Assembly (NCBI GenBank): GCA_045599485.1 | Contig: JAZRWA010000062.1 | Coordinates: 10,072 to 42,071, forward strand | Origin: Clostridia bacterium | GTDB taxonomy: Bacteria; Bacillota; Clostridia; Christensenellales; Aristaeellaceae | Reading direction: 5' to 3' | Length of the DNA stretch: 32,000 nt | Shown here: positions 1 through 32,000 of the stretch, piece after piece | How positions within the stretch are numbered: position 1 is the first letter of the stretch | Layout: every line of letters begins with the position of its first letter | Program-made: the position numbers and the translations under genes | Notes under the pieces: model-generated | What the model was told of the DNA's origin: nothing | Database searches by the model: none | The model's input: the letters and a program-made list of their open reading frames with translations, nothing else

Positions 1-1
1 C

Positions 2-157
2 TCCCTGCGCGCGCTGCCCGGCTATGATGTTTCGGTCATTGCCGTGGCCTTTGGCGGCGGCGGGCACAAGCTGGCCTCCGGATGTCTGGTGAAGGATAGC
101 TTTGAAAACACCTCCGTACGCATGATGAGCATGATGGAGCAGGCGTTGAAGGCATGA
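2..157 (+). CDS. C-terminal end of a DHH/DHHA1-family phosphoesterase (NrnA-like), 5'-truncated by the window edge
   Basis: The frame starting at nt 2 reads SLRALPGYDVSVIAVAFGGGGHKLASGCLVKD...EQALKA, then TGA at 155-157. The FGGGGHxxAsG motif is typical of DHHA1 domains. The stop overlaps the truB ATG (ATGA). Confidence 0.5.
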   Translation, partial: SLRALPGYDVSVIAVAFGGGGHKLASGCLVKDSFENTSVRMMSMMEQALKA

Positions 158-1056
158 TGGACGGTTATATCAACGTGCTCAAGCCCCCGGGAATGTCCAG
201 CGGCGGCGTGGTGGGGCTTGTCAAGCATCTGACGGGCATGAAAGCCGGTCACGCGGGCACACTGGATCCCGAAGCCTGCGGCGTACTGCCGGTCATGGTG
301 GGGCGCGCTGCCCGATTGTTTGATTTTCTGGTGGAAAAGCGCAAGGTGTATCTGGCGGAGATCGCCTTTGGATACGCGACCGATACGCAGGACGCGCAGG
401 GCACCGCGATCGCGGAAGGGGAGAATTATCCCGATGCCGCAGCGGTCAAAGCCGTGCTGCCGATGTTCATCGGCGATATCCTGCAGCGTCCGCCCATGTA
501 TTCCGCGCTCAAGCAGAACGGCCGAACGCTGTATTCCCTGGCGCGTCAGGGCATTGAAGCGGAGATCGAACCGCGGCCCATCTTTGTGGAAAGCATCGAA
601 CTGCTGGAGGAAACACCGCGCCATGGTTTTCTGATGCGGATCACCTGCGGACGCGGCACCTACATCCGTACGTTGTGCCATGATATCGGGGCGGCGCTGA
701 ACTGCCCGGCGCACATGCGCTTTTTGCTGCGTGAGCAGACGGGCGCTTTTACGCTGGAGACGGCCTGTACGCCATAGGAGCTTCGTGAAGCGAAGGAAAA
801 CGGAACACTGGAGAGCCTCATCCTGGCCCCCGATGCACCGTTGGGGCATCTGCCCCGTATTGATGCTCGGGAGCGGCTGTGGAAGAAAGTCGTCAATGGT
901 GTGCCCTTGGGCAGAGAAGACTGGCAGGGGGATCAGGGTCCCGCGCGGTTATACTGCAAAGGCGCGTTTATTGGTGTGTGGGAAGCCGACGCCGAGGGCT
1001 TTTTGAAGCCCCGCGCGATTTTAAATACGGGAAAGGAAGTAAGCGGCAATGAATAA
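154..1056 (+). CDS. truB: tRNA pseudouridine(55) synthase TruB, 300 codons with one in-frame TAG at 775-777 (codon 208)
   Basis: N-terminal GYINVLKPPGMSSGGVV and the catalytic-Asp motif HAGTLDPEACGVLPV are present. ORF-track pieces 154-777 and 841-1056 share one frame, and the reading ...TLETACTP-TAG-ELREAKENGTLESLILAPDAPLGHLPRIDA... runs on without a frameshift. Real stop is TAA at 1054-1056. Summed length equals a normal TruB. Confidence 0.85.
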
Positions 1057-1888
1057 CACTCCCGAAATGGTGAACGGAATGTCCACCGAACAGATCAAGG
1101 CCATGTTGGCCAAGATCAAGTGTTTTATGCTGGACATGGACGGTACCTTCTATCTGGGCAACCAGATTCTGGAGGGCTCGCTGGATTTTCTGGATGCCTG
1201 TGAGGCAACCGGCCGCAGCGTGCTGTTTTTGACCAACAACTCCTCCAAATCCGCTGATTTTTATGAGAAGAAGCTGGAGCGCATGAATGTGCGCCCTGTT
1301 TTCCGCAACATTCTGACCAGCGGTCAGGCGGCGGCCCGCTACTGCAAGGCGGCTTTCCCTGGCAAAAAGGCGTTTCTGCTGGGCAACCACATCCTCAAGG
1401 CCGAAATGGACAAGATGGGCCTCGAGGTGGATAATGAGAACCCCGACTATGTGCTGATCGCCTACGATACCGAGCTGGACTATGCCAAGATGACGGCTGT
1501 GTGTGACTTTGTGCGTGCCGGTCTGCCCTATATTGCCACCCATCCCGATTACAACTGCCCCACCGAGACGGGCTTTGCGCCTGATATCGGTGCCATCATT
1601 GCCTTTATCAAGGCAAGCACCGGCCGTGAGCCCGAGCTGATCATCGGCAAGCCGTATTCCGGCATCGTCAAGGATGCCCTGCAGGTGACCGGCCTTCAGC
1701 CCGATGAGCTGGCCATGTGCGGCGACCGCCTGTACACCGACATTGCCACCGGTGTCAACTTTGGCATGACCAGCATTCTGGTCATGAGCGGCGAGACCAC
1801 CTGGGAGGATCGTGAAAAGAGCGAGATCAAGCCTCATCTGACCTTTGATCGCCTCAGCGCCATGATCCCCTATCTGGAAAAGATCTGA
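1049..1888 (+). CDS. HAD-superfamily subfamily IIA hydrolase (NagD/YutF-like sugar-phosphate phosphatase)
   Basis: Motifs FMLDMDGTFYLG (DxDG motif I), LFLTNNSSKS, and GKPY...MCGDRLYTDI (motifs III/IV). RBS AAAGGAAG lies upstream. The start overlaps the truB stop. TGA stop. Confidence 0.8.
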   Translation: MNNTPEMVNGMSTEQIKAMLAKIKCFMLDMDGTFYLGNQILEGSLDFLDACEATGRSVLFLTNNSSKSADFYEKKLERMNVRPVFRNILTSGQAAARYCKAAFPGKKAFLLGNHILKAEMDKMGLEVDNENPDYVLIAYDTELDYAKMTAVCDFVRAGLPYIATHPDYNCPTETGFAPDIGAIIAFIKASTGREPELIIGKPYSGIVKDALQVTGLQPDELAMCGDRLYTDIATGVNFGMTSILVMSGETTWEDREKSEIKPHLTFDRLSAMIPYLEKI

Positions 1889-1901
1889 AGCTGACCTGCA
1901 A

Positions 1902-1942
1902 GGCGCTTCGTTTTCCCCTGCGGAAACGGAGTGCCTTTTTTG
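1902..1942 (+). terminator. Intrinsic terminator after the HAD gene
   Basis: Imperfect GC-rich hairpin GGCGCTTCGTTTTCC / GGAAACGGAGTGCC followed by TTTTTTG. Confidence 0.5.
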
Positions 1943-1949
1943 TACGCGA

Positions 1950-2194
1950 ATATTATACATGGCGGAGGTCAAAGCGAACATGGCCCTGTATGGCCTCGTA
2001 TGGCCCTGCAGGTCAACAAACGGCATGCGTTTGATAACGGTCAGGGCATCGGCAAGCAAGGATGCACTGCCGACCATCATCCAATTGACTTCGTTGATGA
2101 CCGCAGAAGTACCGATGACGGAAATAGCAGTCTGACAGACCGTCTTCAAAGCACGAATGCCGGCACACTTCAACCACAGTTTCCAATTCTTCAT
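1950..2194 (-). pseudogene. Phage holin-like fragment; only the N-terminal part resembles holins
   Basis: The minus-strand ORF starts MKNWKLWLKCAGIRALKTVCQTAISVIGTSAVINEVNWMMVGSASLLA, which resembles the N-terminal TM segments of LL-H-type phage holins. Resemblance is lost after roughly 50 codons, and the ORF then runs by chance antisense through the HAD gene (track ORF 968-2194). The 3' limit is uncertain. Confidence 0.3.
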
Positions 2195-2225
2195 GTTTTA
2201 TTCTCCTTTCGTATTGATTGCAATT

Positions 2226-2286
2226 GCATATAAAAAGCACTGATTGTGATCAGTGCTGATTATTGATTGTGGCATATAAAAAGCAC
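2226..2286. repeat. Direct repeat of the 15-mer GCATATAAAAAGCAC (2226-2240 and 2272-2286), each copy leading into one of the two hairpins
   Basis: Exact 15/15 identity read directly from the sequence. Confidence 0.7.
2227..2257 (-). terminator. Intrinsic terminator (minus strand), distal copy of a tandem pair
   Basis: Perfect 9-bp stem AGCACTGAT / ATCAGTGCT with a 4-nt loop. On the minus strand it is followed by TTTTTATAT. Confidence 0.55.
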
Positions 2287-2305
2287 CATGCAAAATGCAT
2301 AGTGC
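2274..2305 (-). terminator. Intrinsic terminator (minus strand), proximal copy downstream of the small ORF
   Basis: 10-bp stem GCACCATGCA / TGCATAGTGC. Its single mismatch becomes a G-U pair only on the minus-strand RNA. It is followed on the minus strand by TTTTTATAT. Confidence 0.55.
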
Positions 2306-2330
2306 CTGATTCTGAATGCTGCTTGTTATA

Positions 2331-2564
2331 TCAAGCACATTCTTCTAACACGACATCTTTCAATTTTTCTCTTAATGGCACACCATCAATTTTGTACCTG
2401 TCAAGCATATCGTCTGCGGTGTCATAGTACCTTTCGTTTTCTGTGTTCCTTTCGCAAATCAACAATTGGTTATAACAGGTCATAACAATAAACTTAAAAT
2501 CGCCACAATGCATCATGATATCATCATGCTATTCGATAAGATCATTAAACTGTTTAATTGTCAT
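2331..2564 (-). CDS. Small hypothetical protein (77 codons) with an in-frame TAG at 2529-2531 (codon 12); positioned like an immunity gene after the MuF-type gene
   Basis: GAGGTG lies 9 nt upstream of the ATG at 2564-2562. The reading is MTIKQFNDLIE-TAG-HDDIMMHCGDFKFIV.... The track ORF start at 2516 has no Shine-Dalgarno sequence. TGA stop at 2331-2333. I recognise no family. Confidence 0.35.
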
Positions 2565-2618
2565 GATAGTTTTCACCTCTTTTGATGATATCCTGATTGT
2601 TCACAAGTTCCTGTTCCG

Positions 2619-3278
2619 TCAATGGCATTGGTACTCCATGCGGATTCCTTTTTTGGTGTTTATTTGGTGCTTGTGCGCTCCAGTTGTATGCTTTTGTGGC
2701 ATTCCATGATCACTTGTGTCAAAGTCAATGTAGGCGTATCCATCATTTCCGTAAACTCGTCTTTGAAGTACCTTCCCACCGTCATCAACTTTGTCAGTGA
2801 TAGAATCAGGATTGCTTTTGAAAGGTAAACCATTCATCAAATCTGAATTGTTTATTACCTGTCTTTCGTTAAGCATCATTCTGTATCCATCTTCTATTTT
2901 ACCACTTTTCCCAGTATTTTCAACGGTTTTTGTGGCATTCAGATACTTTTCACGGAACAATTCAAACTGATCAGATTTATCCAGTTGGAAATATTCCGCT
3001 TTGGCTTGCATCCGCTTCAGTTCGTCTTCATCCAATGCCCACTTTGCCCTGGTCAGCGCACAGCATCGACAGTTGATATCCTCGGAAGGAATGCCGAATT
3101 GAAAAGGATACTGCGCTTCCATACCTTCCACTTCAAACGGCTTGCCCTGGTCACGGATCTGACCGTCAAGCAGTCTGTGTGTGTAGCGTGTAGCACCGTC
3201 CATGGTGACATCCCATTCTTTGACGATATCGTGGCTGATTTGACTGCCGTTGACAAAACGAATAAACAGGGATATCAT
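2619..3278 (-). CDS. C-terminal portion of a MuF/SPP1-gp7-type phage head-morphogenesis protein with an uncharacterised C-terminal extension; N-terminally truncated relative to the family
   Basis: WDVTMDGATRYTHRLLDGQ...KPFEV...EDINCRCCAL matches the conserved core of the Mu F / gp7 family (W.t..D.r.R..H..l.G...F....NCRC). About 120 further residues follow, ending ...GYAYIDFDTSDHGMPQKHTTGAHKH.... An in-frame TAA sits immediately upstream of the ATG, so the normal N-terminal half is missing. TGA stop. Confidence 0.5.
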   Translation of the reverse strand: MISLFIRFVNGSQISHDIVKEWDVTMDGATRYTHRLLDGQIRDQGKPFEVEGMEAQYPFQFGIPSEDINCRCCALTRAKWALDEDELKRMQAKAEYFQLDKSDQFELFREKYLNATKTVENTGKSGKIEDGYRMMLNERQVINNSDLMNGLPFKSNPDSITDKVDDGGKVLQRRVYGNDGYAYIDFDTSDHGMPQKHTTGAHKHQINTKKGIRMEYQCH

Positions 3279-3326
3279 TTATCTTGGTACATTGTGCTGA
3301 TTTTTTGAAAAAACGGAGGCAAAACC

Positions 3327-3863
3327 ATGTCTGAAGTGTTTCATCCCATCTTTACCATTACGCTGGCGGACGGCTCGGTCATGAAGGGCGAGCTGTATCC
3401 CGAGATCGCCCCTGAAAGTGTGGGCAACTTTGTCGAGCTGGCCAACAAGGGCTTCTATGACGGCCTGATCTTCCACCGTGTTATCCCCGGCTTCATGATT
3501 CAGGGCGGCGACCCCGACGGCAACGGCACCGGCGGCCCCGGCTACAGCATCAAGGGTGAATTCCGCATGAACGGCGTGAAAAACGACCTGAAGCACACCC
3601 CCGGCGTGCTCTCGATGGCCCGCGCCATGCATCCCAATTCCGCCGGCAGCCAGTTCTTTATCATGACCAGCGTGAGCCCCCATCTGGATGGTCAGTATGC
3701 CGCGTTCGGTCTGGTCAAGGAAGGCGTGGAGCATGCCATGCGCATTGAAAAGGTGCGCCGCGACTATCGTGACTGCCCGATCGAGAAGCAGGCCATTGCC
3801 ACCATCCGTGTGGAGACCGAAGGCCACGAGTATCCCTTCAATAAGCTGAAAGGCCTGAGATAA
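3327..3863 (+). CDS. ppiB: Cyclophilin-type peptidyl-prolyl cis-trans isomerase
   Basis: FHRVIPGFMIQGGDP...GTGGPGY.I.GEF...H..GVLSMAR...NSAGSQFFI matches the cyclophilin signature. RBS ACGGAGG. TAA stop. Confidence 0.9.
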   Translation: MSEVFHPIFTITLADGSVMKGELYPEIAPESVGNFVELANKGFYDGLIFHRVIPGFMIQGGDPDGNGTGGPGYSIKGEFRMNGVKNDLKHTPGVLSMARAMHPNSAGSQFFIMTSVSPHLDGQYAAFGLVKEGVEHAMRIEKVRRDYRDCPIEKQAIATIRVETEGHEYPFNKLKGLR

Positions 3864-4114
3864 TGATCAATAACAATGCCATTTCCGTCCGCATCGGCGG
3901 ACGCGACATCAGCCTGAGCGGCAGCGATGAACCGGAAAAGCTGCGGCAGGCGGCTGCAGTCGTTGACCGCAAAATGCGTGAAATGATGGCAAACGGAAAG
4001 ACCCGCTGGGAAAGCGCAGCGCTGATGGCCGCGCTGATTCTGGCGCAGGAGGTTGCAGAGGCGCAGGAGGATAACACCCGTTTGCGCCGTATGCTGGATG
4101 AACATGCAAAATAA
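3863..4114 (+). CDS. zapA: Cell division protein ZapA
   Basis: 83 aa reading ISVRIGGRDISLSGSDEPEKLRQAAAVVDRKMREM...ALMAALILAQE, which is a ZapA-like pattern. The start overlaps the ppiB stop (TAATG). TAA stop. Confidence 0.65.
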   Translation: MINNNAISVRIGGRDISLSGSDEPEKLRQAAAVVDRKMREMMANGKTRWESAALMAALILAQEVAEAQEDNTRLRRMLDEHAK

Positions 4115-6413
4115 GGTGCCGGAGCTACTGTGCCCCGCGGGCAGCCGTGAGGGGGCAATGGCGGCGTTGTGTGCCGGAGCCGATGCACTGTATCTGGGTG
4201 CATCGGCCTTTGGCGCGCGTGCAAACGCCGGCTTTTCGGAAGAGGAGCTGAAGGAAGTACTGGAAGCGTGTCACCTTCGGGGACGGCGCGTTTATGTGAC
4301 GGTCAATACGCTGATCAAGGAAAACGAGCTGGCAGACGTGCGGCAAACGCTTCAGATGCTGCAGCGGCTCAAGGTGGATGCCGTTCTGGTGCAGGATCTG
4401 GGGGTACTGCGGCTCATTCAGGAAGAAATGCCCGATCTTTGCGTGCATGCCAGCACGCAAATGGCCGTGCACAATGCTTCGGGCGCAAGGTTGCTGCAAG
4501 GGCTTGGCGTTCGCCGTGTGGTGCTGGCGCGGGAGTGCACGCTGGAGGAGATCCGCTGCGTGGCTGATACCGGCATTGAGACCGAAGTGTTTGTGCATGG
4601 CGCACAGTGCGTGAGCGTCAGCGGGCAATGCCGTTTTTCGGGCCTGATCGGCGGACGCAGCGGCAACCGGGGGCGCTGCGCGCAGCCCTGCCGCATGCGC
4701 TATGACTGGCAGGGGGAAAACAAGGCGTGGCTTTCTCCCAAGGATATCTGTCTGCGCGACCGCCTGAAGGAGCTGGCGGAAGCGGGGGTGAGCACCCTGA
4801 AAATTGAAGGGCGTCTCAAACGCCCCGAGTATACCGCCGTGGTGACCCGCTCCTATCGGGAAGCGCTGGATGCTTTGGGCGAGGGACGCTTTTACCGGGC
4901 CGATGAAGCGGAGAAAGAACGCCTTTCGCAGGTCTTTTCCCGCGGCTTTTTTGAAGGCTATGCCTTTGAAGACAGGGACGCGGCCATGATGCAGCCCGAA
5001 AGGGTGGCTGCCATGGGTGTGTCTGTGGGCACGGTCACGCATTGTACCCGTCGCGGCGGCGTCTGGCTGGCGGAGATGAAAGCCGAAAGACCCATCCACA
5101 ACGGCGACGGTCTGCAGCTGCGGGGCGAAAAGGAACAGGATATCATCTACAGCGGACCGCAGGTGCCGCAGGGTACCACCGCGGTGCTGCGTCTGCACGG
5201 TCCTGTACCAAGCGGCACAGCCGTGGTGCGCATCGATGACGAAGCGCTGCTGGAGAGTGCCAGAAACAGCTGGCAGAAAAAGAATGCCCTGCCGGATGTA
5301 CCCTTTGACGCGGTGCTGACGGCGCAGCCCGGCGAAGCCGCCTGCCTTCGGGTGACAAGCGGCGGCTGTACGGCGGAGGTTACCGGAGAGACGGTTCAGA
5401 CCGCCTCGGGTGCACCGCTGAATGAAGAAAAGCTGTGCCGTGCTCTTTCCAAGACGGCAGATACAGGATTTGCGCTGAACAGCGCGTCCCTGGTGGGTGA
5501 AAATGCTTTTCTGACGGCATCTGAACTGAACAGTCTGCGCCGTAACGCGCTGGAGAAGCTGCGTGAGCGTCTGCTGGATGCCTATGAACCGCAAAAGGGC
5601 GCGCCGGCAGAGAAGTTTTCTGTACCCACCGAGACGCCGAAGAAGGATTTGTGGGTGCAGACCATCCACGCAGCATGGGTCAAAGACCTGCTGGACAACG
5701 GTGCCGACGGCGTGCTATGGCAGCCGCAGAACTGGACAGAACCGGCGCTCTCGCAGGCATTGGATGTGTTGCCGCGGGAAACCGTGGTGGTACTGCCGGT
5801 GCAGATGACGGAGGAATCCCTTCAAACCGTTCTGGAGCCCCTGCACCGCGGTGGCTTCAGGATCTGCGTATCCAGTCCCGGACAGCTGACACTGGAAGGC
5901 GCTGTCATGAGCGGCGAGGGTGTTCCGGTCTGGAACGGCAAAGCATCGGAAATGATACGGGAGCTGGGCTGCGGATTGCAGATCTTGCCCCGCGAGCTGA
6001 GCGGAATGGAGATCGATGAATTGCGCCGTCATACACAGGCGCAATTGCTGCTGCCGGTGTATGGCCGTGCCCGGCTGATGTACCTGAACCACTGCCCTGC
6101 CCGTACGGTGTTGGGGCTGCAGGGCGACAGGAGTGCTTGCCGTCTGTGTGAAAAGGGCAGGGGCTGCCTGGGACAGACGCTGACCGACCGCACGGGCAAG
6201 CGTTTTCCGCTGCTGCCGCTGCGGCAGAAAGAGGGCTGCCTGGTGCAGCTGCTCAGCTGCGAGGTGCGTCAGCTCAAACCACAGCCGGGCCTGGGGGCAT
6301 TGCTTGATTTTACCACCGAAGGCAAAGAAGACGCGCTGCGGATCCTGGCGGAATACCGCAGTGGAAACGCATCCGCCGTCTACGCCGAGCGCTTTGACCG
6401 CGGTGTGGAATAA
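4104..6413 (+). CDS. U32-family peptidase-like protein, long form with a C-terminal extension
   Basis: PELLCPAGSREGAMAALCAGADALYLG...VYVTVNTLIKENEL...VDAVLVQDLG...E.FVHGA.C.S.SG.C matches the U32 N-terminal core. The start was chosen at MQNKVPELL; ATGs at 4053 and 4098 are also in frame. TAA stop. Confidence 0.8.
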   Translation: MQNKVPELLCPAGSREGAMAALCAGADALYLGASAFGARANAGFSEEELKEVLEACHLRGRRVYVTVNTLIKENELADVRQTLQMLQRLKVDAVLVQDLGVLRLIQEEMPDLCVHASTQMAVHNASGARLLQGLGVRRVVLARECTLEEIRCVADTGIETEVFVHGAQCVSVSGQCRFSGLIGGRSGNRGRCAQPCRMRYDWQGENKAWLSPKDICLRDRLKELAEAGVSTLKIEGRLKRPEYTAVVTRSYREALDALGEGRFYRADEAEKERLSQVFSRGFFEGYAFEDRDAAMMQPERVAAMGVSVGTVTHCTRRGGVWLAEMKAERPIHNGDGLQLRGEKEQDIIYSGPQVPQGTTAVLRLHGPVPSGTAVVRIDDEALLESARNSWQKKNALPDVPFDAVLTAQPGEAACLRVTSGGCTAEVTGETVQTASGAPLNEEKLCRALSKTADTGFALNSASLVGENAFLTASELNSLRRNALEKLRERLLDAYEPQKGAPAEKFSVPTETPKKDLWVQTIHAAWVKDLLDNGADGVLWQPQNWTEPALSQALDVLPRETVVVLPVQMTEESLQTVLEPLHRGGFRICVSSPGQLTLEGAVMSGEGVPVWNGKASEMIRELGCGLQILPRELSGMEIDELRRHTQAQLLLPVYGRARLMYLNHCPARTVLGLQGDRSACRLCEKGRGCLGQTLTDRTGKRFPLLPLRQKEGCLVQLLSCEVRQLKPQPGLGALLDFTTEGKEDALRILAEYRSGNASAVYAERFDRGVE

Positions 6414-6506
6414 GAATGAATAAACAGTAAACAGTTTTTGAATAATGCCCCGGAATCATTGCAAAAACGGAAGCATCGGGGGTACACTCACAGGGAGGGC
6501 ACAAGG

Positions 6507-8873
6507 ATGATGACGGACCGGACGCTGCGCGTGCTGGAATTCAACAAGATCCTGCTTCGACTGGCGGAATCCGCCGTCACGGAGATGGGACGGGAAAAAT
6601 GTATGGCACTGCGCCCCACCGATAATCTGGCTCTGGCGGAGGATATGCTGCAGGAAACGGAGGAGGCACAGGTCATACTGACCTATCTGGGCGAAAGCCC
6701 GCTCATTCCTTTCAATGATGTGCGGCATTCCCTGACCATTGCCGGAAAGGGCGGTGTGCTGGGCATGAAGGCATTGCTGGACATTGCCCGGTGCCTGTCT
6801 GCCGCAAGAGCCGCCCGGACCGCCCTGGTGACGGAGCGGGAAAACACCCCGCATCTGACGCGTCTTGCCAGCAATCTGCAAACCTTCCGTATGCTGTAGG
6901 ATGCTATCAACGGTGCCATTATCAGCGAGGAAGAGATGTCCGACCATGCCAGCCCCGCGCTGGCGGATATCCGCCGTCACATCCGTCAGGCCAATGAACG
7001 TGTGCGTGAGAAGCTGAACAGCATGGTGCATGGCGGCGGTTTTTCCAAATACCTGCAGGAAAACATCGTAACCATGCGTGACGGCCGCTACTGCGTGCCC
7101 GTCAAGCAGGAATACCGGCAGATGGTGCCCGGTCTGGTGCATGACCAGAGCGCGACAGGCGCTACCATCTTTGTGGAACCCATGGCGGTGGTGGAGCTGG
7201 GCAACGACCTGAAGCAGTGGGCGGTCAAGGAAAAGGAAGAAATCACCCGCATCCTGGCTGAGCTTTCCGCCCGGGTGGGAGAGCAGAGCGAACTGATCGA
7301 AAACAATGTGGATCTGCTGGCCCGACTGGATTTTATCTTCTGCAAGGGTCATTTATCCCGGGAAATGCGCGGTGTGCTGCCGCACATGAACCGCGAAGGA
7401 AGGGTCAGGCTGGTGCGGGCAAGGCATCCGCTGATCGATCCCGAAAAGGTCGTGCCCTGCGATCTGTGGATGGGACAGGATTTTACCACCCTCATCATTA
7501 CCGGTCCCAATACGGGCGGCAAAACGGTTACGCTTAAAACGGTGGGTCTGCTGAGCCTGATGGCGCAGGCAGGCTTGCATGTGCCGGCTGATCTTGGTAC
7601 CGAGCTGGCGGTCTTTGGACAGATCTTTGCCGATATCGGCGACGAACAGAGCATTGAGCAATCCCTGTCCACCTTCTCCTCCCACATGAAGAACATTGTC
7701 GATATTCTCTCCAATGTGGAGCAGAACGATCTGGTGCTGTTTGACGAGCTGGGAGCGGGCACAGATCCCACCGAAGGCGCGGCGCTGGCGCAGACCATTC
7801 TGGATACCCTGCTGAAGCGCGGCATCCGCACAGTGGCGACCACGCATTACAGCGAGCTCAAGGCGTACGCCCTTTCCACCCCCGGTGCTGAAAACGCCAG
7901 TGTGGAGTTTGACGTCAGCACGCTTCGCCCCACGTACAAGCTGTCCATCGGTGTACCGGGCAAATCCAATGCCTTTGAGATCAGCCGCAAGCTGGGCTTG
8001 AGCGCGGGCATTATCGAGCGGGCGAAGGAGCTGCTTTCCGCCAATGATGTGCGCTTTGAGGATGTCATAGCCGGTGCCGAATACCAGCGTCAGGTGGCAG
8101 CCAAAGAGCGGGAAGCGGCGGAAAAGGCGAGGGCGGAAGCGATCCATCTGCGGCAGGAGGCCGAGCGGCTGTACCGCGAAACGGAAGAAAAGCATCAGCA
8201 CGCCGAAAAGAAGGCCAAGGAAGAAGCACGGCGCATTGTTGAGAAGGCGCGCCGGGAAGCGGAAGAAGTGATCGGCGAGTTGAAAAATATGAAAAAAGAA
8301 GGCGCCGCGGGGCGTGAGGGTGATATCAACCGCCTGCGCCGCCGTATGCAGGACAGCGCCGACAGCGTAGCGGAGGGCATCCAGGGCACGCAGACCCTGA
8401 CACAGGCCCCCAAGACGCTGAACGTGGGGGACACCGTGGATATTCTGCACCTCAACACCCGCGGCACCGTGCTGAGCAAGCCCGACGCCAACGGCGATGT
8501 GCAGGTGCAGGCGGGCATTCTCAAGCTGAAGGCCAACCTGAGCCAGCTGCGTCCTGTGCAGGAAAAAAAGAGCGAAGTCAAAAAGAAAAAAAGTGCTGTC
8601 ATGGTGCACACGGGCACTGCAAGCCGCACTGTACACATGGAGTGCGATGTGCGCGGCATGAGCCTTTAGGAAGCGCTGATGGAAGTGGACCAGTACCTGG
8701 ACGAAGCCATTCTGGCGGGTCTTGGTGAGGTGGGTATCGTCCATGGCAAAGGCATGGGCGTGCTGCGCAGCGGTATCCAGCGGCATTTGAAAATGAATCC
8801 GCAGGTCCGCTCCTTCCGCCTGGGTCAGTACGGTGAGGGCGAGGACGGCGTGACCATTGTGACCCTGAAATAA
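6507..8873 (+). CDS. mutS2: Endonuclease MutS2 (788 codons) with two in-frame TAGs at 6897-6899 (codon 131) and 8667-8669 (codon 721)
   Basis: RBS GGGAGGG lies upstream of the ATG at 6507. Walker [31 protein letters not shown] and TTHYSELK are present, followed by a charged coiled-coil and a C-terminal Smr domain ([17 protein letters not shown]). Track pieces 6438-6899, 6936-8669 and 8679-8873 all share one frame. TAA stop. Confidence 0.88.
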
Positions 8874-8894
8874 TATCGAGCGGAGGCAAATGCG

Positions 8895-9587
8895 ATGACG
8901 AATGAAAAAAGCTTTATCATGGTTGTGGATGATGACCCCAACATTGCGGGCCTTGTGGAGTTGTGCCTGAAAAAAGAGGGCTACGAGGTACAGACCTATA
9001 ACCGCGGTGATACCGCGATGGAAGCATTTCGTCAGAATCCGCCGCAGATGATGATCCTGGATATCATGATGCCCGGAATGGACGGCTGGCAGGTCTGCCG
9101 GTCGGTGCGTCAGATCTCGCAGATCCCCATTATCATGCTGACTGCCAAGGGGGAGACCTTTGACAAGGTGCTGGGGCTGGAACTCGGCGCGGATGACTAC
9201 ATCACCAAGCCCTTTGACAACAAGGAGCTGGCCGCCCGTGTCAAGGCGGTGCTGCGCCGTACGATGCCGAGCGAGGGGGAAAAGAATACCCTCTCCTTCC
9301 CGGGTCTGACGGTGAGCCTGGAAAAGTACGAGGTTTATTATCAAGGGCATGCGGTCGATATGCCGCCCAAGGAGCTGGAGGTATTGTACTTCCTGGCTTC
9401 CCATCAGAACCGCGTGTTTACGCGTGAACAGCTTTTGGAGCAGGTGTGGGGCTTTGACTTTTTCGGCGACAGCCGCACGGTGGATGTGCACATCAAGCGC
9501 TTGAGGGAAAAACTGATCGGCTGCGAGGAATATGGCTGGCAGATCCGCACGGTGTGGAGCGTCGGCTACAAATTTGAAGTGAAATGA
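8895..9587 (+). CDS. OmpR/PhoB-family response regulator
   Basis: Receiver domain (VVDDDP...ILDIMMPGMDG...LTAKG) plus a winged-helix output domain (LSFPGLTV...ELEVLYFLASHQNRVFTREQLL...VDVHIKRLREKL...IRTVWSVGYKF). RBS GGAGG. TGA stop. Confidence 0.9.
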   Translation: MTNEKSFIMVVDDDPNIAGLVELCLKKEGYEVQTYNRGDTAMEAFRQNPPQMMILDIMMPGMDGWQVCRSVRQISQIPIIMLTAKGETFDKVLGLELGADDYITKPFDNKELAARVKAVLRRTMPSEGEKNTLSFPGLTVSLEKYEVYYQGHAVDMPPKELEVLYFLASHQNRVFTREQLLEQVWGFDFFGDSRTVDVHIKRLREKLIGCEEYGWQIRTVWSVGYKFEVK

Positions 9588-11059
9588 AAAAACGATGGAG
9601 CGGCATGTATGCGCGGCTGATGACCATGGTGCTGGCAGTGATCCTGGTATGTGTCCTGTCCCTGGTCAGCATCTTCTGGTTTGCTTCGCGCAACAACTAT
9701 ATTTCCACCCGCATGGAAGAGCTGAAGGTGCAGGCGTATGACCTGGCCTATATGGCCAGCCGTGTGCGCAACAACACGGTGGCGGAAAACTTTATGCACG
9801 TCAGCACAACGGCGGATTATATCAAATGGAAGGTCAACCGCATCTACAACGACTTTTCCGCTTACGCTGTGGTGGTGGACCGCACAGGGCAGACCACAGT
9901 GTACATCACCCCGGACATGCTTGAGACCGAAATGGTCGATTTTGACCGGGAACTGGTGGTCAGTACGCTGCGTCAGGTGTTGACCGGGCAGGAGATCGTG
10001 ACCAGCGTCCAGAGCGAATCGGGTCCCATGTTTACGGTGGCGGTTCCATGGATCGATAACGGCACGGTGCTGGGCGCTGTATTTGTACAGACCGCGGCAC
10101 AGACGGTTTACAGCGGCTTTCATTCCCTCATCTGGCAGGTCGTGCTGGCGGCGTTGATCGTGATGATCTGTTCGGCGCTGGTGGTGCTGCTCATCACACG
10201 ACCCATGATCCGCCCGCTCAAGCAGATGGCGGCGGTTTCCCGCGAGATGGCGGAGGGACGCTTCGGCCGCCGTGTTCCCGAAAGCGGCAGCCTGGAGACC
10301 CGGGAACTGGCACATGCCTTCAATATCATGGCTACGCAGCTGGATGAGCTGGAGCAGACGCGCAAGGATTTTATCGCCAATGTATCGCATGAGCTGCGCT
10401 CGCCCATGACCAGCATACAGGGTTACCTGCAGTGCATGGCGGACGGCACCATCGACCGCGAGGAACAGGGACGGTACATGCAGATCGTGCTGGACGAGAC
10501 CAAACGGCTTTCCCGTCTGGTGGGCAACCTGCTGAACCTGTCCCGCATGGAAAACGGCACCACTGAACTGGCGTTGAGCGATTTTGACATTCACGAAAGC
10601 ATTCGACGCGTGATCATTGCCAATATGACCCAGCTGGATGAAAAGAACATGGAGCCGGAGCTGACCTTTGGCGGCGAACCGCTCTATGCCCATGCCGATG
10701 CCGAGCAGATCTATCAGGTGCTGACCAACCTCCTCAGCAATGCCGTCAAGTATACGCAGGAGGGCGGCAAGATCACCTTGGGTACCCGTGTGGAGGACAA
10801 GCTGATCCATGTAACGGTGGCGGATAACGGACCGGGCATTGCACCATAGGATGCCCCGCACATTTTTGACCGCTTCTATAAGGCGGACAAGGCTCATACG
10901 GTGGGCAAGGGTACCGGTCTGGGGCTGGCCATCTGCAAATGCATCATGGACAAGCATGGTCATCAGCTGCGGCTGCTCCCCTCGGACCGGGGCAGCGTGT
11001 TTGAATTTACTTTGGATCTGGGAAAGGAGCCGCCGCGGCACATTGAAAATGAAGCTTGA
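9584..11059 (+). CDS. Sensor histidine kinase (TM, HAMP, HisKA, HATPase_c; 491 codons) with an in-frame TAG at 10847-10849 (codon 422)
   Basis: H-box [16 protein letters not shown] and N-box LLSNAVKYT are present, followed by [46 protein letters not shown] (G1, F and G2 boxes continue in frame after the TAG). The start overlaps the regulator's stop (ATGA). True stop is TGA at 11057-11059. Confidence 0.85.
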
Positions 11060-11894
11060 GGCAAAAGCCAAAATCAACTGGTCGCTGGAGGTGACCGGAC
11101 GCCGGGAGGATGGCTATCATCTGCTGGACATGGTCATGCAGAGCGTGACGCTGTCCGATACGCTGACCGCGGAGGATGCGGAAACGCTGAGCCTGACGCT
11201 GAGCGGTTCGGACACGGTGGCGGCGGATGATAACAATCTGGTGCTGCGTGCGGCGCGCCGCCTGAAGGAGTTTGCGGGCGTGCGGCACGGGGCGGCGTTG
11301 ACGCTGGTCAAGCGCATCCCGGCCGGAGCCGGTCTGGGCGGCGGCAGCGCGGATGCGGCGGCGGCATTGAAAATGCTGAATCAATTGTGGCAGCTGCATT
11401 TGCCGCTTGAAACGCTGCAGCAGCTGGCGCTGCCGTTGGGGGCGGATATTCCGTTTTGCCTGCAGGGCGGTCTGTGCCGTGTGCAGGGCATTGGGGAGAC
11501 ACTGACGCCCATCGGGGGACAGCGTACCTATCCGTTGGTGCTTTTGCAGCCGAAGGAAGCCTTGAGCACAGCGGATGTGTTCCGTGAATCGGATGCGATG
11601 CCTTTGGTACACGGAGATACGGCGGGGGTGTTGCAGGCGATCGACGCGGGGGATATGCAGCTGCTTGAAAAAAGCTCGGTCAACTCGCTGCAGGGCGCGG
11701 CCATGCGGCTGGTGCCCGTCCTTGCTGCGGCGCAGACGGATCTGATTGCGCATGGAGCGTTGTTTGCGCGCATGACGGGCAGCGGCAGCGTCACCTTTGG
11801 TGTGTTTGACAGCGCAGCGGCAGCCGACCGGGCGGCGGAAGCGCTGCGGGTCAAGTGGCCGGTTGTGCTCAGAACGGAGACCTGCTATGAGTGA
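11049..11894 (+). CDS. ispE: 4-diphosphocytidyl-2-C-methyl-D-erythritol kinase
   Basis: [33 protein letters not shown]...[18 protein letters not shown] (GHMP kinase motif). The start overlaps the extended kinase ORF by 11 nt. TGA stop. Confidence 0.85.
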
Positions 11895-12582
11895 AAATAA
11901 TGCCCATGTCCTGCGCCCCATTGCGTATATTCATACGGATTTCAAGCAAAAATTCGGCATTCCGCGCCAGAGCGGTCTGGTGGGGGAACTGCAGGCGTAT
12001 ATCGTGTTTGAGCCGGAATTCCGCCGCGTGGAGGCGGTGCGGGGGCTGGAGGGCTTCAGCCACCTGTGGCTCATCTGGGAGTTTTCCAAAACACGCGTCA
12101 GCGAATTCCGCCCTACGGTGCGCCCGCCGAGGCTTGGTGGCAATACGCGTGTGGGGGTATTTGCCTCCCGCGCGCCGTACCGACCCAATGGGTTGGGGCT
12201 GTCCTGCGTGCAGCTGACGGGCATTGATCTCGATACACCAGAGGCACCGGTGCTGACCGTAGCGGGCGCTGACCTGCTGGACGGCACCCCCATCTATGAC
12301 ATCAAGCCGTACATACCTGTAGCGGATTGTCATCCCGAGGCGTCGGAGGGGTATACCGCCGAAACACGCACGCATCGCCTGCAGGTGGTGTTTCCGCAGG
12401 AACTGCTTGATAAAGTGCCGGCAGAAAAGCGTTCGGCCTTGGAAGGCGTGTTCGCCTGCGACCCGCGTCCGGGGTATGAGGATGAACCGGAGACGGTCTA
12501 CGGGCTCTCCTTCGCGGGGCTGGATGTTGGCTTTCGGGTGGAGAAGGGCACTCTGACGGTGACAAGAGTTAAAAATGAATAA
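11887..12582 (+). CDS. trmO: tRNA m6t6A37 methyltransferase TrmO (TsaA family)
   Basis: IAYIHTDFKQKFGIPRQSGLV...LEGFSHLWLIWEF...GVFASRAPYRPNGLGLS...GTPIYDIKPY matches the TsaA/YaeB signature. The start overlaps the ispE stop by 8 nt. TAA stop. Confidence 0.8.
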   Translation: MSENNAHVLRPIAYIHTDFKQKFGIPRQSGLVGELQAYIVFEPEFRRVEAVRGLEGFSHLWLIWEFSKTRVSEFRPTVRPPRLGGNTRVGVFASRAPYRPNGLGLSCVQLTGIDLDTPEAPVLTVAGADLLDGTPIYDIKPYIPVADCHPEASEGYTAETRTHRLQVVFPQELLDKVPAEKRSALEGVFACDPRPGYEDEPETVYGLSFAGLDVGFRVEKGTLTVTRVKNE

Positions 12583-12584
12583 GC

Positions 12585-12626
12585 AAAAAGACGAGCAGCT
12601 GTCTTGACCGGTCTGCTCGTCTTTTA
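12585..12626. terminator. Bidirectional intrinsic terminator between convergent trmO and the dipeptidase gene
   Basis: AAGACGAGCAG / CTGCTCGTCTT is an 11-bp stem flanked by an A-run on the 5' side and a T-run on the 3' side. Confidence 0.6.
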
Positions 12627-12643
12627 TGGTTTCGCTGAATTTG

Positions 12644-13285
12644 TTATTTAAGCGCGCTCATACGGACAGGAAAAGTGAAATAGGTGTCGGGGTGAGGTTC
12701 ATTTTCAAGGGTGAAGTGCCACCACTCGGTGGAAAGGGGACGGAAGCCGCTTTGCAGCATGAAGCCGCGCAGGATTTGGCGGTGATTGAACTGTTCTCCG
12801 GTAAGCCCTTCGGTGTGGTCGGGATGGGAGAGAGGACCGAAGAAATCGAATGGTCCGCCCATATCGACCTCTTTTCCTTTGGCAATGTCGAACAGTGTCA
12901 GGTCGATGGTGCTGCCGCGGCTATGACCGGAATGTTTGGCGATAAATCCCTGTGAAAACAGGTCTTTTTTATTGACATCGGGATAGAAAACGCTTTTCAT
13001 GCGCGTATCGGCGGTATCCTCCGCCCAGCGCACAAAATGATCTACCGCGGACTGCGGCCGATAGGCATCATATACTTTGAAGAGATAGCCCTTTGCGGCG
13101 GCAAGGGCGGCGGCTCTTTTCAGCGCTTCGGCTGCCTCGCGGGTCGCGAGGGCCAAGGGCTCCTCATAGCCGTCGATGCGGTCGCCGATAAAATTATAGG
13201 AAGAATGATAACGGATCTCGCATAAAATGCCGGGCAGAAAGTGCGACAGGGAAACAAACCCGGAGGCATCATCGGAAAACAGCAT
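12644..13285 (-). CDS. ddpX: D-alanyl-D-alanine dipeptidase (VanX/DdpX family, M15D)
   Basis: EIRYHSSYNFIGDRIDGY...YDAYRPQSAVDHF...SGHSRGSTIDLTL...EWWHFTL matches the VanX-type zinc dipeptidase motifs (SxHxxGxAxD-like and ExxH). TAA stop. Confidence 0.85.
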   Translation of the reverse strand: MLFSDDASGFVSLSHFLPGILCEIRYHSSYNFIGDRIDGYEEPLALATREAAEALKRAAALAAAKGYLFKVYDAYRPQSAVDHFVRWAEDTADTRMKSVFYPDVNKKDLFSQGFIAKHSGHSRGSTIDLTLFDIAKGKEVDMGGPFDFFGPLSHPDHTEGLTGEQFNHRQILRGFMLQSGFRPLSTEWWHFTLENEPHPDTYFTFPVRMSALK

Positions 13286-13304
13286 GCGTTTTTATCCTGT
13301 CCTT

Positions 13305-13721
13305 TCAGACAATATAAAAGGAAATGATGATCATCGCTATGGCACAGATGAGGTCGGCGATCAGGCAGCAGGCGTCTTTTTCGCCGGCCTCAAGGTCCTC
13401 AAAGGCTTCGGGGCGGTCATCGATGTGATCGATCATGTCGCCGTATGAGGAGATCATCGGCTTTTTGCGCAGGTTGAGGCGCATCATCATGGGCTTGGGC
13501 AGCTGCATGCCGTCCAGACGGAGCCATGCGATCCATGCCATCAGAAGGAACAGTACCCCAAAGAAGGCGCAGCCGTTGGTTTTGACACGGGTGAGCGCGG
13601 TAGGCAGGAAGAAATCGGCCAGCAGTACGATGAGCAGCGCGATGGGGAAACGCGTAAGCGTCATATAGACGGTGGGACGGATGATGACGCGGGAAAAATG
13701 CTGTTTTAAATTCTTTTTCAT
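13305..13721 (-). CDS. Small integral membrane protein of unknown function, co-oriented with and 19 nt upstream of the dipeptidase gene
   Basis: RBS GGGAGG lies upstream of MKKNLKQHF. There are hydrophobic stretches (FPIALLIVLLADFFL, AFFGVLFLLMAWIAWL, LIADLICAIAMIIISF). TGA stop. I recognise no family. Confidence 0.5.
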   Translation of the reverse strand: MKKNLKQHFSRVIIRPTVYMTLTRFPIALLIVLLADFFLPTALTRVKTNGCAFFGVLFLLMAWIAWLRLDGMQLPKPMMMRLNLRKKPMISSYGDMIDHIDDRPEAFEDLEAGEKDACCLIADLICAIAMIIISFYIV

Positions 13722-13874
13722 TCTGACCTCCCATAACAGGATTTTATCATACACTGAAAAGTGAAAAAAGACAAGAGTATGGATTATTGCACTTTAAAAA
13801 ATGCATATACAACAAAAAAACATTACGAAAGTCTTAAAGTATGGCATTTTTGTCAGAACTGTTTGCGAAACAGC

Positions 13875-13903
13875 TTGACGAAAACTGCAAATTTCTTTAT
13901 AAT
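13875..13903 (+). promoter_or_regulatory. Sigma-70-type promoter for the ABC importer operon
   Basis: TTGACG (13875-13880), an exact 17-nt spacer, then TATAAT (13898-13903), located 60 nt upstream of the binding-protein ATG. Confidence 0.6.
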
Positions 13904-13911
13904 GTACGCTA

Positions 13912-13929
13912 TCACAGAATTATCTGTGA
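13912..13929. promoter_or_regulatory. Perfect 7-4-7 inverted repeat TCACAGA-ATTA-TCTGTGA over the predicted transcription start; candidate operator
   Basis: Read directly. It begins 9 nt after the -10 hexamer. The regulator is unknown. Confidence 0.35.
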
Positions 13930-13962
13930 CAATATTATTTTTCTCTACAGGAGGAATCTGCT

Positions 13963-15867
13963 ATGAAGAAGTTTGCTTCTCTCGTGCTGGTTCTGGCCAT
14001 GATCCTCAGCTGCGTGGGCGTTGTCTCCGCCGAAAAGCTGAATGTGTATCATGACTATCAGACCACCGCGAACGAAATGGAGTACTGGCTGATCCAGATG
14101 TCCCAGGGCGCCAAGGAACTGAACGTCCTGAACAACTGCCTGGATGGTCTGGTTTACAACAACAACCAGGGCAGCCTGGTGGGCCTGGCCGCTGAAAGCT
14201 GGAGCTCCAACGATGACGCCACCGTGTGGACCTTCAAGATCCGTGAGGATATGAGCTGGGTCGACGCCAACGGCGAGTACAAGGGCGACGTTACCTCTGC
14301 CGACTGGATGACCGGCGTGGAATGGACCCTGAACTATGCCAAGAACGCCGCCACCAACACCTCCATGCTGTTTGAGACCCTGGTGGGCACCGAAGACTAC
14401 TACGCCTACACCAAGGCTCTGGCCGAGAGCGATACCGCTGCCGCCGAAGCCCTGCTGTATGACAACGATGAATTCGCCAAGGTCGGCATCAAGGCCCTGG
14501 ATGAATACACCCTCGAGTTCACCTGCTTCGCTCCCACCCCCTACTTCGCTTCCGTCTGCACCTACGCCTGCCTGTATCCCCTGCCCCAGGGCATGGTCGA
14601 CGAGCTGGGCGTGGAAGGCACTCAGTCTGTTTCTCCCGCCGATCTGTGGTACTCCGGTCCCTACACCGTGACCAACTACAACAACGGCTCTGAAAAGACC
14701 CTGACCCGCAACCCCCTGTACTGGAACGAAGACGCCGATCTGTTCGACGAAGTCGTCATCACCATGGTGGAATCCGCCGATAAGGCCTACGAGCTGTTCA
14801 CCAACGGCCAGCTGGACTACACCGCTCTGAGCCAGAGCAAGCTGATGACCATCTACAACGACACCAACAACCCCTACTACAACAACCTGGTGGAAGCCCG
14901 TCCTACCAAGTACTCCTACCAGATGCACCTGTGCTACAACGTCAACAAGCTGGACAACACCCCCGACTATGACTGGAACACCGCCATCGCCAACGAGGCC
15001 TTCCGTCTGTCCTGGCTGCACGGTCTGGATCTGACCAAGTACCTGGAGCGCACCAACCCCATCAACCCCCAGAAGTGCGAGAACTACACCTACACCGGTC
15101 TGGGCGTTGCCGTTAACAGCCAGGGTGTGGACTATGCCAACATGGTCGCTTCCTACCTGGGCGAAGAGAACACCTCCGCTCGTGTCAATCCCGAACTGGC
15201 TGCTCAGTACAAGGCTCAGGCCATGGAAGAGCTGACCGCTCTGGGCGTGACCTTCCCTGTGGAAGTTCGCTACTACATCTCCGGTTCCTCCACCACCGCT
15301 GCCGAGAGCGCCAAGGTGCTGCAGCAGATCTTCAACGATTGCCTGGGCGAGGATTACATCAACTTCACCATCCAGACCTACGTGTCTTCTGTTGCCAACG
15401 AAGTTCGTAAGCCCTCCTACGCTTCCTTCTACATCAACGGTTGGGGCGCTGACTTCGGCGATCCCGTCAACTTCGTTGGTCAGGAGACCTATGGTGAGGA
15501 CAATGCTTACTACTCTGTGAGCTACTCCAAGATCAATGAGCGCGCCGATGATCCCACCGCCGCCGCCCTGATCGCCACCTACGAAGAGTACACCGCCATG
15601 GTTGCCGAAGGCCGCGACATCACCACCGATCTGGATGCCCGCTATGATGCCTTCGCCAAGGCCGAAGCCTACTTCGTGGCTCACGCCCTGACCATCCCCT
15701 GCTACATCGATGTGTCCTGGCAGCTGACCAAGGTCAATGACTACACCAAGATCTATGCTGCTTACGGCATCTCCGCTTATCGCTATGAGAACTGGGAGAC
15801 CAGCACCGAGCTGTACACCACCGCTGACTACGCCGCCTTCCAGGCTGCTTACGAAGCTGCGGAATAA
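13963..15867 (+). CDS. ABC transporter substrate-binding lipoprotein, family 5 (peptide/oligopeptide type)
   Basis: Lipoprotein signal MKKFASLVLVLAMILSC. A family-5-like core follows (LVGLAAESWSSNDDATVWTFKIREDMSWVDANGEY.GDVTSADW). RBS AGGAGG. Codon bias towards C-ending codons is strong. TAA stop. Confidence 0.85.
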   Translation: MKKFASLVLVLAMILSCVGVVSAEKLNVYHDYQTTANEMEYWLIQMSQGAKELNVLNNCLDGLVYNNNQGSLVGLAAESWSSNDDATVWTFKIREDMSWVDANGEYKGDVTSADWMTGVEWTLNYAKNAATNTSMLFETLVGTEDYYAYTKALAESDTAAAEALLYDNDEFAKVGIKALDEYTLEFTCFAPTPYFASVCTYACLYPLPQGMVDELGVEGTQSVSPADLWYSGPYTVTNYNNGSEKTLTRNPLYWNEDADLFDEVVITMVESADKAYELFTNGQLDYTALSQSKLMTIYNDTNNPYYNNLVEARPTKYSYQMHLCYNVNKLDNTPDYDWNTAIANEAFRLSWLHGLDLTKYLERTNPINPQKCENYTYTGLGVAVNSQGVDYANMVASYLGEENTSARVNPELAAQYKAQAMEELTALGVTFPVEVRYYISGSSTTAAESAKVLQQIFNDCLGEDYINFTIQTYVSSVANEVRKPSYASFYINGWGADFGDPVNFVGQETYGEDNAYYSVSYSKINERADDPTAAALIATYEEYTAMVAEGRDITTDLDARYDAFAKAEAYFVAHALTIPCYIDVSWQLTKVNDYTKIYAAYGISAYRYENWETSTELYTTADYAAFQAAYEAAE

Positions 15868-15899
15868 TCCCTTCTGAAGCGAATAACCTTACTGCGTAC

Positions 15900-15935
15900 G
15901 GCAGACGGCTTTCCCGCAAGGGAGAGCCGTCTGCC
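15900..15935 (+). terminator. Very stable intercistronic hairpin after the binding-protein gene; attenuating terminator or mRNA stabiliser
   Basis: 16-bp stem GGCAGACGGCTTTCCC / GGGAGAGCCGTCTGCC (one G-U pair) with a GCAA tetraloop. The T-run (15944-15949) is 8 nt away, so termination is probably partial. Confidence 0.5.
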
Positions 15936-16016
15936 ACAAGTCATTTTTTATTGAATAGCAGGCAGAAGCGTTGACTGCTCTTCCCGTGCCTCAATCACCC
16001 CGAAGGAGCCCTGCTT

Positions 16017-17426
16017 ATGATCAAATACATTCTCAAAAGATTGCTTCAATCTCTTATCACGCTGTTTGTTATCGTCAGCGTGGTATTTCTGCTGATGAGA
16101 TTGATGCCCACCGATTATTTCTTTACCGAAGATGAGCTGATCAAGCTGACCGACAGTCAGAAGATCGATAAGCTGAATGCTGCCGGATTGCTGGATAATC
16201 CCTTTGTTCAGCTGAAAAATTTCTATGCGCAAATGTTCCGCATCGAATATACCTATGACAGCGCTCAGTCGGCGCGTATCAGCGTGGAGCTGGCCGCCGG
16301 CGCAGTGGATGGCCTTCACACCGCGGTGGAAAAGACCATCAACCAGTATTATACCGATTCGGATGCCGCTGCCAAGGAAATCACAAAGATGAATGATAAG
16401 GTGCTGACGCAGACGGTTGTGGAACGCATCACCGCGTCGGCGCTTGCAATACCGGGCGCGGATGACGCGGCCATTATGGAGTCTGTGTACACGCAGTGTG
16501 CCGATAAGGCCCTTGGCACTTTGCTCAAGGACGCCAAAAAGGCCTGCGGCAATGACATCGCCGATGCCTTCACCGCGACGCTGAATGAAAACATCCGTAC
16601 CGAGATCGGTGCGAAGACGAAGGGGATGGCACTGACTGTCACCACCTCCGGCTTTGCCAATGTGCTGAACCATATCAACCCCTTCAACTATACGCTTCGT
16701 TTCTCCCTGGGTGACAGCTACCGCATTCAGCACGGTGTGTCGGTCATCAAGGTCATCATGGAAAAATTCCCCGTCTCCATGATGCTGGGTCTGTGCTCTC
16801 TGGCACTGGCTCTGGTGGTGGGCGTTGTGTTGGGTATTCTGCAGGCGCGCTTCAAGGGCGGTCTGCTGGATCAGGTCGGTACCGGTTATACCATCTTTGT
16901 CAACGCCGTGCCGCATCTGGTCAGCTACACGCTGATCATGTATGTCTGCGCCGCGCTGTTCAAGCTGCCCATGACCTACCGTGCGGCAACACCGCTGGAA
17001 TCCTCCATCCCGCCGATCCTGTGTCTGGCGATGGGCTCCATTGCTTCCTATATGCTGTGGATGCGCCGTTACATGGTGGATGAGCTCAACAAGGATTACA
17101 TCCGTCTGGCACAGCTGAAGGGCCTGACCACCACGCAGGTCATGTTCCGTCACGTGATGAAAAACGCCTTCCTGCCTCTGGCACAGTACCTGCCCTACAA
17201 CATCCTGCTGACGGTGGGCGGCTCCCTGCTGGCGGAAAGCTTCTTCTCCGTGCCCGGCATGGGTCCCCTGCTGACGTTGGCCATCTCCCGTTATGACACC
17301 AACCTGGTTCAGGCGATCGTACTGTTCTATGCCGCGATGGGTATCATCGGTACTTTCCTGGGCGACCTGCTCATGGGCGTGCTGGATCCCAGAATCAGCC
17401 TGACCAAGAAGGGAGGTACCCGCTGA
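16017..17426 (+). CDS. ABC peptide transporter permease (OppB/DppB type), unusually long at 469 aa
   Basis: OppB-type N-terminus MIKYILKRLLQSLITLFVIVSVVFLLMRLMP and C-terminal BPD_transp_1 features (YIRLAQLKGLTTTQVMFRHVMKNA). A large extra segment sits between TM1 and TM2. TGA stop. Confidence 0.85.
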   Translation: MIKYILKRLLQSLITLFVIVSVVFLLMRLMPTDYFFTEDELIKLTDSQKIDKLNAAGLLDNPFVQLKNFYAQMFRIEYTYDSAQSARISVELAAGAVDGLHTAVEKTINQYYTDSDAAAKEITKMNDKVLTQTVVERITASALAIPGADDAAIMESVYTQCADKALGTLLKDAKKACGNDIADAFTATLNENIRTEIGAKTKGMALTVTTSGFANVLNHINPFNYTLRFSLGDSYRIQHGVSVIKVIMEKFPVSMMLGLCSLALALVVGVVLGILQARFKGGLLDQVGTGYTIFVNAVPHLVSYTLIMYVCAALFKLPMTYRAATPLESSIPPILCLAMGSIASYMLWMRRYMVDELNKDYIRLAQLKGLTTTQVMFRHVMKNAFLPLAQYLPYNILLTVGGSLLAESFFSVPGMGPLLTLAISRYDTNLVQAIVLFYAAMGIIGTFLGDLLMGVLDPRISLTKKGGTR

Positions 17427-17427
17427 T

Positions 17428-18501
17428 ATGTCCAATAAAAAGTGTTTCAAGGATAATATCGTTGTCAAGGGCATTAACCCCGAAAACGATACCCGCGATA
17501 CCGTTATCGGTGGCCCCAATCCTGAAAAATTCGATACCACAGAAAAAGTCTTTGATAAAGGCCGCCCGCATGTGAATAAGCGCTCCGAGCTGCCGGAGGA
17601 TCAGCTGTTTGCCCGCGCCGAGTATCATTTTCAGGATGCGGAGCGCACCGGCTACAGCCAGTATTCCTACTGGAAGAGCGTTTGGCAGAACTTTTTGAAA
17701 AAGAAGAGTGCTGTCGTCATGCTGATCGTGTTCCTGCTGCTGTTTGTGTTCACCTTCGTGGCACCGCTCATCAGCAGATACGATGTCAGCGCCCTGCGCT
17801 ATGACACCAAGAACGCGTTTATCGCCCCCAACTCCGAATATTGGTTCGGTACGGACTCTTTGGGCGCCGACTACTGGTGCCAGGTGTGGTACGCTACCCG
17901 TCTGTCCATCCTGCTGGCCATCAGCGTTGCCGGCGGTCAGATTCTGCTGGGTACGGTGATGGGCCTGCTGTGGGGCTATGTGCGTAAGCTGGACCGTCCC
18001 ATGACCGAGCTGTACAACCTGATCGATAACATTCCCACCATCATTTACATGACGCTGATCGCCCTGATGATCGGTAAATCCTACCTGGTCATCGGCGGCG
18101 CTCTCATCGCCTTCGGCTGGCTGGGCACCGCCCGTAACGTGCGCAACCTGGTGTTCATGTATCGTGACCGTGAATATAACCTGGCTTCCCGGTGCCTGGG
18201 CACTTCGCTGCCCCGTACGCTGTGGAAGAACATCTTCCCGTATCTCATCAGCGTGGTCGTGCTGCGCCTGGCTCTGGCCATCCCCGGCACCATCGCCTAT
18301 GAGACCACCCTGGCTTACCTGGGCCTCATCAGCGTGGAAACGCCTTCTCTGGGCATTCTGCTCAGAAACGCGCGCTCTCTGTTCATGAGCTATCCCTACA
18401 TTCTGATCTACCCGGCAGCCATCGTATCCGTTATCACCATTACTTTCTACCTCGTGGGCAACGCCTTCTCTGACGCGTGCGACCCCAGGAATCACAGATA
18501 A
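17428..18501 (+). CDS. ABC peptide transporter permease (OppC/DppC type)
   Basis: SYWKSVWQNFLKKKSAVVMLIVFLL (OppC N-terminal region) and later ...GTDSLGADYW....YATRLSI. The start lies 1 nt after the previous stop. TAA stop. Confidence 0.85.
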   Translation: MSNKKCFKDNIVVKGINPENDTRDTVIGGPNPEKFDTTEKVFDKGRPHVNKRSELPEDQLFARAEYHFQDAERTGYSQYSYWKSVWQNFLKKKSAVVMLIVFLLLFVFTFVAPLISRYDVSALRYDTKNAFIAPNSEYWFGTDSLGADYWCQVWYATRLSILLAISVAGGQILLGTVMGLLWGYVRKLDRPMTELYNLIDNIPTIIYMTLIALMIGKSYLVIGGALIAFGWLGTARNVRNLVFMYRDREYNLASRCLGTSLPRTLWKNIFPYLISVVVLRLALAIPGTIAYETTLAYLGLISVETPSLGILLRNARSLFMSYPYILIYPAAIVSVITITFYLVGNAFSDACDPRNHR

Positions 18502-18513
18502 AGGAGGCAGCTT

Positions 18514-20607
18514 ATGAGCGAAAGAATCATTTCAAGCAAACAAGCCGGTTCAAACGCGAAGACTGCGTCCCGCTTTGAAGAGCTGAGCCGTCAGATGCTG
18601 TCCAGCGAGCCGCTGCTTTCCGCCAAGGACGTGGAGGTTGAATTCACCCTGCGCGGCCAGAAACTGAAGGCCATCCGCGGTTGTTCTCTGGATCTTTATG
18701 AAGGCGAGACGCTGGCCATCGTAGGTGAATCCGGTTCCGGTAAGAGCGTATTTACCAAGTTGTTCGTGGGCATGCTGGATAAAAACGGCCGCATCGCCAA
18801 CGGCTCCATCATGTATGACGGCATCGACCTGACCAAGCTGACCACTGAAAAGGAATGGCAGGGCATCCGCGGCAAGCGCATCGCCATGGTGACGCAGGAC
18901 CCCATGACCAGCCTGAACCCCCTCAAAACGGTCGGCAAGCAGATTCAGGAGGCTGTGGAGCTCAATCAGGGTCTGCATGGCAAGGCCGCCAAGGAAGAGA
19001 CCATTCGTCTGCTGGGCGAAGTGGGCATTCCTTTCCCCGAGAAGCGTTATAAGCAGTATCCGCATGAGTTCTCCGGCGGCATGCGCCAGAGAGCCGTCAT
19101 CGCCATCGCCGTGGCCTGCAAGCCGCAGATCCTGATCTGCGACGAGCCCACCACCGCTTTGGATGTGACCATTCAGGCGCAGATCCTGGACTTGATCCGC
19201 AAGCTGCAGGCCGACAACCATATGACCATCATCTACATCACCCATGACCTGGGTGTGGTGGCCAATGTGGCGGACCGTGTGGCGGTCATGTACGCCGGTC
19301 AGATCATCGAGACCGGTTTGGCCAACGAAGTTTTCTTCGATCCCCGCCATCCCTACACCTGGGCGCTGCTCAGCGCGCTGCCCCAGCTGGGCATCAAGGG
19401 TGAGAAGCTGCCTGCCATCGATGGTACCCCTCCGAACCTGTTCAACAAGATTCAGGGCGATTCCTTTGCACCCCGCAACCATAACGCCCTGAACATCGAC
19501 TTCCTGGAAGAGCCGCCGAACTATGACGTGACCCCCACCCATCAGGCCAAGACCTGGCTGATGGACCCGCGCGCGCCGCAGATCGACCAGCCTGACACCA
19601 TCAAGCGTCTGGCGGAACAGCAGAACGGCAACTTCAGCAAGGTCAAGGAGCTGAAGCATCCGCATGAGGATCCCAACCGCGAGCCCCTGATCGAGGTGAA
19701 AAACCTGCAGGTCAGCTTCGGCAGCGGCAAAAGGAAGTTTGTGGCCGTCGATGATGTCAACTTTACCATCTACCGCGGTGAAACCTTCTCTCTGGTGGGT
19801 GAATCCGGTTCCGGTAAAACCACCATCGGCCGCGCCATTGTGCGTATCAACCCCGTGACGGGCGGTGAAGTGTTCTTCAAGGGCGAGCGCATCAGCGGCA
19901 AGATCAGCAAGGAGCTGGACAAGAAGGTCATCCGCAGCTGCCAGATGATCTTCCAGGATCCCATGGCTTCGCTGAACGAGCGCGCCAAGGTGGACTACAT
20001 CGTTTCCGAAGGTATCATCAACCATCACATGTACAAGGATGAGGCCGAGCGTGCCGCCAAAGTGAGCCGCGCGCTGGATGAAGTGGGTCTGCTGCCGGAA
20101 TTCTCCAGCCGTTTCCCGCATGAGTTCAGCGGCGGTCAGCGTCAGCGCATCGGTATCGCCCGCAGCCTGATCATGGAGCCCGAATTCATCGTGGCGGACG
20201 AACCCATCTCCGCTCTCGACGTGTCCATCCGCGCGCAGGTGCTGAACCTGCTCAACGAGCTGAAAAAGAAGCGCTCCCTGACCTATCTGTTCATCGCTCA
20301 CGATCTGAGCGTGGTGCGCTTCATTTCCGACCGTATCGCCGTTATCCATAAGGGACGTATCGTGGAGCTGGCAGAAGCGGAAGAACTTTTCCGTCATCCG
20401 CTGCATCCCTATACGCAGGCGCTGCTTTCCGCCGTGCCCAACCCCAACCCCTACCTCGAGCGCAACAAGAAGCTGCTGGTGTACGATCCCACGCAGCATG
20501 ACTACAGCGTGGATAAGCCCATCTGGTGCGAGATCCTGCCCGGTCACTTTGTTTACGGCAACGAGAAGGAGCTGGACGGCTACCGCGCGAACCTGGCCAA
20601 GGAATAA
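18514..20607 (+). CDS. Fused double ATP-binding subunit (OppD-OppF type) of the peptide ABC importer
   Basis: Two full ABC cassettes. Walker A GESGSGKS appears at both, with signatures FSGGMRQR and FSGGQRQR, and Walker [13 protein letters not shown] and [15 protein letters not shown] stop. Confidence 0.9.
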
Positions 20608-20622
20608 TCGAATATCCATTAT

Positions 20623-20667
20623 CAGGGGGAACACTGCTTTCCGGGCAGGTTCCCCCTGAATCTTTTC
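20623..20667 (+). terminator. Intrinsic terminator after the ABC operon
   Basis: 10-bp stem CAGGGGGAAC / GTTCCCCCTG followed by AATCTTTTC. Confidence 0.55.
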
Positions 20668-20737
20668 TATAAAGGCAGCGTACAAGGCGAATCGGGACAA
20701 TGCACTTTCACGGATGACTGCTGTGAACAGGAATTTT

Positions 20738-20781
20738 GGGAAAAACAAAACCATGCACGGTGTCTGTCAAAACGTGCATGG
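20738..20781 (-). terminator. Intrinsic terminator (minus strand) after the FliB-like gene
   Basis: 9-bp stem CCATGCACG / CGTGCATGG, followed on the minus strand by TTTTGTTTTTCCC. Confidence 0.55.
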
Positions 20782-20828
20782 TGTCAGGAGAATTATGGTG
20801 CAGCTTTTTCAACTTGAAGATGTTATTG

Positions 20829-21842
20829 TCAAATTTCGCGCAGCAGTGGAATCACGTCTGTGAATCGGGCGGCTTCCGCTTCAATGACGGAATCGAAATT
20901 GGAGTGCTCGGCGCGGCGGAACACGGCGGCGTGAACATCCACCAGACGCTCAAAAGTGTCGCCGAGAAGAATGCCGTAAAAGCGCAGAAGCGCGTACAGA
21001 ACGCCGAGGGCGAGTCCGGCGGCTTGCTGCTGTGTAGCTTTTTCGGGGAACCCGTTCCGCATCACATGGTTGACAAGCGCTTGCTCCAGCCAAACATCGG
21101 ACATCGGATAGCGCTGCTCGTATTGACGGCGGCAATCACGCAATACCGTGTCCGCGTCATCGCCCAGTAAGCGTTGTGCCTCTTCCCAAAGCGGCTGCAG
21201 AGCGGCACTGTCCCGGGACAAAAAACCGATGAGCGGCAGCAGAGAAAGTTCGGAGTGCTCTTTGACCTGCATCCCCGGCAGACGGCGAATGCGCTCTTTC
21301 AGGGGTAGGGAGCGGTCCTGCAGCAGGGCGATGATGCCGTCCCGCGCGGCGACAGGGGCGGGGGACGGGATACCGGTCTGTTCCATTGGAACATCCATCA
21401 TCATGGAGACCCAGCGGAGGGGCGATTCGGTGTGATACAATTGCTCCAGTACCGCTTCACAGCTGCCCGCACAGACGCATTCGGCCCCGTGCAGCGTTTT
21501 GATGGAACGCGGAAAGAGACGGCAGACAAGGGGCAGGGCGGCCTCGCCTTTTTCACACTGCAGAGCGCAAAGGCCGTCCGGACGCTGCAGAGGACAGATG
21601 CCCAGCCAGTTGGGGGACAGCTCGGCATAATTTTCGGGAAAGGGATGGCTTCGGACATGGAGAGCGATGTCCAGCCTGCGCCGGAGCGATGGGGAGCAAT
21701 CCATGCCAAGTAAATGAAAATACTCATCCTCTGTCAGGGCGATGGGCCATTCATGACAGCAGGAATGACGGCAGGCACCGCACTTGCACTGAAAGCGCGG
21801 CAGATAATCGGGAACACGCACAGGGATCTTCATGCATTTCAT
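20829..21842 (-). CDS. Cysteine-cluster protein of the FliB / YkgJ-like family (annotated elsewhere as flagellin lysine-N-methylase)
   Basis: The N-terminus PDYLPRFQCKCGACRHSCCHEWPIALTEDEY fits the CxxCxxxCC...W.I pattern of that family. The ATG at 21833 (MKIPV) has better Shine-Dalgarno spacing than 21842. TGA stop. Confidence 0.55.
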   Translation of the reverse strand: MKCMKIPVRVPDYLPRFQCKCGACRHSCCHEWPIALTEDEYFHLLGMDCSPSLRRRLDIALHVRSHPFPENYAELSPNWLGICPLQRPDGLCALQCEKGEAALPLVCRLFPRSIKTLHGAECVCAGSCEAVLEQLYHTESPLRWVSMMMDVPMEQTGIPSPAPVAARDGIIALLQDRSLPLKERIRRLPGMQVKEHSELSLLPLIGFLSRDSAALQPLWEEAQRLLGDDADTVLRDCRRQYEQRYPMSDVWLEQALVNHVMRNGFPEKATQQQAAGLALGVLYALLRFYGILLGDTFERLVDVHAAVFRRAEHSNFDSVIEAEAARFTDVIPLLREI

Positions 21843-21937
21843 CTCCGAGGCGTATTATATAGCTTTCAAAGCGTGATCGGCTGAATTTTTATTGTATTTG
21901 TTTGGTACAGCGAATCGGGGAGAGGGTCGCGCTCAAG

Positions 21938-21966
21938 TTGACACGGGTCGGTGAATAGCGTATACT
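21938..21966 (+). promoter_or_regulatory. Sigma-70-type promoter for the VanY-type gene
   Basis: TTGACA (21938-21943), a 17-nt spacer, then TATACT (21961-21966). Confidence 0.55.
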
Positions 21967-21997
21967 GAAAATGCCATGAATGGCTGAAGGAGCGTAT

Positions 21998-23302
21998 ATG
22001 AAACGAAAGGGCGGCATTTCCCCGGTGGGATTGATGGTCATTATCATTCTGATCGTACTGATCATTGTCTTTTTTGCGGCGGCATGGGAAAACCATGCCC
22101 GCTATCAAAAGGAAGCGGCGGTGACACCGACGCCTTCCATCACGCCGCGTACTGTTCGCATTACGGAAGACCCGGCGTATCCGACCTCCACCCCCACGCC
22201 GTGCGTGCTGCAGGTGAATTCGGTTGGCATTGAGGTAAAACAATTGCAGGAGCGGCTGAAGGAGCTGGAGTATTATACCGGCACGGTGGACGGTCAGTAC
22301 GGAAACGGCACCAAAGCCGCCGTCAAGGCTTTTCAGGAGCAGCACAGGCTGACAGCTGACGGCATCGCCGGCGATAAGACGATCGCTCTGCTGTATTCGG
22401 CTTCCGCGCAGGTGTTTGTGCCTACGCCCACTCCTTCGCCTACGCCCGCGCTTTTGTCCAACGGCAGCAATGGCGAGGAAGTCAAAATGCTGCAGGAGCG
22501 CCTGAAGGTGCTGGGGTATTATTCCGGCACGGTGGACGGTGCCTTTGGCAGCGGTACCAAGGCGGCGGTGAAGCTTTTCCAGCAGCAAAACGGCCTTGAG
22601 GCGGACGGCGTGGCGGGCCAGAAAACGCTGGCGCTGTTGTATTCCGACGCCGCCAAACATGTAACGATCACCCCCACCCCGGAACTGATCCAGGTGCTGA
22701 ACGGTTCTGTGCCGATGCTGGTCAACAAGCAGCATACGGTGGCCAAGGATTTTGTACCGGCAGACCTGGTGGATATGAGCGCTTATTGCCCGTCTTCGCT
22801 GGTCAAGATCAAATACAGCGGCACCAAGGGTCAGCGGGATGCCGTGAATGCCCTGGTGTTTATGCTGCAGGCGGCAGCGGCGGACGGCATCACCAACTGG
22901 CAGGTGAGCGCGGCGTACCGCAGCTATGCCGATCAGCAAAGCATGATGGATTCCAAAATTCGCTCCTATATGGAGAACAACAACATGTCCCGCTCGCAGG
23001 CGGCCAGCGCTGCCAGCCGTACGGTGGCGCAGCCGGGCGCCAGTGAGCACCACACCGGTCTGGCTTTTGACATGACGGTGCCCAATACCAGCACCTTCCT
23101 TGGCACCAAGCAGTGCACCTGGCTGCATCAGCACTGCTGGGAATACGGCTTCATCATCCGCTATACCGAATAGAAAAAGGATATTACGGGTTTTGAGGCG
23201 GAGGCGTGGCACATCCGCTATGTGGGCAAGGAACACAGTGAGAATATCCGCAGGCTGAACATGTGCCTGGAGGAATATGTGGACTTCCTGAACAAAAAAT
23301 AA
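21998..23302 (+). CDS. Membrane-anchored D-Ala-D-Ala carboxypeptidase (VanY / peptidase M15B) with two PG_binding_1 repeats; 434 codons with an in-frame TAG at 23171-23173 (codon 392)
   Basis: TM anchor ISPVGLMVIIILIVLIIVFF. The repeat G..V..LQERLK.LGYY.G.VDG.FG.GTK.AV..FQ occurs twice. M15B motifs AAYRSYADQ and SEHHTGLAFD are present, followed by GFIIRYTE-TAG-KKDITGFEAEAWHIRYVG (the ExxH motif lies after the TAG, in the same frame). RBS GAAGGAG. TAA stop at 23300-23302. Confidence 0.82.
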
Positions 23303-23321
23303 GAAAAGGGGCGTTGGATTT

Positions 23322-24089
23322 ATGGCACTGTTCAGAGGGACGGTTCGTTCCAAAGCGTTGGGCATGGATACCGTCGCCAATGTGGTGATACCCTACGACA
23401 TCATGGCCCGGGATATGAACCCGCCGGAGAATGACAAGGTGCTTTATCTGCTGCATGGACGGCATCAGAATGCCGATTCATGGTGCCGCATGAGCGGTGT
23501 GGAACGCTATGCCCGCAAGAACGGCTTTACGGTGGTCATGCCGGAGGTGCAGCTTTCCTATTATTCGGATATGGCGTATGGCCCCAGGTATTTTGAGTAT
23601 GTCAGCAAAGAGTTGCCGGAGATGATGAACAGCATGTTCCGTCTGCCCGAAGGCAGGGAGCATACCTTTGTGGGCGGTCTTTCGATGGGCGGCTTCGGCG
23701 CGGCCAAGATTGCCCTGAACCATCCCGGGGCGTATGCCGGCGTGATGTGCTTCTCCTCCGGTGTCTATATCCTGGATACCATGCAGCAGTGCGTGGAGAA
23801 GGGCTTTTTTACCGTAGCAGAAGGGACGGCGATTTTGGGAGAAGGCTTTCCCTGCAAAGAAACCGCAAACGACCTGGATGATCTGATGGTACGCTGGCCC
23901 GCCGATGTGAAAAAGCCCCGCTTCTATGTGACCTGCGGTACGGAGGACGGCCTGCTGCCGCTGACCCGCCGCCTGCATTCGGCGTTGCAGAAGAACGGCT
24001 TTGACAGCACGGAAGAGGAATGGTCCGGCAATCACGACTGGGATTTCTGGGATGCCTCGCTGCGCAAGGGTATGGCATTTATGAAATAA
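23322..24089 (+). CDS. Alpha/beta-hydrolase esterase (esterase D / tributyrin-esterase-like)
   Basis: VLYLLHG...W......E......G..VVMPE and the nucleophile elbow GGLSMGGFGA. TAA stop. Confidence 0.75.
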   Translation: MALFRGTVRSKALGMDTVANVVIPYDIMARDMNPPENDKVLYLLHGRHQNADSWCRMSGVERYARKNGFTVVMPEVQLSYYSDMAYGPRYFEYVSKELPEMMNSMFRLPEGREHTFVGGLSMGGFGAAKIALNHPGAYAGVMCFSSGVYILDTMQQCVEKGFFTVAEGTAILGEGFPCKETANDLDDLMVRWPADVKKPRFYVTCGTEDGLLPLTRRLHSALQKNGFDSTEEEWSGNHDWDFWDASLRKGMAFMK

Positions 24090-24094
24090 GTTTT

Positions 24095-24127
24095 CGCCCG
24101 AAGGTGTAAAACCCTCGGGCTTTTTTG
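24095..24127 (+). terminator. Intrinsic terminator after the esterase gene
   Basis: GCCCGAAGG / CCCTCGGGC stem (one mismatch) followed by TTTTTT. Confidence 0.6.
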
Positions 24128-24173
24128 ATGCGGTCCGATGCCGAAAAAAAGAAGAAAATATGATTGATTTTTC

Positions 24174-24202
24174 TTGCACTTTCATTGGTTTTGTGCTATA
24201 AA
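24174..24202 (+). promoter_or_regulatory. Sigma-70-type promoter (extended -10) for the MATE gene
   Basis: TTGCAC (24174-24179), a 17-nt spacer ending in TGC, then TATAAA (24197-24202). Confidence 0.5.
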
Positions 24203-24244
24203 CATTCGGAACCATTTTCCAAATCGATTTTCGGAGCTTTTTTC

Positions 24245-25606
24245 ATGGCGAGAACAAGTGTACGGGAGATGACTGACGGCTCCCCGATGAAGCTGGTACT
24301 GGGCTTCGCGGCGCCGCTGCTCTTTGGTTTTTTATTTCAGCAGCTGTATGCCATTGTGGATACAGCCATTGTGGGACGGTATCTTGGCGCCGATATGCTG
24401 GCGGCGGTGGGCGGAACCGGCTCGGTCAACTTTCTGATCAACGGCTTTACCATGGGCTGCTGCTCGGGCTTTGCCATTCCGATCGCCCAGACCTTTGGCG
24501 CAAGGGATCATACCTCCATGCGCCGTTATGTGGCCAACGCGGTCTATGTCTGTGCTGTGATTTCGATTCTGATGTCGGTCAGCACGGCGCTGCTTTGTAC
24601 GGATATCCTGCGGCTGATGAACACACCGGAGGAGATCCTGTACAATTCCGCGGCCTACATCCGCATCATTTTTGCCGGCATTCCCGCGACCATGCTGTAT
24701 AACATGGCGGCCGGTGTGCTGCGGTCGCTTGGAGACAGCAAAACGCCCGTGATGTTTTTGATCCTGGCTTCTCTGGTCAACATTGCGCTGGACCTGCTGT
24801 TTATTATCGTATTTCAGATGGGGGTGGCCGGCGCTGCCATTGCGACCATCATCAGTCAGCTGATCTCCGGCGCGGGCTGTGTGGCGGTGATGGTGCGCTC
24901 CTTCGCGATTCTGCGTATGAATGCCGAGGACCGTCAATTCCGTGCGGAGTACGGAAAAAAGCTGCTGCTGGTGGGTGCTCCGATGGGCTTGCAGTATTCC
25001 ATCACGGCCATCGGTTCGGTGGCCATTCAGTGGGCGGTAAACGGCATTGGCGTTACCGCGGTGGCCGCTGTGGCGGCAGCCGGCAAGCTGACCAACTTTT
25101 TTGCCTGTGTTTTTGACGCGCTGGCGACCACCATGGCCACCTTTGCCGGGCAGAATGTGGGAGCAAGGAAACTGGACCGTGTCGGCAAAGGCTTGTGGGC
25201 AGCCTCGATCATCGGGGTTGTATATTGCCTGCTGGCGCTGCTGGTGGTGCTGTTCTTTGGTCCCGCGCTGATTGGATTGTTTGTGGACGGCGCCGAAAAC
25301 GCGGAGGTCGTCCGCCTGGCACAGCAGTTTTTGACCTGGAACGCCTCTGCTTTTGTGCTGCTGCTGTTTGTCAACATTGTTCGACTGACGGTACAGGGCA
25401 TGGGCTTTACGCAGGCAGCGATGATTGCCGGTGTTTTCGAAATGTTTGCCCGTCTGGCGGTGGCAATGCTGCTGGTGCCGGCTTTGGGCTTTAACGGGGC
25501 CTGTATGGCCAATGTGGCGGCCTGGGTGGCGGCGGACGCTTTCCTGTTCCCATGCTATTTCCGTGTGCTGAAAAAGCTGAAGCTGCGTCAGGCAGCGGCT
25601 CTGTAA
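24245..25606 (+). CDS. MATE-family efflux transporter
   Basis: PMKLVLGFAAPLLFGFLFQQLYAIVDTAIVGRYLG is a typical MATE N-terminus, and about 12 hydrophobic segments follow. The start was chosen at MARTSVREM. TAA stop. Confidence 0.85.
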   Translation: MARTSVREMTDGSPMKLVLGFAAPLLFGFLFQQLYAIVDTAIVGRYLGADMLAAVGGTGSVNFLINGFTMGCCSGFAIPIAQTFGARDHTSMRRYVANAVYVCAVISILMSVSTALLCTDILRLMNTPEEILYNSAAYIRIIFAGIPATMLYNMAAGVLRSLGDSKTPVMFLILASLVNIALDLLFIIVFQMGVAGAAIATIISQLISGAGCVAVMVRSFAILRMNAEDRQFRAEYGKKLLLVGAPMGLQYSITAIGSVAIQWAVNGIGVTAVAAVAAAGKLTNFFACVFDALATTMATFAGQNVGARKLDRVGKGLWAASIIGVVYCLLALLVVLFFGPALIGLFVDGAENAEVVRLAQQFLTWNASAFVLLLFVNIVRLTVQGMGFTQAAMIAGVFEMFARLAVAMLLVPALGFNGACMANVAAWVAADAFLFPCYFRVLKKLKLRQAAAL

Positions 25607-25622
25607 GAAAGGAAATGACACG

Positions 25623-26357
25623 ATGCAGAAGACCTTCACCCTTGAAAAAGTACTGACTACCTCGGATTGTGACATGAACAGCGCGTGGAAGCTCAGCGCG
25701 GTGCTGCAGACCATGCAGGACTTGTCCGGCATGCACAGCGAGGTGCTGGGCTTTGGCTACCATGTGATGCGTGAGAAAGGCCTTGTCTGGGCGGTGGGCA
25801 GCTATGAAGTACAGATGGATCACTACCCGCACTATGGCGAAAAGGTGGTTGCTGTGACCTGGCCGACCGTGATGCGGCATGGCTTTTATCTGCGCTATTA
25901 CAGCTTCAGGGATGAAAACGGCGTTGAATTCGGCCGTGCCTCGGGCATGTGGATCCTGATGCGGCTGGCGGACCGCACGATGGAGCGCGGCAACCTGCTG
26001 GAGGGGAAAATGCCCGACAACAGCGACCTGAAGCCGGCGCTGGCCATGCCGGGACGCCTGCCCGCCGTGTCCGGGGAAAAGACGACTGAGGTGTTCCGTC
26101 CGCGCTACAGCGATATCGATGATAATCTGCATGTCAATAATGTGCGCTATCTGGATTGGTGCTGCGACGCGCTGGGCATTGAGTGCCTGCAAAAGCAGCA
26201 GATCAACCGTCTTGTGATCAACTACAGCCGTGAGATCCGTCCGCAGGACGAGGTGGAAGCCGCCATGACCCGTACGGATACCGCCTTCAGCTACCGCGGC
26301 AGCGTGGACGGTACGGCGCATTTTACGGTGGACGGACTGCTGGTGCCGCGCGCTTAA
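25623..26357 (+). CDS. Acyl-[acyl-carrier-protein] thioesterase
   Basis: SDCDMNSAWKLSAVLQTMQD....H......G.......GL.W and a later YSDIDDNLHVNNVRYLDW (double hot-dog FatA/B-type pattern). RBS GAAAGGAAA. TAA stop. Confidence 0.75.
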   Translation: MQKTFTLEKVLTTSDCDMNSAWKLSAVLQTMQDLSGMHSEVLGFGYHVMREKGLVWAVGSYEVQMDHYPHYGEKVVAVTWPTVMRHGFYLRYYSFRDENGVEFGRASGMWILMRLADRTMERGNLLEGKMPDNSDLKPALAMPGRLPAVSGEKTTEVFRPRYSDIDDNLHVNNVRYLDWCCDALGIECLQKQQINRLVINYSREIRPQDEVEAAMTRTDTAFSYRGSVDGTAHFTVDGLLVPRA

Positions 26358-26365
26358 GCATTAAT

Positions 26366-26404
26366 AAACGGACAGACTCCAAGATCGGAGCTGTCCGTTT
26401 TTGT
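26366..26404. terminator. Bidirectional terminator between the convergent thioesterase and ROK genes
   Basis: ACGGACAGACTCC / GGAGCTGTCCGT stem flanked by an A-run and TTTTTG. Confidence 0.6.
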
Positions 26405-27298
26405 TTATTCCACTGCCAAGGCCTGCTTTGCCAGCAGGAAGGCGCCCATGACGCCGCTGTGGATGCCCAGACCGGGGGCGGTGATGTAGTCGTCAAGCTG
26501 TTCATTCAGCGCGGGGGAGACGATGTAGCGGTTGAGGAGGGCGTTGGTTTTGCTGCGGATCATGGGCAGCAGGAAGCTTTGCTGCATGACACCGCCGCCG
26601 AGGATGATCTTTTCCGGGGAGAAGCAGCAGATGGCATTGACGCACATCTGCGCGAGGTAGGTGCTTTCGATCTCCCAGCTGAGGTGCTCCTGCGGCAGTT
26701 CTTTGGCCGGCACCCCCCAGCGCTTTTGCAGCGCGGGACCGGAAGCCAGCCCCTCCAGACAGCCTGTGTGGTAGGGGCAGAAGCCCTTGGGAGTGGGGTC
26801 ACGGGGATCGGGCTGCAGCAGCATGTGCCCCAGTTCGGGATGCACCAGCCCGTGTACCGGCTGACCGTGGATGATGAGGCCGCCGCCGATGCCGGTGCCC
26901 ACCGTGACATACAGGCAGGAGGAAAGACCTTTGGCGGCGCCGAGACGGGCCTCCGCCAGCGCTGCGGCGTTGACATCGGTATCAATGACGGTGGGAATGC
27001 CCAAAGCATCACGGAAGGTGGATAACAGCGGCACATTCTGCCAGCCCGGCTTGGGCGTGGCGGTAATGGAGCCGTAGGCGGGGGAGGAAGGCTGCAGGTC
27101 CAGCGGACCGAAGCAGCCGATCCCCAGGGAAGCGATGTTCCGTTGACGGAACCAGTCGATCATTTCCGGCAGTGTTTCTTCCGGGGAGCGGGTAGGCAGC
27201 ACGGTTCTTTCAATCAGTTCGCCGGCGTCATTGACGACGCTCAGCACCATTTTGGTGCCGCCGGCTTCCAGAGCGCCGTAAAGGGGAGAAAAAGCCAT
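26405..27298 (-). CDS. ROK-family sugar kinase (fructokinase/glucokinase-like)
   Basis: YGALEAGGTKMV is a ROK/Mak-type N-terminal ATP motif. Also present: VIDTDVNAAALAE, VTVGTGIGGGLI, and the zinc motif HPELGHM...C.YH..CLE. RBS AAGAGG lies 5 nt upstream of the ATG at 27298. TAA stop. Confidence 0.8.
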   Translation of the reverse strand: MAFSPLYGALEAGGTKMVLSVVNDAGELIERTVLPTRSPEETLPEMIDWFRQRNIASLGIGCFGPLDLQPSSPAYGSITATPKPGWQNVPLLSTFRDALGIPTVIDTDVNAAALAEARLGAAKGLSSCLYVTVGTGIGGGLIIHGQPVHGLVHPELGHMLLQPDPRDPTPKGFCPYHTGCLEGLASGPALQKRWGVPAKELPQEHLSWEIESTYLAQMCVNAICCFSPEKIILGGGVMQQSFLLPMIRSKTNALLNRYIVSPALNEQLDDYITAPGLGIHSGVMGAFLLAKQALAVE

Positions 27299-27337
27299 AA
27301 AGACCTCTTTTCCGCAGCAAACGCTGCGCTTTTTTGC

Positions 27338-27366
27338 TTGCAAGGCAATGAAAACGGTTGTATACT
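27338..27366 (+). promoter_or_regulatory. Sigma-70-type promoter for the YczE-like gene
   Basis: TTGCAA (27338-27343), a 17-nt spacer, then TATACT (27361-27366). Confidence 0.5.
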
Positions 27367-27396
27367 GTCACCCGGAAGATAAACCGGGAGGCAGGC

Positions 27397-28017
27397 ATGA
27401 AAAAGTACACGGTAAGGCGCCTTGTGATGATGGTGTTGGCCATCTTTGTGATCGGTCTGGGGTTGGAACTGTTTATTCTGTCCGCGATGGGCAGTGAAGC
27501 CAGCTCTTCGTTTGCACGGGCAACGGGGGATACCTTCGGCATTCCCTTTTCGATCAATATGATCGTGCTGAACTGCGTATATTTTGTGGCAGAGATCCTT
27601 TTCGGACGGGATCTGATCGGCCCGGGTACCTTTGTCAACTGGTGCTTTGTCGGCATCAGCGCCACCGTGTGGGAGAGCCTCCTGCAGGCGATCGGTTTTG
27701 TGCCGTCCTCCATGCCGGAGCGCGTTGCCTTTTTGCTGTCGGGCGTCATGGTGCTGTCGTTTGCGGTCTCGCTGTATCAGACCGCCGATACGGGCATTGC
27801 ACCGTATGACACGCTGGCCATCGTGCTCGCCAGAAGACTACCCATTCCGTATTTCTGGTGCCGCATGATGGTGGACTGCACCTGTGTCGTGCTGACGCTG
27901 GTATTCCATGGCGCGGTGGGTGTGGGTACGGTCATCTGTTCCTTGTGCCTTGGACCGTTTGTGGCGTTTTTCAATACGCACGCCTCACAGCAGCTGTGCG
28001 GAATGAAGAAGACGTGA
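27397..28017 (+). CDS. YczE/YitT-like integral membrane protein
   Basis: RRLVMMVLAIFVIGLGLELFILSAMGSEASSSF... followed by repeated hydrophobic segments. RBS GGGAGG. TGA stop. Family assignment is by resemblance only. Confidence 0.55.
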   Translation: MKKYTVRRLVMMVLAIFVIGLGLELFILSAMGSEASSSFARATGDTFGIPFSINMIVLNCVYFVAEILFGRDLIGPGTFVNWCFVGISATVWESLLQAIGFVPSSMPERVAFLLSGVMVLSFAVSLYQTADTGIAPYDTLAIVLARRLPIPYFWCRMMVDCTCVVLTLVFHGAVGVGTVICSLCLGPFVAFFNTHASQQLCGMKKT

Positions 28018-28039
28018 CCCGATGGATATTGTAACATAA

Positions 28040-28078
28040 CAAAACCGCCGGAGTAAATTCTCCGGCGGTATTTTCTTG
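28040..28078. terminator. Bidirectional terminator between convergent genes
   Basis: ACCGCCGGAG / CTCCGGCGGT is a 10-bp stem with AAAA on the 5' side and ATTTTCTT on the 3' side. Confidence 0.6.
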
Positions 28079-28080
28079 CA

Positions 28081-29310
28081 TTAATCCCTGGGGAGGCTTT
28101 GCATGTAAGCGTCCATGGAGGCCGCGACCACCTTGGAGCGTTCCACTGCTTCCACAACGGTGCGGGCGCCGCTGACGACGTCGCCGCTGGCGAATACGCC
28201 TTCACGGGTGGTGGCACCGTTTTCGTCGGCGACCAGCAGACCGCGGGCGTTTGCCTGCAGACCGTTGGTGCTGTTGACAAGACGGCTTCTCGGCCCCTGG
28301 GAGATGGAGATGATGGTGCTGTCGGCAGCGTACAGGATGGGCTCGGTGCCGTCGGAAACGGTCTTGCCGTTTTCGTCCTCCATGGTGCCCTGGAAGATGA
28401 CACCTTCATCCACGATGCGGACGGGCATGCGGTTGAAGACAAATTCGACCCCTTCCAGTTTGGCGTAATCGACCTCGCTCTTGCTGGCGGTCACGTGCTG
28501 GGAACGGGAGAACACACGCACATGCTGTACGCCCTTGCGGATGGCGGTACGGGCCACGTCCATGGCGGCGTTGCCGGCGCCAATGATGTTGAGGGTTTTG
28601 CCCAGGTTGTAGCTGTCGGGGTTGTTGAGGTAGTTGATGCCAAAGTGGACGTTGCCCAGCGTTTCACCGGGAATGTGCAGGGCATTGGGCTGCCATACGC
28701 CGGAACCGATGAACACGGCCTTGTAGCCATCGCGGAACATATCCTCGATGCTGATGGAAAGACCAATGCTGGTGTTGGGACGCACGCGGATGCCCTTGAG
28801 CACCAGATGATGATATTCAAACTCATCAATGACCGATTTGGGCAGACGGAACTCGGGAATGCCGTAGCGCAGCACGCCGCCGATCTTGTCCTTGCCTTCA
28901 AAGATGGTGACCTGATAGCCCTTGCGCGCCAGTTCTACGGCGATGGTCAGACCCGCGGGACCGCTGCCGATGATGGCTACCCGCATCCCGTTGGAGGGGG
29001 CGGGGCCATCGGTATTCTTGGTGGTGTAGGTGGTGGAAATATAGTTTTCGATCATGGAAAAGTGCACCGGCTGCCCCTTGCGGCCCAGCACGCAGTGACC
29101 TTCGCATTGATTCTCATGGTTGCAGACCACGGAGCAGATGACGCTGAGCGGATTGTTTTCAAACAGCATGCGGCCGGCGTCGTCGATCTTGCCGTCCAGC
29201 AGCATGCGGATCACGGTGGGAATATTGGTGTGGATGGGACAGCCCTTCTGGCACTGCGGTACTTTGCAGTTCAGACACCGCTGGGCTTCCTCCAGAACAT
29301 GAATCGCCAT
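28081..29310 (-). CDS. NAD(P)H-dependent FAD/Fe-S oxidoreductase of the GltD / SudA / NfnB (glutamate synthase small-chain-like) family
   Basis: N-terminal Cys clusters (CLNCKVPQCQKGCP, CSVVCNHENQCEGHC) and two Rossmann motifs (VAIIGSGPAGL and LNIIGAGNAAMD). RBS AAGGAG. TAA stop. Confidence 0.8.
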   Translation of the reverse strand: MAIHVLEEAQRCLNCKVPQCQKGCPIHTNIPTVIRMLLDGKIDDAGRMLFENNPLSVICSVVCNHENQCEGHCVLGRKGQPVHFSMIENYISTTYTTKNTDGPAPSNGMRVAIIGSGPAGLTIAVELARKGYQVTIFEGKDKIGGVLRYGIPEFRLPKSVIDEFEYHHLVLKGIRVRPNTSIGLSISIEDMFRDGYKAVFIGSGVWQPNALHIPGETLGNVHFGINYLNNPDSYNLGKTLNIIGAGNAAMDVARTAIRKGVQHVRVFSRSQHVTASKSEVDYAKLEGVEFVFNRMPVRIVDEGVIFQGTMEDENGKTVSDGTEPILYAADSTIISISQGPRSRLVNSTNGLQANARGLLVADENGATTREGVFASGDVVSGARTVVEAVERSKVVAASMDAYMQSLPRD

Positions 29311-29371
29311 GAAAAAATCTCCTTGTCAATCGTTGGGGATAGAATGTTTCATATTAATTATAACTGTTTTA

Positions 29372-29410
29372 GAATAAAAAACAAAGTGTCCGAAGCGGAT
29401 CGGACACTTT
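29372..29410 (-). terminator. Intrinsic terminator (minus strand) after the M42 peptidase gene
   Basis: 11-bp stem AAAGTGTCCGA / TCGGACACTTT with a 6-nt loop, followed on the minus strand by GTTTTTTATTC. Confidence 0.6.
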
Positions 29411-29468
29411 GCCTGTAAAGAAAAAAGCCGTATATGTTTCAAAAACTGAAACGGAATGGAAAACGGTG

Positions 29469-30551
29469 TCAGAAAGATGCAATGATCTCCGGCGTCATCG
29501 AGCGGACGACTGCTTCCGCCAGCTGAACGGAGGACTCAAAATCCTAAAGGGTACAGATGCCGTTCATGGAGTGGATGTAGCGTACCGGCACACCGGCGAC
29601 TACGGAAGGAATGCCCTCCAGCGCAGTATTGATGACGGCAGCGTCATTGCCGCCGCCCTCGCGGACAGAATCCTGCGCCTTGATCCCCTTCTATGCGGCC
29701 AAATCGAGCACATAACGCTGGTAGCGCGGGGAACAGATGACCGATACATCCATGTGCCGCAGCATGGGGCCGCGGCGCAGGGCGGTTTGAATGGCGTAGG
29801 ACGGGGTAAAGGTATCATCCGCCGGACAGCCCTCAAACACATAGGCGAGGTTGGGACGAACATGATTGACCGATACGCGGGCGCCTCTTTCGCCAACCTC
29901 TTCCTGGGCGGAAAGCACACCGACCACATCACAGGGCAGGTCGGCCCCTTTCAGCCTTTCCAGCGTTTCCAGCAGCGCGGCGACGCCGATGCGGCAGTCA
30001 AAGGCTTTGCCAAACAGCAGGCCTTTGCGGGTATCGGCCTGAAAACGGGAGGCGGGCACACCGGGCTCACCGATGCGGATGTGGAAATCACGGATAGCCT
30101 CCTCCCGGCTGGTGGCGCCGATATCGATGACAAAGGACGAGATCTCCGGAACGCCGCCGCTCTTTTCCGCGGCGGTCTGAAAATGCACCGGCTTGGCGGC
30201 GATGACACCGGGCAGGTATTCGCCCAGAGCGTTGCGCACCAATACATCCGCGGAGGAGAGCGCCAGGGGGCTGAAGCGGCCCAAAGTGACAAAACGGAGC
30301 GTGCCGTTTTCGTGGATGGAGTGGATCATGAATCCCACTTCATCGCTGTGCGCGTCCAGCATGATGACCGGACGGTTCCCGGTGTTTTCATTGCGGTGGA
30401 TATACAGATTGCGCATGCAGTCTTCTTCAATGGGACCGATATCATGGGCAAGCTCACGGGCGACAGTGAGTACATCGTCCTAAAAACCGGAAGGACCGAA
30501 AGCGTTGGAAAGTTTTTCAATCATTTTCAGCTGTTGTTCAATGCTGCGCAT
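29469..30551 (-). CDS. M42-family metallo-aminopeptidase (glutamyl aminopeptidase / endoglucanase-like); 360 codons with three in-frame TAGs at 30480-30482, 29691-29693 and 29544-29546 (codons 24, 287, 336)
   Basis: RBS GAGGTG. The reading is MRSIEQQLKMIEKLSNAFGPSGF-TAG-DDVLTVARELA...VIMLDAHSDEVGFMI...SAQEEVGERGA...VLDLAA-TAG-KGIKAQDSVREGGGNDAAVI...VPVRYIHSMNGICTL-TAG-DFESSVQLAEAVV...SF, then TGA at 29469-29471. It is all one frame. HSDE, QEEVG and GG.NDA are the family metal or active-site motifs. Confidence 0.85.
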
Positions 30552-30570
30552 GGTTATCACCTCGATGTTT

Positions 30571-30599
30571 ATCATACGCGGACGATGTGCCGCCGTCAA
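30571..30599 (-). promoter_or_regulatory. Sigma-70-type promoter for the M42 peptidase gene (minus strand)
   Basis: On the minus strand: TTGACG (30599-30594), a 17-nt spacer, then TATGAT (30576-30571). Confidence 0.55.
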
Positions 30600-30660
30600 G
30601 CAAAAGACGAATGCTTTGCGCGAAAAAACATGGAAGATACGGAACGAAAACAAAAACCTA

Positions 30661-30689
30661 TTGACAAATACAGCAAATTATGTAACAAT
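30661..30689 (+). promoter_or_regulatory. Candidate promoter (extended -10) heading the long rny leader
   Basis: TTGACA (30661-30666), then TG-T-AACAAT around 30681-30689. The -10 match is only moderate. Confidence 0.4.
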
Positions 30690-30880
30690 AAACTGACCGG
30701 CTGAAAGATGGAGCCCCTTGCAGGAGCTTTGTCGGGCTGTTTATTGATACGCAGCGTCTCTGTTTTTGCTCCGGACGGTTTTCAGACCGCCTGATCATGA
30801 TAAAGCAATTGAAAATTGCGATTGTTGTTTTGTTGTGTTTTGCGAATAAAGTGTTTTGCTGTGCGTTGATGGCAGCTGAA

Positions 30881-30912
30881 GCCGTGACGGTTATTGCCGC
30901 ACGGTTTTTTTC
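30881..30912 (+). terminator. Intrinsic-terminator-like hairpin inside the rny leader, about 60 nt upstream of the rny start
   Basis: CCGTGACGG / CCGCACGG stem (one bulged A) with a 6-nt loop, followed by TTTTTTT. Confidence 0.5.
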
Positions 30913-30974
30913 TGCGGTCGCCCGAGATTTTAAGTATGAGTAATTGAAAAAATCAACAGAAAGGGGAGAAAAAG

Positions 30975-32000
30975 TTGAACATTGTACTGGCAATTGTACT
31001 GATGCTGCTGTTTGCGGCGGTCGGCTGCGGTGTGGGTTATTCCTACCGCCGTTCTGTGACCGAGAAACGCATCGGCCGCACCGAAGAATACGCGCAGAAG
31101 CTGCTGGACGACGCGAGCCGCAAAGCAGCGGATATTAAAAAGGAAACCGAAATCGAAGCCAAAGAAGAAGTACTGCGCCTCAAGACCCGTTTGGACGAAG
31201 AGATCCGTACCCGCCGCAATGAAGTGCAGCATGCCGAACGCCGTGTGAATCAGCGTGAGGAAGCCCTGGACAAAAAGATGGACAATCTGGAACGGCGTGA
31301 GGAAACGCTGAACCAGAAGAGCGAGCAGACCCAGAAGCTGTACGCCGAAGCCGAAGAACTGCGGGACAAGCAGTCCAAGGAATTGGAACGCATTGCCGCG
31401 ATGACGCAGGATGAGGCCAAGCAGATGATCATCGGTCATGTGCAGAAGGACGCTTATCATGACGCCGCCGCGCTGGTGCGTGAAATTGAAGCCAAGGCAA
31501 AGGAAGAGGGCGAAAAGAAAGCCCGCAACATCATTGCCCTGGCCATCCAGAAGTGCGCCGCCGACCATGTGGCCGAAACCACCGTGTCGGTCATTAACCT
31601 GCCCAATGATGATATGAAGGGCCGCATCATCGGTCGTGAGGGCCGCAACATCCGCGCCCTTGAGACCGCTACCGGTGTGGATCTGATCATTGATGACACG
31701 CCCGAGGCGGTGATCGTTTCCGCGTTTGATCCCGTGCGCCGTGAGATCGCCCGCCTGGCCATTGAAAAGCTGATCCAGGATGGCCGCATCCATCCCGCCC
31801 GTATTGAGGAAATGGTGGAGAAGGCCAAGAAGGAAGTGGACAACCAGATCCGCGAAGCCGGCGAACAGGCTGTCTTTGAGACCGGTCAGCACAGCCTGCA
31901 TCCCGAACTGGTCAAGATCCTGGGCCGCATGCGTTATCGCACCTCCTATGGTCAGAACGTGCTGAAGCACTCCATCGAGGTCAGTCATCTGGCCGGCCTG
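30975..32000 (+). CDS. rny: Ribonuclease Y, 5' part (continues beyond the window); apparent TTG start
   Basis: Absent from the ORF track because it has no stop in the window and starts at TTG. RBS AAAGGGGAG lies 6 nt upstream. There is an N-terminal TM helix ([20 protein letters not shown]), a coiled-coil, a KH domain ([36 protein letters not shown]) and the start of an HD domain ([20 protein letters not shown]). The frame was read by hand to nt 32000 with no stop. Confidence 0.9.

Follow-up and report, generated by a model that had tools for sequence, protein, structure and literature searches.

The window, a 32,000-nucleotide stretch of a metagenome-assembled genome (MAG) from an uncultured, Christensenellales-like lineage of gut Clostridia (GC ~57%), holds 27 complete genes. 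Nine in-frame TAG codons lie among them, eight in five conserved, full-length housekeeping genes (truB, mutS2, a histidine kinase or HK, a VanY-type carboxypeptidase and an M42 peptidase) and one in a small ORF within an inserted, low-GC, phage-derived islet (Table 1). The original prediction had listed these nine codons, and all are present and in frame. Code-11 fragments of the TAG-bearing genes are on record from a 44,352-bp NCBI contig, so the TAGs belong to the deposited assembly.

Table 1. Features of the window, their in-frame TAG codons, the state of the same codons in other genomes, and further sites that are TAG elsewhere in the lineage.
Feature	Coordinates	Strand	Codons	In-frame TAG in window (codon)	Same codon in other genomes	Site that is TAG elsewhere (codon)
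truB	154..1056	+	300	775-777 (208)	GAG or GAA in relatives	733-735 (194): GAG in window, TAG in Logan contig L093
phage-derived islet	2006-3246
small islet ORF	2331..2564	-	77	2529-2531 (12)
mutS2	6507..8873	+	788	6897-6899 (131); 8667-8669 (721)	131: GAG in sister MAG, TAG in L094 and L095; 721: GAG in sister MAG, TAG in L096 and L097
histidine kinase (HK)	9584..11059	+	491	10847-10849 (422)	TAG kept in three genomes	9923-9925 (114): GAG in window, TAG in L082 and L096
ispE (GHMP kinase)	11040..11894	+				11106-11108 (23) and 11172-11174 (45): GAG in window, TAG in sister MAG; 45 also TAG in L096
VanY-type carboxypeptidase	21980..23302	+		23171-23173 (392, numbered from ATG at 21998)	GAG in L084 and L086
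MATE efflux gene	24164..25606	+				24629-24631 (ORF codon 156): GAG in window and L084, TAG in L086
ROK kinase	26405..27343	-				27038-27040 (102): CAG in window, L084 and L086, TAG in ENA contig L001
M42 peptidase	29469..30551	-	360	30480-30482 (24); 29691-29693 (287); 29544-29546 (336)	24: GAG or GAA; 287: AAG; 336: GAG or TAG (lineage partners)

Family-typical sequence continues past the TAGs, as had been predicted, with Pfam or PHROG profiles running across the sites. The TruB_N and TruB_C_2 profiles (residues 28-224) take in truB codon 208; the Smr profile (714-788) crosses codon 721 of mutS2, which retains intact MutS_V, MSSS and Smr domains; the HATPase_c profile (372-479) spans the kinase TAG, the VanY profile (285-417) spans that of the carboxypeptidase, which also has two PG_binding_1 domains, and the Peptidase_M42 profile (50-344) covers codons 287 and 336. 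Codon 131 of mutS2 is upstream of the MutS_V match, yet inside the homologue alignments, and codon 24 of the M42 peptidase is covered by full-length homologues. In the islet ORF, residues 1-73 of 77 match phrog_3711 and the TAG falls within conserved sequence; a tblastn search of this ORF against phage genomes gave no match. The islet TAG is less certain than the other eight, since an ATG at codon 17 would yield a 61-aa ORF that lacks it.

The TAG-bearing lineage is seen in the window MAG, GCA_024404275.1, ERZ27247129, SRR27361835, ERR6929691 and SRR21150872, and independent assemblies from at least five samples other than that of the window repeat some of the window TAGs and add private ones. 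Common to independent assemblies are MutS2-131, MutS2-721 and HK-422 (three assemblies each) and HK-114, IspE-45 and M42-336 (two each), while TruB-194, IspE-23, MATE-156, ROK-102 and a TAG in a TPR-like gene are private to other lineage genomes. The pattern is thus coherent within a clade and reproduced across assemblies, as a stop-codon reassignment would be. The sharing of TAGs by genomes that differ at ~35% of their synonymous sites implies that these codons have been stably inherited by vertical descent over a long time. The nearest relatives (75-78% MutS2 identity) have no in-frame TAG in the compared region, and in our reading of these sequences the UAG-sense trait appears restricted to one shallow clade, at about the level of a genus, within the Christensenellales-like Clostridia. 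One further locus, L085 (GCA_017435345.1), has no TAG in its six genes, too few to class it as recoded or not. We also screened 80 MutS2 loci for spanning TAGs. A first automated version was swamped by conserved antisense frames; after frame selection, the cases outside the lineage were almost all TAG terminators read through to the next gene, or antisense ORFs, and we therefore claim no recoding for the wider order.

The window genes end in TAA (16 of 27) or TGA (11), and none ends in TAG. The original prediction had noted that TAG never terminates, which holds here, but it counted 28 gene ends rather than 27 and gave the absence more weight than it can bear. Among Christensenellales-like relatives TAG makes up only 13 of 366 stops (3.6%), and against this background zero in 27 is not significant alone (P = 0.38); because relatives so seldom terminate at TAG, its absence is weak evidence by itself. 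Across the lineage loci, every TAG "stop" called by gene finders is one of the in-frame sites above, and no genuine TAG terminator occurs in ~35 distinct lineage genes.

The residue at these positions is consistent. Thirteen sites vary within the lineage, and at 11 of them the genomes that lack TAG have GAG or GAA instead (P = 1.6e-6 under a codon-usage null); the two other partners are AAG at M42-287 and CAG at ROK-102. Homologue columns point the same way: glutamate occupies M42 codon 24 in 119/119 sequences and mutS2 codon 131 in 72/78, is the commonest residue at HK codon 422 (E 33, Q 6, D 5 of 49), M42 codon 287 (E 51, K 21, R 16) and mutS2 codon 721 (E 43, D 34 of 80), and is the residue of E. 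coli TruB aligned with truB codon 208. The VanY site is D or N in PDB homologues, and the column at M42 codon 336 varies, with most distant homologues having residues other than Glu. In a column likelihood over 10 sites, Glu is ahead of all other amino acids, leading Asp and Gln by 28 ln units and Lys by 35. Judged from these alignments, the amino acid encoded by UAG is almost certainly glutamate. TAG accounts for 1.3% of Glu codons. Eight sites at GAG-type positions have become TAG, while 304 GAA codons have given no TAA (P = 0.0017). We consider it very probable that this lineage uses UAG as a sense codon for glutamate.

Searches for the decoding machinery covered the window and the loci related to it. 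By ARAGORN, neither the window nor the lineage loci contain a tRNA, and 53 related loci have none with a CUA anticodon; the window also has no Rfam match and no pylT or pylSBCD cluster. A pattern that links a T-loop to a Glu-type anticodon arm with CUA, CGCCCTCTAACGGCGN{9,10}GTTCRA, gave six matches in JGI metagenomes, none of which ARAGORN called a tRNA and whose base compositions differ. A GGQ-motif scan detected no release factor, prfA included, encoded in the loci examined.

Several other explanations deserve weighing. Gene decay through nonsense mutation and errors of sequencing or assembly are effectively refuted as sources of the TAGs. The genomes are indeed MAGs, and one Logan contig of the lineage (L086) holds a true M42 pseudogene, but that gene has a frameshift, a TAA and raised pN/pS, whereas the 25 non-islet window genes, as had been claimed for the whole window, show no in-frame TAA or TGA and no frameshift or other indel in 9,210 codons: TAG stands alone. 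The neutral evolution after the TAG that the original prediction said would count against it is not what we see, since pN/pS past the first TAG is 0.10, against 0.11 before it, indicating purifying selection beyond the codon. Nor does assembly error, the other objection it raised, fit identical TAGs in independent assemblies from different samples. A base-calling artefact at a methylation motif was likewise rejected, since the surroundings of the TAGs share no DNA motif or other context and the TAGs recur in independent short-read assemblies. The mixed lesions, relaxed selection and lack of reproducibility typical of pseudogenes and assembly errors are thus absent, and recurrence, selection, the TAG-only pattern and the contrast with a real pseudogene all support the claim that UAG is translated, whether by reassignment or by constitutive suppression. 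That UAG is translated as something else, be it Lys, pyrrolysine, the Gln of phage code 15 or several residues inserted by near-cognate tRNAs, we regard as very unlikely. The CAG and AAG partners of ROK-102 and M42-287 would fit it, as would the prokaryote-associated precedents, in which UAG became Gln or Pyl; but GAG or GAA is the partner at the 11 other variable sites, CAG appearing at a single site even though C-to-T is the easier mutation, and this reading is also opposed by the invariant or nearly invariant Glu columns, by the likelihood deficits of Gln and Lys, and by the location of the TAGs in housekeeping genes rather than in methylamine methyltransferases.

The chance is slimmer still that the suppressor tRNA belongs to a resident prophage or mobile element, and not to the core genome, with the host having drifted into dependence on it. 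Amber suppressor tRNAs are common in gut phages, and the window's own phage-derived islet has a small ORF with a TAG. Against this, known phage suppressors insert Gln and not Glu, TAGs are shared by genomes as far apart at synonymous sites as those above, the islet is missing from the sister locus L083 and the sister MAG nonetheless has TAGs of its own, and no viral contig matched the Glu-type CUA anticodon-arm pattern. More room, although still a minor share of the probability, is left for an ambiguous intermediate, in which RF1 is kept, an efficient Glu-inserting suppressor tRNA competes with termination, TAG is tolerated only in favourable contexts and some genes elsewhere stop at TAG. The scarcity of TAG among Glu codons fits such a state, and TAG density differs between sister genomes (~0.9 versus ~0.5 per 1,000 codons). 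The flanking bases are biased too: the base before TAG is never C (0/15) and is A or T at 11/15 sites (P = 5e-4), and the base after it is a purine at 13/15 (P = 0.02). Amber suppression in E. coli works better when a purine follows the codon, and the bias may mean that decoding competes with termination, so that reassignment is possibly incomplete. However, three TAGs in one gene and two in another would need highly efficient read-through, the lack of a genuine TAG terminator extends over all of the distinct lineage genes surveyed, and the missing C may instead reflect a general avoidance of CTAG.

Our preferred account, which we hold to be probable though with less assurance than the decoding of UAG itself, is a new UAG = Glu table in a free-living genus of normal GC, apparently caught early, in which a tRNA(CUA) derived from tRNA-Glu is charged by the resident non-discriminating GluRS and RF1 has been lost. 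The starting state would be that of the wider clade, with TAG terminators nearly absent (3.6%), which would make this a reassignment of the codon-capture type. The lineage would carry a tRNA with a CUA anticodon charged with Glu, most simply a duplicated tRNA-Glu(CUC) with a C36-to-A change; most Bacillota possess a non-discriminating GluRS that tolerates variation at anticodon position 36. With RF1 gone or inactive, UAA and UGA would both fall to RF2, and new TAGs would arise by synonymous G-to-T change of GAG. The low share of TAG among Glu codons suggests a codon that is young or weakly decoded. At ~1% of Glu codons, TAG is still switching with GAG between strains.

In the literature we searched, all known bacterial stop reassignments are said to involve UGA, UAG recoding is described only for phages (as Gln) and for Pyl-using organisms, and we found no report of UAG reassignment in a bacterial chromosome; the original prediction's statement that bacterial reassignments do not include chromosomal UAG agrees with this. 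The bacterial UGA codes are table 4 (UGA = Trp, in Mycoplasmatales, insect endosymbionts and some Eggerthellaceae) and table 25 (UGA = Gly, in Gracilibacteria and Absconditabacteria). Like them, the present case would be a genome-wide change from stop to sense on a bacterial chromosome, made visible by stops that lie in frame within conserved genes, and its expected basis is the same, a new tRNA anticodon and loss of the matching release factor after the stop codon had become rare. It differs from them in its codon, UAG in place of UGA, and hence in the factor that could be dispensed with, RF1 in place of RF2; its amino acid, Glu, and the ordinary GC content of the host (~57%) set it apart as well. 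Some archaea, with a genome-wide UAG = pyrrolysine code, and Pyl-using bacteria resemble this lineage in treating UAG as sense in a prokaryotic chromosome and in having few TAG terminators. Pyrrolysine decoding, however, would place UAG in methylamine methyltransferases, where no standard residue is conserved at the matching positions; here it lies in housekeeping genes, at positions aligned with Glu and not with Pyl or Lys-like residues.

Phage code 15, of crAss-like and other gut phages, likewise makes the amber codon sense in the gut and uses a suppressor tRNA. It is a viral system, switched on during infection of standard-code hosts, and inserts Gln, whereas the recoded genes here are chromosomal (truB, mutS2 and ispE among them), the residue is Glu, and CAG is the partner of TAG at only 1/13 sites. 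The nuclear code of peritrich ciliates (NCBI table 30) reads UAA and UAG as Glu. That code also reassigns a stop to glutamate, but it is eukaryotic and takes UAA as well, the codon that terminates most of the window genes. Engineered RF1-free E. coli (C321.deltaA and related recoded strains) offer a further likeness, in that UAG there is non-terminating and can be assigned to a tRNA(CUA); those strains are man-made, and the present lineage would be their counterpart in nature, where TAG has started to refill the genes.

Annotation under code 11 fragments about one third of the genes seen here, and such gene splitting introduces errors into the protein databases and into the MAG quality estimates of the lineage. 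The responsible tRNA and synthetase pair may find use in genetic-code engineering, and the finding raises the question of how TAG-using or TAG-avoiding phages fare on such a host. If true, this would be the first case in which a bacterial chromosome has reassigned the amber codon naturally, and the engineered RF1-free strains would have an analogue in nature: chromosomal UAG = Glu would add a new bacterial genetic code and would show that RF1 is dispensable in nature. Because TAG and GAG switch between strains, this young, polymorphic case would also allow the codon-capture and ambiguous-intermediate models of genetic code change to be tested directly against each other.

Translating the window with TAG kept open places nine in-frame TAGs in six true-frame ORFs, at the same positions from which the original prediction had argued that this organism translates UAG. 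The setting is ordinary: at ~57% GC, the window carries a Bacillota housekeeping and transport gene set (truB, HAD phosphatase, cyclophilin, zapA, U32 peptidase, mutS2, a response regulator and histidine kinase pair, ispE, trmO, an oligopeptide ABC system, VanY carboxypeptidase, MATE pump, ROK kinase, M42 peptidase and RNase Y). Pfam profiles for TruB, the MutS2 Smr domain, the kinase HATPase_c domain, VanY and Peptidase_M42 cover TAGs. In the 77-codon ORF of the low-GC islet, a phrog_3711 match over residues 1-73 puts the codon-12 TAG within conserved sequence as well, but an internal ATG makes this site less certain. The claimed absence of other nonsense codons holds for the 25 non-islet genes, with no in-frame TAA or TGA in 9,210 codons. 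The islet itself is a ~47% GC insertion that the sister MAG locus (L083) lacks, and looks like what is left of a phage module for a MuF polymorphic toxin and its immunity.

The 27 complete window genes end in TAA (16) or TGA (11). That TAG never serves as a terminator here is thus correct as an observation, yet it carries little statistical weight (P = 0.38) because TAG is rare as a terminator in the wider group, at 13 of 366 stops in apparently standard-code Christensenellales-like loci (L002-L050); more distant Clostridia (L051-L081) use it at 29 of 189. On the window's plus strand, the trinucleotide TAG occurs 54 times and its complement CTA 157 times; since this strand holds most genes, TAG is depleted in all coding-strand frames.

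The window TAGs are not artefacts. Products on record from the 44,352-bp NCBI contig, translated with the standard bacterial code 11, are fragments (TruB, 207 aa; MutS2, 130, 577 and 64 aa; M42 peptidase, 241 aa), so the TAGs are present in the deposited assembly. No common sequence context was found around the window sites. Several of these TAGs recur in independent assemblies of close relatives with 87-92% nucleotide identity to the window (see table), and at TruB-194, HK-114 (histidine kinase), IspE-23, IspE-45, MATE-156, ROK-102 and one site in a TPR-like gene, sense codons of the window are replaced by TAG in these relatives. Each gene-caller 'TAG stop' in the lineage loci is one of the in-frame sites just named. 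The window-to-relative codon table also shows that TAG sharing is not tree-like: the MutS2 TAGs of the window recur among Logan and ENA strains and are absent from the sister MAG, and those at HK-114 and IspE-45 are common to the sister MAG and SRR27361835 but not the window. This pattern suggests recombination or repeated flips between GAG and TAG.

In-frame TAG sites and other features of the window and related loci
Site or feature	Position	Strand	TAG also in	Homologues outside lineage, or description
TruB-208	codon 208			aligned residue in E. coli TruB: E
MutS2-131	codon 131		ENA ERZ27247129, Logan ERR6929691	E 72/78
MutS2-721	codon 721		Logan SRR27361835, SRR21150872	E 43/80, D 34/80
HK-422	codon 422		GCA_024404275.1, SRR27361835	E 33/49, Q 6/49, D 5/49
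IspE-45	codon 45			E 7/12
VanY site				solved structures: D or N; close relatives: GAG
M42-24	codon 24			E 119/119
M42-336	codon 336		GCA_024404275.1	
Islet	2006-3246			low-GC insertion
77-codon ORF	within islet			PHROG family 3711
MuF-type head-morphogenesis C-terminus	2619-3278 (within islet)	minus		truncated, toxin-like tail
M42 orthologue, L086 (Logan SRR27361835)	9274-10330			pseudogene
Divergent region, L085 (GCA_017435345.1)	600-10362			UDP-glucose dehydrogenase, polysaccharide deacetylases, PilZ-containing glycosyltransferase

Post-TAG segments were checked for neutral evolution by comparing the window with relatives codon by codon. Downstream of the first TAG pN/pS is 0.10 (3,690 codon pairs), versus 0.11 upstream (1,934 pairs); judged from these sequence comparisons, the TAG-bearing genes are functional. 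About 35% of synonymous sites differ between window and relatives, so TAGs common to several genomes are of long standing. Real decay in the lineage looks different from the TAG-only pattern: the M42 pseudogene on L086, an internal control, has lost one base at codon 13, contains a TAA at codon 234 and shows raised pN/pS. Nor can G-to-T mutation account for the TAGs, as 304 GAA and 64 GGA codons in the window offer targets for conversion to TAA and TGA and none has been converted (P = 0.0017). Recurrence, pN/pS and the TAG-only pattern thus bear out the original reading of translation rather than decay or error, and TAG is almost certainly translated in this lineage.

The data sharpen that reading to glutamate. 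At 13 lineage sites TAG alternates with a sense codon, and the partner is GAG or GAA at 11, AAG (Lys) at M42-287 and CAG (Gln) at ROK-102; given that GAG contributes 21% among the eight sense codons a single step away from TAG, at least 11 Glu partners has P = 1.6e-6 under this codon-usage null. By a simple likelihood calculated on ten alignment columns, Glu leads Asp and Gln by 28 ln units and Lys by 35. A Gln reading fits worse: CAG to TAG is the easier transition, so many such pairs would be expected where only one is seen, and positions of invariant Glu should be free of TAG, yet M42-24 is one. Pyrrolysine or Lys fits worse still. We therefore consider it very probable that the lineage reads TAG as Glu.

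How UAG would be decoded can be outlined. Reading UAG requires a tRNA with anticodon CUA, which a copy of tRNA-Glu(CUC) can acquire by a single change at position 36; such a copy is our candidate UAG reader. Most Bacillota lack GlnRS and have a non-discriminating GluRS that accepts C36 and G36, and this enzyme could plausibly charge the A36 variant. The residue would stay Glu if that tRNA is no GatCAB substrate. With three TAGs in one gene and two in another, reading would need to be efficient, so RF1 would be gone or disabled, leaving UAA and UGA to RF2. Alternatively, reassignment may be incomplete, with UAG decoding still competing with termination. TAG makes up only 1.3% of Glu codons, and at 15 sense TAG sites (window, ENA contig L001, L082, and Logan contigs L086 and L093) C never precedes the TAG, A or T does so in 11 (P = 5e-4), and a purine follows it in 13 (P = 0.02). 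This bias may reflect CTAG avoidance plus tRNA context preference, or residual competition with termination. No tRNA gene was found in the window or lineage loci and no release-factor gene in any retrieved locus, and scanning for the pattern of a Glu-type anticodon arm with CUA yielded nothing useful. Six JGI metagenome contigs (L087-L092), unrelated to the UAG lineage, carry what resembles the 3' half of a tRNA, in which a CUA-reading anticodon arm of Glu type occurs together with a T-arm and a CCA end (CGCCCTCTAACGGCG...GGTTCGAGTCC...GCCA); ARAGORN makes no tRNA call there, and an identical stretch is common to four of them. We judge the full mechanism, a Glu-type CUA tRNA with RF1 gone or disabled, moderately probable.

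In GTDB, the relatives of this MutS2 come from Christensenellales-like MAGs, among them RUG genomes, Candidatus Limiplasma, Pullichristensenella and Christensenella. The nearest relatives outside the lineage, with full-length MutS2 75-78% identical, show no homology-spanned TAG in ~36 kb, so the trait characterises a shallow clade at about the level of a genus. Six genes of the more distant relative L085, a small sample, contain no TAG. In L085 the gene set after the ABC transporter gene differs, and synteny with the window breaks there.

Peritrich ciliates read UAG as Glu, jointly with UAA; here, by contrast, TAA remains a terminator. Known bacterial stop reassignments in the literature searched all involve UGA, prokaryote code-prediction tools cover tables 4, 11 and 25, and genome-wide UAG decoding is mentioned only for archaea, as pyrrolysine; UAG as Gln is a phage trait. 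That literature held no report of bacterial UAG or Glu reassignment. As far as it reaches, the lineage has probably undergone stop-codon reassignment, an established type of event, in a UAG/Glu form new for bacteria. The rarity of TAG terminators in the wider group supplies the precondition for codon-capture reassignment, and may have predisposed Christensenellales-like genomes to RF1 loss.

Follow-up and report, generated by a model that had tools for sequence, protein, structure and literature searches.

Probable translation of UAG as glutamate in an uncultured gut Clostridia bacterium

In an uncultured member of the gut Clostridia, UAG is very probably a sense codon translated as glutamate, as judged from a 32,000-nucleotide stretch of its DNA (hereafter, the window). 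Glutamate is the most likely meaning because the TAGs lie inside otherwise intact genes, at positions that are almost always glutamate in relatives. We think that this is probably a natural bacterial code at an early stage, in which UAG alone has passed from stop to glutamate: the family would have purged its TAG stops first, GAG to TAG changes would then have become synonymous in the genus, as GAG/TAG polymorphism between strains indicates, and recoded codons would as yet be limited to a few weakly constrained genes.

In-frame amber codons in the window

The window represents a chromosomal locus that is syntenic with 80 bacterial genomes. We verified eight in-frame TAGs in five of its genes, encoding TruB, MutS2, a histidine kinase, a VanY-like peptidase and an M42 peptidase. 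An initial annotation had counted nine TAGs in six genes; a ninth TAG and a sixth gene were not found in the window, and its other long open reading frames with TAG were rejected, as they run antisense to real genes or shadow them out of frame.

The gene for the tRNA pseudouridine-55 synthase TruB (154–1056, forward strand, ending in TAA; Pfam domains TruB_N and TruB_C_2) carries a forward-strand TAG at 775–777, as codon 208, within TruB_C_2 (residues 172–224). MutS2 (6504–8873, forward strand, TAA end; MutS_V, MSSS and Smr domains) has two on the same strand: site 1 at 6897–6899 (codon 132) and site 2 at 8667–8669 (codon 722), the latter within the Smr Pfam match (residues 714–788) in the context RGMSL-X-EAL, where X is the amber codon. 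The histidine kinase gene (9584–11059, forward strand; HAMP, HisKA and HATPase_c domains) is syntenic with a response regulator at 8895–9587 and, read through TAG, ends in TGA. Its amber codon at 10847–10849 (forward strand; codon 422; GPGIAP-X-DAPHIF) had been proposed to lie in frame, and it does, inside the Pfam HATPase_c match (residues 372–479). A peptidoglycan-binding D,D-carboxypeptidase gene of the VanY family, assigned by Pfam (21980–23302, forward strand, TAA end), has TAG at 23171–23173 on the forward strand (codon 398), within the VanY domain (residues 285–417) and the context RYTE-X-KKDITG. On the reverse strand, the gene for an M42 family metallopeptidase (29469–30548, TGA end) contains three: site 1 at 30480–30482 (codon 23; FGPSGF-X-DDV), site 2 at 29691–29693 (codon 286; LAA-X-KGI) and site 3 at 29544–29546 (codon 335; CTL-X-DFE). 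The contexts quoted in the initial annotation for two of the M42 sites, the Smr site and the VanY site were all found in the window. With UAG read as Glu, a peptide across one TAG site would read, for example, FGPSGFEDDVLTVAR.

Pfam domains continue across the TAGs in these five unrelated, otherwise intact genes, and the Peptidase_M42 match (residues 50–344) spans two of the three TAGs in its gene. None of the five contains an in-frame TAA, an in-frame TGA or a frameshift. The TAG-bearing sites form clusters, with three of them in M42 and two in MutS2, and no in-frame TAG was found in the window's Opp transporter, RNase Y, IspE or PPIase genes. The following codon is GAN at six sites and AAA or AAG at the remaining two; the six GAN codons had been noted before, although out of a supposed nine sites rather than eight. 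A purine follows TAG at every site (8/8, against a background of 59%). Context-dependent recoding of the selenocysteine type is not supported, the five families being unrelated and their flanking sequences different, with the purine after TAG as the only common feature. The glutamate reading is based on a sample of only eight sites, and the five genes that hold them all belong to a non-essential kind.

A search for tRNA genes found none, either in the window or across 42 related loci, and no Rfam family matched the window. A 21-base tRNA-Glu(CUA) pattern had no match in JGI metagenomes. A 17-base version gave 120 matches there, mostly due to chance, with one real tRNA(CUA) on a contig (L176) for which no link to the window's genus was found. 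Among the window's 26 genes there were no pyl or mtt genes, and the RF1 gene prfA was likewise absent from the window.

The residue at the amber positions and its origin

We aligned homologues of the affected genes and examined the columns occupied by TAG. Glutamate is present in 120 of 120 sequences at the TruB site, at M42 site 1 and, among the closest homologues, at the VanY site; the last had been dismissed beforehand as uninformative, which these counts contradict. At M42 site 1, glutamate is also found in all five aligned PDB homologues, bacterial and archaeal. MutS2 site 1 is nearly as uniform (E in 78/80). At the kinase site, 60 syntenic orthologues include 48 with E, 8 with A and 2 with D, and the nine nearest all have E. 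The other three columns are variable and admit glutamate without requiring it: MutS2 site 2 (D 47, E 29, G 2, Q 1; Asp in the nearest relatives), M42 site 2 (E 51, K 22, R 16, S 8, Q 8) and M42 site 3, where the two nearest homologues have E. All eight columns contain glutamate, which is invariant or near-invariant in four of them and predominates in another, whereas glutamine is missing from five.

These columns were combined in a likelihood model with pseudocounts and de-duplicated contexts, in which log10 likelihoods were summed over sites. Glutamate scored −2.3, followed by alanine (−13.4), aspartate (−14.1), and glutamine and arginine (both −16.4), giving log10 odds of 11.1 over the runner-up; lysine and tyrosine were not among the eight best-scoring residues. 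The initial annotation had proposed glutamate from remembered motifs, and the computed alignments agree with it more strongly than expected, with a consistent residue across the affected genes.

The nearest public relative of the organism is a genome from horse faeces (GCA_024404275.1). Three window proteins, looked up as exact matches, had no entry on record. The best public matches for TruB, VanY and M42 are proteins of a sister species, 94–96% identical, and this species shares approximately 88–90% nucleotide identity with the window. Its contigs cover seven of the window's TAG positions, and the codon is GAG at five of them: TruB and MutS2 site 1 (in L041), VanY (in L082), M42 site 1 and, in one strain (L081), M42 site 3. 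The earlier remark that TAG lies one transversion from GAG is thus matched by actual GAG codons in the sister species. At M42 site 2, the sister-species codon is AAG (Lys). GAG is the start of only 21% of the single-base routes to TAG. CAG and GAG are about equally common in the window (306 and 305 codons), and no window TAG aligned with a sister-species CAG.

M42 codon 335 shows both states outside the window: the public NCBI genome L082 has TAG, as in the window, and strain L081 has GAG, the two being 97.4% identical. Synonymous codons would be expected to vary in this way, and the TAG in L082 provides support that is independent of the window's assembly. Two further amber codons, of ambiguous meaning, were seen in L081. 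Its ROK kinase gene has undergone a CAG to TAG change, and its TPR gene may truly end at TAG, since the DNA between this codon and the next gene has a score of −0.12 per codon, which resembles that of intergenic spacers. A read-through fusion is the alternative for the TPR gene, made less likely by this non-coding score; Pfam gave no clear answer.

Terminator usage, excess over chance and competing explanations

The 25 complete genes of the window end in TAA (15) or TGA (10) and never in TAG. This absence is not significant alone, because TAG terminators are rare family-wide (about 3%). We counted terminators in relatives with a gene caller based on codon-usage log-likelihoods and validated on the window. 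For the ten nearest genomes that lie outside the window's genus, the count of genes terminated by TAG is 0 of 135 (0 of 46 when only orthologous genes of the ten nearest genomes are counted); it is 13 of 420 in the next group and 48 of 442 in distant relatives. Neither sense nor terminator TAGs were seen in those ten genomes. A longest-ORF caller had put TAG at approximately 10% of the terminators among the nearest relatives; this value was discarded as wrong, antisense ORFs having been picked.

In-frame TAGs occur eight times in the 9,673 codons of the window, compared with twice in approximately 179,000 aligned residues of orthologues from 81 related loci, a rate about 70 times higher. The screen was limited to orthologues of verified window proteins; an all-against-all screen of every ORF in the related loci was abandoned as swamped by conserved antisense frames. 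The probability that all eight stops would be TAG is 0.0075 under random single-base changes and 2.4 × 10^-4 under a G>T/C>A bias. In four genes compared with the sister species (dS about 0.5), dN/dS 3' of the first TAG was between 0.017 and 0.079, a test with little power should the TAGs be of very recent origin. The values were 0.069 for TruB after its TAG, 0.017 over 344 codons for MutS2 and 0.048 over 336 codons for M42, both counted after the first TAG. Isolated amber codons were also encountered in relatives: a uvrC gene (L037) has TAG in a Gln column where four near-identical relatives have Gln, and a MutS2 gene (L044) has TAG at an invariant Glu on a contig whose SpoIVA ends with TAG. 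We considered these two loci as a second recoded lineage and rejected the idea, since in each case an ordinary, isolated nonsense mutation seems the better description.

Cases of this kind would fit a pseudogene reading, as would the dispensability of all the affected genes in the window; the TAGs might then be ordinary nonsense mutations in dead or truncated genes. We consider this extremely unlikely. Eight such mutations would have produced TAG every time and never TAA, TGA or a frameshift, and six to seven of the eight fall at Glu positions and were reached by transversion; nonsense mutations usually arise by transitions. The M42 gene would have collected three TAGs and no other lesion, dN/dS after the TAGs is 0.02–0.08, the TAG rate is about 70-fold that of relatives, and one TAG (M42 codon 335) is common to a different species. 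The same shared codon, present in an independent public genome, speaks against a sequencing or assembly artefact or G>T damage, to which we likewise give hardly any credence. Most differences from the sister species are indeed G>T, and seven of the eight TAGs are known from one assembly only, the window's species having no entry in the public collections searched. However, GAA>TAA and GGA>TGA changes would be equally likely and none was seen (P = 2.4 × 10^-4), and errors would not pick in-frame Glu codons. Because 59 GAGGA and 19 GAGGAT motifs are unchanged in the window, motif-specific miscalling of GAGGA as TAGGA is rejected.

Two other explanations accept that UAG is translated. That it encodes Gln, as in phage code 15, or Lys, Tyr or pyrrolysine is in our estimate very improbable. 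CAG, AAG and TAY are also one step from TAG, the sister species has AAG at M42 site 2 and, in one strain, TAG in place of CAG in ROK, and UAG is already known to encode Gln in phages and Pyl in archaea. Yet the four invariant or near-invariant Glu columns contain no Gln, Lys or Tyr, and the likelihoods given above separate Glu from all three. CAG is as common as GAG and reaches TAG by transition, but aligns with none of the window's TAGs. The columns and the bacterial chromosomal locus also argue against a phage-type code 15. Pyrrolysine sites are not expected at invariant Glu columns, and in particular not at M42 site 1, which is Glu from bacteria to archaea. The other explanation, partial or ambiguous suppression, we regard as unlikely, although several observations agree with it. 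UAG would still be a stop, with RF1 present, and a Glu-inserting suppressor tRNA would read through it sometimes; in-frame TAGs would persist only in genes that are dispensable or expressed at a low level, with TAG terminators selected against. The five TAG-bearing genes are all of a non-essential kind and their TAGs are clustered, the Opp transporter, RNase Y, IspE and PPIase genes are free of TAG, the TPR gene of L081 is a possible case of a real TAG terminator, and the purine after every TAG hints at a context effect. Against this, TAG terminators are absent from the window (0/25) and from the ten nearest genomes outside the genus (0/135), and M42 would need three successive read-throughs despite a dN/dS of 0.048. 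Partial suppression would in any case still imply that Glu is inserted, and differs from full reassignment only in completeness.

Decoding model and comparison with known genetic codes

Reassignment of UAG to glutamate would require a decoder, expected to be a tRNA with the anticodon CUA and Glu identity. Its simplest source would be a duplicated tRNA-Glu(CUC), or a derivative of tRNA-Gln(CUG) that escapes transamidation, and it could be charged by a non-discriminating GluRS, an enzyme typical of Bacillota. RF1 would be lost or weakened. The likely route is codon capture, in which TAG terminators disappeared from the surrounding clade first; GAG to TAG changes would afterwards have been effectively synonymous and have begun to accumulate, up to now mostly in genes under weak constraint.

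If true, this would be the first case in bacteria in which UAG has come to encode a canonical amino acid, and the first stop-to-Glu code outside eukaryotes. It would indicate that an RF1-specific codon can be captured naturally in a free-living, GC-balanced gut bacterium. It would also be a datable, early-stage case, with relatives that lack TAG terminators and in which TAG is not yet sense; such relatives offer a useful test of codon-capture versus ambiguous-intermediate models. The natural tRNA(CUA)/GluRS pair would be of interest to genetic-code engineering, and the difference in code may hinder phages and gene transfer. Standard gene callers truncate or split such genes, and the sister-species records show both: M42 is annotated as 335 rather than 360 amino acids in the public L082 record, and ROK as two genes in that of L081. 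Protein databases and completeness estimates would consequently be wrong for this lineage.

In the literature that we searched, there is no bacterial code with UAG as Glu, and the bacterial stop reassignments reported all concern UGA. Shulgina & Eddy (2021; PMC8629427) state that all known bacterial code changes reassign UGA, and the later surveys searched added no bacterial UAG reassignment. The same literature describes UAG as a standard amino acid only in phages (Gln) and eukaryotes. The bacterial UGA codes are UGA>Trp in Mycoplasmatales, some endosymbionts and Eggerthellaceae (table 4) and UGA>Gly in Gracilibacteria and Absconditabacteria (table 25). The proposed code resembles them in that a stop becomes sense genome-wide, seen as in-frame stops at conserved columns, although here it is known from 32 kb; a codon-capture history, with the codon already rare beforehand, is also plausible. 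It differs in the codon, UAG being read by RF1 and UGA by RF2, in the amino acid, and in a genome that is GC-balanced (56.6% GC) and not reduced.

Eukaryotic codes in which UAR is Glu occur in peritrich ciliates (NCBI table 30) and Blastocrithidia nonstop (table 31), and share the pairing of UAG with Glu. Blastocrithidia employs cognate tRNA-Glu species with stop-complementary anticodons (PMC12153298). These codes are nuclear, with UAA reassigned together with UAG and eRF1 altered, whereas in the window UAA remains the commonest stop (15/25) and the change is confined to UAG. With RF1 and RF2 as separate factors, bacteria can free UAG alone.

Phage code 15, found in crAss-like, Lak and other gut phages, likewise involves in-frame TAG in genomes of the gut microbiome and a suppressor-type tRNA(CUA). 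Recoding of TAG to Gln is specific to the phage and thought to time lytic gene expression (PMC9523058; 10.1101/2021.08.26.457843). The window's TAGs, in contrast, lie in chromosomal housekeeping genes (TruB, MutS2), at Glu columns and in a 32-kb stretch syntenic with other Clostridia. Genome-wide reading of UAG as pyrrolysine has been reported in archaea (Kivenson et al. 2025, as cited in a preprint). Pyrrolysine decoding resembles the present case in giving UAG a sense meaning in a prokaryote, together with a depletion of TAG terminators, but four of the eight TAG columns here are invariant or near-invariant for Glu, and the window contains no methylamine methyltransferase or pyl genes. The proposed end state follows the logic of laboratory amber suppression and of the RF1-deleted recoded E. 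coli (C321.deltaA and its descendants; PMC11903333), in which TAG terminators are gone, UAG is free for a tRNA(CUA) and RF1 is dispensable. That state was engineered, whereas the window's lineage would be a natural counterpart, with UAG assigned to a canonical amino acid.

In-frame TAG codons and the residue at these positions

The window is a chromosomal stretch (56.6% GC) of an uncultured member of the Clostridia. It holds 26 genes when TAG is read as sense, each candidate having been checked against Pfam: among them are TruB, a HAD hydrolase, a PPIase, a U32 peptidase, MutS2, a response regulator and histidine kinase pair, IspE, TrmO, an Opp-type ABC transporter, a VanY-like peptidase, an esterase, MatE, an acyl-ACP thioesterase, a ROK kinase, a GltD-like oxidoreductase, an M42 peptidase and RNase Y. 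We verified eight in-frame TAGs in five genes, every one crossed by a Pfam domain: TruB (775), MutS2 (6897 and 8667), the histidine kinase (10847-10849; gene 9584-11059), the VanY-like peptidase (23171) and the M42 peptidase (30482, 29693 and 29546, minus strand). The initial annotation had counted nine TAGs in six genes; the ninth TAG and the sixth gene were not found. The kinase codon is indeed in frame and within the HATPase_c match, and a GAN codon, said to follow TAG at six sites, does so at six of the eight verified ones. The other TAG-containing long ORFs of the window were rejected, all being shadow frames of real genes. The kinase gene overlaps ispE by 11 nt (11049-11059; ispE ATG at 11049, kinase TGA at 11057-11059), which suggests translational coupling of unrelated functions.

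To each protein, with X at the TAG, we aligned its closest homologues (120 each from a collection of 5.8 billion proteins, or syntenic orthologues from 80 loci). The columns were Glu in 120/120 sequences for TruB, for the first M42 site (also Glu in 5/5 aligned PDB homologues, archaeal TET peptidases among them) and for VanY, a site previously set aside as uninformative that instead belongs to the clean columns. Glu also occupied 78/80 sequences at the first MutS2 site and dominated the kinase column (E 48, A 8, D 2; the nine nearest all E). The second MutS2 site was mixed (D 47, E 29), as were the second M42 site (E 51, K 22, R 16) and the third (F 45, Y 20, A 14, T 11, E 9; the two nearest E). 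We scored the columns with a simple likelihood model in which contexts were de-duplicated and background pseudocounts added; the summed log10 likelihood was -2.3 for Glu, -13.4 for Ala, -14.1 for Asp and -16.4 for Arg. Columns and likelihoods therefore strongly support the Glu that had been proposed, and we consider it likely that UAG is decoded as Glu here. That UAG specifies another residue is very improbable, Gln scoring -16.4 against the value for Glu.

Decay, error and the history of the codons

The window is syntenic with the MutS2-centred loci of 80 GTDB species. Its closest relative is “Clostridia bacterium Horse_feces223” (GCA_024404275.1; loci L041 and L082), at ~88-93% nucleotide identity. 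An ENA assembly supplied locus L081, which, at 97.4% identity to L082, represents a second strain of this sister species. The next relatives, L001-L010, which are the ten closest genomes beyond the window's genus, have MutS2 identities of 72-78% to the window, and more distant ones are labelled Christensenellales, Aristaeellaceae or “CAG:74”. One locus (CAVEOA010000005.1) carries the label “Alloprevotella sp.”, yet its PPIase/MutS2/response-regulator/kinase arrangement is of Clostridia type and its MutS2 is 63% identical to the window's; it is likely from a mis-binned or mislabelled genome. A low-GC insertion at 1940-3246, missing from L041, carries one truncated ORF (2619-3278, minus strand; codon-position GC 0.51/0.34/0.45) that matches phage Mu-F-like head-morphogenesis proteins (PF04233, E 9.5e-6); the insertion is probably what remains of a prophage.

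The five TAG genes contain no in-frame TAA, no in-frame TGA and no frameshift. The probability that all eight stops are TAG is 0.0075 if they are random and 2.4e-4 under a G>T/C>A bias, a model in which GAA>TAA should arise as often. Downstream of the first TAG, dN/dS is 0.048 for M42 (336 codons), 0.017 for MutS2 (344 codons), 0.069 for TruB and 0.079 for VanY, at a dS of ~0.25-0.64, a test that weakens if the TAGs arose only lately. That M42 has three TAGs but is otherwise undamaged speaks against a gene that died recently, and we regard pseudogenes as an extremely improbable source of the TAGs. An artefact in the sequence is just as improbable; motif-specific miscalling was rejected, with 59 GAGGA and 19 GAGGAT motifs still in the window. 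Even pooled, another residue, pseudogenes and artefact make an improbable explanation.

Orthologues from 81 related loci held two in-frame TAGs in ~179,000 aligned residues, against eight in the 9,673 codons of the window. Isolated TAGs in relatives look ordinary. One in uvrC of JAFXFR010000168.1 (ORF 9457-10314 and its continuation) lies where four relatives of 94-99.5% identity have Gln and reads as an ordinary CAG>TAG nonsense variant, in contrast to the Glu-site TAGs of the window. Another, in MutS2 of a distant relative (JAVBUS010000289.1; 61% identity), falls at query residue 231, a position that is Glu in 80/80 sequences; SpoIVA on the same contig terminates with TAG, and the MutS2 codon is probably an isolated nonsense change or assembly error.

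Codon-by-codon alignment with the sister species, whose contigs leave the kinase and the second MutS2 site uncovered, gave GAG at TruB, the first MutS2 site, VanY and the first M42 site, and AAG at the second M42 site. At M42 codon 335, L082 has TAG and L081 GAG; TAG is thus seen in another species, in a public assembly independent of the window's, and GAG/TAG alternation between two 97.4%-identical strains is as expected of synonymous codons. With this codon usage, only 21% of the single-base changes that produce TAG start from GAG. The usual nonsense routes to TAG are CAG and TGG transitions, and the window holds 306 CAG and 305 GAG codons. The public call of the L082 M42 gene (8360-9367) ends at the TAG shared with the window, at 335 rather than 360 aa, an annotation error due to the code.

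TAG as a terminator and the question of ambiguity

None of the window's 25 complete genes ends in TAG (15 have TAA and 10 have TGA), a result that is not significant alone because the family background is low. With a codon-usage log-likelihood caller validated on the window, TAG-ending genes numbered 0/135 in L001-L010, 13/420 in L011-L040 and 48/442 in L042-L080. Counting by orthologues gave 0/46 TAG terminators in L001-L010 and 22/248 overall, all 22 in relatives with ≤63% MutS2 identity. Those TAG-ending ORFs that do occur in the window and sister loci are all followed in frame by coding-like sequence. The gradient across relatives suggests that TAG was first lost as a terminator and later came back into coding sequence. 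In the frames examined, L001-L010 use TAG neither as a stop nor as a sense codon, the pattern expected of a codon-capture intermediate; the codon appears to be practically unused in these genomes.

Under partial suppression, UAG would be ambiguous (Glu and stop), with Glu still the inserted residue. The TAG-bearing genes are of a non-essential kind, and the TAGs are clustered, three in M42 and two in MutS2. Their context is biased: the 3' base is G in six and A in two, hence a purine in 8/8, compared with 59% after GAG codons, and the 5' base is A in 4/8 (9% before GAG) and C in none. The tetranucleotide CTAG is wholly missing from the window (~120 expected from base composition) and the sister loci, so that no sense TAG has C before it; with observed/expected ratios of 0.006-0.028 across all 80 relatives, its rarity is an extreme clade-wide avoidance. 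The ROK kinase gene of L081 has TAG (9355-9357) in place of the CAG (Gln) found in the window and in the other strain, and its public gene call is therefore split in two. The TPR gene of L081 ends at a TAG (1015-1017) that may be a true terminator: the next ORF starts in the same frame at an ATG 26 codons on, and the spacer scores like intergenic DNA. Given the clustering, the context bias and the two L081 TAGs, UAG could still be ambiguous, or it may be fully reassigned in the window's species alone; we judge ambiguity unlikely.

Proposed decoding and comparison with known codes

Neither the window nor 42 related loci contain a tRNA gene. When metagenomes were scanned for a CUA-bearing anticodon arm of Glu type, only one tRNA(CUA) came up, on a contig that we were unable to tie to the window's genus (Ga0209723_1014892, 3157-3234, minus strand; GC 49%). 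It has a Glu-like D-arm and anticodon stem and a U1-A72 end, lies 2 nt from a tRNA-Gln(CUG), and is possibly a phage suppressor. Most Bacillota are without GlnRS; their non-discriminating GluRS charges both tRNA-Glu and tRNA-Gln with Glu, the latter followed by GatCAB transamidation, and already takes C or G at anticodon position 36. This tolerance makes plausible a UAG decoder derived from a second copy of tRNA-Glu(CUC) whose anticodon changed to CUA, or alternatively from a tRNA-Gln(CUG) that escapes GatCAB; either would be charged with Glu. RF1 (the release factor reading UAG) would become dispensable after the loss of TAG terminators.

A bacterial code with UAG>Glu did not turn up in full-text literature searches. 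According to Shulgina & Eddy 2021 (PMC8629427), every change known in bacteria reassigns UGA. Two 2026 prokaryotic code surveys (gTranslate and KACI) give UGA>Trp/Gly, changes of Arg codons and, in archaea, UAG>Pyl; neither lists UAG as reassigned in a bacterium. Gut phages are known to read UAG as Gln (PMC9523058), and UAR>Glu is described for eukaryotes such as Blastocrithidia (PMC12153298). Stop-codon reassignment as such is a known kind of event, to which the window's case belongs; what is new is the combination of domain, codon and amino acid, in a reassignment that appears to have been caught early.

Follow-up and report, generated by a model that had tools for sequence, protein, structure and literature searches.

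In-frame TAG codons in conserved genes of a herbivore-gut Clostridia lineage suggest that UAG is translated, most probably as glutamate

Results

An M42 peptidase gene with three in-frame TAG codons

We analysed a stretch of 32,000 nucleotides of Clostridia DNA, hereafter referred to as the window. The window is bacterial chromosome, and its host is an uncultured genus-level Clostridia lineage from the herbivore gut. With TAG read through, 24 genes (9300 codons) are found in it, of which 22 have a Pfam match. They include truB, a HAD hydrolase, a cyclophilin, a U32 peptidase, mutS2, a response regulator and histidine kinase pair, ispE, trmO, an M15 dipeptidase, an Opp-type ABC transporter, a VanY-type peptidase, an esterase, a MATE pump, an acyl-ACP thioesterase, a ROK kinase, a GltD-like oxidoreductase, an M42 peptidase and RNase Y. 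The M42 peptidase gene and its signals are as follows.

29469..30551, minus strand: M42 family metallopeptidase gene, 360 sense codons, in-frame TAG at three positions, ending in TGA
30571..30599, minus strand: sigma-70-like promoter (TTGACG, 17 nt, TATGAT), 10 of 12 consensus matches
30557..30562, minus strand: Shine-Dalgarno sequence AGGTGA, 5 nt upstream of the M42 ATG, read from the sequence
30551-30549, minus strand: start codon ATG, from the translation
30482-30480, minus strand: TAG at codon 24, where the family has an invariant Glu
29693-29691, minus strand: TAG at codon 287, a variable position
29546-29544, minus strand: TAG at codon 336, also TAG in the relative L002
29471-29469, minus strand: true stop TGA, TGA in all four aligned genomes
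29369..29414, minus strand: intrinsic terminator, a 15-pair hairpin followed by a T-run, from the sequence

Under the standard bacterial code the M42 frame is interrupted by the three TAGs, and it stays open only when TAG is given a sense meaning. Apart from these three codons, no in-frame stop and no frameshift was found between 29469 and 30551. A preliminary description of this gene had listed three in-frame TAGs, the first at codon 24, and the translation places them at codons 24, 287 and 336. It had also listed four conserved family motifs (HSDE, QEEVG, GGGNDA and RYIHS), all present in the translation, together with the promoter, the Shine-Dalgarno sequence and the terminator, each of which we recovered as described. 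Its remark that the nonsense codons are all of one type, with no other lesion, holds as well. We agree with its proposal that the gene is a compact test case for read-through, because codon 24 is an invariant Glu.

The protein is a full-length member of its family. Residues 50-344 match Pfam Peptidase_M42 (PF05343) over profile positions 4-292 of 292 (E = 2e-68), with a score of 231 bits against a curated cut-off of 23.2, and the match runs through two of the three TAGs. Solved M42 structures are matched with E = 8e-53 to 1e-31. The closest intact homolog, the 360-aa protein P0001, has 94% amino-acid identity. Residues H68, D70, E71, D185, E217, E218, E240 and H327 occupy columns that are invariant in an alignment with 19 homologs, and they align with the solved structures. 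We take these residues to be the metal-binding and catalytic ones (HxDE, D, EE, E/D, H).

TAG is the only in-frame stop in the window

Four further genes in the window carry TAG within their reading frames.

154..1056, plus strand: truB, TAG at codon 208 (775-777), spanned by Pfam TruB_N and TruB_C_2
6507..8873, plus strand: mutS2, TAG at codons 131 (6897-6899) and 721 (8667-8669), with Pfam MutS_V, MSSS and Smr
9584..11059, plus strand: histidine kinase (HK), TAG at codon 422 (10847-10849), spanned by HATPase_c
21980..23302, plus strand: VanY-type carboxypeptidase, TAG at codon 398 (23171-23173), spanned by the Pfam VanY domain

The in-frame stops in the 24 genes thus comprise eight TAGs in five genes, zero TAA and zero TGA, and no frameshift was found in any of the 24. 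In each of the five TAG-bearing genes, Pfam domains extend across TAG codons. At the codon usage of the window, random nonsense mutations would yield TAG in just 55-62% of cases, so the TAG-only pattern is beyond chance (P of eight out of eight TAG ~0.01-0.02). Of the 23 complete genes, 15 terminate at TAA and eight at TGA. No true TAG terminator was detected in these 23 genes or in the loci of the relatives described below, although we note that TAG makes up just 9-11% of stops in more distant relatives and that the sample is too small for a firm conclusion. TAG accounts for ~1.3% of the presumed Glu codons of the window.

The sequence context of the TAGs was recorded for 10 sites in the window and in the relative L001. 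The following base is a purine in nine of them, and the following codon is GAN (Asp or Glu) in six. This may be a decoding context, or it may just reflect clustered acidic residues. Elsewhere in the window, the HAD hydrolase and cyclophilin genes are separated by a low-GC insert at 1890-3300 (~47% against 57%). Two phage-derived fragments were recognised in it on the minus strand, an r1t-holin-like N-terminus and a Mu-F-like one, and the insert looks like a prophage remnant.

The M42 gene is under purifying selection along its whole length

We computed dN/dS by the Nei-Gojobori method on codon alignments of the window M42 gene with its orthologs in the relatives L001 and L002. The codon differences comprise 87-93 synonymous and 18-20 non-synonymous changes, and the overall dN/dS is 0.05-0.06 at a dS of ~0.47. 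Comparing the segments separately had been suggested in the preliminary description, with relaxed selection downstream of codon 24 as the outcome that would speak against read-through. For the four segments between the TAGs, dN/dS is 0.07, 0.05-0.06, 0.01-0.02 and 0.09-0.13. These values are low in every segment, and therefore there is no relaxed selection downstream of codon 24. The constraint on M42 is similar to that on neighbouring genes free of TAG, and dN/dS ranges from 0.02 to 0.2 across nine genes. The window M42 gene is very unlikely to be a pseudogene.

One gene of the window evolves fast. The 337-aa gene at 20829-21842 (minus strand), which has only a weak FliB_C-like match, has more non-synonymous than synonymous codon differences (107 against 83 in the comparison with L091, 64 against 54 with L002).

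Related assemblies share some TAG sites and differ at others

The clade sample covers ~45 genes. Besides the window it consists of five assemblies that are 86-91% identical to it in DNA: L001 (ENA), L002 (an NCBI horse-faeces MAG), L089 and L091 (both from SRR27361835) and L090 (SRR28408121). The last three were reached via prematurely ended gene calls. The L001 contig, which bears P0001, has the same gene order as the window. L002, a Clostridia MAG and GTDB representative, is collinear with window positions 21274-32000 at 87% DNA identity.

In-frame TAGs occur in all five of these assemblies of the genus-level clade. Three sites are TAG in both the window and a relative. At M42-336 the window and L002, a relative 11% diverged in DNA, both have TAG, and L001 and L091 have GAG. 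MutS2-721 is TAG in the window and L089, and HK-422 is TAG in the window, L089 and L090. As L001 and L002 are more closely related to each other (96% identity) than to the others, the pattern at M42-336 implies that TAG and GAG have been interchanged more than once, as is expected between synonymous codons. Other sites are TAG in a relative and a sense codon in the window: HK-114 (TAG in L089 and L090), IspE-45 (TAG in L089) and MATE-130 (TAG in L091) are all GAG in the window, and ROK-102 (TAG in L001) is CAG. At positions 1-1563 of L001 (minus strand), two adjacent gene calls of 174 aa (with TPR repeats) and 312 aa form one frame with a TAG at their junction. More generally, every TAG-ended gene call in the loci of the clade continues in frame into the remainder of the same gene. 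TAG-24 and TAG-287 of M42 are private to the lineage of the window.

The M42 ortholog of L091 (1224-2171) departs from this picture. Its codon 234 is an in-frame TAA in place of the AAC of the others, and it also has changes at otherwise invariant residues and a raised dN/dS of 0.10-0.12. The gene is probably dispensable in that strain and genuinely pseudogenised, unless errors in the Logan assembly are to blame. The TAA and the raised dN/dS indicate that M42 itself can be lost in the clade.

The sister species and the wider family

The loci of a sister species (L082-L087), whose MutS2 is 78% identical to that of the window, have the same gene order as the window. This species has GAG at HK-422. 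In 24 gene calls from three of its loci (L082, L083 and L085), we found zero in-frame TAGs and zero TAG stops. The TAGs are thus phylogenetically coherent: they are present in the relatives, at three sites in common with the window, and none was seen in the gene calls of the sister species.

In the sister species together with relatives of 73-76% identity (L003-L006), none of 52 stops is TAG, compared to 9-11% in 73 more distant loci (P ~0.009). This suggests that the wider family gave up TAG as a stop before the codon reappeared with the meaning Glu. However, the zero out of 52 is suggestive only, because several unrelated loci are also without TAG stops. We searched for stops within tblastn alignments using ORFs of distant loci as queries, and set this search aside since it was swamped by conserved antisense shadow ORFs; the rows of the real M42 frame were kept. 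The stop codons are TAA-rich for DNA of 54-65% G+C, both in the window and in L083, where 15 genes end in TAA, five in TGA and zero in TAG.

Glutamate is the best candidate for the encoded amino acid

For 11 TAG sites, a close or sister genome has another codon at the aligned position. This counterpart encodes Glu at eight sites and Asp, Lys and Gln at one site each. At the codon usage of the window, GAG is the expected source of 12-21% of TAG-creating mutations and CAG of 21-46%, and the probability that at least eight of 11 counterparts derive from Glu is 4e-6 to 3e-4. We also calculated the log-likelihood of candidate residues over the seven sites with family alignments. Glu (-10.5) beats the next residue, Asp (-25.2), by ~15 units, and Gln (-27.4) lies ~17 units below Glu.

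M42-24 is E in all 120 homologs examined and in the solved structures 5ds0, 9qr6 and 1vhe, and the codon is GAG in L001 and L002 and GAA in L091. At MutS2-131, 118 of 120 homologs have E. The TruB-208 column of 150 homologs holds 86 E and 31 D, and the E. coli TruB also has E there; HK-422 is E in 82 and Q in 27 of 118. VanY-398 is GAG in L002 and L091. M42-287 is AAG (Lys) in L001, L002 and L091, with a family column of 51 E, 22 K and 16 R, and at M42-336 the wider family mostly has an aromatic residue. The MutS2-721 column holds 113 D and three E, and HK-114 is mostly Q. Over evolutionary time TAG acts as a Glu codon in this lineage, with GAG as its main interchange partner; against Glu stand the two sites that pair with Lys and Gln and the aromatic residues at M42-336. 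From these comparisons we consider it very probable that TAG is a sense codon in this lineage and, given that it is, quite likely that it encodes Glu.

Discussion

Alternative explanations

We consider it probable, judging from sequence comparisons, that the M42 gene is intact, expressed and under selection in a host lineage that reads UAG as sense, most probably as Glu. Its product would most probably be an ordinary peptidase of 360 residues, with Glu at each of the three TAG codons (24, 287 and 336). The preliminary description had preferred read-through to decay, and this preference is backed by the dN/dS values, by the restriction of the lesions to TAG and by the TAGs in common with relatives. 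The evidence exceeds that first claim: the TAGs are lineage-wide, TAG-336 is found in a relative with 11% DNA divergence, and the amino acid can be inferred to be Glu. A recently inactivated pseudogene, in which an internal start at Met46 would give at best a 241-residue product, is very improbable. It would agree with the standard code, which cuts the frame at codon 24, and with the public gene call of 241 aa; TAG-24 and TAG-287 are private to the lineage of the window, and the L091 ortholog appears to be degrading. But dN/dS is low in all four segments, including codons 1-23 and 288-360, which are absent from the truncated product, and TAG-336 is conserved in L002. In addition, every lesion in the five affected genes of the window is a TAG, in most cases at a Glu codon; TAA, TGA and indels are absent. 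Re-initiation at Met46 was rejected because the flanking segments are under selection. A sequencing or assembly artefact, or contamination from a recoded organism, has a negligible probability. Although every sequence used here is a metagenome assembly, the same TAGs were recovered in assemblies made separately, by different pipelines and from different samples, and lie in collinear bacterial housekeeping loci, which excludes this explanation. The collinear bacterial loci likewise rule out a phage or ciliate contaminant.

The remaining alternatives accept that UAG is translated. TAG could be a sense codon for Gln or another residue, similar to code 15, with the excess of Glu arising from mutation bias and tolerated substitutions; we regard this as unlikely. 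A tRNAGln(CUG) becomes a UAG reader by a single anticodon change, as in supE of E. coli, which counts for Gln, as do the pairing of TAG with CAG at ROK-102, the 27 of 118 homologs with Q at HK-422 and the mostly Q column of HK-114. However, the counterpart is Gln at just one of 11 sites, even though the CAG to TAG transition would be the commonest synonymous route. Gln also has to be reconciled with TAGs at M42-24 and MutS2-131, where 120 and 118 of 120 homologs have E, and with the log-likelihood deficit of ~17 units relative to Glu. Somewhat less likely still is an ambiguous UAG, in which RF1 is kept and a partial suppressor tRNA gives a mix of truncated and full-length protein, possibly with a regulatory role. 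The rarity of TAG (~1.3% of presumed Glu codons) leaves room for partial or ambiguous decoding, and pyrrolysine-encoding archaea are described as retaining an ambiguous use of amber codons (PMC12626013). Yet a TAG at codon 24 of an enzyme with a dN/dS of 0.05 would waste most of its synthesis, no gene ends in TAG among the 23 complete genes of the window or in the loci of the relatives, and truB, mutS2, the kinase and the two peptidases have no common regulatory theme. A pyrrolysine reading was rejected on the ground that the TAGs are at Glu sites in housekeeping genes.

A possible decoding mechanism

Most Clostridia have no GlnRS, and the non-discriminating GluRS on which they rely already tolerates variation at anticodon position 36. 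If UAG is read as Glu, the lineage would have a tRNA with anticodon CUA that is charged with Glu, as expected from the way all known reassignments work. By one plausible route, the non-discriminating GluRS would act on a CUA tRNA that escapes the GatCAB amidotransferase, so that Glu would be inserted at UAG. Release factor 1 would by the same reasoning be lost or weakened, which would leave TAA and TGA as the sole stops.

We searched the window and 76 kb of genus-level DNA for these components and found no tRNA(CUA), GluRS or prfA. ARAGORN reported no tRNA in the window and the genus-level loci, and an Rfam search of the 76 kb detected no family. The one tRNA-Glu call by ARAGORN, in the distant locus L059, lies inside a coding sequence, and we treated it as a false positive. 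When metagenome contigs were scanned for exact matches to an anticodon arm of the tRNAGlu type with CUA, just an unrelated inverted repeat in a low-GC contig was retrieved.

Comparison with known reassignments

Several natural codes give a stop codon a sense meaning. In code 4, UGA encodes Trp in Mycoplasmatales and endosymbionts, and in code 25 it encodes Gly in Gracilibacteria and Absconditabacteria. In code 15, used by gut phages (crAss-like and Lak), TAG encodes Gln. UAG encodes pyrrolysine (Pyl) in some archaea and bacteria, and peritrich ciliates read UAR as Glu. In the literature that we searched, every known bacterial stop reassignment concerns UGA, and no reassignment of UAG was reported in bacteria; one preprint counts three genetic codes in Bacteria. 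Screens of 250,000 genomes (2021) and ~2.7 million NCBI assemblies (2026) list no bacterial TAG reassignment, even though L002 is an NCBI record and proteins of the window contig are marked as NCBI. In the same literature, UAR as Glu is known only in eukaryotes, and Blastocrithidia nonstop has a stop codon reassigned to Glu (PMC12153298).

The case described here resembles codes 4 and 25 in that a bacterial lineage gives a stop codon a sense meaning, a single stop type appears in conserved genes and standard annotation truncates the products. It differs in the codon, which is UAG (and thus involves RF1, not RF2), and in the amino acid, Glu. Most code 4 cases are found in small or low-GC genomes, whereas the loci sampled here have 55-57% G+C. 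The code 15 phages have in common with it the TAG codon, the animal gut and presumably a suppressor tRNA(CUA), but here the codon is in chromosomal bacterial housekeeping genes and aligns with Glu rather than Gln. The eukaryotic UAR codes also turn a stop into glutamate; they involve eRF1 changes and both UAA and UAG, whereas TAA is the main stop here (15 of 23 genes). In Pyl systems, including archaea in which all TAGs encode Pyl, UAG is likewise read as an amino acid in a prokaryote. The TAGs of this lineage, in contrast, are at Glu positions, not at Lys-like ones or in methylamine methyltransferases, and no pyl genes (pylTSBCD) were found among the annotated genes of the window. Engineered RF1-deleted E. 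coli has the same use of TAA and TGA as only stops, with UAG assigned to an amino acid via a CUA tRNA, but it is synthetic, whereas the present system would be natural.

Implications for annotation and for the evolution of the code

Annotation under the standard code truncates the proteins of this lineage in databases. The public M42 protein of L002 (4862-5944; MCQ2453550.1) has 335 aa and ends at TAG-336. In the window, the public calls are the 241-aa P0364 (29691-30416) for M42 and the 414-aa P0241 (9584-10849) for the kinase. The finding also bears on phage-host biology, as TAG-recoded phages inhabit the same gut habitats.

On balance, we favour a natural bacterial code in which UAG has changed from stop to Glu in a genus-level clade of herbivore-gut Clostridia, maybe after a family-wide loss of TAG terminators. 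If true, it would be without precedent in two respects, as a bacterial stop reassignment at a codon other than UGA and as a change from stop to Glu outside eukaryotes. The lineage would then provide genetic code engineering with an amber suppressor pair that naturally inserts Glu. It would be an early-stage case for codon-capture models, because TAG makes up so small a share of its Glu codons, and it would mean that natural organisms can dispense with RF1-dependent termination.
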